Origin: an uncultured Candidatus Saccharibacteria bacterium
GTDB taxonomy: Bacteria; Patescibacteriota; Minisyncoccia; Phycocordibacterales; UBA2100
DNA length: 64,000 nt
Direction: 5' to 3'
Assembly (NCBI GenBank): GCA_964633425.1
Contig: CAZWFX010000001.1
Location: forward strand, 74,687-138,686
How positions within the stretch are numbered: position 1 is the stretch's first letter; every line of letters starts with the position of its first letter. Below are positions 1 through 64,000 of this stretch, piece after piece. The notes below the pieces were generated by a model that was not told the origin of the DNA, ran no database searches, and was given only the letters and a program-made list of their open reading frames with translations. Both the position numbers and the translations under genes were made by a program.

Positions 1-310
1 CCACGACAACGCCTTCCAGTTGACTGTGAGCCAGTAGGCTACTTGCTGCCGAAACCTTGTTGTTTGGCTGATCGTGATTGCCCTTAATGAGGATTAAGTT
101 TGCGTACTTACGAAGCCTTCTTAGGGCCTGATCCCAAAATAACATGACCTCCGAGTCGATGATTGAGTGGTTGTGATAAAGATCCCCTAAGATACAAATG
201 TAATCTACCCTACACTTCTTGGCGGTCGTCTCAATCCCGTCAATCAACCCCCAACAGTCCTTGAACTCAGACGTGACAACATGCGGGTCGCCAACAAACA
301 AAACCTTCAT
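1..310 (-). CDS. Calcineurin-like metallophosphoesterase (Mre11/SbcD-like nuclease), N-terminal part; gene continues beyond the window start
   Basis: Reverse-strand translation from the ATG at ~308-310 gives MKVLFVGDPHVV...ILGDLYHNH...IKGNHDQ, i.e. phosphoesterase motifs I-III (GDxH, GDxxH, GNHD). The ATG overlaps the stop of the upstream GroES-like ORF (ATGA overlap). Not in the ORF table because it is truncated by the window edge. Confidence 0.6.
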   Translation of the reverse strand, partial: MKVLFVGDPHVVTSEFKDCWGLIDGIETTAKKCRVDYICILGDLYHNHSIIDSEVMLFWDQALRRLRKYANLILIKGNHDQPNNKVSAASSLLAHSQLEGVVV

Positions 311-585
311 TCCTTAGTACCATGAGCTACTACTTGGGAATAGTCAATCAAAATAAATTCAACACCATCAATCTCTGCCTTACTTCCAATAGCAGCAGTC
401 GCCGAGGCCCCCTGTACATAAACCACGTCCCCAGTCCGATATCGACCAGAATCTAACATCACCCTCAACGAGATTAACTCCCGATGATTCTCCATCCTTA
501 AAAGACCCTTCTCGTTTCTCGTCTTTAAAGAAAGAGTCTCAGGAACGGAAACAGCAACCTTGTTGTTTGTAATTTCAATCTTCAT
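307..585 (-). CDS. GroES-like co-chaperonin (Cpn10-like), tentative
   Basis: 92 aa, the length of GroES. N-terminus MKIEITNNKVAV resembles MNIRPLHDRVIV. RTGDVVYV resembles KVGDIVIF. The C-terminal AEIDGVEFILIDYSQVVA resembles EKIDNEEVLIMSESDILA. Canonical AAGGGA SD upstream. Confidence 0.45.
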   Translation of the reverse strand: MKIEITNNKVAVSVPETLSLKTRNEKGLLRMENHRELISLRVMLDSGRYRTGDVVYVQGASATAAIGSKAEIDGVEFILIDYSQVVAHGTKE

Positions 586-1688
586 ACGTAAATTCCCTTT
601 AGTTTCAATAACTTACGCTTAAATGGCGAAAGTTGTTTAATGGCTTGGTGCAGTTTAGCGTGGCTTTCCGTGTATTCGGTGATGTTGTCTGGTTGCCAGG
701 AGGGGTCAGCGGCCAGTCCTTCTCCGATGGTGATCATTTTGTCTTTGGACTGACTGCTAGAGTCTTTGGACTCCACGGTATTTTCGGTAGACACGCAGTC
801 AGAAGCCAGCATAAGTTGTGAGGCTTCTTGAACTGAGGTCTTGTCTTCTTTTCTGTCTACGATCTTGTTGACCATTTCGACAAGGCTGTTAATATCTCCG
901 TCCGAGAACTTCTTAAATTTATGTAAGTTATAAAGCTTGCGTTTATCTGGTGGCCAGAAGTGCAATACAGTCTCTGAACCGCGCTCTATGAAATTGCCAG
1001 TCATCCTATTGATGGCGATATTGGCCAATCCGCCAAACGGCTGATCGCTGGGAGGTACGTACTTATCGATGGCCGAAAGGAGCCCTTCTGCGGCGATCTG
1101 GGTTAGATCTAGGTAGCTAAGATGTCCTCGTCCCCTTTGAGTCTTGGAGAAGAAAATCCTAGCTCTAGAGACAGCCAGGGGCATGTTTGTAATGCAGATT
1201 TCATTTCGGATTGCGCAGATGGCCTGATAAAGGGTCTTTATCCTAGAAGTCCACTTCCGTTGTGAGTAGATGAAATGGATTAGCCTGAAATTGGCCCTAA
1301 AAGCCATTAGGCTTCTGGCGTCCTTGGCCTTTAGTGCTGGGGAGATACTGGACTTAAACTTAAGCTGACGTTCTCTAAAGTACGGTCTGGCGTGAAGTAT
1401 ATTGCCCTTTTCTTCTGTAATGTAGCTTACAAATTTCTGATAAGCCCACGGACCCTTTGAGTGTCGCCTTATGGCATCCTGAAACTCAAATTCCAGATCT
1501 AACAGTAATTGAACCTGGAGCCTCTGAGCCTCAAGCGCATCGTCTTTCTTGGCTGCAACATAATCGGTAAATTTTGAAATCTCGTTCTGAATAGACTTAC
1601 AAAATGTCCTGATGTGCTCAGCGGTGTGTTTGTCGTGGACTTGTCCCATTTTGACTCTGGTCTCTTTAAGAAGAAGCGTCCCCGTCAA
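582..1688 (-). CDS. Sigma-70 family RNA polymerase sigma factor-like protein
   Basis: YLDLTQIAAEGLLSAIDKYVPPSDQPFGGLANIAINRM matches the sigma region 2.1-2.3 pattern (DLxQEGxxGLxxAxxKFdP...FstYAxxxIrxxI). The C-terminal LSPFKRKLLKLKGI resembles the region 4 HTH. The start is uncertain: a TTG overlaps the helicase stop, and an internal ATG (MGQVH) is possible. Confidence 0.5.
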   Translation of the reverse strand: MTGTLLLKETRVKMGQVHDKHTAEHIRTFCKSIQNEISKFTDYVAAKKDDALEAQRLQVQLLLDLEFEFQDAIRRHSKGPWAYQKFVSYITEEKGNILHARPYFRERQLKFKSSISPALKAKDARSLMAFRANFRLIHFIYSQRKWTSRIKTLYQAICAIRNEICITNMPLAVSRARIFFSKTQRGRGHLSYLDLTQIAAEGLLSAIDKYVPPSDQPFGGLANIAINRMTGNFIERGSETVLHFWPPDKRKLYNLHKFKKFSDGDINSLVEMVNKIVDRKEDKTSVQEASQLMLASDCVSTENTVESKDSSSQSKDKMITIGEGLAADPSWQPDNITEYTESHAKLHQAIKQLSPFKRKLLKLKGIYV

Positions 1689-3240
1689 TTATGCGAACAG
1701 GGCCATACAGGTATTCGTAGATCGCCTTGCGCTCATCAGAATGCCTGGCTAGCGTTGGGTGGTTGATCTTGAAATCAATCCAAGTAGCTTCAATCTTTTG
1801 GTTTCCGGTAAATGGGTTATACACCAGACTTTTAGGACCTCCTCTTGTAATCCGACCGACCGACTGCGATACCTCGATTTCAGACATCCCACCCACCAGA
1901 TAAACACCCACCTCCGCCACGCGAATGTCCGTACCGGTAGATACGCAAGAAGTTCCTACTAATACCTGTAGCTTACCATCATTAAAGTCAGCCACCACGT
2001 CATTGGGTTCACATTCACGGAATTTCTCCGGTACCGTGTCACGATTGTCCTTGTTCAAAGGCCCATGAGCAAACCCAACTTTGAGATTGGATATGTGCTT
2101 ATATATCTTGGAAAATTGCTCAATTTCATCAATCCTAATTAAGATAGGTTTTTGAATAGAAGCGAAATGCTGAACAATTTCAGCTACTTTGCTTGCGACC
2201 TTTTCTGAATAGAACAACAGGCGTCGAGTTACCTCATTGGCATCTCCTGAGTTACAGATTTCATCTGGTTCTAGTTCAATGAAGGAAAACTTGGGTTTTG
2301 AAAGGAACCCGTCATCCACCAGGGATTTCAGGGTTTTTGAGTAGACTGCGGTACCGGCGAGTCCTTCCAGCAATAGGTCCTTGCCGTCGTTTCTGAGGAG
2401 TGTGGCGGTTACGAAGAATCTATACGGAGCATTACAGGCCAGTCCTGCGGCGACCTTCTCTTGTGTGGCGGCGGCGATCATATGGGCTTCGTCTACGATA
2501 AAGACCTGGCATTTAGATAGGGCGTCCCATTCTTTAGAATTTGGTTCTACTCTAACCAGCGAGTCGTCTATTCCTATTGTAATTAGCTTATTGACCGTCT
2601 TTTTACCACCACCAAAAAAACCAACGTATTTGTCTCCTAAATGATACTTAAATTCATCATACATCTGCTTTGCGATAGATGTTGATGGTACCATAATTAG
2701 CGTTTTTAGCGCCAATTCCTTAATCACATCAAGAATTATCCTACTCTTACCTCCACCAGTAGCGAGTTCGATAGATGCTGGGCCATATGGAGCAGAGTCT
2801 ATTAAGATCCTGGCTGCTTCTTGCTGATATGGTCTACTGGGGTTCTTGGGAACATTCTTCCACGGAATAAGATCGGGTTCTGGTAATGAGTAAGATCGCC
2901 TGGGAGATCCCGTGTTTAGGATGTCAGCAACCCTTTTTGCAAGTCCGGAATAAACCCAATATCCCTTGCTGTCGTTCTTTAATAGGCATTGATACTCATC
3001 CTTTTCAATAGATAAGATCCTCTGTTTTACCCAATCCAGCTTTCGAAAATACGCCCATTTCCCCATCTTCTGTACCAAAAAGTCCTGATCTCTTAAAAGA
3101 GACTGGAGTTGCTTTCTGGTTCTGTTCAACAGAAAAGACACCTGCTTGTCTTTGTATGTTAACTCAGAAGTCAGGAGCTTAAGAGTTCCTGTGTCGATTG
3201 TGTGGATCCTGAGCTTTAACGGTGTTTCTAGTTCTAACAC
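1666..3240 (-). CDS. SF2 DEAD/DEAH-box DNA helicase (UvsW/type III res-like)
   Basis: Walker A LATGGGKS, Walker B/DEAH box FIVDEAH, helicase C-domain motifs (VLVGTSCVSTGTDI, QSVGRITR). GTG start at 3240, preceded by GGCTATAG on the minus strand. Confidence 0.8.
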   Translation of the reverse strand: MLELETPLKLRIHTIDTGTLKLLTSELTYKDKQVSFLLNRTRKQLQSLLRDQDFLVQKMGKWAYFRKLDWVKQRILSIEKDEYQCLLKNDSKGYWVYSGLAKRVADILNTGSPRRSYSLPEPDLIPWKNVPKNPSRPYQQEAARILIDSAPYGPASIELATGGGKSRIILDVIKELALKTLIMVPSTSIAKQMYDEFKYHLGDKYVGFFGGGKKTVNKLITIGIDDSLVRVEPNSKEWDALSKCQVFIVDEAHMIAAATQEKVAAGLACNAPYRFFVTATLLRNDGKDLLLEGLAGTAVYSKTLKSLVDDGFLSKPKFSFIELEPDEICNSGDANEVTRRLLFYSEKVASKVAEIVQHFASIQKPILIRIDEIEQFSKIYKHISNLKVGFAHGPLNKDNRDTVPEKFRECEPNDVVADFNDGKLQVLVGTSCVSTGTDIRVAEVGVYLVGGMSEIEVSQSVGRITRGGPKSLVYNPFTGNQKIEATWIDFKINHPTLARHSDERKAIYEYLYGPVRIIDGDASS

Positions 3241-3516
3241 GTACAGTCTATAGCCAAATCGATAGACACACGTATCGCCAGGAGAGCCACCGTTCGCCGG
3301 TACCTTTCCTGGAAACCCAGATCTTGGGTTCCGGAAAAATCGCTTCGAAGTTTTCTTGTATCTTGGATGACTAGAAAGTAGAATGCCTGTTCGTGAGGCT
3401 TCCTTGGCAATCCCAATCCATGTGTGTTTTTGGGTTTTTGGGTTTTGGGAGACTCGGATTGGTCTCGATAAGGTTTCTTATATCTAAACCCTATCAAATC
3501 ATCAACTAACGTTTCT

Positions 3517-3529
3517 TATTATATCACAT
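3517..3529 (-). promoter_or_regulatory. Extended -10 promoter (TGaTATAAT) reading leftward toward the helicase operon
   Basis: The minus strand reads TGTGATATAATAA. The TATAAT hexamer is perfect, and the TG sits one base upstream (TGnTATAAT). It lies in the 400-nt divergent region between the helicase and DUF1376 genes. Confidence 0.4.
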
Positions 3530-3595
3530 TTTCGGAAAAGATTCTGTAGTGCCGCTTACACTTTGGTGCGATTTGTCAATTTGTGTCTTTTGCCA

Positions 3596-3624
3596 TTGAC
3601 TACCAGAAACCAAACCACTAGGCT
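3596..3624 (+). promoter_or_regulatory. Sigma70-like promoter TTGACT-17-TAGGCT for the rightward replication operon
   Basis: TTGACT at ~3596, a 17-nt spacer, then TAGGCT. The ATG at 3637 is only ~5-6 nt past the predicted transcription start (near-leaderless). Confidence 0.35.
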
Positions 3625-3636
3625 CTTCCATGTAAA

Positions 3637-4458
3637 ATGACCGCTCAGCTCAAAACCGTGCCCTTCTACCTACAGGCCTGGACTCAAGACGAGTTCGTAA
3701 AAACTCTTACGGCAAGAGAGACTGGTATCTATTGGAAATTACTGGTGTTTCAGGCAGAAAACGGGTCTATCCCAGTAGATTTGGCGTCTATGTCGGCGGA
3801 TCTTGGGGTGCCGATCGTGGAGCTGAAGGAGGACTGGCCGAAGCTAAGTGGGAAGTTTCAGCTTGGGGAGGATGGGCGGCTGAGGAACCGAAAGATGCAG
3901 ATGGCGATAGAGTATGCCGAATTCCAGTACCGAAAGAAGGCGGCGCAGGATGCCGCTGAGGCTTTTCGGCAGGCGAGGAAGGGCTATTACGTAACGGATC
4001 AGGCCATGGAGAGGATTTTAAGTACGTTTCCAAGGCGAAACGGAAACCCCAAGGATGGTCACACTCGGGCGATGTCTATGATACGAGCAGCGATTCATTC
4101 TGATGAAGATTTGGAAAGGATGATTGCGGCGATAACGGCATACAAGACGTACTTAACTCATACATACAAGGCCAAGTCCGATCTGCTTCAGTTTACCAAG
4201 AGAATTGACAAGTGGATGGAGTCCTGGCAGGACTGGGTCCCTGAAAAACCGGTGGTCAGGGAGGAGGCGATTGTTCAAATCCCTGACTTTAAGACTGTAG
4301 ATGAGGAGTTGGCGTGGAAGAGGCAGCAGGGTATGTTACCCAAGTACCCTCCTGGGTCCAGGTTTCCCTGGGAGCCAAGGTACGGGGCAACCCCTCTTGA
4401 GCTGAAGGCCATCAGGGAGAAATGGACTGACTCTAAAAAGAAAGAAGCCGTACAATAA
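3637..4458 (+). CDS. DUF1376 (YdaU-like) phage replication-associated protein
   Basis: The N-terminal pattern FYLQAWTQDEFVKTLTARETGIYWKLL...ENGSIP is typical of the DUF1376 family found in phage replication modules. It is the first gene of the plus-strand block, and its stop overlaps the dnaB start (TAATG). Confidence 0.4.
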   Translation: MTAQLKTVPFYLQAWTQDEFVKTLTARETGIYWKLLVFQAENGSIPVDLASMSADLGVPIVELKEDWPKLSGKFQLGEDGRLRNRKMQMAIEYAEFQYRKKAAQDAAEAFRQARKGYYVTDQAMERILSTFPRRNGNPKDGHTRAMSMIRAAIHSDEDLERMIAAITAYKTYLTHTYKAKSDLLQFTKRIDKWMESWQDWVPEKPVVREEAIVQIPDFKTVDEELAWKRQQGMLPKYPPGSRFPWEPRYGATPLELKAIREKWTDSKKKEAVQ

Positions 4459-6974
4459 TGTCTGATGATAATCAGTCGGAAAATAGTAAAGTACAAATAG
4501 AGACATCAATTGCCTTTGATGAAGGCAAGCAACTAGCATTCCTCGGATGGCTTTTTAGAGACCCCGGCTTGTTCGCTCAGGCGGCCAGGATCGTAAAGCC
4601 CGATTGGTTTACTGACATTTTTGCCAGGAAAGCCTACAAGGCAATGCTGGAGATCGGAAAGGCCTTTCATCGACACCCAGAGCCAGCAGAAATCCACCAG
4701 TGGAGAGGTCTTAACGGAGAAGACAGTCGAACTCGCGGCAAGATCGAACAGATCGTGTCGAGGGGGATTGAGTCTAGTATGGGGTACGGTCTGGACCTCA
4801 TTCGGTCGGACATGCAGTCGTGGCTGATGGCCACATTGTTTGTTGAGACCATCCAGAAGTCTGTTCCGGTATTTAACTCAAAGGATGTCTCCAGGGCAGT
4901 AGAACTAATGGAGAAGGGGATCTTGAAGATCAAAGCCTCTTCTTTTGCAGACGGGATTCACCAAGGATTTTCAGAGTCCCCATCCAACATGAGTCTTGAA
5001 AGGGCAGATCGGCTTCGTCACAGGGAGCGAATCCTAGAGTACGGAGTGACCTTCTTAGATGACGCCTTGTGTGGGATTCGGCCCACTGAGCTGATTATTC
5101 TAGGGGCCAAGGCCGGATGTCATGCTCTTGGACAAAAAATTAGAATGTTTGATGGATCTGTTAAGGAAGTTCAAGATATTGTATCCGGAGACCTTCTAAT
5201 GGGCACGGACGGAAATCGTCGGGTTGTTACGGGATTAATTACTGGTAAGGGTGTGATGTACAGGGTCTCTCCTGTAAAAGGAGAGCCGTTTGTAGTAAAT
5301 GGAGATCATGTTCTTAAGGTTGCTTGGACAGAATTCGATCAAACGCATTACGTTACGGTTGAACAATTCCTGGCTTGGCCAGTTACGTATCAAAAAAGGT
5401 CCAAGCTAATCCGATCTGGTGGCGTGGACTACAAGGAAGTAAATCTACCAGTCGACCCGTACTTTTTAGGAGTCTTGCTTGGAGACGGCTGCCTGGCTTC
5501 TCATCCGGTTGGAATTACAACGAAAGACCCTGAAATTCTTAGAGAAATTGAAAATCAAGCAGAATTGCTAGACTTACGAATTTCTAAGTTTGATAATAAC
5601 GGGAAAAGATGTCCAACGTATCACCTGCCGAAAAAAAATAGCGCAAAGGGCAGACAGTCATCTCTTGGAAGAGATTTGGAGTATCTTGGATTATTAGGAA
5701 AAAGATCTAACGATAAATTCATCCCAGATATCTATAAAAAATCTGGAAAGAAACAAAGACTGAGTCTACTCGCCGGATTGATTGACACGGACGGATCGCT
5801 TGGATGCTCGGTTTATGACTACATTTCTAAGTCCAAGCAACTATCGTTTGATGTTTGCGAGTTGGCTAGAAGCGTTGGCTTGGCGGCATACGTAAGGTCT
5901 TGTATTAAGACGGACCAGAACGGTGTTTCTGGCGAATACTGGAGGGTTTCTATTTCAGGTAATACTGAAATGGTTCCATGTCGTATTGAAAGAAAGAAAG
6001 CAAATAAGAGAATACAGAAAAAATCCGTATTAAGAACAGGGTTTACGATCCAGGCTATTGGAGAAGAATCTTTTTATGGGTTTGAACTTTCTGATGATGG
6101 AGAATATCTTCTAGAAGATTTCACGGAGACACACAATAGCGGCAAAACCCAGTTAAGTCTGTCTATTGCATTACATAATGCACAAAAAGGAAAGCGCGTA
6201 CATTTTTTCGCACTAGAAGCAGATCAGTACGAAATAGAGCGAAGAATTAAATACTCTATTCTAGCTAACTACTACTACAGCTCAGGAAACCACAAACACA
6301 TCGACTACGGTGCCTGGCTGAATGGGGAACTTGAAGACGAGTTGGGTGAGCTTGAAACCGCCCTTCAGGGCCAGTTTGAAGACGCTGTAAAAAACCTTAA
6401 CCTTCTCTATCGTAGAGACGGTATGTTCGACCTTGATGCCCTCAAGGAAGAACTCCTTAGTCTTGTCGGGAAAACCGACCTGATCATCCTTGATCACCTC
6501 CACTACATCGACACCGACGGGGATGAAGAAAATCGGGTATACGCGGAAGCCATTAAAACTATTAGGGATATTGTCTTAAGGTATGAGATTCCGGTTATTG
6601 TTGTTTGTCACCTTAGGAAGGACTCCACGTTTAAGGGAACTCCTACGATTGTTCCCAAGCTTGAGGACTTTCATGGAACCAGCAATATTGGCAAGATTGC
6701 CACGACGGCGATTATGCTTGGTAGGGCGTTTGACCGGGAGCCTAGCGTCCCTGGGTATTTCTTACAGCCAACCTACATGAGGATTACCAAGTCCCGAATG
6801 GATGGCGGGCGAACGTACTTTGTGGCTCTGACTGAATTCAACACCAGAACCAACTGTTACGAGCCGGTATACAAGCTTGGACGTCCAAGTAATCACGACA
6901 CGGAATGGACTGAGCTGGAAAACCTCTTGCCTTTCCAGAAGAGGCTTGCTAGTATTTTGAACATCACGCTTTAG
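4458..6974 (+). CDS. dnaB: Replicative DNA helicase DnaB-like, interrupted by an in-frame intein
   Basis: DnaB N-terminal domain. The Walker A is split: ILGAKAG | C...intein...HN | SGKTQLS, reconstituting GAKAGSGKT. The C-terminal half has the DnaB motifs LIILDHLHYID and IPVIVVCHLRK. Confidence 0.85.
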   Translation: MSDDNQSENSKVQIETSIAFDEGKQLAFLGWLFRDPGLFAQAARIVKPDWFTDIFARKAYKAMLEIGKAFHRHPEPAEIHQWRGLNGEDSRTRGKIEQIVSRGIESSMGYGLDLIRSDMQSWLMATLFVETIQKSVPVFNSKDVSRAVELMEKGILKIKASSFADGIHQGFSESPSNMSLERADRLRHRERILEYGVTFLDDALCGIRPTELIILGAKAGCHALGQKIRMFDGSVKEVQDIVSGDLLMGTDGNRRVVTGLITGKGVMYRVSPVKGEPFVVNGDHVLKVAWTEFDQTHYVTVEQFLAWPVTYQKRSKLIRSGGVDYKEVNLPVDPYFLGVLLGDGCLASHPVGITTKDPEILREIENQAELLDLRISKFDNNGKRCPTYHLPKKNSAKGRQSSLGRDLEYLGLLGKRSNDKFIPDIYKKSGKKQRLSLLAGLIDTDGSLGCSVYDYISKSKQLSFDVCELARSVGLAAYVRSCIKTDQNGVSGEYWRVSISGNTEMVPCRIERKKANKRIQKKSVLRTGFTIQAIGEESFYGFELSDDGEYLLEDFTETHNSGKTQLSLSIALHNAQKGKRVHFFALEADQYEIERRIKYSILANYYYSSGNHKHIDYGAWLNGELEDELGELETALQGQFEDAVKNLNLLYRRDGMFDLDALKEELLSLVGKTDLIILDHLHYIDTDGDEENRVYAEAIKTIRDIVLRYEIPVIVVCHLRKDSTFKGTPTIVPKLEDFHGTSNIGKIATTAIMLGRAFDREPSVPGYFLQPTYMRITKSRMDGGRTYFVALTEFNTRTNCYEPVYKLGRPSNHDTEWTELENLLPFQKRLASILNITL
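5118..6137 (+). mobile_element. Intein (340 aa) with a LAGLIDADG homing-endonuclease domain in the DnaB P-loop
   Basis: Starts with Cys (CHALGQKIRMFDGS). LAGLIDADG blocks LGVLLGDGCL and LAGLIDTDGSL. Ends ...FTETHN, followed by the +1 Ser of the extein SGKT. Confidence 0.8.
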
Positions 6975-6998
6975 AGCTACAGACGACAAAGGAGACCA

Positions 6999-7472
6999 AT
7001 GTACAAAGAGATCATGCAGGCGACGCAGAGACAAACCAAGGTGACCAAGGACGAGTGCCGGAAGGTACTGGCCGAGTTTGCTGAAAACATGAAGGAATAC
7101 CTGACAGCCTCATGGCTTGAGGAGGATCGGGTAAGTTTTTTCAGGACAGGTGCGAGTATTCCTCGGGCAGGCGAGGACAAGGAGGACTACAGTGCCTTCA
7201 ACGACCTGATCGAGAACGGTGACTACGCGGCAGCCATGGCCAAGGCCATGAAGGGGGCTCAGGACAGGATTCTTTCTCTTGACTGGACCTTTGAACCCAT
7301 CGTGGTCTTCTGGAAGAGTCGTCCGTACGAGATCGAATTCAGCGCGGAGGCTCTTAAGGCGCACCTTAAGGAACTGGTATCAAACAGTGCCTTTATTTAC
7401 ATCGCGGTTAACGGGAAAGGTCCGGCGCCAACCCAGCCAGAAATCCAACAGGCCAGAGCCTCTTCAAACTAA
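6999..7472 (+). CDS. Hypothetical protein
   Basis: 157-aa ORF with a canonical AAGGAG SD 7 nt upstream. No recognisable motifs. Confidence 0.5.
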   Translation: MYKEIMQATQRQTKVTKDECRKVLAEFAENMKEYLTASWLEEDRVSFFRTGASIPRAGEDKEDYSAFNDLIENGDYAAAMAKAMKGAQDRILSLDWTFEPIVVFWKSRPYEIEFSAEALKAHLKELVSNSAFIYIAVNGKGPAPTQPEIQQARASSN

Positions 7473-7489
7473 GGCTATATTCATGGTGA

Positions 7490-9289
7490 TTGGAAAACCG
7501 TAAAGCAAAGACTGCAAGCAAGATTGTAGTCCCTAAGGGACCACTCCTAACCAAGAGGAAGCTCTCCGCAATGGAGAGAATCTCCAATATCGTTGGAGCC
7601 ACACTCGGACCTGGCGGAAGTCCGATTCTTATCGAAAGATACGAAAACGACATGCCGCCGCTAATTACAAAAGACGGGGTTACCGTTTTCAAATCTCTGG
7701 GATTTGAAGATCCTCTTGAGCAGGTGGTCTTGGATTCTGCCCGCGATGCCGCCATCAAAACGGCCAACATCGCCGGTGATGGGACAACGACAGCTACCAT
7801 TTTAGCTGAGTCTTTTGTTCGACAAATCCACGAATATTGTGAAAAGAACCCCACCTTTAGTCCGCAGGGACTGATCCGCGAACTTTACAGTGATTACGAA
7901 GAAGTCCTAGAGCCGATTTTGAAGGCCCTAGTGTTTAAGCCAGGGTCTTGTTCCTTTAGCGACTCCAAGGAATATCCGTACGACGTATATCACGGAGTGG
8001 CTGCCATTTCGGCCAACGGCGACAAGCCTCTTGCTGAGGCCGTTATGAAGTGTTACGGATTGGTCGGCGACTACGGCAACGTCTCGATCGTTGAGGCTTC
8101 TGGAAACGCAGCCTACGAGGTCGAAGCTATGGATGGCTATTTCCTGGGGTCTGGGTACCAGGATCTGGGCCAGTTCTACCCAGCCTTCATAAATGACGCA
8201 TCGCGTCAGGTGGCCAGGCTGGAGAGACCCCGGTTTGTTTTGTATTTTGGCAGGATCAACCACTTAAATTCTCTGTATCAGGCCATTTCAGATCTGGCAG
8301 AGGACTTTGACTGTAAAAATCAGACCGGTGAAAGTAAGTACGAGAACCATGACGTGGTTGTGGTCTGTACTGGCTTTAGCGAACAGGTACTTGGGACCTT
8401 GGCCGCCGGGTTCCAGACCAGCTCGGTCCTGAACGTTTACCCGTTGGTGATTCCAAAGATGCCGATGCAAAACGGGCAACTTCAGTTTCTACAAGACCTG
8501 TCTGCTATCACAGGTGCCAAGGTCTTCAATCCGCTGGACGCCCCTCTGGAGACCTGTACGACCCAAGATCTTGGTCCAGGAGTCGAGGCCTTTGAGGCAC
8601 ATGGATTCAAATCTAGCGTGATTGGCTTTGCTGACGGCTGCGAAGAGGCCGTCCTCAAGCAGGCTGATGCCATCCGGACTCAACTAATTAACCCCGAGTC
8701 TCAATTGGAACAGATCTGGCTTCAAGAACGTCTGGCTAAAATCACCAATGGTATCGCCAAGTTGATTGTAAGAGGATCGTCTACTGTCGAGGTTCGAGAG
8801 CGGAAGGATCGGGCCGAGGATGCTGTTTGTGCTGTCAAAGGAGCCATTCATCACGGGGTATTGCCTGGAGGCGCCTGGGCCATGGAGGCTCTGTCGTATT
8901 CGGCGCATCAGTGTAAAAGCGAGGCTTCCCGGAGTATCTTCAAGAAGGTCTTTTCGGAACCTCTGACTCGGTTGTTAAACAACGCGGGGTTGGTGGATCC
9001 GGCGCGTGTTGAAGCCATTCGATCTGAGATTCACAGAGGATTTACGTTTAATTCAAAGGCTCCTCTGGTTTATGACGCACTGAGTCATAAGATAGTTAAC
9101 CCTCATGACGTGTATCTGTACGACTCAGCTCAGGCAGTCTTTGAGTCCATTAAAAATAGCTTCTCTATCGCCAGCGTGGTCGGGACTCTTGGAGGCGTCG
9201 TGGCCTTCAAAAGAGACGACGAGCTGGAGCGCCAGGCCGCCAGAGAATATGCGCAAGACTACAAAGAAATGAATGAATATAAGGAATAA
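7490..9289 (+). CDS. groEL: GroEL-like chaperonin (Cpn60/HSP60 family)
   Basis: TLGPGGSPILIE...PLITKDGVTVFKSLGFEDP...AGDGTTTATILAESF matches GroEL TLGPKGRNVVL...PTITKDGVSVAREIELEDK...AGDGTTTATVLAQ. The length also fits. TTG start at 7490, preceded by GGCTATAT. An internal ATG (MERIS) is an alternative start. Confidence 0.85.
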   Translation: MENRKAKTASKIVVPKGPLLTKRKLSAMERISNIVGATLGPGGSPILIERYENDMPPLITKDGVTVFKSLGFEDPLEQVVLDSARDAAIKTANIAGDGTTTATILAESFVRQIHEYCEKNPTFSPQGLIRELYSDYEEVLEPILKALVFKPGSCSFSDSKEYPYDVYHGVAAISANGDKPLAEAVMKCYGLVGDYGNVSIVEASGNAAYEVEAMDGYFLGSGYQDLGQFYPAFINDASRQVARLERPRFVLYFGRINHLNSLYQAISDLAEDFDCKNQTGESKYENHDVVVVCTGFSEQVLGTLAAGFQTSSVLNVYPLVIPKMPMQNGQLQFLQDLSAITGAKVFNPLDAPLETCTTQDLGPGVEAFEAHGFKSSVIGFADGCEEAVLKQADAIRTQLINPESQLEQIWLQERLAKITNGIAKLIVRGSSTVEVRERKDRAEDAVCAVKGAIHHGVLPGGAWAMEALSYSAHQCKSEASRSIFKKVFSEPLTRLLNNAGLVDPARVEAIRSEIHRGFTFNSKAPLVYDALSHKIVNPHDVYLYDSAQAVFESIKNSFSIASVVGTLGGVVAFKRDDELERQAAREYAQDYKEMNEYKE

Positions 9290-9294
9290 AAATA

Positions 9295-9888
9295 ATGCTA
9301 TACGTACTAGTGAGTATCTCTCTGATATTGTTTGGGCTTTCTTTGTATCTGATCTATGCGGTCTATCGAGAAGCAACAAAAGAAAATAGCGAAGAGGCCG
9401 TAGCTACCGTCGCTCCGCAGCCACCTCATCCAGAAGATCGAAGCTGGGAGCCAACGGGGAAGCTTTTCAACTGTTCGACATACGCCAACATTGACATATC
9501 AAGTCCGGAAGTTGCGGATCTTAAGGCTCAGGTGGATAGATACGTCAAGACGCAGGAGTTCTTGGATCTACATCCACAGCTTGGCATTGACTTTTCTCCG
9601 ATGCCTCCTAGCCAGGAAAGGATTGATGGCATGAAGGTCGAATTTATAAATTCTTCTAAGTCAGAAAAGCCTGTCGCAGAAGAGGCGAAAAAGGAGGTCT
9701 CAAAGGTAGAAGAGCTGTTTGATAAAGTCAAAGACACGGATCTTCAGACCTCAATTTTGGCCGCTCCGACTCCTAATGGTGGACTAACATACAAGCCAAA
9801 GAAGGCCAGAGCTAAAAAGTCGAAAGACGACAAGCCAGCCAAGGCCAAGAAGACGGCAAAGAAGCCAGCCAAGGCCAAGAAGACGTAA
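9295..9888 (+). CDS. Membrane-anchored protein with a histone H1-like Lys/Ala/Pro-rich C-terminal tail
   Basis: N-terminal TM helix (LYVLVSISLILFGLSLYLIYAV). The C-terminus KKARAKKSKDDKPAKAKKTAKKPAKAKKT is encoded by a perfect direct DNA repeat. Confidence 0.5.
   Translation: MLYVLVSISLILFGLSLYLIYAVYREATKENSEEAVATVAPQPPHPEDRSWEPTGKLFNCSTYANIDISSPEVADLKAQVDRYVKTQEFLDLHPQLGIDFSPMPPSQERIDGMKVEFINSSKSEKPVAEEAKKEVSKVEELFDKVKDTDLQTSILAAPTPNGGLTYKPKKARAKKSKDDKPAKAKKTAKKPAKAKKT
9826..9888 (+). repeat. Tandem direct repeat encoding KPAKAKKT x2
   Basis: aagccagccaaggccaagaagacg occurs twice, 30 nt apart, at the 3' end of the ORF. Confidence 0.6.
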
Positions 9889-9889
9889 G

Positions 9890-10126
9890 ATGCCGGTCTA
9901 TCTTTTTGTTTGCCAAGCTTGCGGGGCGGAGACCAGGAAGCTCGCCTCAGCAAACAACAGGGAGACCCCCGTGTGTAAGTGCGGGGGTCAGACCGTCAGG
10001 GCAAATCAAGGGGCTAGTTCTCGGGTCATGGAGAGAATCGATCACGGCACTTCATCCAGGCCGGTTGAGCGCCTTCAAGATGCGGCCGAGCTTCGGCGCG
10101 AAAGGGCCAAGAACGGCCCTGGCTAG
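9890..10126 (+). CDS. Small zinc-ribbon protein (FmdB-like CxxC...CxCG)
   Basis: The N-terminal MPVYLFVCQACGAE....PVCKCGG is typical of the FmdB family of putative regulatory zinc ribbons. Confidence 0.4.
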   Translation: MPVYLFVCQACGAETRKLASANNRETPVCKCGGQTVRANQGASSRVMERIDHGTSSRPVERLQDAAELRRERAKNGPG

Positions 10127-10146
10127 AAGGGCTATATCCCATTGCA

Positions 10147-12066
10147 GTGGGAACCAAGCTCAAGCGTCTTCGAATATCCAACTTTAGATCTTTTCTGGGA
10201 GATCATGAATTAGATTTTCCAGAATCTGGGCTCATTCTGTTAAAGGGCGAGTCTGGCGTTGGCAAGTCCAGCGTATTTCACGCCATCGCTTACTGTCTTG
10301 GCTTTAGTCCCATCCCAGCGAAAGACCTGCAGAATTGGTCCGAGCAGTCGGGACCTATGTCTGTCACCATGCTCCTAGAGCACAATGGACAACCCGTTGA
10401 AATAACTAGGACTTCTAAAAATTCATACATTAAAATTGGTGGGCAGATGGTCTCAACTTCCAACAAGGATTTTGAGAAAAATCTCGACAAGCATCTCGGG
10501 ACCACCTCGGGTTTTCGTGAGATCTTAACTTATCGAGATCAGATGGCGCCCGTTCGATTTACCAAGCTTTCTGATTCTGAGAAGAAAGCTTTATTGAGTG
10601 ATCTTTTGGGGCTGGTGAAGATAGAGCAGGCTTTAATCGAGGCGAGCCAGGAGGCCAACAGGCTCTTGGCTGAGAAGGAGAAGGTTGGCGCTGTTCTGTC
10701 TGGCATGGAGCAGGTTCTGGGACCTGAGCCGGCGCCACCACCACTTGACAGAATGGAGGCCATAAATCTAGAACTCAAGGAGCTAGATCGACTCGAAGAG
10801 AACGAGCGGGCTGAGTACGACATTCGGACCAAGACCAACACTTCCCAGTACAACAAAGACCTGGAGGATCTCAAGTACCTACTTACGATGGTACCGCAAG
10901 TACAAGATCCAAGGGATCCTGTCGTGGAGCAGAGCTACAGGGCCCTGATTGAACAAGAGGCGCAGAGGCTAAAGGCTTGGGACGAGATCCTGGCTAAGCA
11001 TAGGGCGAAAACCAAAGGACTGGAGCTTCAATTCAAGGCCTGGGAGGCTGCTGAGCGAGAGATTTGTTCAGTCGAGAAGTCGATCAGAGACCTACATGTA
11101 GATAGATGTCCTACATGTAGTCAAGAGTGGGATTCTACACAACATCGAGCATTACTAGAGACAAAACTGCAAAATTTGCGTTTGAGTCAACCGCCCAATC
11201 CAAGCGACGAACTAAAGGCCTGTGAATACGAAAGGATCGCCATCGAGGCCACGAAGCCCTCAATGGCCGAAGAGATCGCTGAAGCCAGACTCCTAGTAAA
11301 AGAACAAGAATCTCGGTTCTTGGAAAAGCAACAGAATCGAAATTCAAAGATAGATTCTATTAAAGCTCAAATCGCCACCCTTACAGCTAATTGGAAATCC
11401 AACCAAAAGCCTTTCCAGTTTTCTCGTATAAATGAAGTGGCTGCATTACGGCAGGAACAGGATCGGCTCTCCAAAGACATTTCTCTACGAGACGCTGCCA
11501 AGAAGTCCTGGGAACTTAGCCTTGCAAAAATAAAGGCCCAAAGACAGATTTTGGACGATGTCCAGCAGAAACTAGCAGTTGAGCAGGACTGGCAGGCATT
11601 GCTCAGGGGTTTTTTGGGGAGGATTGTTGAAGAGGTACTCTGGGAGATCTCGTCTAAGGCCAACGACATCCTTAAAAACCTACCCAACACCTCTTCCGTT
11701 ACCGTTGAGTTTCAGGTCCAGAAGGCTTCAGGGAAGGAAGCCATCACTCCAATATTCCGCTTTGGCGGCCAGGAGGCTTCCCTGAAGTCTGGGGCCTCTG
11801 GAGGTATGGCCACGGCCATTGAGCTGGCCATCGATCTGGCCCTGGCTGAGACCGTGGCATCCCGAAAGGGGATCTCGATGGGGTGGCTGCTGCTAGACGA
11901 GGCCTTCAACGGGTTTTCTCAGGGGGTCCGTGAAGAGGTCTTGACGGTGCTTGGCTCCTATGCTAGAGATCGTCTTGTGGTCGCTATTGACCACGCTGGC
12001 GAAATGCAGGCCATGTTTAGTACATCGATCGAAATTAAAAACGGGGGTTTTCATTGGTCAGAGTAA
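10147..12066 (+). CDS. SbcC/Rad50-like recombination ATPase (T4 gp46-like)
   Basis: N-terminal RISNFRSF...LLKGESGVGKSS (Walker A). A long coiled coil with a central CPTC zinc hook. C-terminal signature and Walker B (ASGGMATAIELAIDLA...LLLDEAF). GTG start preceded by GGCTATAT. Confidence 0.8.
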   Translation: MGTKLKRLRISNFRSFLGDHELDFPESGLILLKGESGVGKSSVFHAIAYCLGFSPIPAKDLQNWSEQSGPMSVTMLLEHNGQPVEITRTSKNSYIKIGGQMVSTSNKDFEKNLDKHLGTTSGFREILTYRDQMAPVRFTKLSDSEKKALLSDLLGLVKIEQALIEASQEANRLLAEKEKVGAVLSGMEQVLGPEPAPPPLDRMEAINLELKELDRLEENERAEYDIRTKTNTSQYNKDLEDLKYLLTMVPQVQDPRDPVVEQSYRALIEQEAQRLKAWDEILAKHRAKTKGLELQFKAWEAAEREICSVEKSIRDLHVDRCPTCSQEWDSTQHRALLETKLQNLRLSQPPNPSDELKACEYERIAIEATKPSMAEEIAEARLLVKEQESRFLEKQQNRNSKIDSIKAQIATLTANWKSNQKPFQFSRINEVAALRQEQDRLSKDISLRDAAKKSWELSLAKIKAQRQILDDVQQKLAVEQDWQALLRGFLGRIVEEVLWEISSKANDILKNLPNTSSVTVEFQVQKASGKEAITPIFRFGGQEASLKSGASGGMATAIELAIDLALAETVASRKGISMGWLLLDEAFNGFSQGVREEVLTVLGSYARDRLVVAIDHAGEMQAMFSTSIEIKNGGFHWSE

Positions 12067-12311
12067 ATAAAGAGATTTTGTGCTATGTCCGAGATCAGGC
12101 ACAACTACACATTATGACATCATCAAGAAAAGATGATGTGGGATTTGGGATCTTGTCTGAGTCCGAATGGGTTGCCTTGTGTTGGATCAGAGCGGTTCAG
12201 GATGTGCAGTCCAAACTGCACCAAGAAGGACATCAGAACTCAGCTTACCTACATGAGATCGATACCTCAGTTAGGGCCCTTGATGTGTCGTCGGTGAATG
12301 ACGATGCTTAA
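12054..12311 (+). CDS. Hypothetical protein
   Basis: ORF that overlaps the upstream stop and the downstream start, so it looks translationally coupled within an operon. Confidence 0.3.
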   Translation: MVRVNKEILCYVRDQAQLHIMTSSRKDDVGFGILSESEWVALCWIRAVQDVQSKLHQEGHQNSAYLHEIDTSVRALDVSSVNDDA

Positions 12312-12663
12312 CATGGCGTCCGTTGTGGATGGGGACCTTTACATCCTTCTTTTTGATAAGAATAAGAAACTCTACTTGGAAAGAAGTGACGATGATCCAA
12401 AAATCATCTTGTCTTATGTTTTTAAAGAAAAGGAGACAGCTCTTGATTATGCAGACTACCTAAATACAGTATCGGATAGACAACAAAAAGTACATAGACT
12501 AGATGATATTCAAAATCTGGTCGATTGGCTTGGGCCAATTACCCTAGAGCTTGGAGACTCAGCGCTAAAATTGGTCTTGGTCGATAGTATCAAAACCTCA
12601 AAAACCAAGAAACGCCCCGTTTACAAAGAGATCGCAACCCTAAACAAGGAGAACAAGAACTAA
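12298..12663 (+). CDS. Hypothetical protein
   Basis: ORF in the operon, overlapping both neighbours. Confidence 0.35.
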   Translation: MTMLNMASVVDGDLYILLFDKNKKLYLERSDDDPKIILSYVFKEKETALDYADYLNTVSDRQQKVHRLDDIQNLVDWLGPITLELGDSALKLVLVDSIKTSKTKKRPVYKEIATLNKENKN

Positions 12664-12917
12664 TGCTACCTACTGGATATGAAGAGACCGTGAGTGCCAT
12701 GTCGGAAGAGGAGATCCGTCGTCGAATCGCCGAGCTTACCCTGGCTCGATTGGAATGGGAAGATCGGCGTAAGTCCAACGAAGAACTTCAAGCCGCTAAA
12801 GAGACCGTTTCCACCCTAGACGATCCATTTAAGAGCGCCATCAAGGAACTCAAGGAGATGGTGGCCTGCTGCAAGAAGGTTCTAGACGACCGAGGACGCG
12901 GAGTCGATGTCGGATAA
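12663..12917 (+). CDS. Hypothetical coiled-coil protein
   Basis: TAATG overlap with the upstream gene. Confidence 0.35.
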   Translation: MLPTGYEETVSAMSEEEIRRRIAELTLARLEWEDRRKSNEELQAAKETVSTLDDPFKSAIKELKEMVACCKKVLDDRGRGVDVG

Positions 12918-13278
12918 CACAAACAACAAGATTATTGGCACCCTGGCCATTTTGACATGGGCATTACTCTTGGCCAGCCTTCTTCTTTCTGGCTGTGCTG
13001 CCCTGATCCGCGCAGCTCAAGAACCGTACCAGGAAAACCCTGGACCACCAGTGGTTATCTTCGGTGGCTATAGCGGAGACATGCCCTGGGCTAGAGTCGC
13101 AAATTCCCTGAACGTTGGCGTTGTAGTAAACGTCGACTGCCCTGGCAGAATGACCTTCGATTTGCCACCTAAGACCTCGCAAAGATTCTTCTTTTCGACC
13201 TTTACACTTCCAGGAGAACGATTCGAATGCCGGGTGTTCTCCTGGGAAGTCAAAAACCTGGTCGAAATCATTCAGTAA
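12907..13278 (+). CDS. Putative lipoprotein
   Basis: Signal peptide followed by a lipobox LLLSGC. Confidence 0.4.
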   Translation: MSDNTNNKIIGTLAILTWALLLASLLLSGCAALIRAAQEPYQENPGPPVVIFGGYSGDMPWARVANSLNVGVVVNVDCPGRMTFDLPPKTSQRFFFSTFTLPGERFECRVFSWEVKNLVEIIQ

Positions 13279-13308
13279 TCATATCCCCAGGCTACAATCT
13301 TTGGTGAA

Positions 13309-13866
13309 ATGCGAGTCTTCGCAGTAGACCTCAGTCTACACACCGGTTGGGCCTTTCTTGAAGATCAAAACGTCATCGACTACGGCCTTATAGAGGCCGG
13401 AAAACCCAAGGATTTTGGTAAATTCCCCTGGAATTACTTGAAGATAGCCAAGAGTCAAGCCAAGGCCATTTTTAGTCAAATTGCAGACAGGAAACCGGAT
13501 CTGGTTGTTGTGGAGCAAACCAATAAGGGGCAAAACCGATTCTCCCAGAAAATCCTGGAATTTTTGCATTTTGCCTTGCTTCAAGAGCTGGAGTGGGTGT
13601 ATGATGTCAAGTACGTGGACACTTCAGCCTGGAGGAAGGCACTAGACCTAAAGCTGACCAAAGAACAAAGGGCAGCAAACAAGCTTTCAAAGAAAAAGAA
13701 AAAAGAGCTAGGGATTTCAGGCAAGGTCACCCCGAAGCACCTTGCAGTAGAATATTGTTCTAAATTGCTAGGAAAGTCCTTCAAACTAAAGGACAATGAC
13801 ATTTGCGACGCCATCTGCATCGGAATGGCCGTGGCAAATGGGTGCAGCTTTTCGTTACCGACCTAA
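13309..13866 (+). CDS. RuvC-like Holliday junction resolvase
   Basis: N-terminal VFAVDLSLHTGWAF resembles the RuvC motif ILGIDPGxxxxGxAV. Acidic VVVEQ. C-terminal DNDICDAICIG resembles RuvC DAADALAIAI. Confidence 0.7.
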   Translation: MRVFAVDLSLHTGWAFLEDQNVIDYGLIEAGKPKDFGKFPWNYLKIAKSQAKAIFSQIADRKPDLVVVEQTNKGQNRFSQKILEFLHFALLQELEWVYDVKYVDTSAWRKALDLKLTKEQRAANKLSKKKKKELGISGKVTPKHLAVEYCSKLLGKSFKLKDNDICDAICIGMAVANGCSFSLPT

Positions 13867-13882
13867 CGAGGTTATATTACAA

Positions 13883-16297
13883 TTGACTAAATATACAGAA
13901 GAGGAAGTTATCAAAGAAGCTTTGTCGTTTTTTAACGGCGATGAGCTGGCAGCCGACGTGTTTACAAAATACGCTCTCAGCGACAGCGACAACAACTACT
14001 ATGAGAAGTCGCCGCTAGATACGTTTAATCGACTAGCTACTGAGTTTAGTAGGATAGAGGCCAAGTACCAAGCTCCCCTTTCCCACCAGGAAATCTACGA
14101 TTACTTGGTGGGTATGACCATTATTGCTCAGGGGTCGCCGATGGCTGCCATTGGCAATCCCTTTCAGCTACAGAGCGCATCGAATTGCTTTGTGATTGAA
14201 AATACGGTGGATTCCTACGGTGGGATCTTCTTGACGGACCAGCAGCAGGTCCAGATCATGAAGCGTCGTGGCGGCGTTGGCAATGACATCTCTGGCATCA
14301 GGCCCAAGGGGATGCCGACTTCTAATGGAGCCAAAACAACCGATGGTATTGGCGTCTTCATGGAGAGGTTTTCCAACTCTACCAGGGAGGTGGCACAAAA
14401 CGGGCGTCGTGGCGCCAGGATGATCACGATCTCGGTGCATCACCCCGAGATCCTTACCTTTATTCGCATCAAGAGGGACCTCCAAAAGATCACTGGAGCG
14501 AATATTTCAGTGAGGGCTACTGACGAGTTCATGCGGGCCGTTAGGGATGGAGCTGACTACCAGCAGCGGTGGCCGGTTGATTCAGACAAGCCACTAATAA
14601 CCAAAGCTGTTTCAGCAAACGAGATCTTTGAAGAGATTGCTCAGTGCGCCTGGGAATGCGCCGACCCAGGAATGCTTTTTTGGGACTCTGTCATAAGAGA
14701 GTGCCCGGCCGATTGCTACCCAAGGTACCGAAGCATCAGCACGAACCCTTGCGGCGAGCTGAATCTGTCGGCCAACGACTCTTGTCGGTTGATCTTGATC
14801 AACTTTAAGAAGTTCGTTAGGAATCCCTTTACCAACAAGGCCTATTTTGACTACGAGGCACACGCCAAGGCTGCTCGTGTCGGACAGAGGCTGATGGACG
14901 ACTTGGTCGATATTGAACTAGAACAAATCGACAAGATCTTGGCCAAGATTGAACAGGATCCGGAGCCAGACCTTATCAAGCAGGTCGAGAAGGACCTTTG
15001 GGTCAAGATTCGTGAGGCTTGTCAGAATGGCCGCAGGACTGGCCTTGGGGCTACTGGAGTAGGTGACGCCGTGGCGGCACTTGGTATCAAGTACGGCTCA
15101 AGGGAGTCCATTGACGCAGTGAGCCTCATGTATGAAAACCAGGCAAGGGCTGCTTACAAGGAGAGCGTCCAACTAGCCAAGGAGCGCGGCGCCTTCCCTG
15201 AGTTTAACCGTGACCTTGAAGCCGGTCATCCATTCCTTGATCGGGTAGGTGTTTACGAGAACCCCGATTACGCCAAGTATGGGCGTCGGAACATCTCGTG
15301 CCTGACAACCTCTCCGGCCGGATCGGTCAGCTGCCTGGCCCAGACCACATCCGGAATCGAACCCGCCATCTTTCTTTCGTACATGAGAAAGCGGAAGGTG
15401 GTGGCTGGCGATCCTAGTGCAACATACGTAGATGAGCATGGAGATCACTGGCAAAAATACCAGGTGTACCATTTGGGACACCAGGAGTGGCAGCTAGCCA
15501 ATCCAGACAAGCCAGAGACCGAAAGTCCGTACTGGGGCTGCACTGCCGAAGACATCAATCCAATGGATAAGATCAAGCTTCAGGCTGCTGCCCAACTCTG
15601 GGTCGATCACGCCATTTCCAATACCATTAACTTGCCAAATACTGCTACCAAGGAGGACGTAGCCAACGCATACCTTTTTGGCTGGAAGGCTGGCTGCAAG
15701 GGCATTACGGTCTATCGGGCTGGATCCAGAAACTCCGTCATTTCCAAGACCGACGACACGGTTAAGAAGACCAACATGATCGTTGAGACCAATGCTCCAA
15801 AGCGCCCGGCAGAGCTGCCCTGTGACATCCACAGGTCGCGCATCAAAGGGGACGAGTACACGATCTTGGTAGGTCTCCTGAACGGCAAGCCCTACGAGGT
15901 TTTTGCCGGATTGACTTCTAATATCGAACTGCCAAAGAACGAAGAAACCGGGACGTTAACCAAAAAGGCCAGGTCCTACGACCTAACCCTTAAAAATGGT
16001 ACCGAGTACAAGGACGTGGTGTCTTTGTTTGACAACCCAAACCATGGAGCCTTCACCAGGACCCTTTCAACCGCCCTAAGACATGGCGTACCAGTCCGCT
16101 ACCTGGTCGAGCAACTCAGGAAGGACAAGCACTCAGATCTATATAGCTTCTCCACCGTCATGGCCAGGGTGCTTGCCAAGCACTACATCCAAGACGGGGT
16201 TGAAGCCGGCAAATGCCCTGAATGTGGGGAAAAGGCCTTAAAGTACATCCAGGGTTGCCCAATGTGCCAGGAATGTGGCTATAGTAAGTGTGGGTGA
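13883..16297 (+). CDS. nrdJ: Class II (adenosylcobalamin-dependent) ribonucleotide reductase NrdJ
   Basis: Active-site TNPCGE, GCKGITVYRAGS, and the C-terminal zinc ribbon CPECGE...CPMCQECG. The ORF track starts at 13796, which overlaps ruvC. A TTG at ~13883 preceded by GGTTATAT is the preferred start. An ATG at ~13838 is an alternative. Confidence 0.8.
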   Translation: MTKYTEEEVIKEALSFFNGDELAADVFTKYALSDSDNNYYEKSPLDTFNRLATEFSRIEAKYQAPLSHQEIYDYLVGMTIIAQGSPMAAIGNPFQLQSASNCFVIENTVDSYGGIFLTDQQQVQIMKRRGGVGNDISGIRPKGMPTSNGAKTTDGIGVFMERFSNSTREVAQNGRRGARMITISVHHPEILTFIRIKRDLQKITGANISVRATDEFMRAVRDGADYQQRWPVDSDKPLITKAVSANEIFEEIAQCAWECADPGMLFWDSVIRECPADCYPRYRSISTNPCGELNLSANDSCRLILINFKKFVRNPFTNKAYFDYEAHAKAARVGQRLMDDLVDIELEQIDKILAKIEQDPEPDLIKQVEKDLWVKIREACQNGRRTGLGATGVGDAVAALGIKYGSRESIDAVSLMYENQARAAYKESVQLAKERGAFPEFNRDLEAGHPFLDRVGVYENPDYAKYGRRNISCLTTSPAGSVSCLAQTTSGIEPAIFLSYMRKRKVVAGDPSATYVDEHGDHWQKYQVYHLGHQEWQLANPDKPETESPYWGCTAEDINPMDKIKLQAAAQLWVDHAISNTINLPNTATKEDVANAYLFGWKAGCKGITVYRAGSRNSVISKTDDTVKKTNMIVETNAPKRPAELPCDIHRSRIKGDEYTILVGLLNGKPYEVFAGLTSNIELPKNEETGTLTKKARSYDLTLKNGTEYKDVVSLFDNPNHGAFTRTLSTALRHGVPVRYLVEQLRKDKHSDLYSFSTVMARVLAKHYIQDGVEAGKCPECGEKALKYIQGCPMCQECGYSKCG

Positions 16298-16300
16298 CGT

Positions 16301-16486
16301 ATGTCTAGGTCAAAACAACGATCTCGATGTCAGCATAGCTGCGTGTCGTGTAAATCATGGAAAAAGGGCTATCCGTCATTGACTGCGCAGGACGCCAAAT
16401 CTCTCGAAGATGCCCATCTTCAGCTCGAAGAGGCGAAGATGGTCAAGGATGAAGACCACGAAGAAGACGAGCAGGCTATATATTAG
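16301..16486 (+). CDS. Hypothetical small Cys-containing acidic protein
   Basis: 61-aa ORF directly after nrdJ. Confidence 0.3.
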   Translation: MSRSKQRSRCQHSCVSCKSWKKGYPSLTAQDAKSLEDAHLQLEEAKMVKDEDHEEDEQAIY

Positions 16487-16489
16487 ACG

Positions 16490-17272
16490 ATGTCTTTTGT
16501 AGACCCATACGCAGATCAAGAAGAAGAGGTCGAAGAGGAGGTCCAGGAGCCTCAAGTCGATTCTCGCTCCGCATTCAAGGAAGCACGCAAGAAGCTAACC
16601 AAGGCAGCCTTTTACGAACAGCTGGCCAATGAAGCCATTTTCAATGGAGGATCCGAGGAAGACGATGAGGTCAACTTGGAGATCCGAGAGTGGGCTGAAC
16701 GTCAGATGTTTGAACTGTTAAATGTAAGCCAGCCCACAAAATCTACGGTATCTGAGCAGTTCTCTGAAGAAGAGGTGGAGGTTCTAAAAGCCCTATCTCG
16801 TCTTACGCACGAAGAGGTTGAGGCTCTAAAGGCTCTGACCAAGACCATTGCGGTTACGGCCACCGGGGTGCCTGTTCCCAAGAAGCTCTCTGGCCCTTCC
16901 GCAACGCCCCCACAGCCACCCAAGCCCAAGGCTCCGGCTCCGCCAAGGATCAAGGCCAAGAAGAGCAAGGAGGAGGCTCCCAGGAGCAGGGTCAAGCCCC
17001 TAAGAGAGCGTCCCCGTGAGATCGAAAAGCCGCAAGAAGGTGTCTATAGGAGGATGAACCAGGGGGTCCAGCTTCCCAAGGAAGCCCTGGCGCCACCGCC
17101 CACGGCCATTCCATTCCCCGTTGGAGAGGCGTATTCGGCAGCACAGGCTCAGCTAGCGTCAAACCTTATCACCGGAGGAGTTAACACTGCTCAGGTGGAT
17201 TCAGGGACAGGACCGTCGACTGGACTAAGTCCAGACCAGCTCGGTGGACTAATCAACGGCTATATTAGGTAA
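16490..17272 (+). CDS. Hypothetical acidic / Pro-rich protein
   Basis: GGCTATAT 8 nt upstream. Internal peptide repeat EVEVLKALSRLTHEEVEALKALTKT. Confidence 0.4.
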   Translation: MSFVDPYADQEEEVEEEVQEPQVDSRSAFKEARKKLTKAAFYEQLANEAIFNGGSEEDDEVNLEIREWAERQMFELLNVSQPTKSTVSEQFSEEEVEVLKALSRLTHEEVEALKALTKTIAVTATGVPVPKKLSGPSATPPQPPKPKAPAPPRIKAKKSKEEAPRSRVKPLRERPREIEKPQEGVYRRMNQGVQLPKEALAPPPTAIPFPVGEAYSAAQAQLASNLITGGVNTAQVDSGTGPSTGLSPDQLGGLINGYIR

Positions 17273-17275
17273 ACA

Positions 17276-17803
17276 ATGACAAAAAAGGTACCCGCTAATT
17301 TTACAGAACGTCTTACTGCGGTAGAGCAGCAACTGGAATTTCTTAACGGACAGATGCGTCTCCTTGATCAGGTCCTTGGAAACTACAACGAGCGTTTTAT
17401 CGCCATTACGTCAATTCTTGGGACAGACGCCGTTAAGGACGCCTTGGCTGGCGTAAAGTATGTTAGGGACAAGTCGAGGTTTGACGAGAACACCAAGGCG
17501 ATGGAAGACGGCTTGACCAAGGGCTTTATTAGAGACGTCGAAGTTGTTACGGAAGTGGCGGGTGTTTGCGGAACGCAGCTTCTGGACGATTCGGCGGATC
17601 CGACCAAGTTCTTTTCTCAATTCAATGAGTTTATATTTTCGCCGATGCTTACCGACGGACTGGGGTCGGTCCTGCTTGGTGCCAAGGTAGGAGACGTCCG
17701 GGAGTTTCGTGGAGCCAAGCTCCGCGTGGATCGTATCTACGAGGTAGACCACACCAAGATGACGGCCGAGATCGCGCAAGCAGAGGCGCCACAGGCGTCG
17801 TAA
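17276..17803 (+). CDS. Hypothetical protein
   Basis: GGCTATAT 10 nt upstream. Confidence 0.4.
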   Translation: MTKKVPANFTERLTAVEQQLEFLNGQMRLLDQVLGNYNERFIAITSILGTDAVKDALAGVKYVRDKSRFDENTKAMEDGLTKGFIRDVEVVTEVAGVCGTQLLDDSADPTKFFSQFNEFIFSPMLTDGLGSVLLGAKVGDVREFRGAKLRVDRIYEVDHTKMTAEIAQAEAPQAS

Positions 17804-17914
17804 TTTCCTTGCTTTTCCCTTGGTTGTGGGATACGATCAAGAAGTTATCCACAGGCCCTCATCAAGGTCAATCTTTGAAGAGACCCTGTCGGGTTATCGC
17901 CACAATAGGATTGC

Positions 17915-19048
17915 ATGTCTAAGAAAAACCTGCACGGAGTGTTACCGGCTCAAGTTATATCTTCTCTAAAAAAGATCGGAGAAGATGCCTTTCAGAAGCA
18001 AAAAGAGCGTCGAGACGAAGCTACGTTGATTACGTTGGGTCGAGAGTTGGCATTTGCCGACTACTTGTCTTCCTCCTTAAAAGAGGCTTTCAAAACCGAG
18101 ATCCCTAAGGTTTTTCAGGCCAAAAAGCCACCAAAAGCGAAGCCTATCAGAAGGGTCCTCAACCTGGTCCTCTCCGACACCCATTTTGGAGCCAATCTAG
18201 ATCCCAGAGAGACCCGGCGTAAGTATTCTTCCGTAGAAGCAGCACGGCGCTTGGCTAAGGTTGTCCAACAGGCCATTCAGTACAAAACCGAACATCGAGA
18301 TCACACCGAACTTCTGGTTCATGTTTTAGGTGATATGCTGCAGGGTCAGCTGCACGATCCAAGAGACGGAAATCCTCTGGCGGAACAGAGCGCGGAGACC
18401 ATTTGGCTCCTAAGTCAGGCATTCAAGAGATTATCTGAAGAATTTCCCGTTGTCAAGGGGGCGTTCCAGCCTGGAAACCATGGAAGAGACAAAGCCAGGC
18501 ACAAGGAAAGGGCTGTGTATCAAAAGTGGGACTCCAATGAGACCGTTTGTTACTACGCCATCAAGCAAATTGCTGAAATGGCAAATTGGAAGAACGTAAA
18601 GTTTGCCCTACCCTATACCCCATATTACCTGATCGACGTTCTTGGTCATGGGATTTTTGGTACCCACGGAGATACTGTACTCAACCCAGGAAATCCTCAC
18701 AAAACCATCAACGTAGGCAATATCAGCAATCAGATCAATAAAATAGTGGCCGCAGAAGCCAATATGGGCTCTCTCAAGCCGAAAATCTTCGTTATGGGAC
18801 ACGTCCATATCGGAGCAGACTTCAATCTACCATCAGACATCACGGTAGTGACCAATGGTTGCCTGATTCCACCAGATCCGTATTCTTTGTCTATCGGATC
18901 GTTCGACGCCGCCTGCGGGCAGCAAATGTTTGAAACCACCGAAGAACATCCGTTTGGGGATCATCGGTACATAAGGGTCAATGAGAGGACCGATCTAGAC
19001 TCGTCGCTAGACGGCCTAATCTTGCCTTTCAAAGGTCTTGATGCGTAA
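17915..19048 (+). CDS. Calcineurin-like metallophosphoesterase (second copy; SbcD/Mre11-like or phosphatase)
   Basis: Motifs LSDTHFG (DxH), LGDMLQG (GDxxD), GNHGRD (GNHD/E), THGD, MGHVH (GHxH). Confidence 0.65.
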   Translation: MSKKNLHGVLPAQVISSLKKIGEDAFQKQKERRDEATLITLGRELAFADYLSSSLKEAFKTEIPKVFQAKKPPKAKPIRRVLNLVLSDTHFGANLDPRETRRKYSSVEAARRLAKVVQQAIQYKTEHRDHTELLVHVLGDMLQGQLHDPRDGNPLAEQSAETIWLLSQAFKRLSEEFPVVKGAFQPGNHGRDKARHKERAVYQKWDSNETVCYYAIKQIAEMANWKNVKFALPYTPYYLIDVLGHGIFGTHGDTVLNPGNPHKTINVGNISNQINKIVAAEANMGSLKPKIFVMGHVHIGADFNLPSDITVVTNGCLIPPDPYSLSIGSFDAACGQQMFETTEEHPFGDHRYIRVNERTDLDSSLDGLILPFKGLDA

Positions 19049-19443
19049 TGGTTCCCGTGGCCTTGGCCGAGCTAGATCAAGCTATCGTGGACGTCCTGGC
19101 CCATATTCAAAAAGCCAAGATCATACTTGAGACGTCAATAGCAAACATCCCTAAACTCGAAGAAAAAATCGAGGAAACTCAGGAGATGCTAGAGTCGATC
19201 CAAGAAGATTTAGATACCGTAAAGTCAAAATCCGTAGTAGATTTAATGACTTATGAGAAATTTCTGTCTAGAAAATTCACTATAGAGGATCTTATTTCAG
19301 ACTATAAGATAGAAAAGGCCAAAAACGCAAGTTTGGCCAAGACAGAAGAGGCTCGTTTGATGGAGTTACGGGCGATTCTAGCAGATCTAGAGAAATCGAG
19401 GGCTGAGTGGAATCAGGTAGTGGACTTTCCGACCAATGACTAA
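19048..19443 (+). CDS. Hypothetical coiled-coil protein
   Basis: ATGA/TAATG-type overlaps with both neighbours. Confidence 0.35.
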   Translation: MVPVALAELDQAIVDVLAHIQKAKIILETSIANIPKLEEKIEETQEMLESIQEDLDTVKSKSVVDLMTYEKFLSRKFTIEDLISDYKIEKAKNASLAKTEEARLMELRAILADLEKSRAEWNQVVDFPTND

Positions 19444-19657
19444 TAGCTATCTCGAACAGATAAAGAATCTTTTGGAAAACGATGATGACTGGATTTTTTC
19501 CAGAAGGTATGGGTTTTCTGCGTCCAAACTGGCAAAAAAATACCCGGATGGGGTTCCAGAAAAGATTCTTACTGAAGTTCTCCAGTCCACACAAGAAGAA
19601 CTTGATCAGGCATGGGAAGAGATTGTTGAAGAACTTAAGGAGATCATGAAGGTATGA
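19436..19657 (+). CDS. Hypothetical acidic protein
   Basis: ORF. Confidence 0.3.
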   Translation: MTNSYLEQIKNLLENDDDWIFSRRYGFSASKLAKKYPDGVPEKILTEVLQSTQEELDQAWEEIVEELKEIMKV

Positions 19658-20004
19658 ATGCCATTGAAGAGGTAGCAAGAGCGGCCGAAAAGGCCAAAGT
19701 GGAGCAGGAATTAGCCAACAGATCCCGAGGGCCGGTCTTTACGTCATCTAAGGACAAGATTGGACTTCCGCAAGAAGATCCTCAATATGCTTCTGCTAAG
19801 TGTAACACCTGTTATGGCAAGGGCTACGCCATCAGGCACGTCAAGCCGATAGTGTCCCCTTATGGGAATTCCTACGATCGGTTTTATGTTGTGTGTGAAT
19901 GTGTGCATAAAGGATACACCAAGATCAGACTGAAGGTTGAGGAGGGGCTCGGCCAGGGACTGACTCTTGAGGAGGCCGCTAAGAAAGCGAAGTTTGTTCT
20001 CTAG
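19654..20004 (+). CDS. Hypothetical Cys-cluster (zinc-binding) protein
   Basis: CNTCYGKGY ... CECVHKGY. Confidence 0.3.
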   Translation: MNAIEEVARAAEKAKVEQELANRSRGPVFTSSKDKIGLPQEDPQYASAKCNTCYGKGYAIRHVKPIVSPYGNSYDRFYVVCECVHKGYTKIRLKVEEGLGQGLTLEEAAKKAKFVL

Positions 20005-20032
20005 TTGACTTTCTGCCTCGACGTGCTATATT
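20005..20032 (+). promoter_or_regulatory. Promoter TTGACT-16-TATATT in front of dnaE part 1
   Basis: TTGACT, spacer ttctgcctcgacgtgc, then TATATT. The ATG at 20045 is ~5 nt past the predicted transcription start, and there is no SD. The GCTATATT belongs to the recurrent motif family. Confidence 0.45.
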
Positions 20033-20044
20033 GGGCATAGCCCA

Positions 20045-21739
20045 ATGATTAACCCACCAACATGCCACTGCCACCCTCTTAGTCTTGACACTGGAAGTCA
20101 AATCAACGACTTTATCAAGAAAGAACAAGAGCTGGGAACCGGTTACGTTACCGCCACAGACCATGGATCCATGGGATCTGCGTATCTAATTTACACAAAG
20201 GCCAAGAAGGCCTCCCTAACACCGATTCTTGGTATCGAAGTCTACCTCAGAGACCCCGACTGCGACGTCTTAAAAGAACTGACACCAAGCCCGGAAGACT
20301 ACCTTAAATTTGGCAATCCCAAGTCTAAGTACATGCACGCCACTCTCCACTACATGGACGTGGAGGCCTACGAGGCAGGCTGCTCGGTTCTTTCAAAAGC
20401 CCCAAGAGAAAAGCACGGATCTGAAGACAAGCCCATCTACACCTGGGACGATATTGCTACCCTTGGGGCCAAAAATGTCACTGGAGGATCCGGCTGCCTT
20501 ATTGGTGTGGTGCAGCGACATCTCATGGTCGGAAGACCCGACGTCGCTGAAAAATACTATGTAAAATACAAGAACATGTTCAAAAAGGACAACTTCTTTG
20601 TTGAGGTTTTCCCTCATAAATGTACCCATAACTGGGTATCTGGTGTTTTCGTTACAGTAAAAGACAGTAACGGTGAAACCAAACAGCTTAGGTTTTACGA
20701 AGAGAAAAAGCTTAAGACCAATCACTCAGAAGAGGTCACGGCCTCTAGCCTGGCTCGATCTCCAGCCAAACACACCCACTTATTGGGGATTAAGAACTAC
20801 AGGACCTGGGACGAGGTCTCTTACAAGATCGTCTCCGTAAGGCACGTAGAAGAGTTTGTTCAAAATGAGTGTACTGTAGATGCCCCAGACGGAGATCTGC
20901 AAGCCAGAGCCAACAAATTCGTTTTGCAGATGGCCGAGAAGTACGGAGACCCAGTGATCAGCTCCGATGACAGCCACTACGTAAGCCCGGAAGACAAAAT
21001 TGTTCAGGACGTGGCTCTGGCTCAGTCGGGTAAGTGGAGGTTTTTCGGTAGTTATCATAGGCAGAGCGCGGCCGAGCAGTTTGCCTGTTACAAAGAGACT
21101 TTGGGGCTTGGTGAAAGGGAGTTCGAAAAATGGACGAACAACGCTCTAGAATGGGCTTCTAAATTCAAAAACTTTGAGTTTTCTTACAAACCATCACTAG
21201 CCAATAAATTCTATCCGTCCGACACCCTTGGATACCTAAAATCCTTGATGGAAAAGCACGGAAGAATAAATAACGCACCAGAATACACCCAGCGCCTAGA
21301 GACCGAAATTCAAATGCTTCACAACAACGGCAAAATCGATTTGTTGCCGTACTTCTTTCCCGCCGAAGAGGTCTGTGAAGAGTACGCTATCAACGGAGAG
21401 CTTGCGGGGCTTGGCCGAGGCAGTGCCGCAGGGTTGCTGGTGTCGTACTACCTGGGTATTACCCACATAGATCCAATAAAGGACGGCCTGTCAATGGAAA
21501 GGTTCATTTCCATTGACCGTATTTTGGGAGGCAAGCTTCCAGATATCGACCAGGACCTTTCGTCAACAGATTACCTTGTTGGTACCGCAATAGATCGCGT
21601 TACGGTAGAAATGGAGGACGGTACCGTTAGGGAATATTTGTCTGAGGAACTCATTCAGACCGAAGAGGGCCCCATGACCATCTTCGAAGCGGCAACTAAA
21701 AAGCTGGATATCTTGGATTTGGATGAGAGTGATGAATAA
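20045..21739 (+). CDS. dnaE: DNA polymerase III alpha (DnaE) N-terminal segment: PHP domain plus palm, with an acidic C-terminal extension
   Basis: PHP His cluster (HCHPLSLDTGS...ATDHGSM...GIEVY...SDDSHY). The palm motif LAGLGRGSAAGLLVSYYLGITHIDP...ERFIS...LPDIDQD matches [23 protein letters not shown]...ERFLNPER.SMPDIDIDF. Confidence 0.8.
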   Translation: MINPPTCHCHPLSLDTGSQINDFIKKEQELGTGYVTATDHGSMGSAYLIYTKAKKASLTPILGIEVYLRDPDCDVLKELTPSPEDYLKFGNPKSKYMHATLHYMDVEAYEAGCSVLSKAPREKHGSEDKPIYTWDDIATLGAKNVTGGSGCLIGVVQRHLMVGRPDVAEKYYVKYKNMFKKDNFFVEVFPHKCTHNWVSGVFVTVKDSNGETKQLRFYEEKKLKTNHSEEVTASSLARSPAKHTHLLGIKNYRTWDEVSYKIVSVRHVEEFVQNECTVDAPDGDLQARANKFVLQMAEKYGDPVISSDDSHYVSPEDKIVQDVALAQSGKWRFFGSYHRQSAAEQFACYKETLGLGEREFEKWTNNALEWASKFKNFEFSYKPSLANKFYPSDTLGYLKSLMEKHGRINNAPEYTQRLETEIQMLHNNGKIDLLPYFFPAEEVCEEYAINGELAGLGRGSAAGLLVSYYLGITHIDPIKDGLSMERFISIDRILGGKLPDIDQDLSSTDYLVGTAIDRVTVEMEDGTVREYLSEELIQTEEGPMTIFEAATKKLDILDLDESDE

Positions 21740-21784
21740 CACTGGAGTTTTTGGCAAATTTCTGGTACTGTTCTAGGCAGACCT

Positions 21785-22051
21785 ATGGACCCCAAATCAC
21801 TAGCAAAATCCTTTATGGATCTTTCAGTTGAAGATCAGGCCGAATTCTTTCTACAATTAACCATCTTGTTCCGTAAGGTGATGCCCTCGACGCAAGAGCG
21901 GCTTCTCAAGGAACTGGCCAATAAGATTTACTTTTTGGATCACGAAGACGATTCGTACCTAAACGGTCTTGTGGTGGCTCTGTTCGATCAACACGACGAA
22001 GAAGAAAAAACCGTGTATGTGGAATCTACAAAAAATGGGCTGAATAATTGA
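21785..22051 (+). CDS. Hypothetical acidic 88-aa protein inserted between the two dnaE segments
   Basis: The ORF fills the gap exactly. No homing-endonuclease motifs. Confidence 0.3.
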   Translation: MDPKSLAKSFMDLSVEDQAEFFLQLTILFRKVMPSTQERLLKELANKIYFLDHEDDSYLNGLVVALFDQHDEEEKTVYVESTKNGLNN

Positions 22052-24331
22052 ATGAAGATAAAGGAAATCCTCTCGGTTAAAACAGAACGGAAGCCCGGAT
22101 GGCTAGATCGCCGCTTCGGAGAGCACTTTGCTCGAATTTCAACCGTTACTACCAGGAAGCTGAAATATGCCATCAGGGACGTCGCCCGCTTTACTTACGG
22201 CAAGGGCATGATCCCGTATGACATCGAGCGACTGGCCAAGGCCATTCAGACTCCACCACAGGGCGTGAACGACTACGACTTCGTATTCGGCTATGAAGAG
22301 GCAGGACGTTTCGTTGAGGGTACGATAAATACTGACCCAGCTCTAAAGGAGTATGTCAAAAAATACCCTAACCAATGGAAGATTGTAGTCAAATGCCTTA
22401 GCTTGGTTAGAAACAGCTCGCTACACGCCTGTGGTTATGTAATCGCCTCCAGGCCAATCCGGGAGTTTATGCCGCTCTCTTCCATAAAGGGAACTGAGTG
22501 TACAGAATTCACGGCTAATTCATCAGACGGGATATCTTCCGTTGAGGGCGTAGGCGGCATCAAATACGACTACCTTAAACTAAACTCTCTAAAAGATGTT
22601 CAGATTGCAGTTAAACTAATACAAAAACGATCTGGACTTCAAATACCTGATTTTATTACAAAAAATGGGCGATGTCCAAAGGTCAGGATCCTACCATACA
22701 AAGGCCAATTAGAAGACATCTGGACGTCGTTACCTGAAGAGCCTGAAGTTTTTTCGGACATTTCCAATGGGGATACGGAGTCTGTTTTTCAGCTTTCTAC
22801 TCAAGGAGCCTTGAAGTGGCTGAAACTTTTTAATCAGGTAGGAAGGGACGAAAAGCCACTAATCTCGTCTGTAAGAGATATCGCTATTTTTACAGCCCTA
22901 GATCGACCAGGGCCGCTCGATATCGAGCTTACCAATCCAGAAGACGGGTCTAAGCACAACGCCTTGGTTGAGTACGTGAGAAGGGCCAGAGGACTGCCTC
23001 CATCAGAGGATATTTTGGAGGTCTTTGACAAACTTTTTCCTGAGACCAAAGGGATTCTTGTTTTCCAAGAACAGCTCCAGAGAGCATACCAGACACTCAC
23101 AGGCTGTTCTGGGGCTGAGGCCGATGAGTTCCGCTCAAACGTCGCCAAGAAGAGGGCGACCAAGGTGGCGGCCGCTTACGAGACGTTCGTTAAGCGGGCT
23201 GGGCAAATCCTTGGATCTGAAGAAAAGGCGGCTCAGGTATTTCAAGCTTTCGGAACCTGGTCAAACTATGGGTTCTGCCTAGCTCACGCCGTTAGCTACG
23301 CAAGACTTGCGTACGTTATTGCCTTTCTTAAGCGTCATTTTCCACTTGAATGGTGGACGGCCGTGTTGTCAAACGCCACCAAGGACGATATCTCCGATAA
23401 GTTCTGGCCAAAATGCTCAGAGATTATTGATTTGCCAGACATGTCAAATCCAAGAGATCGATTCGATATCGTAAATGAAAGAATTCAAGCCCCAATAGGA
23501 ATGCTTTGGGGTGTCGGCGGCAAGGCTCAAGAACAAATAGTCGCTTTTGCCCCATATTCTACAATCGATGAGTTTTGTGGTGGTATCCAAAAGTACAAGG
23601 AGCTAAATGCTATCACCACAACCGAAACAAAAGAAGTTAAGGGCGTGGTGAAGACTGTTTCTAAAAGGCGTCTTGGAAGATCGGCTGTCCATTCTGGTGT
23701 CGTGTACTCGCTCGTTGTCTCGGGAGCTATGGACAGCCTGTTTGAGCCAGGCCTTACCCTTGAAGAAAAGCTCCTGGCATACGAAAAAGCCATTGCCAAG
23801 GCCTCTGGAGCAAAAAAACACAAACCAGTCAAACCACAATTTAAGGATCTGAACGCCTACAACCAATTCCTAATGAGGAAGAAGCTCTTGCCAGTCTTTA
23901 CACAGAGCCTTCCAGATCTAATGGTAGACTGTAAACATCCATTAGTTTCAACTACTTATGGCAAACCCAGGTACAAGATAGCCGATCGGTTTGTGGACTT
24001 ATGGGGACTTAAGGAGCTTCGGCAGTTTGAAGAACACGGAAGTTCCATTCCGTCCGGAGGCTACCGAGCCGCCATTCCAGGATACGTCTCTAGCGTTAGG
24101 CGTTTTACGTTTGATGGCAACAAGGAAGCTTGTGCGATTGCTTTGAATATTGAGGGCGTCAATCAAGAATTTGTTAAGTGGCCGGATTGGAACTCTAAAA
24201 AGCTAGATCCGCGATACGACGCGGATCTGGAAAAGAGTCTGCTAGTTTTACATGTCGTAAAGCGACGTGAAGATCGGCCGTTCGTCGTTGAAAACTTTGA
24301 GGTTTTGGCCTCTAATCAAGCAAAACCGTAG
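22052..24331 (+). CDS. dnaE: DNA polymerase III alpha (DnaE) C-terminal segment: fingers and downstream domains
   Basis: [24 protein letters not shown] matches DnaE [46 protein letters not shown] matches R.TGxHAAGVVIS..PL...VPL. Confidence 0.8.
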   Translation: [759 protein letters not shown]

Positions 24332-24362
24332 GGATTAAAGACACTTAGGCTATATCCTAAGT

Positions 24363-27300
24363 GTGACACCAGAAGAAAAACAGCAGCTTGAGCGCCAGCT
24401 CCTGTTCACTCCTTGCAAGACAAAGGAGGAGCTGGGGGACTGGATAGATCACATGCTGGGGTATCGGTTACCCGACTGCATTGTTGACGCCGACTCCAAC
24501 TCCTCTCCATTAGATCTTGTTTGGGAGATCTACCACGAAGCTCTCTACGTAAACAATCCAAATTTCGAAAAGATTCTAGCATACGCGAACAGATTTGGCG
24601 CGAAAACCCTGGGCGCTAGTGCCCTAGAGCTTTTGATGGTCTTTCATGACCAAAGAGACGTTGTCCACCTGGCTGCCATTGAGGAGCAGTCAACAGACTG
24701 CCTCAACTACGTTAAAAAGGCACTCCGCAATCCCGTAATGGCACCTTTTGAGGTTCAGGGAGATAAACGAGCCATTACGATCCAAGTCTTTAAAAAAGAC
24801 GGTAAATACTATTCCCCTAAGGAATATGAAAAAATCCCGGATGTAGAAAAGTTTGGGTTTCAGGAGTATTTCAATAAAATTGAAGTCATTGTGGCGACTC
24901 CAAAGTCGCTCAACGGGAAGCATGGCGCTTTCTTTTGTATTGATGAAAATACACCATTACTAATAGCAGATAAAACCAGATCGAGGAAAAGTCGGTCGGC
25001 CAAATTTGTCTTTAACACCATAGCCGGGCTCCCGGTAACAGGCAGGAGGGGTCGTCTTCCTATAGAAGATCTTGACATTTCTAACCCACAAAAGGATATT
25101 GAACTACTTACCTTCAATTTCTCTACAGGAAGCCTGGAGCCAAAGAAGATCCTTCGCGGACATCGTAAAAGGGCACAAACGATAAATATCGTGGCGGGCA
25201 AGAGGAGTTTGATTTGTACGCTAGATCATCCCATCTTTGTATTCGGGAAAGGCTTCACAGAAGCCGGTGCTGTGTCTCTAGGAGATAAGATTCTCGCGAT
25301 CGGCAAGGGTGGCTGGGGAAATCGACAATTCCTGTCAAAGGAGATTCAAAACAAAGATTCGATCATACGAGATCCTGGAGATCTATTTGAGCAGGTCGTC
25401 TTAGGTTCTCTCCTTGGCGACGGATCTTGTCTAAAACATACTCGCAGCAAAAACGCTTATTTTTCTGAACGACACTGCATTGAGCAGGCTGAATATCTAA
25501 ACTGGAAACGTCAGATAATTGGTCAGCAAGTAAAAACCTCAGAATGTAAAAACATAGCCAGCGGGTATACCGGGAATCCTCAAGCTGGATTCTATACACA
25601 AAATAGTCATATATTTAACCAATGGTTAGGATTTAAGCAGAACTTTCAAAATCTCGAAAAGATTAGTCCCATTGGACTTGCAGTTTGGTATATGGACGAC
25701 GGGTACGCTAAAGGATTTAGTATAGCTTCTCATGGGTTCACTAAAAATCAAAATGAGAGACTTGTTGAAATTCTTTGGAATAAATTTCAAATAAAAGCTA
25801 GAGTTGCTAGAGAAGTTAAGAAAGACGGAAGATCCTATTGGTATATAACAGGAGGATTAGATGCAAAAAAACGCTTGGTAGAAATTTGTCGTCCATACAT
25901 ACACCCACAAATGGCGTTCAAGTTTGATATAGAAAGTCACTCCAAACAGTGTGTCGCTTGTGGTCATAAATTTTGGCCACATCAGCAAGGACCAAGTTCA
26001 AAAACTTGTGGACAGGCCGTATGTCTGTCGGTCCTAGCGGGTACATTTGAAGCCGTGTCTGTCGATAGAATTGAACCTGCAGGAGAAAGAACCGTTTATG
26101 ATTTTACGGTAGAAAATAACCACAATTTTTTCAGTGGACAGATCCTTAGCCATAATTGTATGGACGAAACAGACCTTCTTGACAACGAGTCTATCGTCCA
26201 AGAAGCCGACGGAGTACCCACCCCAACAAAAGATAGAAGAGCCAAGCACCCGATCGTCTATATGACATCTACCAGAAAGAAGGCGGCGGGTAGGGTCCAG
26301 AAGCTTATTGATAGGGCAGAGCAAGAAGACATCCGTGTTAGACACTGGAACTTGATTGACATCACAAAACCATGTCCCCCAGAAAAACACCAACCAAACG
26401 AACCTAAGGTCTCGATGTATGTGGACGACAACGCCCTCAAGGCCATCCCAGAAGAATCATACGAACAGCTAAACGAAGGCGATCGACTAAAATATCAAAA
26501 ACACGAGATGTTTCAGGGCTGTAAGTCCTGCCCATTGGCCGCCACTTGTAAGAGTCGGTTGGCTACTCATCAAAAATCCAGTAATTCTACACTCTTACTG
26601 GATCACGCATTCACCACCAAAAAGGTAACTAAGGGAAATATTGAATTCATTAAGTCGCAGTTTCTATGCAGGAAACCGCTGTCTACCGGATCTATCTTTT
26701 CTAGGTTTAGCAGAGAAAGGCATTTACTTTCAGCGGCTGAGATCTATGAAAAGCTAGAGCAGCAAGAGGCCCCAGCCAACTTTAACAAGCAAAGTCTAGT
26801 CAAGTATCTAAAGGCTCATCCACTGGCCAAATTTTACGGTGGTATTGACTTTGGTTACACCCACATGTTTGTTGCTATAGTCGCGGCCAAGGTCGGTCTC
26901 CACTGGTTTGTATTGGACTGCCTTATGGCCACCGAGTTGGAGACCATGGAATGCGTGGATTTGTGCAAGAGATCCTTTTATCATTACGGAGCTGAATGGT
27001 ATCCGGATCCTGAAAATCCACAACTTATAAGTACGTTTAAAAAGCATGGATTTAATTGTATCGATTTTTCCAAGAAGAAAGGGACGGTCTTGGCTGGAAT
27101 TGAGGCGATTCGAGCAAAGCTCAATCCTGGACCAGATGCCGAACCTCAAATGTTCTTTCTGAAGGGAGATCCTTCTATTGACGGGGAAGAAGAGTCTTTA
27201 GTGGAAGCCATGGAAAAATGGGCCTGGAAGTTGTCTCCTGCCGGAGAGCCGACAGACATCCCTGCAGAAAAGCATAAGGACCAATGCTTTACGTCAGATA

Positions 27301-28538
27301 CGGAGGTACTGACCCCATCTGGGTGGGTTTCCCTTAAGGACATCACAACAGAGGATGAGGTTTTGTCTATTACCAGAAACGGCGTCGCTTATTTTGAAAA
27401 ACCGTATCGGGTGATCCATCAAACATATTCTGGACCTATGATTTCAATTCATAAAAATCATTTAAAGTTCAGCTCAACTAAGGGACACGCCCATTCCGTA
27501 ATAAGTCAATTTAACTGGAGGGTAAAGAAGAGATGGATTTTTGATAAAAAGACGTTCGATGAACTCCCGGCTGAGTCTTATTGGGCTAACTCGTTCAAAG
27601 AAATTGCTGAAGGTCCGGGTCTGTTTGAGGGAGGACAAGACGAGGCCTGGGTTGCTGGGTTTTGGGTTGCCGAGGGATGCTTTGATCGGTCCAACCCAAC
27701 TCAAATTCTAATAGATCAAAAAAAAGAAAAACACAAAAAAGAATGTCGTGAGAGGCTTAGCCGTCTCGGGTGGTCATATTTTGAAAAGACAAGAGCACAA
27801 GATCGGCTTATGACTAGGTTTTGTATTAATAGTCAAAGAGATCGAATAGTTAAATGGAAAGAGTGGTTTAATCATGGAGCCAAGAATAAAAAACTCAATC
27901 CGGGTATTGTTTTACAAATGACAAAAACGGAACGTCGCTCGTTTTTTGATGGATATATGGCAGGAGACGGCTCTACGACCCAAAGTCTTTGGCATTTTGA
28001 TTCTATTTCCAGAGATCTTATTGATGGAATCCAATTTTTAGCGTTGTGCCTTGGATATGGATGTCGTGTAGTTACCTATGACTGTATGAGAGAAGATCGT
28101 CCTTCTACCCTTAAGGGTAAGATGCATCGATCATGGAGAGGACATGTTTTAAGATCTAGACCTGTTTGTCATATCAAAAAGAGTAGTTTTTTTGAATGGA
28201 CGGCTAAAGACATTGAGGTTCACTGTGTTTCCGTATCCACTGGGATCTTTTTGGCTAGAACCGCAGGAGATGTCTTCGTGGCCGGAAACTGTGACGCATT
28301 GCGTTATATGGTTTACAACATCACTCCGGTAAGGGCCACAACCGGCAACCGAGGAGGCCGACCTACCAACGAAGAGGTGGCCTCTAGGCCCAAAACCCTG
28401 TCAGAGCAATTTTGGGATACCATGAAATCAGAAGGCGAGCCTCTTTTTGGCCTAGATATGTCAGAAAGGCCGGATCCTTATGACACAGACCCGTCGTCCG
28501 GAAGGCCGTCGCCGAAGATCCGTAAGAGGTTCTTTTAG
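24363..28538 (+). CDS. Terminase large subunit (TerL) interrupted by two inteins; about 649 aa of extein
   Basis: Extein: deviant Walker A ANRFGAKTLG. The Walker B GAFF|CMDE is reconstituted across intein 1. RNase-H-like nuclease motifs YGGIDFGYTH and KHKDQ|CDALRYMVYN are reconstituted across intein 2. GTG start preceded by GGCTATAT inside a hairpin. Confidence 0.75.
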   Translation: MTPEEKQQLERQLLFTPCKTKEELGDWIDHMLGYRLPDCIVDADSNSSPLDLVWEIYHEALYVNNPNFEKILAYANRFGAKTLGASALELLMVFHDQRDVVHLAAIEEQSTDCLNYVKKALRNPVMAPFEVQGDKRAITIQVFKKDGKYYSPKEYEKIPDVEKFGFQEYFNKIEVIVATPKSLNGKHGAFFCIDENTPLLIADKTRSRKSRSAKFVFNTIAGLPVTGRRGRLPIEDLDISNPQKDIELLTFNFSTGSLEPKKILRGHRKRAQTINIVAGKRSLICTLDHPIFVFGKGFTEAGAVSLGDKILAIGKGGWGNRQFLSKEIQNKDSIIRDPGDLFEQVVLGSLLGDGSCLKHTRSKNAYFSERHCIEQAEYLNWKRQIIGQQVKTSECKNIASGYTGNPQAGFYTQNSHIFNQWLGFKQNFQNLEKISPIGLAVWYMDDGYAKGFSIASHGFTKNQNERLVEILWNKFQIKARVAREVKKDGRSYWYITGGLDAKKRLVEICRPYIHPQMAFKFDIESHSKQCVACGHKFWPHQQGPSSKTCGQAVCLSVLAGTFEAVSVDRIEPAGERTVYDFTVENNHNFFSGQILSHNCMDETDLLDNESIVQEADGVPTPTKDRRAKHPIVYMTSTRKKAAGRVQKLIDRAEQEDIRVRHWNLIDITKPCPPEKHQPNEPKVSMYVDDNALKAIPEESYEQLNEGDRLKYQKHEMFQGCKSCPLAATCKSRLATHQKSSNSTLLLDHAFTTKKVTKGNIEFIKSQFLCRKPLSTGSIFSRFSRERHLLSAAEIYEKLEQQEAPANFNKQSLVKYLKAHPLAKFYGGIDFGYTHMFVAIVAAKVGLHWFVLDCLMATELETMECVDLCKRSFYHYGAEWYPDPENPQLISTFKKHGFNCIDFSKKKGTVLAGIEAIRAKLNPGPDAEPQMFFLKGDPSIDGEEESLVEAMEKWAWKLSPAGEPTDIPAEKHKDQCFTSDTEVLTPSGWVSLKDITTEDEVLSITRNGVAYFEKPYRVIHQTYSGPMISIHKNHLKFSSTKGHAHSVISQFNWRVKKRWIFDKKTFDELPAESYWANSFKEIAEGPGLFEGGQDEAWVAGFWVAEGCFDRSNPTQILIDQKKEKHKKECRERLSRLGWSYFEKTRAQDRLMTRFCINSQRDRIVKWKEWFNHGAKNKKLNPGIVLQMTKTERRSFFDGYMAGDGSTTQSLWHFDSISRDLIDGIQFLALCLGYGCRVVTYDCMREDRPSTLKGKMHRSWRGHVLRSRPVCHIKKSSFFEWTAKDIEVHCVSVSTGIFLARTAGDVFVAGNCDALRYMVYNITPVRATTGNRGGRPTNEEVASRPKTLSEQFWDTMKSEGEPLFGLDMSERPDPYDTDPSSGRPSPKIRKRFF
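24936..26156 (+). mobile_element. Intein 1 in TerL (407 aa) with a LAGLIDADG endonuclease, inserted at Walker B
   Basis: Block A CIDENTPLLIADK. LAGLIDADG-like LGSLLGDGSCL and LAVWYMDDGYA. Block F/G TVYDFTVENNHNFFSGQILSHN. +1 Cys. Confidence 0.75.
27285..28289 (+). mobile_element. Intein 2 in TerL (335 aa) with a LAGLIDADG endonuclease, inserted at the nuclease catalytic Asp motif; non-canonical C-terminal GN
   Basis: Block A CFTSDTEVLTPSGW. LAGLIDADG-like WVAGFWVAEGCFD and FFDGYMAGDGS. C-terminal ...DVFVAGN with +1 Cys. The penultimate residue is Gly where His is usual. Confidence 0.65.
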
Positions 28539-28558
28539 GAGGCAATCTTTAAGTCCAA

Positions 28559-29539
28559 ATGGCTCAATTTAGGTATTTTTCTGGCTTGTCTATGTATTCG
28601 GATGCTAGCCCTAGCTCCAATCCTGACAAAAATAACATGGCGTGGAGCGTCACTCGTTCCTTAACCATGAACAACCCTGGGAATCAGTTTTACGACCTAG
28701 CCCCAGGAGAGACCCTAAGCGTCTTTAACGGTACCAGGAGCACGTCAATCGGATCTGGTACGGAGTTTGTCCTGGCCTTGTGGCTAGACACCACACTCTA
28801 TCGGATGTCCTGGACGGGCATTGGGGCGGCCCCCGTCTTTAGAACCGACAGAGGTCTCGCTGTTGACGGCGTTTCCTTGGCCCTAACAGCTAACTCTAAC
28901 GGGACGCTTACTGTTGTTGGTCCTGGCGTAACGTTCGCCTCTGTAGTGGCAGGAGACACTGTCTTCCTACCAGGCCCGTCCACTGGAGACTCTGCAACCG
29001 AGTTTTCCACCGAAAATGAGGGTTTTTGGACTGTCTTGTCTGCCTCAAACACCACCCTCCAACTTAAGCGCCCTAATAACGAAACCTTCGTAGGATTGAC
29101 CGAAACTGTTGTCCCAACAGACAACACCCAATTCATCGCGTTTTCTGCCTCTGGAGTCCAAGTAGGCGATACCATTAGGTTATCCGCCGGGTTTTCAGAC
29201 GTAAGCCTAAAGTCATACACGATTTCGGCCGTGGCCCCAGAATGGGTTGAGTTCTACGACAGCTCTTCACTTCCCGTTACAGAGACGGCCATTCCAGGCG
29301 TTGCTGGAGTAACGATTTACACAAAAGCCAAGAATTTCATATACTTAGAGTACGATCAGGAGTGTGTTGCTCAATTAAACGGAGACACTGGTACGACCAA
29401 CAGGCTATCACCAGTAGTGGCGGGTGATGAGGATTGGACTGGAATCACGGTACGATTTGGTCCTTGCTGGTCATTGACGGTAATCAACACAAGCCAAGAA
29501 ACTCTCCACCTATTGGTTGGAGGGGCCGAGAAAGCATAA
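28559..29539 (+). CDS. Hypothetical virion protein (Ser/Thr/Gly-rich)
   Basis: ORF between terL and the portal gene. AGGAGG SD. Beta-rich composition. Confidence 0.35.
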   Translation: MAQFRYFSGLSMYSDASPSSNPDKNNMAWSVTRSLTMNNPGNQFYDLAPGETLSVFNGTRSTSIGSGTEFVLALWLDTTLYRMSWTGIGAAPVFRTDRGLAVDGVSLALTANSNGTLTVVGPGVTFASVVAGDTVFLPGPSTGDSATEFSTENEGFWTVLSASNTTLQLKRPNNETFVGLTETVVPTDNTQFIAFSASGVQVGDTIRLSAGFSDVSLKSYTISAVAPEWVEFYDSSSLPVTETAIPGVAGVTIYTKAKNFIYLEYDQECVAQLNGDTGTTNRLSPVVAGDEDWTGITVRFGPCWSLTVINTSQETLHLLVGGAEKA

Positions 29540-29542
29540 TTC

Positions 29543-31633
29543 ATGTCTGAAGTTAAAGATCCTATCTTACAGTCCTTAGTTGAAAATGAAGATCCGAGGG
29601 TGGATTCAAACGGAGGGCCTTCAAGACTTTACAAGAGCGTTGCGGACACTCTTTCGCTAACGGCGTCTGAGGATGAAAAGGTCCATCGGCTCGCATTTGA
29701 GCGAGATCCGAACAGAATCTACAACAGCTTCATCTACGTTGGCAAGTCAAATCGCGTCTTGGCTGATTCAACGATCAAGAAGATGGTCCTTACGGACGAT
29801 CTCGTCGGGACGATTGTCGGCCGCAGGCAGGATCACCTATCTCGATTTGGTCGAGAGCAGCCCAACCGCTCGTCTCTGGGATTTGTTATCGAAAAGACCC
29901 AGTACATGGCCCAAGAGATCGCCAAGATTAAGGACGATCAAAAACGCCAGCAGGTCCTGGATGAACTCAACGAAAAGATCCAGCGAGTGATCCGCCTCAT
30001 TTCCACTTGCGGAGACCCAAACGCGGCCACTGACAAAATGGACTTTTCTGAGTACCTTGGGTTGATTGCTCGAAATGCTGTAGCCCACGGACGGTGTGCT
30101 ACGGAAATCGTTTACGAGACAGATATCTGGACAGGAACTCAAAAGTTCTCCTACTTCAGACCGACAGACGTCGCGACTATTTTTAAGGCTCGTCCATTTA
30201 GCCGTCAGACTCAGTCTGTTAGAGAGTCGGGCCTAAAGGAGATTGAGCGTCTCCAGGAATGTCAAATCGATCCTCAGAAATGGATTAACGAGGAGTACGC
30301 CTGGATCCAGGTAATGGAGGACGGAACTCCCAAGATGGCCTTTACGGCCAAGGAGATGGTCTGTAAGAACTTCTATCCGGCTCTCGACGTAGAGCTAGAA
30401 GGCTATCCAGTCACTCCAATCGACGTGGCCATTACTTCAATTATAAGCCACATCAGCCTCACTCGCTACAACAAGTTATACTTCGAGTCTGGCAGATCCG
30501 CCAAGGGTATGTTGGTTCTAGAATCTAATTCTATTGACCAAAAGGAAGTGGAAAAAATCCGCCAGGGCTTCCAAGCCATGATCACCGGCAACAACAACGC
30601 CCACCGGATGCCACTTATCAATATCGATAAAGACGACAAACTGATCTTTTCTCCGTTTGAGACTGGCTCAAAAGATATGGAATTTCAATATCTTAGCGAC
30701 ATGACCGCTAGGATTATTTTCAGTGCTTTTGGTATGTCTCCGGATGAAATCACTGGGTGGGCGTATCTTTCCAGAGGTATGTCGAACCAGGGATTGGCGG
30801 AGTCGAACAACTCGTTCAACTTGACGGCGACCAGAGACACGGCGATTCGCTCGTTGCTTGGCAATGTAGAGAACTATCTAAACAGAGAGATTCTACCGTT
30901 ACTAGATCCTCAACTGGCGGACAAGGTGGTGATCCGTCTGGTTGGTCTGGATGCCGAGACTCCAGAAAAAGAGTCTATTCGTCTGCAGCAGGACCTCAAG
31001 ATCCATTACACAATGGACGACGTCCTACGCAAGGTCAACAAGCCGCCCATTGGCAAGTGGATGGGTGGAGAGCTGCCATTTAGTCCGGACTACCAAGCCA
31101 AGCTGGATGCCTATTTTACCGTTGGCGAGATCCTTGAATTCTTTTGCGGAAGAGAAGGGGCCTCCAGGGATCCTCTCTTGGCCTATCGTAGAGATCCTTT
31201 CTGGTTCCAGCACTTGCAGTTCCAGCAGTCTGAAAGACAAATGCAGCAGCAGGAACAGATGATGCAGCAGGAATCGCAGCAGCAACAGGGAGGCGGAACC
31301 GACGGGGACTCTGGCAAGGATACTCCTTCTCAGAAAGATCCGCAGCAAGGACAGATGACCGAACAGGATCAGGCTAGGGGCGGGAACGATCCGCAAAACC
31401 TACCCAAAAACCCAGATCCAGCCAAGTCCAATAAGGGATTTGAGCGTAAAATGGCCGATCTTAATGCCAGCATCGGAGAGGCTTTAACAGAAATCTCCAA
31501 GTCTGAGTATACCAGATCGGACCAGATGGCCCAAAAACAAAATTCAGTAGTACGAAATCTAGTAAAAGATCTTAACAAAGAAGCCTCCAGGGCTCTTGAA
31601 GATATGATGAGGTTGCTTAGACCTCTTAAGTAG
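29543..31633 (+). CDS. Putative portal protein
   Basis: A 696-aa protein directly downstream of terL and upstream of a Mu-F-like head protein. Gln/acid-rich C-terminal tail. Assignment is mainly by position and size. Confidence 0.45.
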   Translation: MSEVKDPILQSLVENEDPRVDSNGGPSRLYKSVADTLSLTASEDEKVHRLAFERDPNRIYNSFIYVGKSNRVLADSTIKKMVLTDDLVGTIVGRRQDHLSRFGREQPNRSSLGFVIEKTQYMAQEIAKIKDDQKRQQVLDELNEKIQRVIRLISTCGDPNAATDKMDFSEYLGLIARNAVAHGRCATEIVYETDIWTGTQKFSYFRPTDVATIFKARPFSRQTQSVRESGLKEIERLQECQIDPQKWINEEYAWIQVMEDGTPKMAFTAKEMVCKNFYPALDVELEGYPVTPIDVAITSIISHISLTRYNKLYFESGRSAKGMLVLESNSIDQKEVEKIRQGFQAMITGNNNAHRMPLINIDKDDKLIFSPFETGSKDMEFQYLSDMTARIIFSAFGMSPDEITGWAYLSRGMSNQGLAESNNSFNLTATRDTAIRSLLGNVENYLNREILPLLDPQLADKVVIRLVGLDAETPEKESIRLQQDLKIHYTMDDVLRKVNKPPIGKWMGGELPFSPDYQAKLDAYFTVGEILEFFCGREGASRDPLLAYRRDPFWFQHLQFQQSERQMQQQEQMMQQESQQQQGGGTDGDSGKDTPSQKDPQQGQMTEQDQARGGNDPQNLPKNPDPAKSNKGFERKMADLNASIGEALTEISKSEYTRSDQMAQKQNSVVRNLVKDLNKEASRALEDMMRLLRPLK

Positions 31634-31635
31634 CT

Positions 31636-32310
31636 ATGATCACTAAGAAAATCGCTAAAGCCATTGGCTCTATAATTGATAGGGCCCTATTGACCATCAC
31701 AAACAACCTTTTGGATGGCATTGAGGAGGTGTATCGGTGGTCTGCGGTATTGGCCGGAGCGTCTTCGGCTGACAGGGAGGCCCTGGCGGACCTTTCTCGT
31801 GTTTCTGAGATGTACATGGTCGCAGAGACGGCAAGGGCCAAGGCGACCGCCATGAAAGCGGTTTCAGACGCCATCAAGAACGAGACGTCGGTTGAAGAGG
31901 CCTTGGGACAGGCAATGGAGAAGGCCAAGGCCAACCTGACCAGAATCATTGAAAATGAGGTTAGTGTGGCCAAAAACCTTGGGGCGCTTGAGGGGATAGT
32001 TGAGAAAAGCCCTTCAGACGATCCTGTGATGTTTTGGATTTGCCAACACGATCACAAACTTTGCGAAGAATGCAAAGAACTTCACCTTTTACCAGACGGA
32101 TACACCCCCAGGGTCTGGAAGGTGTCTGAGGTAGAACACGGATATCACAAAAAGGGAGACCCAAGCCCCAAGTTTGGCGGTTTGCACCCAAACGAGAGAT
32201 GCGCTCCAGCCAGCGTTCTACCGGGATGGGGGTTTGATCGTGGCCAGCTGAGATGGATTTCCGACGGTCACGACGAGTGGGCCACACAAAGAAAACTAGA
32301 CAAGAAATAA
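31636..32310 (+). CDS. Head morphogenesis protein, Phage Mu F / SPP1 gp7 family
   Basis: C-terminal conserved LHPNERC (family signature HPNCRC), preceded by CQHDHKLCEEC. Located after the portal gene. Confidence 0.55.
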   Translation: MITKKIAKAIGSIIDRALLTITNNLLDGIEEVYRWSAVLAGASSADREALADLSRVSEMYMVAETARAKATAMKAVSDAIKNETSVEEALGQAMEKAKANLTRIIENEVSVAKNLGALEGIVEKSPSDDPVMFWICQHDHKLCEECKELHLLPDGYTPRVWKVSEVEHGYHKKGDPSPKFGGLHPNERCAPASVLPGWGFDRGQLRWISDGHDEWATQRKLDKK

Positions 32311-32326
32311 TCTTTGTAGGTAACAC

Positions 32327-32695
32327 ATGCACTCTTATATTTACGCCCATCCATTTAGGACGACCGCAACGGGCAGCGGAACCGCGGCAGGGACTATTAC
32401 CCTAACCGACGTCCAGGGCATTTATGTTGGCCAGGTTGGCTGGCTCAAGTCCGCTGCGGCGGGCCCGTCAAGAGTCAAGGTGCTGAAAATTAACACCACC
32501 TCCAAGACCGTAACCCTGCAAATTCTGCCAAATGAGATGAGTCAGACCTCCAGCGGACAGTTTACTTACCCAACCGTAAACTACAACCCGTCGGATATTA
32601 GCGGCTTCTTGCTTGCCAATAGCCCTGTAATTTCGTTTCCTGGACAAGTCGTTCAGGTTTACCTTTCGTTTTCTAAGCCAGGCGCAGTTGTCTAG
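32327..32695 (+). CDS. Hypothetical protein
   Basis: TAATCTTTGTAGGTAAC late motif upstream. Confidence 0.4.
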   Translation: MHSYIYAHPFRTTATGSGTAAGTITLTDVQGIYVGQVGWLKSAAAGPSRVKVLKINTTSKTVTLQILPNEMSQTSSGQFTYPTVNYNPSDISGFLLANSPVISFPGQVVQVYLSFSKPGAVV

Positions 32696-32737
32696 GCTAG
32701 AAACTTAATCTTTACCACTAGGAGATTTTGAGATAAA

Positions 32738-33496
32738 ATGTCGGTTACTTTGAAGCAGTTCGGAGAAGAGTTTAAGATTCAGCGCCTGGATCGTAAGTTT
32801 GGCGGCACTACCGCTGACGTACTTACGGTTGACGGAGACGGCGTCCTGACTGCCGGAGATCTTTCGGTAGACGCTGATGGCGTTGTTACGATTGCGGGAA
32901 CGGCCGTTCTTTCTGGCACGGTTTCTGACAACCTGTCGATGGCGTCTGGCAAGGACATTACCTTTGCTGGCGGCGCGTCGGACCTGGACATGTCGCTGTC
33001 GTCCGGTGCATTTCAGACTCCAACTGGTCAGACCACACTGAACGGTGCCGTGTCGCTTGCCTCGGGCAAGGATATCGTGTTCGCTGGCGGCGCGTCGGAC
33101 CTGGACATGTCGCTGTCGAGCGGCATCCTAAAGGGCCCGACTGGCCTGACAACCTTTGCCGGCAAGATCGCTGCTACGGCATCGGCGTGGGCCATTACGG
33201 ACCCAGGTAACGCCGGAGCCATTCCGGTGACCTCATCGGGAGTGTGTGCAATGACCTCGGCTGGAGCCGAGACACGCACCCTGGCGATTCCGACCTTCGT
33301 TGGTCAGCAGCTCACCCTTATCTGCGACACCTATGTAGGCAATATCGTGGTTACTTCCGCTCAGGCGATCAACCAGGCGGGAAATACCACAATGACCTTT
33401 GGTGCGGCGGCTGACTACATCAAGCTTGAGGCAGCTACGGTTGGTGGTGCTCTCAGGTGGCGTGTAGCGGCAAACGACGGAACTGCCCTATCGTAA
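32738..33496 (+). CDS. Hypothetical structural protein with an internal duplicated segment
   Basis: GKDITFAGGASDLDMSLSSG occurs twice at the protein level. TAGGAG SD. Confidence 0.4.
   Translation: MSVTLKQFGEEFKIQRLDRKFGGTTADVLTVDGDGVLTAGDLSVDADGVVTIAGTAVLSGTVSDNLSMASGKDITFAGGASDLDMSLSSGAFQTPTGQTTLNGAVSLASGKDIVFAGGASDLDMSLSSGILKGPTGLTTFAGKIAATASAWAITDPGNAGAIPVTSSGVCAMTSAGAETRTLAIPTFVGQQLTLICDTYVGNIVVTSAQAINQAGNTTMTFGAAADYIKLEAATVGGALRWRVAANDGTALS
32941..33123 (+). repeat. Tandem ~120-nt duplication inside the ORF
   Basis: ggcaagga(c/t)at...ttcgctggcggcgcgtcggacctggacatgtcgctgtcg is repeated ~120 nt apart with few mismatches. Confidence 0.6.
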
Positions 33497-33507
33497 TTTT
33501 TAATCAC

Positions 33508-33537
33508 GCTGGCAGTTCTCAACCGAGGGCTGCCAGC
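33508..33537. terminator. Hairpin, candidate bidirectional terminator between convergent genes
   Basis: GCTGGCAG ... CTGCCAGC is a perfect 8-bp stem that can extend by CTC/GAG. No T-run, so it is not a classic intrinsic terminator. Confidence 0.3.
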
Positions 33538-33761
33538 ATTCCCGCTATCTGGTGCGCTGAACACAGCTTCACCATCATAAATCTCCTTCCAATCCACTTG
33601 TAGTCGTCTACTTCCAGTACCCACTCATCACCCACTTTCCAGACAGTGGAGACTACCTGGTGGCTTCGCCACAGCCATTCCTGGGCCTGTTGGGCAACCC
33701 TGTGATCGATTACTGGCAGCGTGCTCACAGAGCCGGCTGTGGGGATGTCTGACAACTTCAC
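33519..33761 (-). CDS. Hypothetical protein (antisense to the surrounding head genes)
   Basis: 80-aa ORF. Confidence 0.3.
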   Translation of the reverse strand: MKLSDIPTAGSVSTLPVIDHRVAQQAQEWLWRSHQVVSTVWKVGDEWVLEVDDYKWIGRRFMMVKLCSAHQIAGMLAALG

Positions 33762-33861
33762 TAACTTAGACCTCCATTTTTAGATTGCATCCAGAAAGAT
33801 GTGGTTGTCAAGTCCTAAATAGCCCCTTGACGAAAACGCCTTCATGGACTAGGTTTGCCAA

Positions 33862-34257
33862 ATGGAACTCATTTTAAGGTCTTTGTTAGCATTCTTAGCA
33901 TCATTTCATCTGGAGTTTGGGCTGGCCTATACCTTCAGCGCCTCTGAAGGGCCGCCTTCCAATCCCAATCCCAATGCAGCCTGCCTGGGGAGGGACCTCC
34001 GAGATGACTCTGACTTTGCTGTTGCCCACAGATCCCTGCCATGCAGATCCAAGATCCGCATTTTTAACCTTGACAACGGACGTCATGTTACGGCTATAGT
34101 GGCAGACAGAGGCCCTTACGGCAAGACCAGGAACGGGAAGTACCGAGCCGTCCTGGACATGGCACCCCTGGTAAACAGGGCCCTTAAGGCCAAGGGGCAG
34201 GCCAATGTCATGATCTTGTTCGTAAAATCAGACAATAAACAGGAATCGGCTAAATGA
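33862..34257 (+). CDS. RlpA-like double-psi beta-barrel (DPBB) protein, putative peptidoglycan-binding or lytic-transglycosylase-like
   Basis: AVAHRSLPCRSKIRIFNLDNGRHVTAIVADRGPYGKTRN...LDMAPLVNRAL matches the RlpA DPBB core (AAHrtLPfgT.vrVtNl.NGrsvvVrinDRGPf..gRiiDLS.aAa..Lg). Hydrophobic N-terminus. Confidence 0.65.
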   Translation: MELILRSLLAFLASFHLEFGLAYTFSASEGPPSNPNPNAACLGRDLRDDSDFAVAHRSLPCRSKIRIFNLDNGRHVTAIVADRGPYGKTRNGKYRAVLDMAPLVNRALKAKGQANVMILFVKSDNKQESAK

Positions 34258-34847
34258 ACAACCCCAACGACAAATCCACACAAGATCCAGCACAAGATCC
34301 AGCCAAAGATCCGTCAAATTCAAAACCACAAACAGGATATCTCCTCGCTCCACTTCCGACTCAGGTATTTGGAGCACCGGCCATGACACCGACATATACA
34401 ATGCCCGGAGCTTATATCCCTGCTGGACCGATTATCTTCGCTCCTACGTTTAAACGTCAGACGGTCCTTTCAATGAACCTTGACGACAAGGGCAACCTCA
34501 AATACCCCCTCCAAAAGGGAGACTATGTCGCCAACGTGGCGTACCCAGGGGTGAAATTCGTGATCAAGGACATGATCCCATCTAGGACGTCCCAGTACGG
34601 AGGATATGAGGTTCGCGTAGAGTACGTGGAAGGATCGGACTCGGTAATGAAGACCTGGGACCCCTATCTCTGGGACCCTGCCTCAGATTTCTATCCCTAT
34701 GATCTGGCAGTTCAGTTTTGGCCAAACAAATACACACCCAAAACAGATAATCGTTATCCACACAAATGCACGTTTTGCGGAGGGCCTGCCTATATCGGCT
34801 TTAGCTCACTCGACTGCAAAAATAAGTGTAATGGGAAGAAACGTTAG
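34254..34847 (+). CDS. Hypothetical protein with a C-terminal Cys cluster
   Basis: HKCTFCGG...CKNKCNG. Confidence 0.35.
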   Translation: MNNPNDKSTQDPAQDPAKDPSNSKPQTGYLLAPLPTQVFGAPAMTPTYTMPGAYIPAGPIIFAPTFKRQTVLSMNLDDKGNLKYPLQKGDYVANVAYPGVKFVIKDMIPSRTSQYGGYEVRVEYVEGSDSVMKTWDPYLWDPASDFYPYDLAVQFWPNKYTPKTDNRYPHKCTFCGGPAYIGFSSLDCKNKCNGKKR

Positions 34848-35206
34848 TGACCAGAAAAGCGATCGTAGAGGTGCTTGGCTAGATACCCAAAAGATGTCCC
34901 GAATATGGTGCCAAGTAGACCATAAATGGTCTGTTTGAACTTGGCCATCTTGACTTCCTTTGCGGCGATTAGATCTAGGGATTTTTCGTGAGATTGGACC
35001 TTTTGCGATAGGTCCTCGACAGAGCTTTTGACGGATTTGATTTCGTCAGAGAGACGGACACTGCCTTCGCTGACTTGAAGGCTAATATACTTTAAGGCCG
35101 TTGATGTCTCGGCCAATGACGACTTGATTTCAGATCTTTCTGACTCCAGGTCTGTAAGCCTGTTGTCGAGATATCCATAACTATCGGCAAAGGTCTTTGG
35201 GCCCAT
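34844..35206 (-). CDS. Hypothetical coiled-coil protein with a C-terminal TM helix
   Basis: TAATCTTTTAGGTAAC late motif upstream on the minus strand. Confidence 0.4.
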   Translation of the reverse strand: MGPKTFADSYGYLDNRLTDLESERSEIKSSLAETSTALKYISLQVSEGSVRLSDEIKSVKSSVEDLSQKVQSHEKSLDLIAAKEVKMAKFKQTIYGLLGTIFGTSFGYLAKHLYDRFSGH

Positions 35207-35231
35207 CTCTTGTTACCTAAAAGATTACCAC

Positions 35232-35687
35232 TCACAAGCCCAATTCCCTCAGCGCCTCCAAGGCGTCGTCGAGTGTCGAGTGGGGCCTCTCATACTGCGT
35301 CCCCCACGAAGGATCTTGGTGGTCTGGATCCGCGTGCCCCTGGTGGCCCAAAACAGCGTGGAGTAGCTCGTGGGCTAGACTGGTGCCGCTAAATTGCCTG
35401 GTCCCAGGCTCCCAAGCCACCTGGCCAACATACAGATCAGGCCAAAAAACTCCAGAAGCACATAGATCCATCAGCGGCCCCTTCATGTTGTACCTTAGAT
35501 AAAATCCTGTCCCGTAGGAACAGTTTAGATTTTGGCTAAAAACCCAAAGGATTTCAGGGGGTTCCGTCGTTTGTTTGTAAACACCATTCCAAACCACTGC
35601 GATAGCCAGGTCTTGGTTTGGAAGTTTTAGGGGTTTTGCGGAGCAACCGATGAGAAGGGCGGCGATCAGGGCGATTACGTACTTCAA
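35232..35687 (-). CDS. Secreted lipoprotein zinc metallopeptidase (HExxH)
   Basis: Lipobox LIGCSA. SLAHELLHAVLGHQGH contains HExxH plus a downstream His. Strong SD GGAGGTGA with a TTG start. Confidence 0.5.
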   Translation of the reverse strand: MKYVIALIAALLIGCSAKPLKLPNQDLAIAVVWNGVYKQTTEPPEILWVFSQNLNCSYGTGFYLRYNMKGPLMDLCASGVFWPDLYVGQVAWEPGTRQFSGTSLAHELLHAVLGHQGHADPDHQDPSWGTQYERPHSTLDDALEALRELGL

Positions 35688-35761
35688 GGCTCACCTCCAT
35701 CTTACTATAGATAAAGCTTAATGGCCGGTGGGCCAAAAAGTCAAGGGCTATATTTGGTAAG

Positions 35762-36328
35762 GTGGAACACAAAAAGAAGCCTGTTGGTGGAGAGCAGCCC
35801 AACAAACTACCTCTTTTCCTAGACAGGAAGAGGAAGGTGTCCTACTCGTTGTATCGGTGGGATAAACCCGAGGAGGTGCTTTATCGGGTCAACAAAGAAT
35901 CAACTCTTCGGCTTTTGGTGGAGGAGGCGATGGCAAAAGGGGTGTCTCTGGATCGGGTAAACCTAACCAATGCGTACCTGTACGGCCTAACCACACCCAA
36001 GACTCATAGGGTTATGCGATCCGCCAAGTTGGACTGGTCCCTACTGGCGTATTCTCAGTGGACCCTGGTGGATTTGTCGTATTCTTCAATACAAAAGGCG
36101 GTTTTAACAGGCAGTCAGTTTAGGATGTGTGTCTTTGAAGAGGTGGATTTTGAAGAATCTGATCTAACCAGATGTCGTTTTGTGGAGTGCAGGTTCGTTC
36201 GCTGTAACTTCAAGAACACCGTTGCTAAAAAGACCAAGTTTTACAAGTGCCTGTTTGACAGGTGCCTTAGTCAGCCAGATCTTGGTTTTAAGTCTCACTT
36301 GATAAAAACCCAAAAAATAGACTTCTAG
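35762..36328 (+). CDS. Pentapeptide-repeat protein
   Basis: Clear 5-residue periodicity: VDLSY SSIQK AVLTG SQFRM CVFEE VDFEE SDLTR CRFVE CRFVR CNFKN. GTG start preceded by GGCTATAT. Confidence 0.5.
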   Translation: MEHKKKPVGGEQPNKLPLFLDRKRKVSYSLYRWDKPEEVLYRVNKESTLRLLVEEAMAKGVSLDRVNLTNAYLYGLTTPKTHRVMRSAKLDWSLLAYSQWTLVDLSYSSIQKAVLTGSQFRMCVFEEVDFEESDLTRCRFVECRFVRCNFKNTVAKKTKFYKCLFDRCLSQPDLGFKSHLIKTQKIDF

Positions 36329-36780
36329 AAGGCCTGGAGGGTATACCGAAGACAGTCCCAGTCTTTGGGTACTGGATTGGAGACGATCTTATGCCACTGC
36401 TTGGCCACCTTCTCATCGGTAACCCCGTGGACGTTGCGGTTTTTGCTAGGGAGAGTGAAGGTGACCACAACTACTTGGAACCCATGCTCCTTCCCGATCT
36501 GGTAGTAAGGAGACATCTCCTTTACGGTCGTGTTGGTGTTGTCGATGATGATCTTGATTGGTTGAATGAATGGGTCGGTGCTGGAGCCTCTGGCCAACTC
36601 CTTGGCCAGTCTCAGGCATCTACCATGAGCGTCGCCCAGTTTGGCTGGGTCGAACTTGTAGGTGTCGTCCTCTTGGACAAAGTAGTCGTCCGCCGAGCAG
36701 ACATAGCCACCAAGGGTCTTGGCAAAGGTAGACTTCCCAGACCCAGAAACCCCTCTTAGAATAAACATGGTGTTTGGCAT
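36325..36780 (-). CDS. P-loop nucleotide/polynucleotide kinase (T4 Pnk kinase-domain-like; no phosphatase domain)
   Basis: FILRGVSGSGKSTFAK resembles T4 Pnk IILTIGCPGSGKSTWARE. IIIDNTN resembles VIISDTN. Only 151 aa. Confidence 0.5.
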   Translation of the reverse strand: MPNTMFILRGVSGSGKSTFAKTLGGYVCSADDYFVQEDDTYKFDPAKLGDAHGRCLRLAKELARGSSTDPFIQPIKIIIDNTNTTVKEMSPYYQIGKEHGFQVVVVTFTLPSKNRNVHGVTDEKVAKQWHKIVSNPVPKDWDCLRYTLQAF

Positions 36781-36823
36781 TGGGTGATTAGAGCACAGGA
36801 CCTACGCAGCAGTCAAGCACGAA

Positions 36824-39800
36824 TTGTTTGACGCACCGCGTTATGCATCACGACAGCCAGTAATCTTTACACCAGTGAGTCAGTTACCTACGCCACAGAC
36901 AAGATCTCAGATACTCGGCTCTATGGTCGAGTATTTTCTTTCAAAGTACGGGCTTAAATCCCTTAAAACTGGAAGTCCTGTGCTTTCTCTGTTTGAGGCT
37001 ATCGCCCAGTCTCAACTGAGAACCTCCGACGACATCTTTTCAACCCTCCGAGGCATCGCCCTGGAGTTCGCCACCGGCCAGTCCCTGGACCGGCTCGGCC
37101 TGGACGAACTGACACCTCGACTGGTCGCTAAAACCGCCAGCGGTTATACCACATGGGGAGACTCCTCCTTTACCAAGATCTCCACCGTGATCTTCCAAGG
37201 ATCTGGCCCGGTAATCGTAGGCTCTAGTTCCATCGCTGTCTCCGACGCTACCGACTTCCCCACAGTCGGGACCCAATACGTCTACCTCGGAAGAGGAACC
37301 TCTAATTACGAAGGTCCATTGGAGATTTCTTCCATCGACAATCCAGGCGTAACTGGTGGAAATTATTGGAGAATTAATCTAGTAGGGTCGACCACAAGGT
37401 ATCATGCACCTGGCGAGTCCGTTATTTTGGCACAGGGAGGCAACCGGACCATTGCTTCGGGCCAGCTCGTTCAAACGGCCCAAGGGGCGCTTTCAGCGCC
37501 TTTGCGGTTCAGGGTGGTATACACTGCCACCATCCCTGACGGTGAAGACACTTTAGAAAACGTTCTTGTCACGGCAGTCCAGACAGGCCTTTCTGGAAAT
37601 GTTATCAAAGAGGGTATCAACACCGTTGTCTCTCCTCCATATGCGGGAGCCACGGTCTTCAACCCTTCTCCATTTACGAATGGTAGAAACCTTGAGCGGG
37701 ACGAAGACTACAAGGAAAGGATCAAGCTCCGGAGGCGATCTCGGACGCTTGGTACGGCCACCGCTCTAAAGACCTACGCTCTTGGAGTTGAGGCTCCAGA
37801 CGAGAATGCCACGGTCACGTCGACCTCCCTGGTCACCAAGGAGGGAGAGCCGGCCGTTCTTTATATCGATGACGGTACCGGATACGAGGAAAGACACTCC
37901 GGAGTCGCGGAAGAGGTCTTGATCGATCTGGCATCTGGCGGGGAACAGTATTTTAGGGTTTCTCAGGTGCCGATCTCCAAGGCCGTGTCGCTGACCAGCC
38001 TTTCAGCTCCTTACGTACTACGAGCAGGGAAACTCGCGTTTAGCGTGGGCGGCGTGGTTACGGAACACACCTTTGACGCCAGTTCATTTTCTTCAATTTC
38101 TTCAGCTTCGGCCAACGAAGTATGTTCCTCCATTAACTCAAATGCTGGCCTGAACTGGTCCGCCAGAACTTACGACGGCGGGTCCAAGATCGCCGTTTAC
38201 GCTAAATCAGATACCAACGATGACGTCCAGTTGTCGACCGCCTCCTCAGATGACGTAAATGATGTCCTTGGATTTGGTTCTGAGAGGGTCCTTACTACCA
38301 GCCTATACAAGAACGATCTGTTGCTTAGCAAGGACGGGTTGGCGGCGACTGTTTATTCCAGACCCTTCAGCGAGTGGCAGTCTCTGGCCAGCCCCCAGGG
38401 CCTTTCCCTGAGCGTTGATGGAGTCCAGATGGACTACACGTATGTCTCCGGAACCCCTACGGTTGGACAGCATACAGCATTTACAGACCAGGACTTTATT
38501 GACGCGGAAACGGGATATAGCACCCTGGGCAAGAATAGCTTGGCCGCATGGGCGAAGGTGCTAAATTACCGTATACCTGGAATTACAGCCACTGTCGTAG
38601 GTAATCGACTGGCCATCACCTCCAACAGAGGAAAGTCTGACAGCGCGTCAGTACAGACACTGTCCGGGACACTCGTTACTAATTCTGTGTTTTACGAGCA
38701 GGCCAGTTCACTGTCGTCGTCTATCGGGAAAAATTCAGACTACACGATCAATCGTAACACAGGGGAGATTCGTCTCCAGACACCACTGATCGCAGGAGAC
38801 AAGCTGTCTCTTGGTACTTCGTACACCAGGGCCTTTTTGCAGACCCCCGACGTTCTTTCTACCGTGCTGTCTGCCGATGCCAATATGTGGTTCGTTGTGG
38901 ATGGCCAGGCGGAGGTGGTTGCCATCGGGGAGATGCTTGGGCAGGCCTACACGCTAACCAAGACGGCCACGGCGTGGGGAGCCTTACAGGCCCTCACCAA
39001 CTCTCGACTGGCTGCAAATGCGGAGGTCGGAGACTGGCTGATTGTCTGGGATTCATCCCCCAACGCCCTTGGCGTTTCTGGGGCCTATCGGATCAGCCGC
39101 GTGACTGGAACTGACGTGGAGTTTGAGGTTGACGGAACTACGTCCAATGGCTCCGGCACCTTTGCGGAAGGCGGCATCGCCCTAGTAAGAACCAGTCAGC
39201 AAGTGCAGAAGCTTACCCTGGCGCGACTTACAGGTGGAACCCCAAACACATATACGGCCACCTCTTTGGCTAACCTGATTGATTTGCGAGGTGCCACTGC
39301 GTCCGTCTATCGCACCAACAAAGTGCGAATTGCCACCAATTCATTTGGTGACGTAAGGGACATTGCTCTGGTGGCTCAAGATCAGGCTGCGGAAGACTTT
39401 GGTCTTAGCTCGTCCAGCTACACAGACAACCTTCAGGGACATCTGGGATCGATTGAGACTTCCAATGGGCAGGTCGGTACTCCCGTCTTTCAGTCCCTTA
39501 ACGTATCTACGGCAGGTGCCACTACGATAGACGTGGATAACTGGTCGTCGTCGGGGATCTTCACAGATCCGCCCAGCCATTATTCCGCCATGGGCCTTTT
39601 TAGCCCATCCTATTCTTTGGCCCGTCCCCGGTTCGGATCGAACAAGGGCTTTGTGTCTTCTCTTTCCGACACCACTCCGGGAGCACCAGACACGCTGGTT
39701 CTAAGGAACACGGCGGCCCAGGACTGGCTTGAGACCACACAGCTAGCCCTTTTAAGTCCGTACTGCCTATCCTGGAACGATCAACTCAACCTGATTGTTG

Positions 39801-42562
39801 ATCAGGATACCACCTACGGCAGATTCGCGATTCCGTTTGCCAGAAAGGTGACGCCTACGACGTCAACCTATGGGGCCACCAACGCCTTTACAGACGCCGA
39901 CAACGGTGGCGTTTCTCTGGCAAGGGCCTTTGGGTATGGTTCTAACGTTTTTGACTGGGGAGACTTTGCAGTCTGGATGTCTCCTAGAGTCTTAATTACG
40001 CAAGACGCCAACATCCTATGGAGGTATTACCGTCCAGGCCCAGACGGCAACAACATGACCTTGCGGTATGCACTGCCGGCCAACCCAGATCTGACTCCGG
40101 CCCTGGAGTCAGATCCAACGGCTGGGGCTGACACCGAGCTGAGGGTCGTGCTGGGTTCTGGCAACCTCCGCTCTGGATACACCCTACCAGCCAATTACCC
40201 GATGGGGGTTGTAGCCCCCAGTACAGACGCCGGAAGCATGACCTCGGTCTATTACATGACCGGCCTCAAGGTCATTTCCTATCAGAGAACAACAAACGTT
40301 GCTACGGTTAGGTTTGAATTCCCCAGCGCAGACGTTACCGAGTCTGGGTTGGATAACAACCCAGTTAAGCTGTATGCCTTCTCTACGCTGTCAGCCGCTC
40401 CTTCTGGGACATGGGACTTCAGCGCCGTGACTCTTTCTGAGTGGGTCCCCGCTTCTGGAGTCTACGACAAAGCCGTCTTTGCTGACGTCGGGGTCGACGT
40501 ACCACTAACTGCCGGAAATGTTGGTGTAATGTACTTTAGCCCAACAGCGACAGCTTCCTTCCTTGGAGGATCTCCGGCGGTGGCCCAGGGAGACTACCTT
40601 AGGGCAGAAGCCGCGAGTGGCCTGCCAGCAGACTTCACTGGGTTTACGGCCAGCATCCAAAACGTCCCAGGAACAGATCTTTACCACCTAAAGGTCCTGG
40701 TCCCAAGCCTGGCAGTAAACACCGTAATCCAGTACGCCAATGTGGTGGATACCTCTCAGTTTAAGATCTTCGCCAATGCTGGGTCTACCGCTAATTCCAT
40801 CGTTTCTTCCATCAATGCCCTGGGAGGATTTGTATCAGGGACGGTGATTTCCGGTGGCACCAATGTCATTACGGAATCAACAGAAGAAGCTCAAGACAAC
40901 ATTTCTCCAATTCCAACCCTAAAAGACGGAATCAACTACGTCCAGTCAACGACATCCCCTGTCCTGATCAGTGACAACTACACCTTTACCTTTAAGGACG
41001 GGATCACGGCCGCCTTGGCCACCGGGACCGACTGGCTTAACGAGGACGTCTACCTCGTTCCTACAACACCGAAGAACGTGGTGGACTGGATGAACATCCT
41101 TGGGGTTACTGGCCTTTCTCAGGTGGCTGAGATTGTGGCCAGCGACGCGGGCAAGCGAGTTCAGATCTCCAGCCTAACCACTGGCAGCGGCGGATCCATC
41201 CAGGCCATTGGAGGTAAGGCCAACTCGGCAACAGCTTCCGTCGTGGGATCTTCCCAAACAGTTGGATCTCAGATTTTGGCCACGGTTCGCTCGTCCGACG
41301 TCACCGGCATGTTTGCTGGTTGCTGGGTTTCAGTGGATAACGCACTGGGCCTGGACAAGACAGGGTCTATCTTTAACGGATCTTCCAAGATCGAAACCCT
41401 GTCTTCGACCGGAACCATCACCTTTGGCGCAGCCACGTCCCTATACACAGAAATCGTGGCCTCGTCGAAAACAAACCTGGCAGTTTCAATCCAGAAGGTC
41501 GACGACTTTGTCCTGATCTCGGATTCCGGACTTGGAGCAAATACCATAGTCGGCGCCCTGGGCGGAGTGTCTGAGAATGACTACGTCCAAATCAAAACCG
41601 TTACCGCCAGCCAGTCAGGTACGGACGTAAACGAGCTTAATATGGGCCTGTTTAAGGTTGTCCGAGTCGATAGCACCAACGGTCTGGTTTGGATTGAAAA
41701 CTCCACCGCAGTTGACCAAAACCTCTGTGACGTGGACCTGAGATTCTTCGACGAAAGCTCCATTATGCCAGGAGATACGTTCCGTATCGACACTCCATTC
41801 TACGGGGTGTCCAATATCGGATCGTGGCTGATTACCGAAGTCGGAAATGACTTCACAGACGACTCGGTGATGACCGTGAGTATCTCGGACAAGTCCATTA
41901 CCGACACGACCAGCGGAGTGGCCCTTGGATCCGACTACGTATATCTTAGGTTCACCGGCGCCCCGTATCGCGGCATCAAGCAAATTTACTCGATTTCTCC
42001 ATACGACTCCGATGCCTCACTTTCGTACATCAAGCTATCCGGAACCGCAGGTCAGTCGTCCATCGGAGCCGCTGGAGAAACAGTCCTTACGGTCTTGGAC
42101 AAGCTATCCTTCCCGCTCACCCTTAACGCAGGCCTGGACGGGTATTCTTACTCAACCGGACTGATCAGGGAAGTCAATAAGGTTATCTATGGGGATTTGT
42201 CCAGCCCGTCTGTCTACCCAGGAGTAGCAGCGGCTAATTCCAAGATCAACATCGAAGGCCCCTTGGTCAAGAAGATCAAAATGGGATTCCAAGCCAGAAT
42301 CTTTAAGGGATTTTCCAAGTCCGTTGTGGCCGAAAAGATCAAAAACGCTGCGGCCGGTGCGATCAACTCTTACGGGGTCGGTCAGTCCATTAGCGTCTCT
42401 GACGTTATTAAAAAAGTACAGCAAATTGGCGGCCTTAGGTCCGTCGTTGTGTTGTCCCCTGTATACAACTCGGCCAATGACCTTATTTCAGTCCAGCCGT
42501 TTGAACGGGCCATGGTTTTGAATCCTTCGTTGGACATTTCGGTAGTCTTTGTTGGTGAGTAG
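36824..42562 (+). CDS. Giant virion protein (1912 aa), baseplate J / T4 gp6-like N-terminus
   Basis: The N-terminal conserved region resembles the Baseplate_J family. Long beta-rich Ser/Thr/Gly body. It heads the tail/baseplate module. Confidence 0.45.
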   Translation: MFDAPRYASRQPVIFTPVSQLPTPQTRSQILGSMVEYFLSKYGLKSLKTGSPVLSLFEAIAQSQLRTSDDIFSTLRGIALEFATGQSLDRLGLDELTPRLVAKTASGYTTWGDSSFTKISTVIFQGSGPVIVGSSSIAVSDATDFPTVGTQYVYLGRGTSNYEGPLEISSIDNPGVTGGNYWRINLVGSTTRYHAPGESVILAQGGNRTIASGQLVQTAQGALSAPLRFRVVYTATIPDGEDTLENVLVTAVQTGLSGNVIKEGINTVVSPPYAGATVFNPSPFTNGRNLERDEDYKERIKLRRRSRTLGTATALKTYALGVEAPDENATVTSTSLVTKEGEPAVLYIDDGTGYEERHSGVAEEVLIDLASGGEQYFRVSQVPISKAVSLTSLSAPYVLRAGKLAFSVGGVVTEHTFDASSFSSISSASANEVCSSINSNAGLNWSARTYDGGSKIAVYAKSDTNDDVQLSTASSDDVNDVLGFGSERVLTTSLYKNDLLLSKDGLAATVYSRPFSEWQSLASPQGLSLSVDGVQMDYTYVSGTPTVGQHTAFTDQDFIDAETGYSTLGKNSLAAWAKVLNYRIPGITATVVGNRLAITSNRGKSDSASVQTLSGTLVTNSVFYEQASSLSSSIGKNSDYTINRNTGEIRLQTPLIAGDKLSLGTSYTRAFLQTPDVLSTVLSADANMWFVVDGQAEVVAIGEMLGQAYTLTKTATAWGALQALTNSRLAANAEVGDWLIVWDSSPNALGVSGAYRISRVTGTDVEFEVDGTTSNGSGTFAEGGIALVRTSQQVQKLTLARLTGGTPNTYTATSLANLIDLRGATASVYRTNKVRIATNSFGDVRDIALVAQDQAAEDFGLSSSSYTDNLQGHLGSIETSNGQVGTPVFQSLNVSTAGATTIDVDNWSSSGIFTDPPSHYSAMGLFSPSYSLARPRFGSNKGFVSSLSDTTPGAPDTLVLRNTAAQDWLETTQLALLSPYCLSWNDQLNLIVDQDTTYGRFAIPFARKVTPTTSTYGATNAFTDADNGGVSLARAFGYGSNVFDWGDFAVWMSPRVLITQDANILWRYYRPGPDGNNMTLRYALPANPDLTPALESDPTAGADTELRVVLGSGNLRSGYTLPANYPMGVVAPSTDAGSMTSVYYMTGLKVISYQRTTNVATVRFEFPSADVTESGLDNNPVKLYAFSTLSAAPSGTWDFSAVTLSEWVPASGVYDKAVFADVGVDVPLTAGNVGVMYFSPTATASFLGGSPAVAQGDYLRAEAASGLPADFTGFTASIQNVPGTDLYHLKVLVPSLAVNTVIQYANVVDTSQFKIFANAGSTANSIVSSINALGGFVSGTVISGGTNVITESTEEAQDNISPIPTLKDGINYVQSTTSPVLISDNYTFTFKDGITAALATGTDWLNEDVYLVPTTPKNVVDWMNILGVTGLSQVAEIVASDAGKRVQISSLTTGSGGSIQAIGGKANSATASVVGSSQTVGSQILATVRSSDVTGMFAGCWVSVDNALGLDKTGSIFNGSSKIETLSSTGTITFGAATSLYTEIVASSKTNLAVSIQKVDDFVLISDSGLGANTIVGALGGVSENDYVQIKTVTASQSGTDVNELNMGLFKVVRVDSTNGLVWIENSTAVDQNLCDVDLRFFDESSIMPGDTFRIDTPFYGVSNIGSWLITEVGNDFTDDSVMTVSISDKSITDTTSGVALGSDYVYLRFTGAPYRGIKQIYSISPYDSDASLSYIKLSGTAGQSSIGAAGETVLTVLDKLSFPLTLNAGLDGYSYSTGLIREVNKVIYGDLSSPSVYPGVAAANSKINIEGPLVKKIKMGFQARIFKGFSKSVVAEKIKNAAAGAINSYGVGQSISVSDVIKKVQQIGGLRSVVVLSPVYNSANDLISVQPFERAMVLNPSLDISVVFVGE

Positions 42563-42593
42563 CTACAAAAACGGCAATCTTTTAAGGTAGAAT

Positions 42594-44696
42594 ATGGCCT
42601 ATATTTACGGTTCTGACACATTTTGGGATGCAAAGGTCGATCTAAGCGACCCTGGTGGGGCAGCCATCAACAAGTGGATGGCGGCTGACGCCAACGCTAT
42701 TAGGACCTATCTATCTGAGACCAGGTCGGCCATCTTGGCTGGTCAGGGGCATGGATTTACTGGGCAGGCGTCCGCGCCGGTGATCACTGGGATGGATTCA
42801 TTCCTTTGGATGTCGTCCACCAACAACATCCTGAAGTACCATTTTGGCGGATCGGACAAAACTGTACCATTTGGTACAGTCACCACAAAGGGAGACATCC
42901 TGGTCTGGACAGGATCTACCTGGCAGGTAGTCCCAGCTGGCACCAACAATTACGTCCTAACCGCAGATTCAGCCCAGACCGCTGGAGTCAAGTGGGCCGC
43001 CGTCGCAGCCCCCACCACGTATTACCAAACCGTTCAAGCCAACGCCGTAGATCAGACCCAAAGAGACAAGCTGAACTTTAGCTCGCTCTTTACACTGTCC
43101 GACTCAGCATCTCCCTCCAGGACCACGGTTACAATAGCCAATACCGCAGTTACTCCAGGAAGCTACACAAACACCAACCTTACCGTCGACGCTCAGGGCA
43201 GGATCACAGCAGCGGCCAATGGTTCTGCTGGTTCGGCAACCCTTACGGCCGCATACGCGGCTGGTTCAAGTCAGGCATCCAGTACATTTAACCTAGATTC
43301 TACCAGACTGGGGTTGCTAATCAAGGACAACGCGACGCCAATCACTGGGTCTTTGTTTGCTGTCCAAAACGTCGGTGGCCCTACCGTAACGTTCTTGGAT
43401 ATCGGAGCCACCCAGACCCAGGTGCTGAAGTCTGGTATGGCTGACGGGGCTTCGGCTGTCGCTGTCCAAACAGACACCCAGACCACTTGGTCTAACGCGA
43501 CAGCAAAGCTTCTTCGGGTTGCAAATGCTAACGCCGAGAAGTTTGCGGTATACGCTTCTGGCAACTATAACTCGTCAACGGACGATTTCTACTGGGATTC
43601 TGCCAACAAGAGATTGATGATTGGGCAGCCTGCGACAGGAACGGGCAGGATGACCCTTTCTGGCACGAATGGCTCTACCTCCCAAATGAGGATTTCTAAC
43701 TCGGCTGGAGGCCCATCAGATCTTTTGATGGGAGCGGCCGATACTCCCGCAGGAGCCTTTATTGGGTCTCTGTCGAATCATCCTCTCTATCTTAGACAGC
43801 AAAACAACAACATCGTTACGGTAAATGCCGCCAGCGTAACTCCCTACACTCACCTACTGGCCGACCTGGGGACCACCTCAGTTCGCTGGGCGGCTACCTA
43901 TCTAGGTAACGATACCGTAGGAACGACCGTTGGGTCGGCTGGATTATCCCTTAAGAACGCCACGCTAGCTACCGTTGGCGCCCAAAAGTATTCCCCAGCC
44001 ATTACCCTAGAAGGACAGGGATGGAAGACCAACGCGACGGCTGACAGTCAGTCCGTGGTATTTGCACTTCAGAATATCCCGGTTCAGGGAGCAGCCTCAC
44101 CAACCGGCGGCCTTTCCATTCAGCGTAACGTCAACGGAGGTGGCTACTCTGAACTGATGAATATTGGCGGTTCTGACCTTATCGTCATGAACCAGTCCCT
44201 GAACATGGGGGTTAATACCAATATCGTTGGCGGCGGAGGAACCTCTGCGGCTGACTTCTCTGGCGGATCGGGTGTTTTCAAAACCACCACCGGCGCAGCC
44301 ACGTTCGGCGGTAGCTCAAACACCTTCACAAATGCCATTACCGTTACCGGAAGCTCGGTTGCTCTGGTAAGGGCCAATGCCAGCGAGACACAGCTTACCA
44401 CCACTGGAGCCACGGACATTGTTGACTACACAACTGCGGCAGCCGGGAATTTCTTGGTTGGTGTCTATTATCGTGTAGTCACGGGTACGACCAACGTTGG
44501 GATTGACTTGACGTTTACTGACCAGACTGGGGCTCAGACTCAGGTACTCGTCCCGGCTGCTACATCTACGGCCGTCGGATCGTATTCTGTTACTCCAGTC
44601 TACATCAATGCAGCCAACGCCACACACATAAAGGTCACAGCCACAGCCGGAACAGCCAACCGCGTCTACGTTTCCGCTACCGTAACGGGATTCTAA
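42594..44696 (+). CDS. Tail fibre protein
   Basis: The N-terminal anchor motif DILVWTGSTWQVVPAGTNNYVLTADSAQTAGVKWAA is shared with the antisense tailspike at 56501-57409. Thr/Ser/Gly/Ala-rich. Confidence 0.5.
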   Translation: MAYIYGSDTFWDAKVDLSDPGGAAINKWMAADANAIRTYLSETRSAILAGQGHGFTGQASAPVITGMDSFLWMSSTNNILKYHFGGSDKTVPFGTVTTKGDILVWTGSTWQVVPAGTNNYVLTADSAQTAGVKWAAVAAPTTYYQTVQANAVDQTQRDKLNFSSLFTLSDSASPSRTTVTIANTAVTPGSYTNTNLTVDAQGRITAAANGSAGSATLTAAYAAGSSQASSTFNLDSTRLGLLIKDNATPITGSLFAVQNVGGPTVTFLDIGATQTQVLKSGMADGASAVAVQTDTQTTWSNATAKLLRVANANAEKFAVYASGNYNSSTDDFYWDSANKRLMIGQPATGTGRMTLSGTNGSTSQMRISNSAGGPSDLLMGAADTPAGAFIGSLSNHPLYLRQQNNNIVTVNAASVTPYTHLLADLGTTSVRWAATYLGNDTVGTTVGSAGLSLKNATLATVGAQKYSPAITLEGQGWKTNATADSQSVVFALQNIPVQGAASPTGGLSIQRNVNGGGYSELMNIGGSDLIVMNQSLNMGVNTNIVGGGGTSAADFSGGSGVFKTTTGAATFGGSSNTFTNAITVTGSSVALVRANASETQLTTTGATDIVDYTTAAAGNFLVGVYYRVVTGTTNVGIDLTFTDQTGAQTQVLVPAATSTAVGSYSVTPVYINAANATHIKVTATAGTANRVYVSATVTGF

Positions 44697-44697
44697 T

Positions 44698-45744
44698 ATG
44701 GCTCTAGTAGGCAGATGGACACTAGACGGCCAGGCCTTTGACTCTTCGGGGCAGGGCAACAACGGGACTGTAACAGGAGCCCTCTACACCAACGGCAAGG
44801 GCTCTCCAGGTCTTTGGTTCGACGGTACCGACGACAATGTGGATTGTGGCACGGGCAGCAGCATTGCCTTTACGTTGTCCACCCCATTCACTGCCTGCGC
44901 CTGGATAAACAACTCGCTTGGCTCAGACGACATCATCGTCGGAAACTCCTGGGGCGGGCCGGGCTGGCACCTGCGGGTAACCTCCACCAACAAGATTCGC
45001 TTCATCCTAGTTGGCTCAGGCGGAACGACCCATCGGTACGTTGACTCCACCAGTTCACTGACCACAGGCTGGCATCACGTAGCCGCTACATGGGATGGCA
45101 CCTCGGTCATCAAAGTCTACATTGACGGCACCGACGTTTCCAACACCCAGCAAACAGCTGGGTCGCTAACTTCCATTACCAGCACCAACCCAGTCACCAT
45201 TGGCCTGTCTGAAGCCTCTGCAGCGTATTCTGGCCGCATCGACGATGTTCGTATCTACAACACAGCTCTAGATGCAACTTCTATTGCCGGAATCTACGCC
45301 GAGCCAAAATCTGGTGTTAGGACCGGGTCTTCTCTAGTCACCGGGTCTCTGTCCTTTAATTCTTCAGTTACTGCCAATGTCCCAATGCTCAACACCATCG
45401 GGACGTATCTGATGTCTAACCCGTGGATTTCAGTCAATGGAGGAATCGGATATACCAATAGTTACGTGGACTTCGCCACGGCTGGCTACCAGGACAGCGT
45501 TTATTACAAAGACGCTTTTGGAATTGTCCATGTGATTGTCGGCTGTAAAAACGGCACGGCTAATGCTTCAATGTTCACTTTACCTTCCGGCTATCGCCCA
45601 GGAGCCAGCCTAATAGTCGCCGCTTACGTAAATGGCACACAGGACTGGGTCAAGTTTATGTCTGATGGCACCTGCATAAATCTAGTCGGAGCCGTAACCA
45701 CGGGTGGAATTCTTTGTGTAGCGCATTTTCCAGGAGAACGGTAA
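44698..45744 (+). CDS. Tail fibre / receptor-binding protein with a LamG (concanavalin-like) domain and distal domain copy 1
   Basis: Laminin-G_3-like LWFDGTDDNVDCG...GWHHVAATWDGTSVIKVYIDG...GRIDDVRIYNTAL. The C-terminal domain GGIGYTNSYVDFATAGYQDSVYYKDAFGIVHV...FTLPSGYRP is a paralog of the next two ORFs. Confidence 0.55.
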   Translation: MALVGRWTLDGQAFDSSGQGNNGTVTGALYTNGKGSPGLWFDGTDDNVDCGTGSSIAFTLSTPFTACAWINNSLGSDDIIVGNSWGGPGWHLRVTSTNKIRFILVGSGGTTHRYVDSTSSLTTGWHHVAATWDGTSVIKVYIDGTDVSNTQQTAGSLTSITSTNPVTIGLSEASAAYSGRIDDVRIYNTALDATSIAGIYAEPKSGVRTGSSLVTGSLSFNSSVTANVPMLNTIGTYLMSNPWISVNGGIGYTNSYVDFATAGYQDSVYYKDAFGIVHVIVGCKNGTANASMFTLPSGYRPGASLIVAAYVNGTQDWVKFMSDGTCINLVGAVTTGGILCVAHFPGER

Positions 45745-46200
45745 ATGGCAAACAACCTCCTTGTAATTCCTGGTCCATTGGTCCTAGACGCCGCTACCTG
45801 TGCAGGAGGAACCTCTAACGTAGCCATCGAAGGCAACGTAGGATCCTCTACCGTATCAGACCCGTTCACTTACGTCAATGGTGGGGTTGGATATACAAAT
45901 AGTTACGTGGACTTGGCCCTAAATGGATACCAAAACACGTCCTATTATAAGGACGCAGCCGGATTCGTCCATCTCATTCTAGGAGCAAAAAGCGGCACAG
46001 GAGGAGCGTCAATTTTTACGCTGCCTGAAGGATACCGACCATTTCTAGGTCACGTAATTGCACAAATCTACGTGGATGCCGGGGCATTAAACTACATCAA
46101 AGTTGTCGATGACGGTACTGTTTATTGCCTTAATGGCGGGGGTACAACCCAAGTTATTGGGTCAATTACCTTTTTAGCTGCCCAGACACTACCAGGATAA
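45745..46200 (+). CDS. Receptor-binding distal domain paralog (copy 2)
   Basis: GGVGYTNSYVDLALNGYQNTSYYKDAAGFVHLILGAKSGTGGASIFTLPEGYRP. Confidence 0.5.
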   Translation: MANNLLVIPGPLVLDAATCAGGTSNVAIEGNVGSSTVSDPFTYVNGGVGYTNSYVDLALNGYQNTSYYKDAAGFVHLILGAKSGTGGASIFTLPEGYRPFLGHVIAQIYVDAGALNYIKVVDDGTVYCLNGGGTTQVIGSITFLAAQTLPG

Positions 46201-46203
46201 CCC

Positions 46204-46803
46204 ATGTCCAAGCTATTTCTACCAGATACGTCACTTACCGGGCCTGTTACGATAACGGGGTCATTCTCCACTTCCAAGCCACTCGTTATGAGTGGCTCGA
46301 TGCTTTCTTCGGTCACCAATCCTCCATGGATAGCCGTCACGTATTCCAATAGTTACGTGGATTTGGGGTCTGGATATTCCTCGTCAGCCTATTACAAAGA
46401 CGCAATGGGTATTGTCCGAGTGGTAGTCAATGCCAAGAGCGGGACGGCGGGGGCCACGATCTTTACCTTGCCGGCTGGATATAGGCCCGTAGCGCACAAT
46501 CTTGTAGCTGCGTACGTAGATGGAACAACGGGGGGCAGCTATGTCCAACTGGATGCTGGGAGTGGTTTCTCCAGTAAAAGACGCTACGGTCTGGATTGCC
46601 CTGGGAACCAACGACATCGCGGCGTCGGAAACCTCGACCAATCTAATCCTATATTGCAAGCAGCTATGTCAGTTGGCTCGTGCCGGTGGAGCCAAGAGGC
46701 TTATCGTCTCGACCATCCCGACATTTACCGGGATCACCGGTCCTCAAGATACCAACCGTACCCAATACAACGCCTGGGGCAGATCTCTCCCTGGTATCTT
46801 TGA
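46204..46803 (+). pseudogene. Receptor-binding distal domain paralog (copy 3), truncated and running into an out-of-frame tail
   Basis: The paralogous segment VTYSNSYVDLGSGYSSSAYYKDAMGIVRVV...FTLPAGYRP runs up to ~46560. The later reading frame is Arg/His-rich junk. An SGNH-like ORF occupies the +1 frame from 46520. Confidence 0.4.
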
Positions 46804-46924
46804 CGATCTGCTAGACGTCGATACCATCATTGGATCTACCCCAGCCTACTTTGCTACCGGTGGCGTTCATCTAACAACAGTTGGAATGGACGCGATCTAC
46901 GCTTCATTCCCAACCCTAACTTAA
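46520..46924 (+). CDS. SGNH/GDSL hydrolase-like fragment (blocks II-V only)
   Basis: VWIALGTNDIA (GxND block II) and GGVHLTTVGMDAIY (the DxxH block, with Asp replaced by Gly). The Ser-containing block I is missing, and a TAG lies directly upstream in this frame. Confidence 0.4.
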   Translation: MEQRGAAMSNWMLGVVSPVKDATVWIALGTNDIAASETSTNLILYCKQLCQLARAGGAKRLIVSTIPTFTGITGPQDTNRTQYNAWGRSLPGIFDDLLDVDTIIGSTPAYFATGGVHLTTVGMDAIYASFPTLT

Positions 46925-46933
46925 AAGGAACCA

Positions 46934-47447
46934 ATGTCCAACTACATCACAATCGATCCACTATCCGTCTGGCGGTGGATCTGCTTCCAGCGTCTTTGAA
47001 GAGGCGTCGAGTTCAGATTTCAACACCTATGCCTTCAACTGGTTCTCCAACAGCCAGGACAGCTCTGGCCCAGTAGACGGTGGAATCGGCGGAACCGGCT
47101 TCGGAGCCAACAGTGTTACTTGCCGCAACGTGTCAAATCGCTACGAGTTTTCGCTGGCGCCCAAGCACAAAATCGTCCAAATTGTCACGGCATCTAGGGC
47201 TGTGTCTCTGATCGACGACGTAATCCTTGTTGACACGACCGGTGGAGCAGTCACGCTTACGCTGCCAGACGCGACATACGGGGCTCGCGAGCTGACTATT
47301 AGGCGCAAGGCGGGTACGGCCAGTATCACGGTCACCCCGTACGGCACCCAAAAATCAACGGGGCCTCAAGTCTGACCATCAGTGATGACTTGGCTACTCC
47401 GATTCAATCGGACTGGTCTAACTGGTGGACACTCAGGTAGCCACCCC
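46934..47447 (+). pseudogene. Small gene disrupted across three reading frames
   Basis: An ATG with an AAGGAA SD at 46934 runs only 22 codons. The coherent sequence continues in the +1 frame (...GGSASSVFEE...ITVTPYGTQK) up to 47375. After the run cccaaaaatc it continues in another frame (INGASSLTISDDLATPIQSDWSNWWTLR). Confidence 0.35.
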
Positions 47448-47482
47448 AACGCTCCCTCGTTCCCCCCAGTAATCTTTAGGAG

Positions 47483-50400
47483 GTGCCTACCCTTGGTCAC
47501 CTCTTAGGATTCTTGCTTTCTGGAGACGCTTTTTCGGTGGATTTCGCCGAACATGACTCCGGCAAGATCTACCTCACGTTCTCCCAAACACCCAAAACCA
47601 CCGACGCGGCCGCCGCAAACGACGGCCTTAACCCATCTAACTATACACTTTCCGGAGGCTTCACCAACGATATTGTCTTGGTTGAAACTACCGCAGATCC
47701 GACCATTTTAGCTCTAACGCCGCGATATCCTTTAACAAATGGATATTGGCAGATCCAAGTTGCCGCTGCTGTTGTGGATTCAACTCTGGCCAACACGATG
47801 GGGCTTCCCAACAGTTGGACCTTTTTGGTTGGTGGCATGTTTGAGGCGGAGGTGGTGTCGCAGGGTGCTACGAGTCCGATGGCCCTGGACGTTTTGAATG
47901 AATTTTTGAATCCGGCCTATGTAGGCAAGACCAACTGGGACAACATCATGGAGTCTGTGGCTGTGGCCGAGCAGGTGGCTTATGACAACGCCAGGCTGGC
48001 ATTCGATCAGACCCACATTTCTTCTGCTGTAGGGAAATATCTTACACAGAGGGCCGGAGACGTTGGCCTGGCTCGCCAGCAAGGAGTCTGGCTAACAGAC
48101 GACAAATTCAGGCAATATGTCATTAGATCGACCAATAGGAAGCTAACGGAAGAGTCTCTCCTGTCTCTCTTGGAGGTGTTTTACGGGATTGATTCCGTTC
48201 GTGCCACCTGCACTTCAGTCTTGCCAGAGCCCTATGCTATCACAGAAGGCGATGAGCTGGATGTTTTGATTGACGAGAGGGACTCCTTCAAGGTGGTCTT
48301 CTCTGACACCGACTTCGGGATGCCAGGCCAAGGGACTGCGATTGAGGTGGCTGCGGCCATCACCAGATGGGCGGCTCTGAATGGCTGCACGGCCATTGCT
48401 CTACCGTACCAGGATCCAGAAAGTGGCGAGACGTATGTCAAGATCTATTCCTATGGTATTGGGCTGGGTTCTACCGTACGGGTTACCGGAGGGACCGCTC
48501 AAGAGCACCTACACTTCCCTACATTTCTTGACATTTACACGGCAGATCCACTCCCGTCATGGGACGTCACCTATGACTCCGTAACACAGAGGGTGCGGTT
48601 TACAGTACAGGGCGTCGGAGTGGCCTTAAACCCCAACCTGCAAAGTGTCTTGGTTGGCGATTACGTTAACATTACTGGCACGGAATTTGCAACAGACAAT
48701 CTCGGCAGCTACAAGATCTTGGATCTTTCGGTCGAGTACACGTTCGAAGCCACACCTCAATTGATTATGTGGTTTGAGGTGGAAAATCCAAACGGATTTA
48801 CACAAACAGTAACACAACTAGAAACCAATTCAATCTCGTTTTATCGTCCTACCAAGGTCAACTCTTACGTAAGCCCGGCGACTTCCGTTATCGTGGCCGA
48901 CTTTGAAGATGGAGTTACGGTAAAACTACCCGCGACCTCTTCGGCCGTCGCCCGTGAGCCGTACTATGCCGCGTATCTGCATTCTCCAACAGAAGTGGAA
49001 ATTTCCAGCTATGTTGTAAAAGACGGCACGGCCACCATAACGACATCTACGGCGCATGGTCTGTCTGCTGGACAAAGGATTATGCTGGAGGGGCTCACCC
49101 CAACCAACGTAGAGCCGACCACCACGCCAGCCGTCTCTGGGGTGTCCGCGACGTCGCAGGTGACTGTCTGGTCTTCCACCGACACCGGCGTCATCCATTC
49201 CTATGGATCTATGGCCAAGATCAACGACACTCGCGTGGTAAGTATGCAGGGGTTCGATCACGGAGGGACCCTTTCTTCCATCACATTAACCAACGATGGC
49301 AATACCACAGACATCGTAACGACCGAGGCTGGTGGCCTCAGAACTTCCAATTTTAGTTCCATCGGGACCACCGGAGGAGCAGCGGTGTCTCACTCCAATG
49401 CAGTGCCGTATTCGGTCAACTGGGCGGCCATTCTTGGAGAACCAGGAGCCTTTGTTACTGGCGGAATTCAAGAAAGTACCGGTATCTATTCTGGTAGCAC
49501 CCAGTCTCTGTTTGTGCTGACCGACACCGGAACTGTTACGGTAAACTCAAGCGCCATGACGCAGGCTCACGCAGGTCATGTCATGGGAGCGGTCGGAGAT
49601 GACCTTTACGTCTTCGGAGGAATGGGAGCCAATTGGCAATTTACGATACCCAACTGTATCTCTTTCAACAAGGTAACTGGGACATGGACCACCAGGGACT
49701 CGATGAACAGTCCCGGTCTAAGCCCAAACACATATGCGGCTGGTAGATTCGAAGGAGCGGTTTCGGCCCTCTCCAATGGCGAAGACTTTATGGTCACCGG
49801 AGGAAGGTCGTTGGCCATGGGACCCTACTACGACGGTCCTACAGTGGCTCTGTGGAGGCTAGACGACAGTGCTGCGGCTCCTGGTTATTTTGGACCCTAC
49901 GGCTCTGGCATGACAGGGACCGACACCAACCTGGTAACAGCCGCCCCAACTTCTTACAATGCCAATTCCAAAAATGGCGTGGCGTTCCCACTGGCGACGT
50001 CCAAGCTACAAGGAACCCCCAACGCTGGGCTAATCAACACCCTGGTGTCTAGATCTTTTACGGTCGAAGGATGGTGGAGATACGAAGGCTCTAACCCACA
50101 AAACGCATTTTTTGCAGTTTCGGCTACCGGAGGAGGTACCCCAAATAACCTGCTCTTTGGCTTTGGGCCCAGCTACTCAGCCACCACTAAGTGGGGGATC
50201 TGGTGGGAAAATCAATCAGAGGCCAGAGTCCTTAGAGAGTCTTCTGCCACAATTGCCTCTACCGTTTTAAGGGAGTGGAATTATTGGGCCGTAACCGTTG
50301 CCCCAGATACCGCTGCAGACGAAGTAATCGTTAGTTTGTACATCAATGGCTTGCTGTTGCAGTCCTGGCCTGGAGTCAAGACGGCTTTCGGCGGATCCAA

Positions 50401-51793
50401 CACCACCCTTTACGTTGGCCAAGATCCCAATGCAGGCTACGGAGCCACCGCGTGTGGCGCGGGTATTAGTCAGATTCGCGTCTCTAATATTTGTCGTTCC
50501 GCCACTCAAATCTGGCAAGCCTATACCGAATCAACAGGAGAGGTCTTTTGGCACGTTCCGTCAGATCTATCTCCATCCACGACCACCCCAGACAGAATTG
50601 GCGTGGTTTATAATTCCACCGACGTCTATGATTCCAGCGGGGATTCTTGGACCAAGGGCCCGCCCATGACCTACGCCAGGTTTGGCCATTCTCAGGTCAC
50701 CCTTCCTACTGGAGAAATCTTGGTGGTCGGAGGTATGGGCTACGATCCAACCAAGTTCGGCCTGGGCACCGTTCCTGAGATCCTGAGAGAATGTGAAATT
50801 TGGTCCCCAACTGCCAATCGCTGGAGACCAGCAGGAAGACTTCCTTCCGGAGCCGGTGGATTTGTGGCGGCAGTCCTCAATGGCAATGACGTTTATGTTG
50901 TTGGATCTATTGATGGATTTGCCTACAAGTACGATTCAGTGAAGAGAACTTGGTCTAGGGTGGCCACACAGTATTCACCTGGGACCACCCACCGGCAGGC
51001 GGAATGTCTAAACGACGTGATTGTTGTGACGGGGGGATCTGGGGTCGATGGTCTCGCCGCCGCGAACGACAGGGATCTTCTGGTCTTAAACAGCCCATAC
51101 TTTTACAAGGGATGCATGGATGGGGTCTACGAGGCACTCACGGCGTTTGGATCTACCATTACCGTCTATGACCCCAAGTTTCCAGCGTATGCGGTTGGGA
51201 CTGGTGGGATCGTAACGGCCATGAAGGCGGTGGCGGACACGGATCTAAACATCCCAGGGCCATTTTTAATGTCTCCCACAGAAGGGGTCTTTACCACAAA
51301 GTACAGGACCACATTAAACGAGGATGTATTGGCCAATCAGACTTACACTCAGCTAACCCTAACCGACGTGGCTGACTGGCCAGAAGACGGGTACGTGGTT
51401 ATCAATTTTGGCCAATCAAATCAGATTGGTCCCATCAGGTACTACGCCAAGACCGACGACTACACCATCCTGATAGATGGATCTGTGGTCTTTGACGATG
51501 ACTATGCCATAGGCTCTTACGTGGACGTGTTGGTTAACAATTCCCCCTACGTCCCAGAATCTCCGACCTCACTTGGAGTGTTTTACCTTACGGACTCACC
51601 GTCTGGTAGGGCCGCAGCTCAGAGGGCGGTCGAGGACGCCGTGGCGGCTGGAGTTACCGCCAATATTTCCATCGCCTATCCGGGAGATCGGGGTCTTGGC
51701 GCAGAAGGATACGCCCAGTCTGGATCTGGCAAGCTCTCTGATGTCGTAGAGGTCTTTGCCCATGAATCTGATGGCTTGCAGGAGGACACGTAA
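47483..51793 (+). CDS. Giant tail/baseplate protein (1436 aa) with Kelch-type beta-propeller repeats and a LamG-like domain
   Basis: Kelch-like repeats VGDDLYVFGGMG, GEILVVGGMGYD, NGNDVYVVGS, NDVIVVTGG. LamG-like segment TVEGWWRYEGS...WNYWAVTV...LYINGLL. The start is uncertain because the GTG overlaps the AGGAGG. Confidence 0.45.
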   Translation: MPTLGHLLGFLLSGDAFSVDFAEHDSGKIYLTFSQTPKTTDAAAANDGLNPSNYTLSGGFTNDIVLVETTADPTILALTPRYPLTNGYWQIQVAAAVVDSTLANTMGLPNSWTFLVGGMFEAEVVSQGATSPMALDVLNEFLNPAYVGKTNWDNIMESVAVAEQVAYDNARLAFDQTHISSAVGKYLTQRAGDVGLARQQGVWLTDDKFRQYVIRSTNRKLTEESLLSLLEVFYGIDSVRATCTSVLPEPYAITEGDELDVLIDERDSFKVVFSDTDFGMPGQGTAIEVAAAITRWAALNGCTAIALPYQDPESGETYVKIYSYGIGLGSTVRVTGGTAQEHLHFPTFLDIYTADPLPSWDVTYDSVTQRVRFTVQGVGVALNPNLQSVLVGDYVNITGTEFATDNLGSYKILDLSVEYTFEATPQLIMWFEVENPNGFTQTVTQLETNSISFYRPTKVNSYVSPATSVIVADFEDGVTVKLPATSSAVAREPYYAAYLHSPTEVEISSYVVKDGTATITTSTAHGLSAGQRIMLEGLTPTNVEPTTTPAVSGVSATSQVTVWSSTDTGVIHSYGSMAKINDTRVVSMQGFDHGGTLSSITLTNDGNTTDIVTTEAGGLRTSNFSSIGTTGGAAVSHSNAVPYSVNWAAILGEPGAFVTGGIQESTGIYSGSTQSLFVLTDTGTVTVNSSAMTQAHAGHVMGAVGDDLYVFGGMGANWQFTIPNCISFNKVTGTWTTRDSMNSPGLSPNTYAAGRFEGAVSALSNGEDFMVTGGRSLAMGPYYDGPTVALWRLDDSAAAPGYFGPYGSGMTGTDTNLVTAAPTSYNANSKNGVAFPLATSKLQGTPNAGLINTLVSRSFTVEGWWRYEGSNPQNAFFAVSATGGGTPNNLLFGFGPSYSATTKWGIWWENQSEARVLRESSATIASTVLREWNYWAVTVAPDTAADEVIVSLYINGLLLQSWPGVKTAFGGSNTTLYVGQDPNAGYGATACGAGISQIRVSNICRSATQIWQAYTESTGEVFWHVPSDLSPSTTTPDRIGVVYNSTDVYDSSGDSWTKGPPMTYARFGHSQVTLPTGEILVVGGMGYDPTKFGLGTVPEILRECEIWSPTANRWRPAGRLPSGAGGFVAAVLNGNDVYVVGSIDGFAYKYDSVKRTWSRVATQYSPGTTHRQAECLNDVIVVTGGSGVDGLAAANDRDLLVLNSPYFYKGCMDGVYEALTAFGSTITVYDPKFPAYAVGTGGIVTAMKAVADTDLNIPGPFLMSPTEGVFTTKYRTTLNEDVLANQTYTQLTLTDVADWPEDGYVVINFGQSNQIGPIRYYAKTDDYTILIDGSVVFDDDYAIGSYVDVLVNNSPYVPESPTSLGVFYLTDSPSGRAAAQRAVEDAVAAGVTANISIAYPGDRGLGAEGYAQSGSGKLSDVVEVFAHESDGLQEDT

Positions 51794-52231
51794 ATGCAAT
51801 CACTTAACCTAATGCACGGAGCCGGGGTCCTTTGTTACTTTAACGGGGTCCTGCTTGGGCGTGTCACAGAATTCAGCTATGAGTATTCGGTTGGAGGAAA
51901 GGCGATTAGGGGCCTGGATTTCGCCATGCCCTTTGAGCTGCCTGACGGTAGCATTTCTGTGACCGGTACTATCAAATTATTGAGGCTGTCTGGCGACGGC
52001 GGGGCCCAGGGCATCGGGGCCTTACCCCAAGTCCACGAATTTGGCAACCTAAAGTACAGCACGTTAATGATACTTGACAGGAACACTGGAAGGCCTGTGT
52101 TTAAGAGTGATTATTGTAAGGTAACCTCTGAAAGCTGGGGGGTTCCGGCCAAAGACTTGGTTCGTGGCTCTATTTCCTTTACTGCCATTGGCTTTAGCAA
52201 TGAGGTAGCCACGAGCAATTTGGTGTATTAG
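51794..52231 (+). CDS. Hypothetical virion protein
   Basis: ORF between the structural genes. Confidence 0.4.
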   Translation: MQSLNLMHGAGVLCYFNGVLLGRVTEFSYEYSVGGKAIRGLDFAMPFELPDGSISVTGTIKLLRLSGDGGAQGIGALPQVHEFGNLKYSTLMILDRNTGRPVFKSDYCKVTSESWGVPAKDLVRGSISFTAIGFSNEVATSNLVY

Positions 52232-52296
52232 CGATTGTGGCGTTTTGCCACATGTGGTCCGTAGCCTCAACAACACAGTAATCTTTGTAGAGACAA

Positions 52297-55200
52297 ATGA
52301 GCGTAACTAGGTCTAAAAATTGGGTGGCAGGTCAGCGAGTTGATGTCCCCCATCTTCGTGAAGTGGATAGTTCAGTAGCCGGTGACTTCGATGTCCTGGC
52401 CGGACACATCCTGGCAGGAAACGTATCCTTAATCGTCAATGGTTTTAGGATCTTAACCACCGGTCTGGTTGGTCAGCCAGCCACGACCATCCAGGTGGTA
52501 ACTGCAGGGTCTGGTCTTATTCATCCACTGGCGACGTCTAGCGGATCCATCCACAAAGTCCCGGAAGATCGAGACACCGAGGTTTTGTCTACGACGAACG
52601 CGAGGGTAACCGGGTCTTTTACGACATCGGCGGTAAATTACATTGGGATTGATCTGGTCAGGGTAGCCGACGACGACACCTCAGACACGGTTCAGTTTAT
52701 TGATGAGGCGACCAGGCAAGAGGTACCCAAAAGGGTCCCTTTGGCCAAGACCATGGATTACAAGATTCATGTTTCCACCCAGGACTTTACTTCGACGCCT
52801 GGGCTGGCACCTCTGGCCATTGTAACCACCGATGCTTCAAACAACGTAGTCACAGTTCAAGACGCCAGGGATTTGTTCTTTAGGTTGGGTGATGGCGGGA
52901 CCTTACCCGATGGGCTGGCGACCTATGTTTGGCCAGACAGGACGGAGGCTGCGGACAATTTTGAGTCTGGTGACAAATCTCTGGCCAGTTTCAAGGAATG
53001 GGTGGACGCTGTCCTAACCCGGATTTGGGAACTTGGCGGCGGTGAATACTGGTACTCGCCTACAGCAGATCGTAACGTCAGGATGATCCGGACCGGGTCG
53101 GCCATTGTCAGTTCCGGGGACTGGTTTGCCTGGGACGGCACTAACGTTTCATGGCAAGGCCTCAAGGTCATCTTTGACAACTCTACCGGGTATTACAACG
53201 AGATTAAGGATCAGATTGCAACCTCTGCTGGTCTAACAGATCTGGCTGACGGCGAGTGTATCTACGTTGACCTTGATCGTACGCAGAACCTCAGTGGAGG
53301 ATCTGCTCTGCAGCCAGTCAAGGCTGTGATGTCAACACTTGGAACTCCAAGTGTTCCTGGATCTAGATTCGTCTTCCTTTGGAGGATCGGTTCGGAAGTA
53401 TTTAGCCGAGATGGTCAGTGGAAGGTCAACGCAGCCCTGCCGCCAGCCACCACATCGGCCATCGGCGCGGTTAAACTAAATCAGACACCAGGATCGTCTT
53501 CGGCACCGGTAGTTCCGGCCATTGACACCAACGGCCTCATCTCGGTCACCGCGACGGTAGTTGGATCTACGTCCTACTATGCGGTAAACGGAGTCGGTGC
53601 TAACTCTGGGGCCAACACCAGCTCTTCTGGCGTTAAGGGCACCGGAGGCACTTCGTCTTCGGGCGGATCTTTCCACGGAGGAAACGGGATCGAGGGTGTC
53701 GGAGGCGCATCTGACTTTGGAAATGCCGGAATTGGAGTTAAGGGTACGGGCGGAGCTGCGACCAATGCAGCCGGTGCTGCAGCCAGGGGAGGTTCTTTCA
53801 CAGGAGGCAATGGAACTGGCGCAGGAGCCGCTGGCGTAGGTGTTTATGCTACAGGAGGAACCACCGGAGCAGCTGGGGCACAGGGAGCTGGAGTCCAAGC
53901 CGTTGGAGCAAATAACGCAGGAGGTGCCGGAGACGCAGGAACTGGTGTTATTGCTACAGGAGGGACCAATACCACAGGGTCCGCTGGTTCTGGAGTAGAA
54001 GCTACCGGCGGATCTGTGTCTAATGCCGCAGGAACGGCAGGTGTCGGTGGAATTTTTGTTGGAGGAGACTCTACAGGAGCAGGAACCGGAGCGGCAGGCG
54101 TAACTACTGTTGGAGGAACCTCTGGTGCTGCAGGAGGTAGCGGAAACGGACTAGAAGCCACCGGAGGATCTAATACTTCTGGTGCAGCCGGTAATGGACT
54201 GGCCGGAACAGGCGGTGCCACAACTTCAGGAGATGCCGGGGCTGGACTTGTTGCTCAAGGCGGAGCTGCCACAACAGGAACGCCAGGAACAGGAGCCGCT
54301 GTTACTGGCGGCAATGCCTCTTCAGGAAACACCGACGGAGGGACGGGAGCAACTATAACCTCCGGGAACGGGAACGGCACCGGACATGCCGGCTCTGGTC
54401 TTGTCGTGTACTCCGGAAGTGGGAAGACAAGTCCTGGTGTGGCCATTGTTAAGTCTACCCACGACTCAACTACAGATTACGCAAATTCCCAAGGAGAACA
54501 GCTTTCTCTTCAGAAAAGCGTGTCGGCTGGAGGCAAGGATCAGGTAGACGCCTCCCTTGTCGTCTATGATTACGGTTCGAACAAGCTTTTCCACATTCCA
54601 CAATTTGGGGCTCCGTCTTCTAGATACGCGAGCTTTAAGGAGTCTTGGACGCAGGGCTCGACGTCTGAGGTCGAGGCTATGTCTTGGACCAAATCCGTAG
54701 ACACAGGTGGCGGAGTGGGTACCTATTCTCTTAATGGTCCCAGCTACGCCTCTTCCTATAGAGGCAACTACGTTACGCTGTCCTCTCAAGGGTCTTCGTC
54801 TACGGCACATGCCAGGCTTGAAACCACCAGGGCAATGTTCCCGTTACCCACGATTACTGGCCAGACCGGTTACGTAAGTTACTTGAGTGCTGAGATGATT
54901 GTTGGCGTGGCAAACACCGAAGCCAATTCGGACCTGAATCTGTGGGTTGGATTTTCAACAGATCCTTCCGATCCTACAGGATCCGGCAACGGTACGATTG
55001 CCTTTAGATACCTTGAAGGAACCGATACCGGCACCAACTGGTACGCCTACACCAAGGCAGCAGGCGGTACCGGAGGATCTTACGAGACCGCCACCACAAC
55101 AGGCAAGTCTATTACCAATACGGCGATTCCGTCAAAGACCTTGAAGATCGAACTTTATGGAGCAAACACGGAGAGATCTGGTGGTAGTGGTACGGCGGTG

Positions 55201-55374
55201 TTCTGGGTTGATGGGGACGTCGTATTGGTGACTACCTCTACGATGCCGACCAACGCACCCGTAAAGTTCTTTGTATCAAGTGCGTCCGATCCAATTCCGC
55301 TTCCGCTATTTTCAACAGACCTACATGTAGGTGAAATTAGTATACATTGGGTGGTTCAGGGCCCAACCCGCTAA
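52297..55374 (+). CDS. Gly-rich tail fibre protein (1025 aa)
   Basis: A long array of GGxxGxxG-type repeats (ATGGTTGAAGAQGAGV...) from ~53580 to 54420. TAATCTTTGTAG late motif upstream. Confidence 0.5.
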   Translation: MSVTRSKNWVAGQRVDVPHLREVDSSVAGDFDVLAGHILAGNVSLIVNGFRILTTGLVGQPATTIQVVTAGSGLIHPLATSSGSIHKVPEDRDTEVLSTTNARVTGSFTTSAVNYIGIDLVRVADDDTSDTVQFIDEATRQEVPKRVPLAKTMDYKIHVSTQDFTSTPGLAPLAIVTTDASNNVVTVQDARDLFFRLGDGGTLPDGLATYVWPDRTEAADNFESGDKSLASFKEWVDAVLTRIWELGGGEYWYSPTADRNVRMIRTGSAIVSSGDWFAWDGTNVSWQGLKVIFDNSTGYYNEIKDQIATSAGLTDLADGECIYVDLDRTQNLSGGSALQPVKAVMSTLGTPSVPGSRFVFLWRIGSEVFSRDGQWKVNAALPPATTSAIGAVKLNQTPGSSSAPVVPAIDTNGLISVTATVVGSTSYYAVNGVGANSGANTSSSGVKGTGGTSSSGGSFHGGNGIEGVGGASDFGNAGIGVKGTGGAATNAAGAAARGGSFTGGNGTGAGAAGVGVYATGGTTGAAGAQGAGVQAVGANNAGGAGDAGTGVIATGGTNTTGSAGSGVEATGGSVSNAAGTAGVGGIFVGGDSTGAGTGAAGVTTVGGTSGAAGGSGNGLEATGGSNTSGAAGNGLAGTGGATTSGDAGAGLVAQGGAATTGTPGTGAAVTGGNASSGNTDGGTGATITSGNGNGTGHAGSGLVVYSGSGKTSPGVAIVKSTHDSTTDYANSQGEQLSLQKSVSAGGKDQVDASLVVYDYGSNKLFHIPQFGAPSSRYASFKESWTQGSTSEVEAMSWTKSVDTGGGVGTYSLNGPSYASSYRGNYVTLSSQGSSSTAHARLETTRAMFPLPTITGQTGYVSYLSAEMIVGVANTEANSDLNLWVGFSTDPSDPTGSGNGTIAFRYLEGTDTGTNWYAYTKAAGGTGGSYETATTTGKSITNTAIPSKTLKIELYGANTERSGGSGTAVFWVDGDVVLVTTSTMPTNAPVKFFVSSASDPIPLPLFSTDLHVGEISIHWVVQGPTR

Positions 55375-55844
55375 TCGCAAGTGTACTCCACTAGGAGTTG
55401 ATAGTCTTCCGGGGTTAGTTCCGAAACCCCACAAACCGTCCCATTCATCAAATGACATCCTGGGTGCAGGGTCTCATCCATGTGGGCCTGGATTCCGATG
55501 ATGTGGCCCATTTCGTGAGCTACCACGTCTGGACCGGCTCCGTTAGCCACCCAAAAAATTGCGTCGACTGCAATTGAATAGCCCCACAGGGTAAGGCTGG
55601 CCTTTGCGTCCATTTGTTCTGCTCTAATAAACATCTGTCCTGGAATTGGATGTCCCACCTTGAATCGGTAACCGGCTGGTACCCAAAAGTCCAGGCCTTT
55701 TTGGACTACCTCGTCTGAGAGTCCGGAGTTGTTTTGGACTATGTATTCTTGGCCTGTGTTGTAGTAATTCTGGCACTCAATTTTGCCACAACCACCAAGG
55801 AGAAACGCCAACGACAACATCAATGCGGACATGTTTTTGCTCAT
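55371..55844 (-). CDS. Secreted lipoprotein metzincin-like zinc peptidase
   Basis: Lipobox LLGGCG. HEMGHIIGIQAH matches HExxHxxGxxH. A sigma70-like promoter lies immediately upstream. Confidence 0.55.
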   Translation of the reverse strand: MSKNMSALMLSLAFLLGGCGKIECQNYYNTGQEYIVQNNSGLSDEVVQKGLDFWVPAGYRFKVGHPIPGQMFIRAEQMDAKASLTLWGYSIAVDAIFWVANGAGPDVVAHEMGHIIGIQAHMDETLHPGCHLMNGTVCGVSELTPEDYQLLVEYTCD

Positions 55845-55850
55845 GTCCTC

Positions 55851-55880
55851 ACTCTAAGCAAGAGCGGGCCGGGTTGTCAA
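55851..55880 (-). promoter_or_regulatory. Sigma70-like promoter TTGACA-18-TAGAGT for the metzincin lipoprotein gene
   Basis: The minus strand reads agggcTTGACAacccggcccgctcttgctTAGAGTgaggacATG. The -10 lies 6 nt from the ATG, so the transcript would be leaderless. Confidence 0.4.
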
Positions 55881-55883
55881 GCC

Positions 55884-56501
55884 CTATTTTAGCTCTTTGG
55901 GTTTCTTTGCCAGGACTGGCATTTTGGGGCCCTTCTTTACGAAGGGCTTGATCTCCACAGACTTGGGCTCCGGAGTTTGCTCGACCGGCTCGGAAACAAC
56001 CGCAGCACGGACCTCTACGGCCTTGGCCTCGGACGAGACAGGGGACACTTCGATTTCAGGGTCCTTTACCTTGAACTCAAAGGCCACCCCTGGCTTCTTT
56101 GAAGCGGCCAAATCCTCCGCTGCCTTAATGGCCTCGGCTGAAATTTCTCGGGGAACAACACCCTTGGCGTTTCGGGTATTCTCCTCTTCCTCTAACCTAA
56201 GACGTTCGGCCTCTTCCTCCGCAAGACGAGCAACCTCTCGGGCTGTTCTTGCCGCAGCCTCTTCCCGAGCGATCCTTGCCGCTGTAGCGGCGGCCTTTTC
56301 GGCCTTGGCTTTTTCCCATTCCTCGGCCTTGGCTTCGTAGTTTTCTAGTTTAAAGATTTTACCAGGGATGGGATCTCCACTAACCAAAACGGCCAGTCCA
56401 GCTTCTTCCAGCTCAACGGCCTGTTCGCTCGTGACTTCAACGCAGTGTTCTGGCCAGATCCCCAAAATCTTCTGGGAAGTTCTATTTTGTAAGACTTTCA
56501 T
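55884..56501 (-). CDS. Hypothetical Ala/Glu-rich coiled-coil protein
   Basis: ORF between the tailspike and the peptidase. Confidence 0.35.
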   Translation of the reverse strand: MKVLQNRTSQKILGIWPEHCVEVTSEQAVELEEAGLAVLVSGDPIPGKIFKLENYEAKAEEWEKAKAEKAAATAARIAREEAAARTAREVARLAEEEAERLRLEEEENTRNAKGVVPREISAEAIKAAEDLAASKKPGVAFEFKVKDPEIEVSPVSSEAKAVEVRAAVVSEPVEQTPEPKSVEIKPFVKKGPKMPVLAKKPKELK

Positions 56502-57409
56502 TAGTAGGCTTCCTTGTTAAGGTATAAGAAGATCTGTGCTCCAGGTGTGGCTGCTACGGTGTTTAGGGCTCTTCCCAAGATATTTCCAGAAACCACCTTT
56601 TTCCCATACCCTCCAGTGGCCCCGGAAACTCCAACAGCATCTCCTGCACCTTGATTTGTGCTGGCTGTTCCTGCAAACCAGCAACGCTCCATAATAAAGC
56701 CGGTGTCTGAGGCAGTTACTAGAAACTCCGAAGCTCCTGATTGCTGTAAACCAAAGAACTGGCAGTCGTGGACATAGGCCTGTCCCATGTCGTGTAGGTA
56801 CAATAACGAATACTGGAGATCCGCCCCGATTAAGGAATTCCCATGGAACAGTAAGTGATCGATCTCGACTCTGGCGCGGCCATCGGTTCCGCCTATGTTT
56901 AGAAGAGCAAAGGCTCCGTTATTTGAGTCCAGGTAAATACGCGATTTACTGCCTTCTCCGGTGAGTCGAATCGTCTCGTCGTCCGTAGCACCAAAGGTTA
57001 GGGTGGTCAGTGCGGCTGTTACTCTAAATGTACCTCGTGGAAAGTAGACAGTGCCTCCAGCAGAGGCCGCCGTCAGAGCCGCACTAATCGCTGAGGTGTC
57101 ATCCGTAACCCCATCCCCTACAGCACCATAATCAGTTACGTTATAGACATCAAGCCCGGTCCCTCCACCGGCCGCAGCTGCCCACTCCAGACCAGTCGTC
57201 TGAGCGGAATTTGCTGTCAACACATAGCCGTTGGTTCCCGCAGCCAACTGTACCCAGTCCGTTCCAGTGTTGGCTAGGATCTGCCCCTTCGAGCCATTCA
57301 ACGGGAACCCATCCGGAGTCTCCCACTCCAAATTCTCCGAAATTGTGCCGTCCGTGTTCCTTTTGGTAATTTGAAGGTTGGAGTCGACGATGTTGATCTT
57401 TACGCTCAT
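56501..57409 (-). CDS. Tailspike / depolymerase-like protein with a pectate-lyase-superfamily beta-helix
   Basis: VTDYGAVGDGVTDDTSAI is a hallmark of pectate_lyase_3 / GH28-like tailspikes. The N-terminal QILANTGTDWVQLAAGTNGYVLTANSAQTTGLEWAA is homologous to the N-terminus of the 42594 fibre. AATCTTTGTGGTAG lies upstream on the minus strand. Confidence 0.6.
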   Translation of the reverse strand: MSVKINIVDSNLQITKRNTDGTISENLEWETPDGFPLNGSKGQILANTGTDWVQLAAGTNGYVLTANSAQTTGLEWAAAAGGGTGLDVYNVTDYGAVGDGVTDDTSAISAALTAASAGGTVYFPRGTFRVTAALTTLTFGATDDETIRLTGEGSKSRIYLDSNNGAFALLNIGGTDGRARVEIDHLLFHGNSLIGADLQYSLLYLHDMGQAYVHDCQFFGLQQSGASEFLVTASDTGFIMERCWFAGTASTNQGAGDAVGVSGATGGYGKKVVSGNILGRALNTVAATPGAQIFLYLNKEAY

Positions 57410-57451
57410 CTACCACAAAGATTGTCGTAACTACCACCAATCTTAAAGACC

Positions 57452-57964
57452 ATGGCCGACCCAACACTAGCAGAACTTACCAAGCGGATTGACCTAGACA
57501 AACTGTACCCACCATTCAAGGCCAAGGTATTGGAACTACTACAAAATTGCCTTGACAAAGGAGCAATTTACGTGGTGACTTCTGGGCTTAGAACCTATGA
57601 AGAACAGGCCAAGATTTATGCCATTGGCAGGACGACTAGGTTAAACGAGGGGATCAAGACCAAGGCGTGGGCTGGCAAGAGTCCCCACAACTTTGCGATT
57701 GCGATTGACTGTATGCACTCAGCCCCTCCATGGCAAGGTAAGCTTGTTCCAGATGATGCCAACAAGAACTACAAGCTATACGCAGACGAGGCCGTCAAAC
57801 TAGGGCTAGATGCTGGATATTACTGGAAGGGAAACTTCCAGGACACCAACCACGTTCAACTAGATGTTAAGGCGCAGGGTATTACCTGGGACGAACTGGA
57901 CAAACACTATCGCTCTGGAGGATACCCAGCCGTGTTCGCGTACTTAGACAAGTTTTCTTGGTAA
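57452..57964 (+). CDS. Endolysin, peptidase M15 family (L-Ala-D-Glu peptidase / VanY-like)
   Basis: SGLRTYEEQ...SPHNFAIAIDC...DTNHVQLD matches the M15 zinc-ligand pattern (SGxRs..Q, H..GxAxD, DxxHxE). Confidence 0.7.
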   Translation: MADPTLAELTKRIDLDKLYPPFKAKVLELLQNCLDKGAIYVVTSGLRTYEEQAKIYAIGRTTRLNEGIKTKAWAGKSPHNFAIAIDCMHSAPPWQGKLVPDDANKNYKLYADEAVKLGLDAGYYWKGNFQDTNHVQLDVKAQGITWDELDKHYRSGGYPAVFAYLDKFSW

Positions 57965-58006
57965 TTATCGTAAGTTGTATCAAAATTTAGAATAACTAGG
58001 ACACAA

Positions 58007-58549
58007 ATGGCCAATTCAACAATCGCCTACGCCATCTACCAACTGGCCCTCATGCAAGTCAAAGACCGTGGAGCCAAACTGGTCTATAAGAAAGACTCTA
58101 AGTTTTGGAGAAACCTAGAGAAATTCGTCGCTGCCATAACCCCCAATAAACACCTCAACGAAGGCACCACAACCACCTACGGCAAAACCATCTACCTGGC
58201 CGACGGATTTGACGACCTGCCCTACGAGCAGAGGGCCGAAACCATCGCCCATGAATTGGTGCATGTAGAACAATTCAAGAGAATGACCTGGGTTGGGTTC
58301 ATGTTCGTTTACGTATTCGTGTTCTTTCCCATTGCCCTGGCCTATGGCCGGTACTGGCTGGAACGCCAGGCCTACCTAACCGGATACAAAGTGTTCCTCT
58401 CTGCCCTACCAGAAGAGGAAAAACCCTTCTGGAAAGAAGACCTGCCAAAAGAATTCGCTGAATACATGGCCAGCGGTACCTACTACTGGGGCTGGCCTTT
58501 TAAGAAAAGCTCCCGAAAATGGATGGCTAACCAACTAAAGGATCTCTAG
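58007..58549 (+). CDS. Membrane protein with an HExxH motif next to a TM helix (possible lysis-associated protein)
   Basis: IAHELVHVEQ is followed by the TM segment VGFMFVYVFVFFPIALAYG. Confidence 0.3.
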   Translation: MANSTIAYAIYQLALMQVKDRGAKLVYKKDSKFWRNLEKFVAAITPNKHLNEGTTTTYGKTIYLADGFDDLPYEQRAETIAHELVHVEQFKRMTWVGFMFVYVFVFFPIALAYGRYWLERQAYLTGYKVFLSALPEEEKPFWKEDLPKEFAEYMASGTYYWGWPFKKSSRKWMANQLKDL

Positions 58550-59402
58550 GATTAAATTCCACAGTGATTCCAATTAGTTGACCGCTTTCATTCCGAACAC
58601 CGAAGAGTCTGAAAAGTCCTGATCCGTAGCCTGTTTTGGTAATCAGGCCTTCGTTTACGGTTTTGGCTGGGTGTTCTGTGGTGGCTTTGTAGAGTTCTCG
58701 GCAACTCGCCCAGAGTTTGGCCCAGGCTCTGGCGCAGAACTCGCTTTCGTCAATGGACGCATGGTCTTGGAAGAGAACTTTTTCGGTGGGAAAGAAGCCA
58801 AGGATTGCGGTTCCGGCGTAGATTTCTCCCAGTGGTTCCTGGAAGAGTTCCGGCTGGGCTGACAGATCTTCATGACTTCCATGGACCATGATCCACCGAT
58901 CAATGAACGGTGGCTGTAGCGGATTGGCCGCCCTGGCGTAGTGGATGAAACCCTCCCAACGACCACCCATCATACCGTCAATCAACAAAGCCCGATCTTC
59001 GTTGTTGTCGTTCTGAGGATCTAGAACGTAAATCGCCTGCCCGACTTCAGTACTTCCCACTAGCCACGGAGAACCAGACGTCAAAGCCTGGTAGTCTTGT
59101 TCCGTAGAGTCTCGTAGACCTTGGATTTTATTGAGGATTTCCGTCTTGTCTGCTGACACTAGTTGGGAATCGTCACACGTAAGTCCCTTAATAGACCACA
59201 TAGTCTTGAGTCTTTTGTTCTCCAGGTCGAGTTCTTTGGTGAGCCGATCGAGTTCAGCGATCATTTCAGCGGGATTTTTCATGGTTAAGTTTCCTTGGTT
59301 TGGGGTTTGCGAGCAATCTTTAAGATCGTGTCTAAGGATGTAAACCCGTCGTTTTTGTCTTCTGTGCAGGAGGCCGCTAGGTCCAATGTGGCAAGCCCAC
59401 AA
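58527..59402 (-). CDS. Hypothetical protein (weak phosphoesterase-like motifs)
   Basis: LIDGMMGG...MVHGSHED is only loosely GDxxDRG/GNHE-like. Confidence 0.3.
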   Translation of the reverse strand: MWACHIGPSGLLHRRQKRRVYILRHDLKDCSQTPNQGNLTMKNPAEMIAELDRLTKELDLENKRLKTMWSIKGLTCDDSQLVSADKTEILNKIQGLRDSTEQDYQALTSGSPWLVGSTEVGQAIYVLDPQNDNNEDRALLIDGMMGGRWEGFIHYARAANPLQPPFIDRWIMVHGSHEDLSAQPELFQEPLGEIYAGTAILGFFPTEKVLFQDHASIDESEFCARAWAKLWASCRELYKATTEHPAKTVNEGLITKTGYGSGLFRLFGVRNESGQLIGITVEFNPRDPLVG

Positions 59403-61886
59403 TTCTCAGCTGAGGTAGAAGACGCGACTCTTAACAATCCCCTCTGGTACCAATCGGACATCGACCACACCAGATGGAACAAACTCTACCCATATCGCCT
59501 TTCGGTTGTCAAGGCCGTAAAGACCGAAAACGGTACCGATTATCAAGAAAATCTTAAATGGCAGTATACGTTGCCTATCCCTCCGGAATCATTAGATAAT
59601 TCCATGAATTTTGCCATTGATCTGGCAGCCACGTTAGAGGGTATCCATGCAGATCACAACGGGGTGGTATTTCAAGACATCAATTTTTCTGGGACGACTG
59701 GGGTATTGCCTCTTAGGGGAGCGGCGCCGTCAAAAGACTTCAGCCCGCTGAATTCTATTTTTGGAGGGACGCTGGCTGCGGCAGGGAGGACCGGTGCGTC
59801 CGCCTTGTCTGTGGTCAATGGAGGAGTGGCTCCTACGCCCAATTTTCTAATTACACAAGAAGACATTCAGGCTGGAGACATTGGAAAGTCGAGTGGTTAC
59901 GCGCAGTTTCATGTACTTTCGCAGTTTTTGAGGAACTACGCTAACTTCAAAAAGACCGTAGATGGAAGGGCTTATCGTTTGGTCTTTAGTATTTACAAAG
60001 ACAACGAGTCTTTCTTGGTAGAGCCGGTAAGATTCAGGCTGAATCGAAACGCAAGTTCTGCGTTAGAGTACACCTATTCGTTAAGCCTGAAGGCCTACGG
60101 TAAGATCAAGCTAACAGGAACCGCTGAGGCGGCCGAGGCTTATCACCCTAGCGTGACGGACCCAAATCTGGTGAGTCAAATGCTGGCCACGGTTCAGGCT
60201 GGGCGACAAACCATCTATGACGCGACCGACGTAATGAGCGCCATCGGGATGGACATGGATCTGTTCTTGCATGAGCCCATTAGGAAGATGGCCCTCTTCC
60301 TTAAAGAAGCAGCCGGTTCGGCGCTTTCCGTGGCGGAATTACCCAAGACCATGGTTTCCGGCTTCAGGGACGCCGTTGTGGCCTATGTCGGAGTGGCCGC
60401 CTATGGCAACCAGTTGATTAACATGGCCGACAAGCCAAGCGTATTCAACCAAATGGTTAATGATATTAAGGCCATAGCTGAAGAGACAGGCATGGTACAG
60501 TCCGGGCTTGGCAGTCGGGTCTTTGGTAACAACTCCAGCAATCGTCAACCGGGCTTGGGAAACGCCAGGTCTGGCGCTAGCTCTGCGGATTCTTACAATG
60601 CAGATCCTGCGCACAGGGTTTTTGAAGATCCCATTAAGGCGTATTCGTTATTTTCTGCCATACATCCAGCGGACCTGGCTCTTCCAGCGTCTTCCATTCG
60701 AGCCATCAACGAAGAGCGTCAGGATGTTATTAGGATGACCAGGAAGGACTTTGAGGTCATTCGAGACAACCTAGAGAAATTTCTTACTGCTTTTGAGTTT
60801 TACATTGGAGGAGGGCACGATACGGTAGCCACCCTTTACGGCACCAAGCTGACCCACAACGACAGCCTTGAGCCCAGCGACGAACACTTTGAAGTTATTT
60901 ACGCCCTCAATCGGTTGATACAAGTGGCTTCTAAGCTGGCCGCCACCAGGCTAACCAACCAAATCAACATTAGCCCGGTTGAGTACGTGGCTGGTTTGGC
61001 CAGTCGCAGCGGGATCGCCTTTACAGTTCCTGTGTCTAAGTTCATTGTTCCGTTTCCCTATGGACACAACCTAGAAGATCTGGCTAGGATTTATCTAGGG
61101 GATCCGGATAGATGGATGGAAATATCACAGCTCAATGGGCTTAGATCTCCTTACGTAGATGAGGAGGGCTTTCAAAAGCCCCTACTGGCTGATGGAAATG
61201 AAAATCAACTTCAAGTAGCCGATTCTTCAAATTTGGCCTTAGGTCAGACGGTCTGGGTGGTTAGCAACACCAAAGCGAAGACCAAGAGGCAGATCGTTGG
61301 GATTGAGGATTTTATGACGCACAGCGTCATAACACTCAACGGCGACCCTGACCTTGAAGACTATCACTATCTGGCAGGAGCTTACCTACACGCCTTCTTG
61401 CCAGGAACGGTTAACAGCCAGATGTCCATCTACATCCCGTCATCCACTCCGGTTGATGACGACACCTACCAAACAAAAGACATCCCTGGACTAGAGGACT
61501 TTGATCCGATTATCGCTGCTGGTGGGGTTGACCTACTCTTAACCAACGACAACGACTTGGTTATCACAACCGACGGAGACGCCAGACTGGCCATTGGCCT
61601 GTCCAACATCATCCAACGAATTAGGGTAATGCTGTCTGTCACCAAAGGCACCTTGAACCAGCACCCTGAATTTGGCTTGCCGTTGGCTGTTGGAGCCTCT
61701 CTGGCTGAAATGTCTGCCAAGGACATCGCTGAGTCTATTAAGGGTATGTTCAATTCAATTCCCTCTTGGTCAGCCAGAGACATCCAAGTTAACATAACCG
61801 GGCCGACCTGCAAGATCGGGTTTAACGTTTACGTCCCTGGGACCGGGCAACTACTACCCGTGTTTTTTGAGATCGGTATCACTTAA
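59295..61886 (+). CDS. Baseplate protein with a C-terminal GPW/gp25-like domain and a LysM-like motif
   Basis: C-terminal IIQRIRVMLSVTKGTLNQHPEFGLPL matches gp25/GPW i.q.i..iL.T..GER...P.FG. The internal HNLEDLARIYLGDPDRWMEISQLNGL is LysM-like. The start is uncertain because the ORF overlaps the antisense ORF. Confidence 0.5.
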   Translation: MVWGLRAIFKIVSKDVNPSFLSSVQEAARSNVASPQFSAEVEDATLNNPLWYQSDIDHTRWNKLYPYRLSVVKAVKTENGTDYQENLKWQYTLPIPPESLDNSMNFAIDLAATLEGIHADHNGVVFQDINFSGTTGVLPLRGAAPSKDFSPLNSIFGGTLAAAGRTGASALSVVNGGVAPTPNFLITQEDIQAGDIGKSSGYAQFHVLSQFLRNYANFKKTVDGRAYRLVFSIYKDNESFLVEPVRFRLNRNASSALEYTYSLSLKAYGKIKLTGTAEAAEAYHPSVTDPNLVSQMLATVQAGRQTIYDATDVMSAIGMDMDLFLHEPIRKMALFLKEAAGSALSVAELPKTMVSGFRDAVVAYVGVAAYGNQLINMADKPSVFNQMVNDIKAIAEETGMVQSGLGSRVFGNNSSNRQPGLGNARSGASSADSYNADPAHRVFEDPIKAYSLFSAIHPADLALPASSIRAINEERQDVIRMTRKDFEVIRDNLEKFLTAFEFYIGGGHDTVATLYGTKLTHNDSLEPSDEHFEVIYALNRLIQVASKLAATRLTNQINISPVEYVAGLASRSGIAFTVPVSKFIVPFPYGHNLEDLARIYLGDPDRWMEISQLNGLRSPYVDEEGFQKPLLADGNENQLQVADSSNLALGQTVWVVSNTKAKTKRQIVGIEDFMTHSVITLNGDPDLEDYHYLAGAYLHAFLPGTVNSQMSIYIPSSTPVDDDTYQTKDIPGLEDFDPIIAAGGVDLLLTNDNDLVITTDGDARLAIGLSNIIQRIRVMLSVTKGTLNQHPEFGLPLAVGASLAEMSAKDIAESIKGMFNSIPSWSARDIQVNITGPTCKIGFNVYVPGTGQLLPVFFEIGIT

Positions 61887-61897
61887 TCTTTACTGAC

Positions 61898-62182
61898 ATG
61901 GCCATCAGGTACGGGAAATACTCTTCTAGAAAATTCTGGTTCAGCGTCGGAACCTCCGTTCTTATTTTTCTATGCGGATTGGTGGCTGCCTACATTGCAG
62001 GGTTCAGGAGCGCACTTGAGGTAGTGGTTGGTGGCTTGCTTGGAGCACTTGGTATCTACACGGGAAGTTCAGTTGGAGCCAAGTACGTAGCGGGAAAGAC
62101 CGGGCAGATCCCGGACGATGAGGGTCCGATGCCCGAAAAGAAGGATCCGCCCAAGGATCCGCCCAAGAAGCTAAAGGATTAG
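61898..62182 (+). CDS. Small two-TM membrane protein (holin-like)
   Basis: Two hydrophobic helices, then a charged C-terminus KKDPPKDPPKKLKD. Confidence 0.35.
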   Translation: MAIRYGKYSSRKFWFSVGTSVLIFLCGLVAAYIAGFRSALEVVVGGLLGALGIYTGSSVGAKYVAGKTGQIPDDEGPMPEKKDPPKDPPKKLKD

Positions 62183-62484
62183 TGTCTGTTGTAGCATTGT
62201 TTACATCTTAGTCGGTTCCGATAGAAGTTCTCCAGCGGTAAGATCTCCAAACAGCTCCTACACATTTTGAGGTTAGATCTGTCATTACAGGGTCTACAGA
62301 ACCCATTCCATTCGGTGTGGGTTTGGGTATGGCAATTAAGGCATGGGGGCAAGGTGGAGGTGTAGGTTTTACGCCTACATTCTTTACAATAGTCTTGGTG
62401 GCCTGAATTAGAACAGGCTTTTCGATGGAAGCAAGATGGGGGCAGGAGGTTTTTGCAAGACAGACATTTGATGAACTGGGTCAC
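62179..62484 (-). CDS. Cys-rich zinc-finger protein
   Basis: Several CxxC pairs (CLSC, CKEC, CLNC, CRPC, CRSC, CKQC). Confidence 0.35.
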   Translation of the reverse strand: MTQFIKCLSCKNLLPPSCFHRKACSNSGHQDYCKECRRKTYTSTLPPCLNCHTQTHTEWNGFCRPCNDRSNLKMCRSCLEILPLENFYRNRLRCKQCYNRH

Positions 62485-62611
62485 ATAGGAAAGATTACTT
62501 CATTCCATTTGAGTGAATGTAAGGAAGTTGACAATCAATCTGATGTCCAGGGGAAACTACCCCAAAATTTTCAAGCGGATCAATTAAGATCCCTGGAGCT
62601 AAACGAAAACA

Positions 62612-63094
62612 ATGGCTACTTCTTATAAGGCTGAATCGATTGCTAAAGACCTGGCGGACAAGCTGACCTCACGTCAGCCCTTTGCTGCGGGCGCGACCCT
62701 TGCTGTTACACTGTCGTATGACACCGACCTCAACCCGCTGATTACCGTTGGTCCTGGAACCAACGGATCGCGGACTGCGGTAATTAAGGTCATGCCAGAG
62801 TCGTGGACGAATGCCAAGGATTCGCTTGGTAATACCGCCCAGCAGTACGCTCCTACGGTCATTATGATCGCGAAGGAAGCGAACTATGTTGGAGCGACCG
62901 ACAACGTCGTCGACCCCCTGAAGGAGTACGACCTTCTGTTCCTTTACGGTGCATGTGCGGCTTACGGTACGAAGCTAGAGCTTTGGACCTCGGCTGCCGG
63001 CGCTGCCCCAACTGCGTCGACCTTTAGCACTGCGTCCAACAGAATTGCTGAGTTTTATCCACAGCACTATCGCCCACTACAGAGCCAGTCGTAA
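62612..63094 (+). CDS. Hypothetical virion protein
   Basis: 160-aa ORF with beta-rich composition. Confidence 0.4.
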   Translation: MATSYKAESIAKDLADKLTSRQPFAAGATLAVTLSYDTDLNPLITVGPGTNGSRTAVIKVMPESWTNAKDSLGNTAQQYAPTVIMIAKEANYVGATDNVVDPLKEYDLLFLYGACAAYGTKLELWTSAAGAAPTASTFSTASNRIAEFYPQHYRPLQSQS

Positions 63095-63126
63095 TCGAGG
63101 GTTAACCCAAGGAAGGAAACTCCCAC

Positions 63127-63942
63127 ATGGATACAACCCTAGACCTAGACAAGCTAATCGAGGAGACGGCTGCGCGGCTTAAGCTGCAAAAGTCCGCCAT
63201 CGAGGATAGCCCGAATGCTTCGTCAGAAGGATCGGGTCCGCCTGCGGACGCTGACCCTGATGTGAAGGAAGATAAGGAAGAGCAAGACGCTAAGGAAGGT
63301 AAGGACTCGGGCGAAGGTTCCGAGGGGTCAGCCCCTCCGGCTGATGCTCCTGCTCCTACCGAGGATCCTGCGGCCGATGCCCTCCAGGCTGAAGCCCCAC
63401 CGACCCTAGAGCAGTTGGTTTCTGAGTATGCTGCGCTGCCAGACCATCTTTTGGATCTGTGCCTTCAGGCTGCTCAGCAAGCGAAGGCGATGAAGGTTGC
63501 CCCAGTGGCTCCTCCAGTAGCCGCTCCGGCTCCCCCAATTGCTCCAGCAGCTCCTCCAGTAGCGCCTCCAGCGGCTGCGCCTTCGGCAGACCCCATGCTG
63601 GCCCTCAAGTCGGAGAACCTGAAGTACATGCAGGAACTCAGTGCGGCTCTCGCTAAGAACGAGGAACTCATCAAACTTAATGAACGAAACACCAAGATCG
63701 TGGAAGAGTTCATCAAGGATTTTGATAAGCCCACGATGCGGAAGTCTTTTGTCGCCTCTTCGGAGGTTAATCCTCCCAAGGACAGCGCACCAGACTTGAC
63801 CAAACTTTCCAAGGCCGAAATCAACGGGATGCTCCGTGCGAAACTACGCGATGGAAAACTAACGAAGTCCGAAGCGGACCTGGTTTCAGGTTTTGCAATG
63901 GGTTCGAAGACGATTAAGGATATCGCCCACCTGCTTAAGTAA
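63127..63942 (+). CDS. Hypothetical Pro/Ala-rich protein (scaffold-like)
   Basis: APVAPPVAAPAPPIAPAAPPVAPPAAAP low-complexity core and an acidic N-terminus. AAGGAAGGAAA SD. Confidence 0.4.
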   Translation: MDTTLDLDKLIEETAARLKLQKSAIEDSPNASSEGSGPPADADPDVKEDKEEQDAKEGKDSGEGSEGSAPPADAPAPTEDPAADALQAEAPPTLEQLVSEYAALPDHLLDLCLQAAQQAKAMKVAPVAPPVAAPAPPIAPAAPPVAPPAAAPSADPMLALKSENLKYMQELSAALAKNEELIKLNERNTKIVEEFIKDFDKPTMRKSFVASSEVNPPKDSAPDLTKLSKAEINGMLRAKLRDGKLTKSEADLVSGFAMGSKTIKDIAHLLK

Positions 63943-64000
63943 GCTAGGTTGCTAACATAAAAGGACGAGGCCTCTGGTGGCTGTGCTGCCAAGCCAGGAG

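Follow-up and report, generated by a model that had tools for sequence, protein, structure and literature searches.

What becomes of a replicative DNA polymerase when its gene is broken through the catalytic domain, and by what means could the two products be brought together? The question is raised by a dnaE gene within the window (by which we mean the whole 64,000-nt stretch analysed here). On the forward strand, its coding sequence is split between ORF A (20045-21739, 564 aa) and ORF C (22052-24331, 759 aa), with a gene of 88 aa, ORF B (21785-22051), lying between the halves. The best explanation of the split dnaE is that it belongs to an uncultured large phage, a distant relative of Myxococcus phage Mx1, whose contiguous DnaE is 48% identical to the polymerase part of ORF A. 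The reading we favor, with a probability of about 0.7, is that of a two-gene dnaE in which a split-intein remnant, dead for splicing, borders the break on both sides and acts as a noncovalent clasp.

One polymerase domain, two genes

A preliminary description of this DNA had recognized a DnaE encoded by two ORFs with a small acidic gene in the gap, and the coordinates and Pfam domains bear it out. ORF A carries a PHP domain (PF02811, E = 9e-19) and positions 17-110 of the DNA_pol3_alpha profile, while ORF C carries positions 122-250 of that profile and the fingers domain (PF17657, E = 5e-18); one domain has therefore been cut in two. The motif LPDIDQD of ORF A (aa 498-504, nt 21536-21556) holds two of the three catalytic aspartates, its PDIDQD aligning with PDFDVD of E. 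coli Pol III alpha in an alignment that reaches residue 406. The catalytic aspartates of the E. coli enzyme are D401, D403, and D555. IKYDYL of ORF C aligns with KMDFL, the third-aspartate motif of M. tuberculosis DnaE1, and the third catalytic aspartate is aa 173 of ORF C (nt 22568-22570). On the best reading of these alignments, the active site would be composite, with two aspartates from ORF A and the third from ORF C. It is the palm domain that is broken, about 10 residues past the PDIDxD catalytic strand. What characterizes a C-family DnaE or Pol III alpha is present (PHP domain, three-aspartate palm, fingers), except that the catalytic core is not on a single polypeptide: two ORFs encode it here, as in at least 83 relatives. 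Another site, LHAC|GYV (ORF C aa 124-130), is free of inteins in the window.

Just upstream of ORF A (20005-20044, forward strand), a consensus scan gives a sigma-70-like site, TTGACT-16-TATATT (TG-TATATT) at 20005-20032, scoring 10 of 12; beyond it, a short inverted repeat, TGGGCATAGCCCA, extends up to the ATG. L004, a relative with 89% identity, keeps both hexamers and most of the repeat; L002 does not. A promoter here would give a very short leader, as had been remarked before. The site and the repeat are indeed there; promoter-like sites in the region, however, are no more frequent than in shuffled sequence.

The 312-nt gap between ORF A and ORF C consists of a 45-nt noncoding spacer (21740-21784), with no significant RNA structure (z = 0.32), and then ORF B, which ends in a TGA stop codon immediately before the ATG of ORF C. 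The three ORFs lie in a single frame and are separated only by two stop codons, which would suit an account in which the halves are joined by intron splicing, readthrough, frameshifting, or bypass, or in which the break is a sequencing artefact or the mark of a pseudogene. Such an account is barely credible. The common frame is evidently a coincidence, since the ORF B homologues of L006 and L008 occupy a different frame. A group I or group II intron had been suggested, but Rfam gave no match (E <= 1, positions 19000-25500, either strand), and no space for an intron is left in relatives whose halves overlap, with differing frame relations (1 nt in L002, 4 nt in L003, 32 nt in L009). C halves, moreover, always begin with a conserved Met-Lys-Ile. 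As for an artefact or pseudogene, the split recurs in many independent assemblies, and all the parts are under purifying selection.

Comparison with dnaE of related phages, proposed earlier as a check, shows that at least 83 representatives of related protein clusters, from independent metagenomes, have their break at this very residue; the same split together with the conserved tail motif (see below) is found in 83 of the 177 analysable family members. In most split relatives, the two ORFs abut or overlap, without ORF B. The earlier suggestion of a genuinely two-subunit DnaE thus gains support, and the split is evidently no artefact, intron, or recent disruption. Many close relatives are nonetheless contiguous at this site, with only a loop of 4-10 residues there. 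In a neighbor-joining tree, split forms are interspersed with contiguous ones (23-31 state changes in 100 bootstraps), so that a single ancient origin would be insufficient without many losses or exchanges.

The residues flanking the break

ORF A had been said to continue directly from its catalytic motif into a 58-aa acidic extension. The extension exists, but its boundary lies elsewhere: of the 60 residues that follow the motif, the first nine (LSSTDYLVG) belong to the polymerase, matching FPDRDLLIH of Mx1. The polymerase part of ORF A, made up of the PHP domain and the N-terminal palm segment, accordingly covers aa 1-513 (20045-21583), and the foreign tail is 51 aa long (aa 514-564, nt 21584-21736; to 21739 with the TAA stop codon), with a net charge of -12. 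A profile built from 67 tails was compared with PDB sequences, and the top 14 matches were all split inteins (E from 1.6e-6 to 6e-6), including Npu and Ssp DnaE and gp41-1, at intein residues ~52-97. The profile also matches genuine split-intein N fragments (IntN) of the relatives (E down to 4.9e-10), 44-56 residues past Cys1. The tail is homologous, then, to the block B region of such fragments. Its structural positions are conserved across the 67 diverse sequences, and comparison with L004/L005 gives 12.5 nonsynonymous and 28.5 synonymous differences in 51 codons, indicating that the tail is under purifying selection.

On the other side of the break, ORF C had been thought to start exactly at a conserved DnaE segment. 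Its first ~12-15 residues (22052-22096, net charge +3) are instead foreign. The polymerase resumes at GWLDRRFG, and 22097-24331 encodes the remainder of the palm, followed by the fingers and C-terminal region. This head begins with MKI[KVT].[IL], a start conserved in about 45 C halves, and it resembles the first strand of split-intein C fragments (IntC), a homology that is not significant in profile comparison when the head is taken alone. For gp41-1 and 4kl6, the alignment of a combined tail-and-head profile continues past the junction into IntC, with no gain in score. An acidic tail goes with a basic head in all 15 pairs compared. An AF2 model of the fused tail and head, made from single-sequence input and low in overall confidence (mean pLDDT 48.8), shows strands and one helix in that region (pLDDT 60-78), with the head predicted as one long beta strand beside the strands of the tail. 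When the model was compared with the PDB by Foldseek, the top 27 matches were all inteins, with about 60 aligned columns and an rmsd of 2.7-3.5 Å, though with weak E-values (7e-3 and above). Taken with the PDB and IntN matches of the profile, this indicates that the acidic extension of ORF A is intein-derived, an origin missed when it was described simply as an acidic tail.

Could this stump, as we call tail and head together, still splice? Its homology to the HINT domain is partial (~52-97 for the tail, about 60 residues for the model of tail and head). Block A with its first-residue Cys or Ser (or Ala) is absent, along with the whole first lobe (about 50 residues), and the residue that follows ..LLVG of the polymerase varies across the family (T, K, W, Y, E...). 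At the positions of the Thr-x-x-His of block B, the window has L..E, and the 67-sequence profile shows no conservation, whereas the relatives' true inteins keep T[AP]DH. Blocks F and G, a C-terminal (His-)Asn, and a +1 Cys, Ser, or Thr are all missing from the 12-22 residues before GWL..RFG; compare the junction in P0123, ..VVLHN|CGYVIAS. The lack of intein boundary residues noted earlier is confirmed. With all catalytic elements of splicing gone, we infer that the polypeptides of ORF A and ORF C would not be ligated. One might still suppose that the stump remains active in trans-splicing despite its extreme reduction, ligating the halves by noncanonical chemistry: it is homologous to split inteins, it adjoins a catalytic motif as inteins typically do, and other sites in this genome and in its relatives have active inteins. 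This is highly improbable in view of the missing residues just listed. Furthermore, about 65 residues amount to half of the smallest known HINT domain, and P0035, a natural fusion with tail, linker, and head all within a single chain, still carries the module in that chain.

ORF B and the role of the stump

ORF B (21785-22051) encodes an acidic protein (net charge -8) predicted to be all-helical, its AF2 model having four helices (pLDDT 64). It has only four homologous clusters among 1.8 billion representatives, and no match in Pfam, PHROGs, PDB, or BFVD. At the loci examined (L005, L006, and L008), the homologues lie directly downstream of a DnaE N half. Comparison with L005 gives a dN of 0.068 with dS saturated. 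ORF B is evidently a constrained, lineage-restricted ORFan under purifying selection.

Perhaps ORF B is a mobile element that recently broke dnaE and brought the extensions with it. It sits exactly at the junction, with a 45-nt spacer before it and the downstream ATG abutting it, as with invading endonuclease genes, and its homologues at the examined loci are found at this position only. The idea is improbable even so. Split and stump occur in dozens of lineages without ORF B, including L002 (63% identity), ORF B is confined to a shallow subclade of lineages that share at least 65% identity with the window, and, as had been observed from the start, it is no obvious homing endonuclease, with neither motif nor fold to suggest one. 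Because it is absent from most split relatives and limited to that subclade, insertion of ORF B, proposed earlier as a disruption, does not account for the present split; the best explanation is that ORF B is a later arrival, not required for the split as such.

If ORF B did not make the break and the stump does not splice, what might the stump do? The HINT fold consists of two C2-related units, with the natural split site within the second, and association of split-intein fragments is mediated by charged strands (bioRxiv 10.1101/546465). The tail would correspond to the second half of IntN and the head of ~12-15 aa to the first strand of IntC, making together about one of the two pseudosymmetric lobes of HINT. 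ORF A and ORF C would each be translated separately, the acidic tail would pair with the basic head by strand complementation, in the manner of split-intein fragments, and the halves, held together in this way, could form the composite active site. We infer, then, that the stump mediates association of the halves, and most likely holds them together.

The stump could instead be a vestige with no role in assembly, the halves associating through the large native interface of the palm, while tail and head are merely tolerated or serve solubility, translational coupling, or contacts within the holoenzyme. Contiguous relatives make do with a short loop at the site, and the element-derived tails of phage Aeh1 NrdA, essential for activity, are not needed for the heterodimer to form (PMC3045599), so the role of the stump could differ from simple tethering. 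A mere vestige seems unlikely, however, given the conserved structural positions of the tail, the rarity of nonsynonymous changes against saturated synonymous ones, the opposite charges in every tail/head pair, and the conserved MKIK strand predicted to pair with the tail.

On the clasp reading, an intein at this site may have been fractured into a split intein, then lost splicing, and been trimmed to the part that serves association, a half-HINT lobe kept by purifying selection as a charge-complementary clasp. ORF B occupies the slot of the free-standing homing-endonuclease genes found in fractured genes. This decay series is a proposed one, as none of the relatives among the proteins sampled has a complete intein at exactly this dnaE site. 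A more speculative notion, and a doubtful one, is that the half-HINT stump (~65 residues) is an autonomous, exapted heterodimerization module that has moved repeatedly from one phage dnaE to another, which the interleaved forms in the tree would suggest, and that ORF B acts on it, for example as an assembly factor or regulator. If so, one lobe of a split intein would suffice to reassemble an enzyme across its active site.

Charged "capture" strands and the second HINT lobe are thought to drive association, and the locus offers a test of their autonomous folding and binding; the stump could yield a small, natural, orthogonal heterodimerization tag. The metagenomic phage "DnaE fragments" of 550-610 aa and 750-850 aa, which number in the hundreds, probably represent functional enzymes of two subunits, not pseudogenes.

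Comparison with known systems

Replicative polymerases made from two genes are known in family B: two genes that lack an intein make up Methanothermobacter PolB, and a split mini-intein interrupts Nanoarchaeum PolB. As here, the catalytic subunit comes from two genes broken at or near an intein insertion site, whether or not the intein is present, but the polymerase family and the domain of life are different. We know of no intein remnant described as an interface in the intein-less split PolB. If our reading is true, the phage polymerase has kept one as the subunit interface of an essential replicative enzyme, with an active site from two polypeptides.

With the split inteins of Npu and Ssp DnaE and of gp41-1, the stump shares sequence homology at ~52-97, a similar predicted fold over about 60 residues, and a split point inside the same lobe; with Npu DnaE it also shares an acidic N piece and a basic C piece. 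It lacks their first lobe (1-51, including Cys1) and blocks F and G, trans-splicing is not expected of it, and its genes are adjacent rather than dispersed. The site differs as well: the split intein of cyanobacterial DnaE lies in the fingers, at FNKSH, and the stump in the palm, after PDIDxD.

A functional parallel is Aeromonas phage Aeh1 NrdA, split by the endonuclease gene mobE and assembled by means of mobile-element tails (Crona et al. 2011, PMC3045599). There too an essential, replication-related phage enzyme is fragmented into two adjacent genes with element-derived tails at the C and N termini, function is restored without RNA or protein splicing, and the active site is assembled from fragments. 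The Aeh1 tails, however, are unique and without intein homology, whereas here a half-HINT module is recognizable; mobE is a recognizable HNH endonuclease; and the present arrangement is spread over a large phage clade.

The layout itself is that of the fractured genes described in 2009, which include three phage-like dnaE loci and have spacers of 27-51 nt (PMC2677866). The preliminary description, of whose three suggestions that of two subunits is the one supported, had missed this match. As in fractured genes, the parts are kept in order and orientation at a single locus, the N part ends in an intein-N-derived tail, a short noncoding spacer (45 nt) precedes a free-standing gene, and the C part, whose first residues are intein-C-derived, starts directly after the stop codon of that gene. 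Intein halves thus flank the break, though as remnants. The dnaE of L006 provides a textbook fractured gene: side by side with the stump break, it has a canonical split intein with Cys1, TPDH, a free-standing Zn-finger/HNH-like ORF (to which ORF B shows no similarity), and ...HN|C. The intein in the window differs from fractured genes in comprising about 65 residues without any splicing residue, ORF B is no recognizable endonuclease and is absent in most relatives, and the products are expected to remain unligated. If our reading is true, the locus shows where a selfish element can naturally end up, as a split intein minus splicing and half its fold, and fills the stage from split intein to nonsplicing clasp that is missing from published models of gene fracturing and split-intein evolution.

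Layout of the DnaE genes

The polymerase is encoded by ORF A (20045-21739, 564 aa) and ORF C (22052-24331, 759 aa), its N and C halves, which lie on the same strand and are separated by ORF B (21785-22051, 88 aa). This arrangement, as claimed in the preliminary description, is confirmed by the ORF list, by the sequence, and by the division of the Pfam matches: of the 260 positions in the DNA_pol3_alpha model, 17-110 fall in ORF A, which also has the PHP domain, and 122-250 fall in ORF C, along with the finger domain. The catalytic aspartates of Pol III alpha in E. coli are D401, D403, and D555. The LPDIDQD of ORF A pairs with PDFDVD of the E. coli enzyme (the alignment ending at residue 406), and in ORF C, IKYDYL lines up with KMDFL of DnaE1 from M. 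tuberculosis, so two of the catalytic aspartates are found in ORF A and the third in ORF C.

The nearest annotated phage DnaE is the contiguous 1289-aa protein of Myxococcus phage Mx1 (48% identity), the sole annotated phage with a protein-level match across the whole N half. No DNA-level relatives were found among annotated phages, and a search of GTDB genomes for a clue to the host of the phage found no relatives either. By comparison with Mx1, DnaE sequence reaches ..LSSTDYLVG in ORF A and restarts at GWLDRRFG in ORF C. What is foreign consists of a 51-aa tail on ORF A (aa 514-564), the 312-nt gap containing ORF B, and a head of 12-15 aa on ORF C. An extension of ORF A is therefore present, as first supposed, but it does not follow directly upon LPDIDQD, nor does ORF C start exactly with a DnaE segment.

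A search with ORF A found at least 120 relatives, most of those listed being 550-610 aa in length and ending in a similar tail, and a search with ORF C recovered both C halves of 750-850 aa and contiguous proteins of 1250-1330 aa. Among the 177 N parts that could be analysed, 83 are split at the same site as in the window and 94 are contiguous, in keeping with a genuinely two-gene DnaE. A group I or II intron, also considered at the outset, is not supported. In related loci, the two ORFs abut or overlap (TAATG in L002, at 63% identity; ATGA in L003, at 50%; an overlap of 32 nt in L009, at 48%), which leaves no space for an intron; there was no Rfam match at E<=1 over 19000-25500, and the predicted fold of the spacer is not significant. 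One might also think of readthrough, as ORFs A, B, and C share one frame in the window, with only TAA (21737) and TGA (22049) between them. Homologues of ORF B in loci L006 and L008 lie in different frames, so the common frame is a coincidence, and the overlapping junctions of relatives also argue against a single long frame. Every C half starts with Met-Lys-Ile/Val, a constancy consistent with independent initiation. No obvious Shine-Dalgarno sequence precedes ORF A or ORF C.

Upstream of ORF A, a sigma-70-like site with an extended -10 (TTGACT-16-TG-TATATT, 20005-20032) ends about 12 nt ahead of the ATG, and an inverted repeat, TGGGCATAGCCCA, adjoins or overlaps the start of the gene (region 20005-20047). 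The putative near-leaderless promoter and the repeat noted earlier are real as sequences. Locus L004 keeps both hexamers and, shortened to 4 bp, the stem, but L002 does not conserve them and the count of promoter-like sites in the region is not above chance.

ORF B is rare: only 4 homologous clusters were found among 1.8 billion representative proteins. Its homologues at the loci examined (L005, L006, and L008) stand directly after the DnaE N half. It occurs in lineages whose N halves are at least 65% identical to that of the window and is absent from L002 (63%), L003, and L009. ORF B is therefore an addition restricted to a shallow set of lineages, and it did not cause the split. The proposal that an inserted gene disrupted dnaE fails for the same reason, those three loci being split without it. 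With a dN of 0.068 and saturated dS, ORF B is under strong purifying selection. Four helices are predicted by AF2 (pLDDT 64). No match was found in Pfam, PHROGs, PDB sequences (by profile), or BFVD structures (by an AF2-based fold search), and so the gap indeed contains no recognisable endonuclease; nor did BLAST find similarity to the endonuclease-like 298-aa ORF of L006, or a scan of IMG/VR any relatives. The fixed position of ORF B suggests, speculatively, a tie to the junction or to expression of the polymerase.

Relation of the tail and head to inteins

The tails of the family share the motif ..V.E.E.EDG[TS]......V.T..G.MT..EA...G.D...W, in which D12, G13, T26, G29, and A36 are almost invariant over 67 diverse sequences. 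When a profile of the tail, with DnaE residues removed, was queried against all PDB chain sequences, the best 14 matches were all split inteins (Npu, Ssp, related DnaE, and gp41-1; E 1.6e-6 to 6e-6), positions 2-45 of the 47 in the profile aligning with the N fragment around block B (intein residues ~52-97). Many relatives carry genuine intein N fragments (IntN) at another site, ..SRHAC|LPAGE.., and the profile matches these as well, 44-56 residues past Cys1, with E down to 4.9e-10 at equal database size. The genuine N fragments keep T[AP]DH, where the stump (the tail and head together) has L and E in the window. The stump also lacks the first lobe and its Cys/Ser1, the His of block B, blocks F and G with their terminal Asn, and the +1 nucleophile. 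All requirements for splicing are missing, and the earlier remark that the break lacks intein boundary residues holds for Cys/Ser1, the terminal Asn, and the +1 nucleophile alike.

The head of ORF C resembles the strand with which the C fragments of inteins (IntC) open, represented in the family by that of protein P0123, MKIIESRDVG..VVLHN|CGYVIAS. A profile of tail plus head crosses the junction into IntC for gp41-1 and one Npu construct only, and adding the head brought no rise in score against fused inteins. Homology of the head therefore fits the picture but does not reach significance on its own. A chimera in which the window's tail was fused directly to its head was modelled by AF2 from the single sequence, with a poor pLDDT overall (48.8) and one of 60-78 within the module. 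The model runs through four short strands, one helix, and a strand to the head, a single long strand. Its best 27 Foldseek matches in PDB were all inteins, over ~60 aligned columns at an rmsd of 2.7-3.5 Å, with weak E values (at least 7e-3). The paper on the gp41-1 structure describes the HINT fold as two C2-related units, with the natural split site within the second (bioRxiv 10.1101/546465). The stump corresponds roughly to that second unit. No intermediate with a complete intein at exactly this site was found among 240 family proteins.

The tail profile also gives weak matches (E 0.02-2), in the window and in many relatives, to a segment within the PHP/N-terminal region of ORF A (aa ~200-235, window ~20640-20745). 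This segment is rich in beta-hairpins, e.g., GVFVTVKDSNGETKQLRFYEEKKLKT, and may represent a chance likeness of small beta motifs or a further inserted element.

Possible function and history of the stump

Tail and head could be paired through a shared contig in 15 cases, and in all 15 an acidic tail (charge -4 to -12) goes with a basic head (+1 to +5); the charges in the window are -12 and +3. The polarity is that described for Npu DnaE, and charged strands mediate the association of split-intein fragments under a model called "capture and collapse" (bioRxiv 10.1101/546465). Tail and head probably pair in the same way, through strand complementation, and the pair would then keep the DnaE halves together, permitting the composite active site to form.

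Against L004 and L005 (85-89% identical), synonymous sites are saturated and nonsynonymous divergence is low. The 51 codons of the tail show 12.5 nonsynonymous and 28.5 synonymous differences, and dN is 0.058 for the DnaE part of ORF A and 0.043 for the start of ORF C. One relative, P0035 (912 aa), is naturally fused, its single chain running from tail through an 18-aa linker to head (MKKVEM), and another, P0090 (956 aa), has at the same site an insert that is acidic, of low complexity, and faintly marked by an EGEDGS motif. The sequences suggest a retained structural domain that is able to decay further, as in P0035 and P0090, which may be stages in the loss of the stump. Tails and heads fall into two length classes that vary together: ..KPWW.. 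tails with long C-terminal extensions go with heads of 20-28 aa (MK[IV]K.ILRSS...FPGW), and short tails ending in ..D[IV]..WL go with heads of 14 aa. This pairing suggests co-evolution of tail and head.

On neighbour-joining trees of N parts, split forms group together more than by chance (28 state changes, vs ~59 with shuffled states) and the window sits in a purely split clade of 11, but over 100 bootstraps (23-31 changes) split forms were never monophyletic. Behind this could lie repeated losses, by way of fusions like P0035, recombination between phages, or the limits of the method at identities of 40-50%.

Comparison with fractured genes and fragmented enzymes

In a fractured gene, an N part with IntN is followed by a spacer of 27-51 nt and an endonuclease gene that meets the downstream start of a C part preceded by IntC (Dassa et al. 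2009, PMC2677866). Locus L006 has both types of break inside one dnaE, a context that supports an intein origin for the stump. At the first are an N part with a stump tail, a homologue of ORF B, and a part beginning MKIKAIL. The second (..LGQHAC|LPAGE..) has exactly the arrangement of a fractured gene: a genuine IntN, a free-standing 298-aa ORF with zinc-finger matches (HNH-like by eye), and a part opening with a genuine IntC (..VVLHN|CGYVIAS). The break in the window is laid out alike, with a 45-nt spacer and the TGA of ORF B immediately before the ATG, but the stump replaces the intein and ORF B the endonuclease gene. It does not belong among active split inteins, and only in part among fractured genes.

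The second dnaE intein site, LHAC|GYV (ORF C aa 124-130, window 22421-22441), is empty in the window. It is filled in L006:2008-5365 by the canonical fractured split intein with the zinc-finger/HNH-like ORF, and the C half of L005 (85% identical; L005:1568-4897) has an intein with LAGLIDADG matches, possibly at this site; the proteins of many other relatives stop in N fragments at ..RHAC|LPAGE... The window's genome is rich in inteins, which likewise speaks for an intein origin of the stump. The gene after dnaE (24363-28538, 1391 aa) contains two LAGLIDADG inteins, at 24936-26156 (CIDENTP...ILSHN|C) and 27285-28289 (CFTSDTE...VFVAGN|C), leaving a protein of 649 aa that is probably terminase-like, to judge from its position ahead of a portal gene in relatives. 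The L005 homologue has 1842 aa and further intein matches.

Two kinds of precedent are already known: dnaE genes whose split is bridged by an active split intein, in cyanobacteria and in fractured phage genes, and enzymes that endonuclease genes have fragmented but that tails restore. In the literature searched, no split intein turned up that is reduced to a single non-catalytic lobe and conserved over a large clade of phages where a replicative polymerase is broken. In NrdA of Aeh1, tails that arose with the insertion of mobE are essential for the activity of the fragmented enzyme, yet they are dispensable for heterodimerisation (PMC3045599). Since those tails are not needed to bring the subunits together, it is a live alternative that the stump is a vestige or serves another role than joining the DnaE halves. 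Aeh1 NrdA is the nearest experimentally characterised analogue of the stump-flanked split in the window.

Follow-up and report, generated by a model that had tools for sequence, protein, structure and literature searches.

The TerL precursor gene and its surroundings

The window, by which we mean the whole 64,000-nucleotide stretch of DNA that was analysed, contains an open reading frame (ORF) for a large terminase (TerL) precursor, which consists of three extein segments and two inteins. The features of the ORF are given below; a slash marks a splice junction.

24363-28538, + strand: TerL precursor ORF, 1391 aa, GTG start, stop included; three extein segments and two inteins
24363-24935, + strand: extein segment 1 (extein aa 1-191), N-terminal ATPase part, ending ...GAFF inside the Walker B strand
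24603-24608, + strand: Walker A Lys81-Thr82; K81 and T82 invariant (57 sequences)
24936-26156, + strand: intein 1, 407 aa, C...ILSHN then C (GAFF/C...SHN/CMDE)
25215-25232, + strand: block B of intein 1, CTLDHP
25401-25427 and 25680-25706, + strand: LAGLIDADG motifs of intein 1, LGSLLGDGS and AVWYMDDGY
25950-26024, + strand: four-Cys ribbon of intein 1
26094-26132, + strand: block F of intein 1, VYDFTVENNHNFF
26142-26156, + strand: C-terminal ILSHN of intein 1
26157-27284, + strand: extein segment 2 (extein aa 192-567)
26157-26159, + strand: +1 Cys192, after intein 1
26163-26168, + strand: Walker B Asp194-Glu195; D194 and E195 invariant (57 sequences)
26847-26849, + strand: nuclease Asp422, invariant; D266 of SPP1 G2P in the profile alignment
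27006-27008, + strand: Asp475, invariant; D321 of SPP1 G2P in the profile alignment
27279-27281, + strand: Asp566, 93% Asp, the others His; H400 of SPP1 G2P in the profile alignment
27285-28289, + strand: intein 2, 335 aa, C...FVAGN then C (KHKDQ/C...AGN/CDALRY)
27474-27494, + strand: block B of intein 2, STKGHAH (T65, H68)
27654-27680 and 27945-27974, + strand: LAGLIDADG motifs of intein 2, AGFWVAEGC and FDGYMAGDGS
28218-28244, + strand: block F of intein 2, VHCVSVSTG; Cys314 where class 1 inteins usually carry Asp
28275-28289, + strand: C-terminal FVAGN of intein 2
28290-28538, + strand: extein segment 3 (extein aa 568-649 plus stop), disordered basic C-terminal tail
28290-28292, + strand: +1 Cys568, after intein 2
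28293-28295, + strand: catalytic Asp569 in CDALRY, invariant; Asp403 of SPP1 G2P

The ORF stays open for 4.2 kb, with neither stop codons nor frame changes, and an identical 1391-aa protein is found in an NCBI record from a 156,311-bp contig. The portal gene is located downstream at 29543-31633; TerL, a hypothetical gene and the portal follow one another in the same order in Myxococcus phage Mx1. The DnaB intein mentioned in the preliminary description of this DNA is real and is found at 5118-6137, within the ORF at 4458-6974.

The spliced protein

The host protein is a large terminase, as had been proposed from the ORF. When 24936-26156 and 27285-28289 are excised, a protein of 649 aa remains, and the earlier claim that TerL is restored in this way holds at the exact boundaries: in the alignment with 56 intein-free homologues the junctions are essentially gap-free (only one of the sequences has a gap, at position 190). 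Based on tblastn, the extein matches the TerL of Mx1 (WNM70314.1), which is intein-free and the closest from an isolated phage, in one piece (residues 5-578) across both junctions; the identity is 39.7%, 88% of the extein is covered and the E value is 4e-120. Chance can explain neither this match nor the Pfam matches of the insertions given below. Checked against TerL families, the extein shows PHROG terminase matches, phrog_9 TerL aligning with aa 58-230.

The AF2 model of the spliced extein (pLDDT 89.2) contains a strand at 190-194 which precedes the DE pair, and a helix at 565-578; pLDDT is low after residue 583. Using Foldseek, the model was matched to the full-length terminases of D6E, T4 gp17, HK97 and Sf6 (E 9e-15 to 1e-9), the ATPase domains of T4 gp17 and P74-26, and the nuclease domains of SPP1, P22 and G20c (TMt 0.61-0.70). 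The following traits of TerL are found: an N-terminal P-loop ATPase (Walker A Lys-Thr/Ser, Walker B hhhhDE), a C-terminal RNase H-like nuclease with acidic metal ligands, the two-domain fold and the position adjacent to the portal gene. The extein profile can also be aligned to the nuclease domains of two solved terminases, those of D6E and SPP1, with D569 falling on LDADRY of D6E TerL. In SPP1 G2P, Asp403 is essential and metal-binding, and His400 is also a metal ligand (PMC2685612); the second insertion had been placed at the nuclease catalytic Asp, in agreement with the alignment of the DALRY Asp with Asp403. R572 and Y573 are invariant in the extein alignment, as is D569.

Conserved features of the two inteins

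The two insertions are inteins, each with a homing-endonuclease domain. As first described, each begins with Cys1, contains two LAGLIDADG blocks and is followed by a +1 Cys; the blocks belong to Pfam LAGLIDADG_2 in intein 1 and LAGLIDADG_3 in intein 2, and exact removal of either insertion restores a colinear host protein.

Intein 1 is inserted between F191 and C192, inside the Walker B strand and two residues ahead of the invariant D194-E195, so that both its location at Walker B and its SHN end had been correctly recognised. In Pfam it matches LAGLIDADG_2 (5e-20, profile positions 2-156 of 168) and Intein_splicing (5.8e-10, 39.6 bits vs a cutoff of 35.8), and the PDB sequence search retrieves the NrdJ-1, DnaX and gp41-1 inteins as well as I-SceI. 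The class 1 residues are all present (C1, TLDH, the block-F Asp in VYDFTVENNHNFF, and SHN/C), and both motifs of the two-motif endonuclease keep their acidic residue. By these residues, intein 1 is a canonical class 1 intein with a predicted LAGLIDADG_2 endonuclease.

Intein 2 is located between D566 and D569, and only the +1 Cys separates it from the invariant DALRY Asp. Pfam identifies LAGLIDADG_3 (1.2e-8); Intein_splicing is not matched, and the PDB sequence search gives no match for this intein. Its AF2 model, made from 5 sequences and of moderate confidence only (pLDDT 64.9, pTM 0.68), has a Hint fold and is similar to the TliVMA, PI-SceI, PhoVMA and PI-TkoII inteins (E 8e-9 to 6e-6, TMq ~0.5). 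The class 1 core is complete (C1, T65 at B:7, H68 at B:10, N335 and C+1); C1, T65, H68 and C+1 are invariant in five alleles, and position 335 is Gln in one of them (P0100). The penultimate His (G:6) and the F:4 Asp, which are typical of class 1 inteins and not obligatory, are replaced by G334 and C314. The two endonuclease motifs, GFWVAEG and GYMAGDG, are both present, with E130 and D228 invariant in the five alleles.

The F:4 Cys is shared with class 3 inteins, such as that of mycobacteriophage Bethlehem DnaB. Class 3 inteins are defined by the lack of a position-1 nucleophile together with a Trp (B:12)-Cys (F:4)-Thr (G:5) triplet (PMC5050341), whereas intein 2 has Cys1, His70 at B:12 and Ala333 at G:5 besides Cys314 at F:4, and its assignment to class 3 was rejected. 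Given the conserved block-F Cys, its chemistry may not be purely class 1.

The Gly-Asn intein family

We found 2536 relatives of intein 2 at E<=1e-3. The penultimate Gly (G:6) is present in 75/75 of the relatives compared and the F:4 Cys in 73/75; Cys1 is found in 126/127, with an Asn or Gln end and Ser, Cys or Thr at +1. The nearest relatives are only ~50% identical in protein. Alleles at the same TerL site all terminate in FVAG[N/Q] followed by C, and every catalytic position is kept in them, yet the inteins are ~50% and the exteins ~35-40% identical. The preliminary description was right that intein 2 ends in Gly-Asn, but this is not an anomaly: judged from the aligned relatives, the Gly-Asn end is an invariant signature of a large intein family and not a defect of this copy. 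The family is mostly viral, and its members are characterised by Cys1, T-x-x-H, the F:4 Cys, Gly-Asn, and Ser, Cys or Thr at +1.

Among phage class 1 inteins the penultimate His is often replaced by Gly, Lys or Ser; one phage intein with a penultimate Gly splices completely, and its G316H mutant is slow (PMC5050341). The inteins of Corynephage P1201 Thy1, the mycobacteriophage DNA methylase (Akhila, Dorothy and others) and Gordonia GMA6 TerL belong to the same family as intein 2 (tblastn E 1e-15 to 8e-8, 21-27% identity). They share with it Cys1, C[YFL]xxDTE[VL]LT, a VYC/VWC block F and the Gly-Asn end, but they have Ser instead of Cys at +1, and the host protein or the insertion site differs (the GMA6 TerL intein lies just before Walker B). 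In a collection of 50,697 records, no isolated phage has a copy of intein 2 at the DALRY site.

Distribution and selection

Alleles at the intein 1 site are present in ~25 homologues, and ~80% of the family members retrieved with the extein query are intein-free. In some relatives within the lineage, TerL by itself contains three or four inteins, and DnaE one; three inteins in 64 kb are not unusual, and the description of the phage as unusually intein-dense was not borne out. In the relative P0002, TerL sites a, b and c are occupied and d is empty, whereas in the window b and d are occupied; the two exteins are 97% identical in protein and 91% in DNA, and the empty allele of the intein 2 site in P0002 reads KHKDQVDALRY. 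Close relatives thus differ in which inteins they have, which shows that the phage can do without them. Signs of homing are indirect: the polymorphism in occupancy, mosaic extein identity, and divergence concentrated in the 12 nt 3' of the empty site.

The GC content is 41.4% in intein 1, 41.6% in intein 2 and 47% in the extein, and GC3 is 0.35-0.36 in both inteins vs 0.51 in the extein. Intein 1, its endonuclease part too, is under purifying selection: dN/dS against the L002 allele is 0.078, and the values lie at 0.06-0.08 with the endonuclease part among them.

Comparison with known TerL inteins

The two-intein TerL is a further example of an arrangement already described in other phages. 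The TerL of cyanophage Mic1 (MN013189) contains one intein in the ATPase and one in the nuclease domain (PMC7156551). In the Mic1 sequence, the latter occupies the position of intein 2, right before CDALRY and with a +1 Cys (AQQDHL/CFVAGTQ...LVSN/CDALRYVLAT), and here, too, the penultimate His is missing, with Ser in its place. However, it is a 146-aa mini-intein with no endonuclease, unrelated to intein 2 beyond block A, and the ATPase intein of Mic1 is in Walker A with a +1 Thr, whereas intein 1 is in Walker B. Mic1 is absent from the tblastn matches of the extein, and so the two TerL families differ.

TerL is the commonest intein host, and the mycobacteriophage TerL inteins have their sites in the ATPase motifs (TerL1-e in Walker B, TerL1-a/b in Walker A; Kelley et al. 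2016, PMC5050341). The mycobacteriophage TerL inteins tested spliced, and two with identifiable endonuclease domains cut intein-free TerL alleles (PMC5050341). All seven described sites are in the ATPase domain (PMC5050341), whereas intein 2 interrupts the active site of the nuclease. Insertion in Walker B is common to TerL1-e and intein 1, but TerL1-e groups with class 3 inteins in the published phylogeny (PMC5050341) and intein 1 belongs to class 1.

Proposed function and alternative readings

The virus is Mx1-like, and its TerL gene is interrupted by two inteins, one per catalytic centre. We consider it probable (about 0.88) that the gene encodes a TerL precursor which must splice out two independent inteins before working; splicing, endonuclease activity and homing are predicted for both. 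Intein 1 would split the Walker B β-strand of unspliced TerL, which therefore could not form the ATPase site, and intein 2 would part the metal-binding Asp566 from Asp569 of the RNase H-like nuclease site. Splicing would start with an N-S acyl shift at Cys1, followed by trans-thioesterification to the +1 Cys and then by Asn cyclisation and an S-N shift. In intein 2, help with the cyclisation would come from residues other than a penultimate His. The LAGLIDADG homing endonuclease appears intact in each intein and would home into empty TerL alleles during co-infection, so that the elements would persist and spread. The inteins seem to target the most conserved and least mutable TerL codons.

One or both inteins could also act as a conditional switch, for example through a redox disulfide among Cys1, Cys314 and Cys+1, and the terminase would then mature late or conditionally; this would be an addition to the precursor reading, not a replacement, and we regard it as unlikely. 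Both inteins occupy catalytic centres, and the precursor should therefore be inactive; several cysteines are clustered at the splice sites, and earlier work has suggested that TerL inteins, those of Mic1 among them, may have a regulatory function (PMC5050341, PMC7156551). However, occupancy varies among close relatives, most family members being intein-free (~80%, as above), and insertion into conserved motifs is equally expected of a selfish homing element.

It is rather less probable still that intein 2 splices by a route other than that of class 1, with Cys314 as a nucleophile or relay (class 3-like) or as a stand-in for the missing penultimate His, in a mechanistic hybrid family. The F:4 Cys is kept together with the G:6 Gly in the relatives, and it is the obligate nucleophile in class 3 inteins, where standard inteins commonly have Asp (PMC2807308, PMC5050341). 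Against this, Cys1 is kept in nearly all relatives, block B retains T-x-x-H and the other two members of the Trp-Cys-Thr triplet are missing; also, a class 1 intein given the WCT triplet and a change of its first Cys/Ser to Ala showed no class 3 splicing (PMC7664689).

That intein 2 is splicing-dead without the penultimate His, TerL being a pseudogene or the genome a defective remnant, is very improbable. All that points to it is that the end deviates from the His-Asn consensus and that Pfam Intein_splicing does not match this insertion, whereas the frame is intact over 4.2 kb, the catalytic positions are all kept across alleles as divergent as those above, and Gly-Asn is universal in the family, viable isolated phages included. 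An intein with a penultimate Gly splices well (PMC5050341), and exceptions to the penultimate His that still splice have been published (PMC5050341, PMC7664689).

Finally, the insertions are not ordinary lineage-specific TerL domains, nor separate homing endonuclease genes mistaken for part of a single ORF, a reading with nothing in its favour which is refuted by the gap-free extein alignments and the one-piece Mx1 match: both segments are missing from more than 50 homologues, which show no indel at the junctions, and the segments match intein and LAGLIDADG families with no stops or frame changes.

TerL precursor and excision of the two inteins

The terminase large subunit (TerL) precursor is a single ORF (24363..28538, + strand) with a GTG start and 1391 aa; an NCBI record (156-kb contig) contains an identical 1391-aa protein. 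The preliminary description of this gene as a TerL with two inteins proves correct overall in observation and interpretation, including the ends that it gave for the two in-frame segments:

24936-26156, + strand: intein 1, 407 aa, in frame; starts CIDENT, ends ILSHN, followed by CMDE
27285-28289, + strand: intein 2, 335 aa, in frame; starts CFTSDTEVLT, ends FVAGN, followed by CDALRY

As a Pfam search of the spliced 649-aa extein returned no family, its identity was established through PHROGs, the intein-free TerL of Myxococcus phage Mx1, profile-to-PDB and fold searches, all of which matched terminases and support the claimed terminase homology. Comparison with TerL families matched four PHROG terminase families (best 2e-12). 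The spliced extein aligns with Mx1 TerL in one piece over residues 5-578, crossing both junctions (tblastn: 39.7% identity, E 4e-120), whereas the alignment of the unspliced protein breaks exactly at both junctions. The portal gene lies 3' of TerL, an order also seen in Mx1. Mx1 is the only distant relative of this phage among 50,697 phage records; a close sequenced relative is absent from them, and megablast of the TerL gene against the same records gave no match.

A search with the spliced extein found 114 homologues, about 80% of which are 620-720 aa long and intein-free. The 57-sequence alignment is near-gapless around both junctions, the sole gap being in one sequence at position 190. Its invariant columns are K81-T82 (Walker A), D194-E195 (Walker B), D422, D475 and D569-R572-Y573. 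The AlphaFold model of the spliced TerL (pLDDT 89.2, 56 sequences in the alignment) matches the full-length terminases D6E, T4, HK97 and Sf6 (E 9e-15 to 1e-9), as well as isolated ATPase and nuclease domains.

Insertion positions and the active sites

Intein 1 is located between F191 and C192, within model strand 190-194 and two residues ahead of the Walker B Asp-Glu; intein 2 is located between Q567 and C568. The TerL family profile aligns with the solved nuclease domains of D6E (E 2e-7) and SPP1 G2P (E 3.5e-7).

Nuclease residues of TerL and their SPP1 G2P counterparts in the profile alignment
TerL D422: G2P D266
TerL D475: G2P D321
TerL D566: G2P H400
TerL D569: G2P D403

Mutation of D266, D321 or D403 disrupts the activity of the G2P nuclease and H400A significantly impairs it; H400 and D403 together hold an Mn2+ ion (PMC2685612). 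Position 566 is Asp in 53 of the 57 sequences and His in four, and Asp/His variation at the position equivalent to G2P H400 has been described for terminases (PMC2685612). Because D566 and D569 correspond to these joint Mn2+ holders, intein 2 splits apart two nuclease metal ligands. Judging by the positions of both inteins, unspliced TerL should lack both ATPase and nuclease activity.

Intein 1

Intein 1 matches the Pfam domains LAGLIDADG_2 (5e-20) and Intein_splicing (5.8e-10, over the curated cutoff), and its sequence resembles the solved NrdJ-1, DnaX and gp41-1 inteins and I-SceI. On its hallmarks (Cys1, block B TLDH, block F VYDFTVENNHNFF and an SHN end followed by Cys) it is assigned as a canonical class 1 intein. 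Alleles at this site are found in about 25 homologues and end in HN, KN, KQ, RN, RQ, HQ or SN; those in TerL are always followed by Cys. Relative to the allele of a close relative phage (L002), dN/dS is 0.078 (0.06 in the endonuclease part), and therefore the whole of intein 1, endonuclease included, is under purifying selection.

Intein 1 also contains a four-cysteine ribbon, CVACGHKFWPHQQGPSSKTCGQAVC, at 25950-26024, after the endonuclease domain and before block F. Two TerL homologues (P0003 and P0004) have this ribbon conserved in their alleles, and it is still present in the mini-intein of a third (P0006; 230-aa insertion without endonuclease). The four cysteines may form a zinc ribbon that serves in DNA recognition or in folding.

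Intein 2 and its Gly-Asn end

Concerning intein 2, Pfam identified LAGLIDADG_3 (1.2e-8) and a PDB sequence search gave no match. Its model is of moderate confidence (pLDDT 64.9, pTM 0.68, five sequences) and in Foldseek matches the full-length endonuclease-bearing inteins TliVMA, PI-SceI, PhoVMA and PI-TkoII (E 8e-9 to 6e-6). Five alleles of intein 2 share C1, T65 and H68 (block B T-x-x-H), C314, G334 and the +1 Cys (the first extein residue after the intein), and the LAGLIDADG acidic residues E130 and D228 are also invariant.

When 1.84 billion representatives were scanned in full with HMMER, 2536 relatives of intein 2 were found at E<=1e-3; signatures were counted in those with complete ends among the best 150. 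In this set, Cys1 is present in 126 of 127 relatives, position 4 of block F (F:4) is Cys in 73/75 and Ser in 2/75, and the last residue is Asn in 71/75 and Gln in 4/75. The penultimate residue (G:6) is Gly in all 75. The +1 residue, again among the best 150, is Ser in 36, Cys in 28 and Thr in 11 of 75. In 21/75 the intein is followed by C[DN]xx[RKQ]Y, taken to mark the same TerL site, and every TerL-site allele inspected ends in FVAG[N/Q]. The DALRY-site inteins of three homologous TerL proteins (P0100, P0151 and P0186) end in Gly-Gln, which differs from the His-Asn consensus at both positions.

The family is large and mainly viral. Its hosts include TerL, proteins with RpoB-like extein motifs, thymidylate synthase and DNA methylases, among others. 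Members from isolated phages, all with VYC/VWC and Gly-Asn, are the thymidylate synthase intein of Corynephage P1201, the DNA methylase inteins of mycobacteriophages Akhila, Dorothy and others, and the ATPase-domain intein in the TerL of Gordonia phage GMA6.

Conservation of the penultimate His is poor among class 1 inteins of phages, which may have Gly, Lys or Ser instead; the Bethlehem RDF intein, with a penultimate Gly, splices completely, while its G316H mutant takes over 5 h to reach about 50% (Kelley et al., PMC5050341). A paper on RNA polymerase inteins does not address penultimate residues (PMC1635734). With Gly in 75/75 relatives, and given the splicing of the Bethlehem RDF intein, the Gly-Asn end is thus a trait fixed in the family that allows for efficient splicing rather than a lesion, and the concern that it would hamper C-terminal cleavage in intein 2 finds no support.

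The only mechanistic loose end is the conserved block-F Cys. Read jointly with the penultimate Gly and Cys1, the F:4 Cys could signal a distinct splicing chemistry, which would be an unrecognised mechanistic subclass intermediate between classes 1 and 3; this Cys might either pass on the acyl group or control splicing by forming a disulfide. We consider this improbable; if true, intein 2 would put the terminase nuclease, and hence packaging, under conditional control. Assignment to class 3, defined by an absent position-1 nucleophile together with Trp B:12, Cys F:4 and Thr G:5 (PMC5050341), is rejected, as intein 2 has Cys1, His70 at B:12 and Ala333 at G:5. The Gly-Asn end and the block-F Cys, a fixed pair over a very large family, are a clean target for mechanistic work.

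Site occupancy and mobility in the TerL family

Mapping on an HMM built from intein-free TerL homologues gave at least six distinct positions for inteins in the Mx1-like family.

Insertion sites of the TerL family
Site a: Walker A, between K and T
Site b': about 8 residues before Walker B
Site b: Walker B; intein 1
Site c: between QFL and CRKP
Site e: around profile position 410
Site d: DALRY; intein 2

In one homologue (P0005), the 2157-aa TerL contains four inteins. The TerL of L002 (P0002, 4929-10457) carries three, at a, b and c, with d empty, whereas the TerL studied here is occupied at b and d. The exteins of these two are 97% identical in protein and 91% in DNA. Their extein DNA (24363-28538 vs L002 4929-10457) is a mosaic, with 100% identity over nt 630-870, at least 97% to about nt 990 and about 83% over nt 1260-1950. 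The Walker B intein common to both has a dS of 0.91, compared with 0.53 for the exteins. The mosaic identity and the higher intein dS indicate recombination within the TerL gene.

The empty site d of L002 reads GACCAG followed by GTGGATGCGCTG. Upstream, 29/30 nt are identical to our sequence; the first 12 nt downstream contain six differences, including the +1 codon (GTG Val vs TGT Cys). In empty alleles of sites b and d, Cys is the commonest +1 residue, and Val, Pro and Ala are tolerated. The inteins have a GC content of 41.4-41.6% (GC3 0.35-0.36) vs 47% (0.51) for the extein. The occupancy, mosaic, flank and composition data fit repeated homing and loss, with flank co-conversion, of inteins whose endonucleases are predicted to be active. 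The phage was described as unusually intein-dense; this holds relative to most phages but not within its own lineage, in which relatives have TerL proteins with three or four inteins.

Comparison with known TerL inteins

Mycobacteriophage inteins occur most often in TerL, where their sites include Walker A and Walker B and all seven described lie in the ATPase domain (PMC5050341); a 2025 survey lists 293 TerL inteins in actinobacteriophages. The TerL of cyanophage Mic1 was published with two inteins, one per domain (PMC7156551). According to the Mic1 sequence, the nuclease domain contains a mini-intein of 146 aa with a Ser-Asn end directly before CDALRY; the architecture is therefore precedented down to the residue. 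The Mic1 element and intein 2 share a site but are unrelated beyond block A, and the likeness being confined to that block, a shortened relative of intein 2 is rejected. The site between two nuclease metal ligands is thus occupied by unrelated inteins in two unrelated TerL families (Mx1-like and Mic1).

What is new is the combination, in an Mx1-like TerL, of a Walker B class 1 intein and a DALRY-site Cys-F4/Gly-G6 intein, both with endonucleases. The nuclease-site occupancy, the six sites with up to four inteins and the pairing of Gly-Asn with the F:4 Cys go slightly beyond the literature consulted. The case fits the known pattern of homing inteins accumulating in the catalytic motifs of enzymes with which phages package and replicate their DNA, and leaves the understanding of inteins or packaging unchanged. 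The ORF should be annotated as a precursor of TerL that contains two inteins; phylogenies and terminase typing should be based on the 649 aa of the mature protein.

Other genes of the phage

The DnaB intein of the preliminary description is present: a DnaB-type helicase (4458-6974) contains a 340-aa LAGLIDADG intein at 5118-6137, in the P-loop. Its junctions are ILGAKAG/CHALGQ and FTETHN/SGKTQL, with a canonical His-Asn end and +1 Ser.

DnaE (DNA polymerase III alpha) is split in two ORFs (20045-21739 and 22052-24331), with an 88-aa ORF of no known family between them (21785-22051); L002 (2-4897) has the same layout. The break is inside the pol3_alpha domain, positions 17-110 of the Pfam DNA_pol3_alpha profile matching the first ORF and 122-250 the second. 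A split intein at the break is rejected: Pfam found no intein match in either of our DnaE ORFs, and from the match extents the residues outside the DNA_pol3_alpha matches would be too few for intein halves. The window has no Rfam match and no tRNAs; the former thus gives no evidence for a known intron in the split DnaE. The C-terminal DnaE ORF of L002 (1568-4897, 1109 aa) has intein and LAGLIDADG matches and ours (22052-24331, 759 aa) has neither; this putative DnaE intein is another presence/absence difference between the near-identical phages.

A 1436-aa protein (47483-51793), encoded between genes of the tail/baseplate region, has Kelch-repeat matches, each under the Pfam per-stretch threshold. 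A Cpn60/TCP-1-type chaperonin (599 aa, 1.2e-30) is encoded at 7490-9289.

Follow-up and report, generated by a model that had tools for sequence, protein, structure and literature searches.

Two small minus-strand genes of a tailed phage, here called ORF1 and ORF2, appear to encode proteins that are exported, anchored by a lipid, and equipped with a conserved site of the zinc-peptidase type. The explanation that we favor, with a probability of about one half, is that these are unrelated exported zincin-like lipoproteins, with ORF1 functioning in envelope remodeling or lysis and ORF2 functioning at the cognate receptor of the adjacent tail fiber. The window (the whole 64-kb stretch that was analyzed, out of a roughly 156-kb genome) belongs to a large phage with a contractile tail; its nearest relative among sequenced phages, Myxococcus phage Mx1, is distant. 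Neither gene is present in Mx1, and both are therefore genuine accessory genes.

Gene calls, export signals, and putative expression signals of ORF1 and ORF2

The two genes and the signals preceding them are as follows.

35232 to 35687, minus strand: ORF1, a predicted 151-aa lipoprotein (LIGC, then S) with a zincin-like domain; H106, E107, H110, D120, H123, and C56/C76 are conserved
35691 to 35698, minus strand: Shine-Dalgarno sequence GGAGGTGA, six bases 5' of the ORF1 TTG start
55371 to 55844, minus strand: ORF2, a predicted 157-aa lipoprotein (LLGGC, then G) with HEMGHIIGIQAH and a candidate Met-turn residue, M133
55851 to 55880, minus strand: promoter-like element TTGACA-18-TAGAGT, 5' of ORF2

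Both genes lie where the original prediction had placed them and encode a lipobox signal peptide plus an HExxH motif; the N-terminal lipobox is kept in their homologues. The predicted Shine-Dalgarno sequence of ORF1 is likewise present upstream of its TTG start codon at 35687; in the public record, ORF1 appears as an 84-aa fragment. The ORF1 N terminus (MKYVIALIAALLIGC, followed by SAK) has K2, the hydrophobic stretch IALIAALL, and IGC15, and that of ORF2 (MSKNMSALMLSLAFLLGGC, followed by GK) has K3, ALMLSLAFL, and LGGC19; the zinc motifs are HELLH (residues 106 to 110) and HEMGH (residues 110 to 114), respectively. Lipoboxes were identified with a PROSITE-like rule; bacterial lipoproteins have a positively charged n-region, a hydrophobic h-region, and [LVI][ASTVI][GAS]C, with the Cys about 15 to 35 residues from the start. 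Six-frame translation of the window gives 349 ORFs of 45 aa or more, of which three contain HExxH and nine a lipobox; ORF1 and ORF2 have both, against a chance expectation of about 0.08 such ORFs.

Both proteins thus carry the sequence features of bacterial lipoproteins (Lgt/LspA substrates), with the modification and cleavage themselves predicted only, and the putative lipoprotein assignment draws on this pattern rule together with conservation. The +2 residue is Ser in ORF1 and Gly in ORF2, which makes outer-membrane sorting likely under the E. coli rule, a borrowed rule that may not be the host's. Conserved extra Cys pairs in both families would fit an oxidizing compartment. For both proteins, there is good support for export and for a zinc-hydrolase character. 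Purifying selection acts on both genes, with pN well below pS (ORF2 versus its homologue in phage L001, 0.21 versus 0.71, dN/dS about 0.11; ORF1 versus its homologue in L006, about 0.21). Chance motifs in nonfunctional ORFs might be suspected from the fragmentary public annotation of ORF1 and from the very small number of ORF2 relatives. We consider this explanation refuted and its probability negligible, given the strong selection, the synteny conserved across loci, and, for ORF1, a very confident AlphaFold model and 493 family representatives sharing the N terminus and motif.

The original prediction regarded the genes as two antisense-encoded peptidases expressed independently as morons, a picture that held in part. 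They are not a pair of similar peptidases: profile comparison aligned only the signal peptides of ORF1 and ORF2, which belong to unrelated families. Neither matched a curated peptidase family significantly. Both genes do lie on the strand opposite to the structural operons, but they are not antisense, as each occupies its own slot with only a 4-nt stop overlap between ORF2 and the fiber gene. The term moron also fits poorly. Morons are autonomous transcription units, with their own promoter and terminator, inserted between genes of a conserved module and often of deviant composition. ORF1 opens a conserved two-gene unit in a conserved island, with no sigma-70-like promoter found 5' of it, and ORF2 closes a cluster of three minus-strand genes. 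No terminator was found 3' of either gene, and their G+C contents (0.535 and 0.496, respectively) do not deviate from those of their neighbors (0.50 to 0.54). The promoter-like sequence proposed for ORF2 is present and, with 10 of 12 matches, is the best sigma-70-like site of the region, but promoter-like sites are no more numerous there than in shuffled sequence (4 versus 2.6 ± 1.9). The element is partly conserved: CTTGAC and TGCTT are kept in L001 and L002, and the TAGAGT hexamer is lost in L002.

The ORF1 family and its accessory island

Judged by its sequences, ORF1 founds a large, phage-restricted, previously uncatalogued family of zincin type. Its 493 cluster representatives share a conserved N terminus and motif and occur in IMG/VR viral contigs; none was found in 185,579 reference genomes (one search pattern), and the family is not catalogued in Pfam, PHROGs, or NCBIfam. 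Across 106 diverse members compared (30 to 50% identity), the motif reads HExxH-x6-G-x2-D-x2-H, with H106, H110, and H123 present in 106/106, E107 in 105/106, and D120 in 98/106. The HExxH site of the original prediction is thus conserved, but the histidines near it (H115 and H118) vary; the conserved downstream residues, and candidate third metal ligands, are D120 and H123. The lipobox Cys is kept in 104 of the 106 sequences, and the exceptions, as well as longer members, have an N-terminal transmembrane (TM) anchor instead.

In the AlphaFold model of ORF1 (pLDDT 95.9), HExxH lies on a helix (residues 104 to 115), and the conservation of its two His residues and of the catalytic Glu gives the protein the general hallmark of zincins. 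The modeled topology (helix, five-strand sheet, active-site helix, C-terminal helix) follows the zincin order in minimal form. No significant structural neighbor was found for the model (best PDB match, E about 1; best viral match, E of 0.02 and TM score of 0.43), nor did the family show significant sequence or structural similarity to characterized zincin families. All of its weak profile and fold matches are nonetheless to zincins: serralysin, to whose strand and active-site helix the ORF1 profile weakly aligns, Spartan, IrrE, lethal factor, and M48. ORF1 differs from metzincins in having no conserved Gly at +8 and no Met-turn; its conserved downstream residues, counted from the second His, are D (+10) and H (+13). 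As a single domain of about 130 aa with HExxH, a sheet, an active-site helix, and a C-terminal helix, it resembles the minimal zincins (SprT/Spartan/Wss1, ImmA/IrrE [M78], minigluzincins, and M48 lipoprotein proteases), although its Pfam, PDB, and BFVD matches to SprT, Spartan, IrrE, and M48 are all nonsignificant (TM no higher than 0.43). Most members of these groups are cytoplasmic proteases directed at DNA or repressors, or are much larger, whereas ORF1-family proteins are all predicted to be exported and have their own signature (W33, P44, W48, C56-C76, and G-x2-D-x2-H). In E. coli, the M48 members LoiP and YcaL are precedents, being lipoproteins whose zinc-protease activity is directed at envelope proteins.

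The genes surrounding ORF1, and a further HExxH-encoding gene of the window, are the following.

33862 to 34257, plus strand: DPBB (RlpA-like) secreted protein with an N-terminal signal peptide; weak family assignment
34844 to 35206, minus strand: ORF1 partner, 120 aa, with an N-terminal coiled coil and a TM helix at the extreme C terminus (tail-anchored type)
35762 to 36328, plus strand: pentapeptide-repeat protein, divergent from ORF1; island member, also in L005, L006, and L020
36325 to 36780, minus strand: AAA_33/polynucleotide-kinase-like P-loop protein; island member
58007 to 58549, plus strand: 180-aa protein with the third HExxH of the window (AHELVH) and a TM segment

The partner gene begins 26 nt downstream of ORF1 in the same orientation, and homologues of it accompany ORF1-family genes at eight or more separate loci (window/L004, L005, L006, L014 to L017, and L020). 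This two-gene unit sits within a four-gene accessory island that is absent from Mx1 and retained by relatives with only about 60% identity in the baseplate protein. In L011 and L006, DPBB homologues adjoin genes of the ORF1 family or lie close to them, and clusters of the family encode a ClpP/NfeD-like lipoprotein in L014, L015, and L017 and a homologue of the 180-aa HExxH protein in L015.

A lipoprotein gene adjoining a gene for a coiled-coil membrane protein recalls the spanins (Rz/Rz1). The TM helix of the partner, however, is C terminal rather than N terminal (residues 95 to 115 or so of 120, with a 5- to 10-residue tail) in all homologues, which predicts a cytoplasmic location for its coiled coil; ORF1 is globular and enzyme-like rather than a short proline-rich o-spanin; and the gene order is reversed. 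We therefore reject a two-component spanin. As a tail-anchored protein, the partner probably has its bulk in the cytoplasm, unable to contact a periplasmic enzyme. Nor can it be placed in the XhlA family, with no Pfam XhlA match at E up to 1; its weak PHROG matches are to phrog_2990 (unknown function; 7e-5), the "hemolysin" phrog_937 (2e-3), and a holin family (0.097).

A broader lysis role is possible, if somewhat unlikely: one or both lipoproteins would cut outer-membrane-to-peptidoglycan tethers or outer-membrane proteins as the last lysis step, replacing the apparently missing spanins. The window, covering 64 kb of the genome, contains no spanin-typical pair of a lipoprotein and a coiled-coil protein with an N-terminal TM helix. 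The hemolysin and holin matches, the XhlA-like architecture of the partner, the small TM protein that directly follows it in L014 and L015 in a holin-like arrangement, and the DPBB protein adjacent to the ORF1 region point the same way. A precedent exists in Listeria, where a phage-derived secreted metzincin sensitizes cells to phage lysis (PMC8235301). That system (Mtz/Tim, a secreted metzincin with a TIMP-like lipoprotein) resembles ours in involving an exported, envelope-modifying, lysis-enhancing metzincin of phage origin, but its host is Gram positive and its lipoprotein is the inhibitor-like partner, not the protease (PMC8235301). Against the lysis role, the XhlA likeness is mainly architectural (PHROG matches with E of about 1e-3 to 1e-4), the L014 and L015 clusters contain no identified endolysin, and that of the window lies 22 kb from ORF1.

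ORF2 and the fiber-tip cassette

The original prediction credited ORF2 with the full metzincin motif. In metzincins this is HExxHxxGxxH, with the third His at +11, whereas in all four members of the ORF2 family it is HExxHxxGxxxH, with the third His at +12. Only three relatives are known (two distinct homologues); the lipobox is kept in all, and the catalytic Glu and metal ligands are invariant. Further conserved Cys residues are C24, C130, C138, and C156.

Metzincins (M10 karilysin/serralysin, M12 astacin/reprolysin/myroilysin, and M7 snapalysin; MEROPS clan MA[M]) share several features with ORF2. ORF2 has HExxHxxG and then a His, followed 12 residues on by a conserved Met, and its best fold matches and subthreshold sequence matches are all to metzincins. 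The latter (reprolysin, M7, karilysin, and fragilysin) fall below the curated cutoffs (Reprolysin_5, 15.8 versus 27 bits; M7, 11.6 versus 25; fragilysin, 11.9 versus 190.7). The top Foldseek PDB matches were myroilysin (E of 6e-3, probability of 0.97, TM of 0.38 to 0.42) and BMP1, obtained with a poor model (pLDDT 58.6) whose secondary-structure order fits the metzincin fold (five-stranded sheet, backing helix, active-site helix, C-terminal helix). M133, in CH[LV]MN, is shared by all four sequences, but the model is unreliable there (pLDDT below 50 over residues 119 to 143, the would-be Met-turn region). Snapalysin is small and rich in disulfides, as ORF2 would be (about 138 aa when mature). 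With its motif off by one residue, all Pfam and NCBIfam matches below threshold, and a poor model, ORF2 was rejected as a canonical metzincin.

The atypical motif spacing might favor noncatalytic binders, zincin scaffolds that act stoichiometrically and might plug or mask a receptor, in the manner of T5 Llp, or inhibit an envelope enzyme of the host. Small lipoproteins that act by binding are known in Llp and Cor (PMC9586334). We consider this improbable for our proteins, as the near-invariance of the Glu and metal ligands in 106 ORF1-family members, and their invariance in the ORF2 relatives, argue for a maintained active site.

The surroundings of ORF2 comprise the following features.

52297 to 55374, plus strand: tail-fiber-like protein, 1,025 aa, convergent with ORF2; its C-terminal ~490 aa codiverge with ORF2
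53900 to 55870, no strand: mosaic block of the fiber C terminus and all of ORF2; 56 to 85% identical to phage L001
55884 to 56501, minus strand: E/A/K-rich protein, 205 aa, 5' of ORF2; missing from L001 but matched in L002 by a counterpart whose C terminus is similar
56501 to 57409, minus strand: 302-aa protein with a tailspike-type pectate-lyase N-terminal region, heading the minus-strand cluster; absent from L001
57452 to 57964, plus strand: VanY/Peptidase_M15_4 endolysin

In the window, L001, and L002, ORF2 is convergent with the fiber gene and abuts its 3' end despite differing upstream genes. The flanks of the mosaic block are mostly 95 to 100% identical to L001, with a few 100-nt windows at 84 to 90%, whereas dS is about 2 in both the fiber C terminus and ORF2, with synonymous sites saturated. 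Because these two segments alone have diverged, to synonymous saturation, from an otherwise nearly identical phage, they must have moved as one cassette. This linkage to the fiber tip suggests that ORF2 acts on the host cell surface, although mere physical proximity inside a recombination tract could also be the cause. Superinfection exclusion, receptor trimming, and cell-wall or lysis functions, the roles originally suggested for these genes, are still the leading candidates, and a receptor-directed role of ORF2 gains real support from the cassette.

A precedent is T5 Llp, a small lipoprotein whose gene lies beside that of the receptor-binding protein pb5 and which confers superinfection exclusion (PMC9586334). 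Like T5 Llp and T1 Cor, ORF2 is a small lipoprotein gene adjoining a receptor-binding-type gene, and it covaries with the fiber tip. It is about twice as large, however, and has a conserved catalytic-type zinc site, whereas Llp binds FhuA without catalysis; ORF2 has no sequence similarity to Llp or Cor, as tblastn gave no match in 50,697 phage records, T5-like phages included.

Two of the alternatives bear on this neighborhood. For the lysis role, ORF2 adjoins the VanY endolysin gene, which is directly divergent from the ORF2 homologue in L001, but such a role would leave the cassette behavior of ORF2 and the fiber tip unexplained. The other, which we regard as very improbable, is that the proteases process exported or virion proteins of the phage itself (fibers, tailspikes, or exported neighbors) rather than host targets. 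It would accommodate the position of ORF2 at the end of a cluster encoding tailspike- or fiber-like proteins in the window and L002, as well as the frequent location of ORF1-family genes inside tail modules (e.g., L013 and L018). Tailed-phage virions, however, assemble in the cytoplasm, whereas both proteins have export signals and conserved disulfide cysteines, and L001 has ORF2 without the tailspike-like gene.

Proposed roles in envelope remodeling and at the receptor

We take as shown the genes and their conservation, the export signals, the conserved metal sites, the gene linkages, and the swap of the cassette. Under our favored explanation of two unrelated zincin-like lipoproteins, we infer zinc binding, catalysis, substrates, and biological role as follows. 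Both proteins would be exported by the Sec/lipoprotein pathway, anchored to the periplasmic face of a membrane through a lipidated N terminus, and folded around a zinc-binding HExxH helix stabilized by disulfides. ORF1, probably cotranscribed with its tail-anchored coiled-coil inner-membrane partner, would act amid envelope-directed phage proteins (DPBB/RlpA-like here, and small 2-TM proteins and ClpP/NfeD-like lipoproteins in other phages). It may cleave a target in the periplasm or envelope, which could be a protein or a peptide linked to peptidoglycan, during late remodeling of the envelope or lysis. ORF2 would be a metzincin-like miniprotease, exchanged as a single cassette together with the part of the neighboring fiber that binds the receptor. 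It would act either on the surface receptor cognate to that fiber or at the site of that receptor. Its function may be lytic conversion or receptor inactivation, following the logic of T5 Llp but probably by enzymatic means. The more specific joint proposal, that ORF2 is a receptor-destroying protease while the ORF1 family and its partner carry out the outer-membrane lysis step in spanin-less phages, we hold to be rather unlikely.

If true, the fiber tip would recognize a surface protein and ORF2 would clip this very receptor, working from the periplasm or the outer membrane, amounting to an enzymatic form of lytic conversion that would both exclude superinfecting phages and protect progeny from debris. 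The ORF1 family, in turn, would represent a widespread, phage-specific class of envelope proteases.

Two lipoprotein genes with HExxH motifs

The two ORFs originally predicted to encode secreted lipoprotein zinc peptidases are both present in the window, where they occupy the following positions:

35232-35687, minus strand: ORF1, 151 aa, TTG start
55371-55844, minus strand: ORF2, 157 aa, ATG start

Both proteins carry signals for export and lipidation. ORF1 begins with MKYVIALIAALLIGC followed by SAK and has the motif stretch HELLHAVLGHQGHADPDH; ORF2 begins with MSKNMSALMLSLAFLLGGC followed by GKIEC and has the motif stretch HEMGHIIGIQAH. Among the 349 six-frame ORFs of the whole window, 3 contain HExxH and 9 pass the lipobox rule, and only ORF1 and ORF2 have both, so that a chance origin of the combination is unlikely. 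The expression signals attributed to the two ORFs were also recovered: the Shine-Dalgarno sequence GGAGGTGA lies six bases upstream of the TTG of ORF1, and TTGACA-18-TAGAGT, the best sigma-70-like site in the vicinity, ends 6 nt ahead of the ATG of ORF2. In the window and in L001 and L002, the contigs with ORF2 homologues, a CTTGAC...TGCTT element is conserved ahead of ORF2; a sigma-54-like -24/-12 match seen there by eye was dropped because L001 and L002 do not share it. Neither ORF is antisense to another gene, so the label "antisense-encoded" does not apply. Metal-site residues and disulfide cysteines are conserved in each. ORF1 and ORF2 are real genes under selection, and the alternative that they are non-genes is excluded.

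Homology between the two was rejected, as BLASTP aligned the HExxH stretch only (E = 0.037) and hhalign the signal peptides only. Searches of Pfam, PHROGs, NCBIfam, and PADLOC returned no significant family for either protein, and on this ground a defense-system reading was rejected.

The public (NCBI-sourced) ORF1 product, P0005, has 84 aa and begins at an internal ATG (Met68), thereby losing the lipobox and half of the domain; the family alignment shows that the correct start is the TTG at 35687. Since public annotation shortens ORF1 to a fragment lacking the signal, genes of this type are easily missed.

The ORF1 family and its conserved neighbor

A word-indexed search with ORF1 retrieved near-identical copies and one 41% homologue only. 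An exhaustive HMMER profile search (E <= 1e-3) retrieved 493 cluster representatives, nearly all of 135 to 165 aa, so that the family, clustered at 50% identity, has 493 clusters or more. Relatives were retrieved from IMG/VR viral contigs, and none were found in 185,579 reference genomes with a single search pattern. In an alignment of 106 of the 493 representatives (30 to 49% identity to ORF1), W33, H106, H110, and H123 show no variation, 104 members retain the lipid-acceptor Cys, 105 retain E107, and 98 retain D120, and C56, C76, P44, W48, and G79 are close to invariant. The HExxH...H site ascribed to ORF1 thus needs revision: the histidines immediately following HExxH are variable, and D120 and H123 are conserved instead. 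The resulting spacing, HExxH-x6-G-x2-D, may offer a lead in that it is reminiscent of the aspzincin GTxDxxYG element. Members without a lipobox have an N-terminal transmembrane (TM) anchor in its place, which points to export and tethering of the domain in every case. Fused domains in longer members were rejected, their N-terminal extensions being mis-called starts or TM anchors. No significant Pfam, PHROG, or NCBIfam family was found for the 106 members, five of which gave SprT-like matches at E ~1e-3.

The AlphaFold model of ORF1, built from the 106-member alignment (pLDDT 95.9, pTM 0.87), runs from a helix (25-36) through five strands to the helix bearing HExxH (104-115) and a C-terminal helix (138-148), a predicted layout resembling a minimal zincin. 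Foldseek found no significant neighbor of the model in PDB (best E ~1) or in BFVD (best E 0.02, TM 0.43, IrrE-like). The weak lists consisted mostly of zincins (lethal factor, IrrE, Spartan, minigluzincin, and M48), and a PDB profile search gave serralysin (E 0.015) and Spartan (E 0.03). This combination of a zincin layout and zincin-dominated weak lists, without a significant structural neighbor, suggests that ORF1 represents a new zincin-type family outside any named one, with a predicted zinc site.

Downstream of ORF1 lies a second conserved gene:

34844-35206, minus strand: partner, 120-aa coiled-coil protein

The partner starts 26 nt downstream of ORF1 and has its sole TM helix at the extreme C terminus. 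A homologous partner directly follows the ORF1 homologue in L004, L005, L006, and L020 and lies within ~1 kb of the ORF1-family gene in L014 to L017; the linkage is conserved. A spanin pair of ORF1 and partner was rejected, as an i-spanin would have a different topology from that of the partner. Together with a divergent pentapeptide-repeat gene and an AAA_33 kinase gene, ORF1 and the partner make up an island retained in relatives that share only ~60% identity in the baseplate protein. Among the distant contexts, contigs L011 to L013 and L019 are too short to be informative.

In L014 and L015, a gene for a small TM protein follows the partner; the L015 protein is homologous (40% identity) to the product of 61898-62182 of the window, and the same cluster encodes an HExxH and TM protein homologous (28% identity) to that of 58007-58549. 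L014, L015, and L017 further encode, a few kilobases from the ORF1-family gene, a lipoprotein with a ClpP/NfeD-like serine-protease domain (L014, 10630-11367; L015, 10658-11440; L017, ~10537-11139), a predicted second type of exported phage protease. A gene for a secreted DPBB/RlpA-like protein is near or next to the ORF1-family gene in the window, L006, and L011. The window genes concerned are as follows:

33862-34257, plus strand: small secreted protein whose DPBB/RlpA-like lytic-transglycosylase signature is weak
58007-58549, plus strand: third HExxH protein of the window (AHELVHVEQF), with a TM segment, directly after the VanY endolysin gene; weak DUF6782 and eCIS_core (DUF4157-like) matches
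61898-62182, plus strand: 94-aa protein, holin-like in appearance owing to its two hydrophobic stretches and a charged tail rich in Pro and Lys; no family match

On the AT-rich metagenomic contig L003 (806-1386), two further small lipobox ORFs (86 and 107 aa) come after P0002, a homologue of ORF1, in what looks like a lipoprotein gene cluster.

Taken together, the ORF1 neighbors look like phage proteins directed at the envelope, and would fit a module for lysis or envelope remodeling. We suggest that ORF1 may be a protease facing the periplasm, or a peptidase that acts on peptides linked to the cell wall, at work in late envelope remodeling or lysis.

ORF2 and the fiber-tip cassette

ORF2 has only three relatives (two distinct homologues) among ~15 billion proteins, with 65%, 66%, and 53 to 56% identity, and IMG/VR and JGI metagenome scans yielded no further ones. 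All keep the lipobox, HExxHxxGxxxH, D123-E124, the Met of CH[LV]MN, and four further cysteines. The original prediction credited ORF2 with the full metzincin motif; in all family members the motif is one residue longer than that signature. As to the suggested M10/M12-type assignment, the weak sequence matches are all metzincins (Reprolysin_4/5 at E ~0.02, M7, karilysin, and fragilysin), and every one falls below the family threshold. The AlphaFold model from the four-sequence alignment is poor (pLDDT 58.6); its element order fits a metzincin, and its top PDB fold matches are myroilysin (probability 0.97, E 6e-3) and BMP1. The term "metzincin-like" is justified, and metzincin membership is not.

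In all three contexts (window, L001, and L002), ORF2 converges on a homologous fiber gene (52297-55374, plus strand, in the window) and directly adjoins its 3' end, and the genes upstream of ORF2 vary. L001 is a near-identical phage contig with flanks mostly 95 to 100% identical to the window, and identity falls to 56 to 85% in the segment at 53.9 to 55.87 kb, which holds the last ~490 fiber codons and all of ORF2. Because synonymous sites are saturated in both the fiber C terminus (pS 0.705, dN/dS 0.063) and ORF2 (pS 0.712, dN/dS 0.11), the block must have been imported as a single unit from a distant lineage, and it is under purifying selection. ORF2 and the fiber tip form one cassette.

Two genes upstream of ORF2 (55976-57312) are missing from L001, where ORF2 is consequently directly divergent from the endolysin gene. 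As L001 is otherwise 99 to 100% identical, the segment is an indel in the host-range region. Within its 1.3 kb lie the greater part of an E/A/K-rich gene (205 aa) and a pectate-lyase/tailspike-like gene (302 aa).

In phage T5, the gene for the small lipoprotein Llp, which blocks the receptor FhuA, adjoins that for the receptor-binding protein pb5 (PMC9586334). This is the closest functional analogy for ORF2 beside the fiber tip, and we suggest that ORF2 may act on or at the receptor recognized by the adjacent fiber tip. Noncatalytic binding by ORF1 or ORF2 is a rival reading that would resemble the action of Llp; ORF2, however, differs from Llp in having retained a metal site of catalytic type. 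A role of both proteins in lysis alone would suit the neighbors of ORF1, and is to be weighed against the union of ORF2 with the fiber tip; processing of phage proteins would suit the position of ORF2 beside a fiber gene, and is to be weighed against the export signals of both. Our preferred reading is of exported enzymes: we infer zinc binding and hydrolysis for both proteins, and likewise their substrates and biological roles. Under the lipoprotein sorting rules of E. coli and Myxococcus, +2 Ser or Gly leads to the outer membrane, and ORF1 and ORF2 would accordingly be sorted there.

Phage background and significance

The window is phage DNA: besides several fiber-like proteins and a VanY/M15 endolysin, it encodes a DnaE polymerase in two pieces, a portal protein, a terminase carrying an intein-like insert, and a baseplate-J protein of 1912 aa. 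Its nearest isolate is Myxococcus phage Mx1 (portal protein, 45% identity; DnaE, 40%), which shares the order baseplate, fibers, endolysin. Among 50,697 phage records, megablast of 20 kb gave no DNA-level match, and tblastn gave none for the ORF1 and ORF2 proteins. HMM searches of the Mx1 six-frame ORFs turned up no counterpart to ORF1, to ORF2, or to the partner, which makes all three accessory genes. The 50% G+C of the window says little, since Mx1 itself has 55.5% and its host 69%. A host or prophage origin was rejected: 185,579 reference genomes were scanned once with a degenerate pattern and once with an exact 36-mer, and neither scan returned anything; the 36-mer was not found in IMG/VR either. 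No Rfam RNA family or tRNA was found within the window. Other features observed were as follows:

12907-13278, plus strand: further candidate lipoprotein ORF, 123 aa (LLLSGC followed by AAL), in the replication/early region
20045-24331, plus strand: DnaE-type polymerase in two ORFs (20045-21739 and 22052-24331)
24363-28538, plus strand: large terminase ORF, 1391 aa, whose PHROG matches (LAGLIDADG homing-endonuclease-like and thymidylate-synthase-like) suggest intein or insert content

Neither zinc metallopeptidases nor phage lipoproteins are new as such, and to our knowledge envelope-acting phage lipoproteins (Llp, Cor, and o-spanins) are few and all nonenzymatic. Our literature search found no paper joining phage, spanin, or lipoprotein with HExxH, and the myxophage papers are silent on ORF1 and ORF2. 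What is new here is a large, unnamed, phage-restricted family of putative tethered mini-zincins, which has a predicted fold variant of its own and a membrane partner that is conserved; a metzincin-like lipoprotein, an orphan, traveling with a fiber tip; and the correction of the public ORF1 annotation.

Through the ORF2 cassette, host-range determinants are linked to an exported, putative enzyme in a way that can be tested directly. ORF1 belongs to a family of at least 493 clusters of exported, membrane-tethered phage proteins, predicted to be zinc-hydrolase-like and nameless in databases, with a confidently predicted fold without a close structural neighbor; its alignment and model could underpin a new family definition. 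The size of this family, its fold, and its partner point to unexplored envelope remodeling by phages of diderm bacteria.
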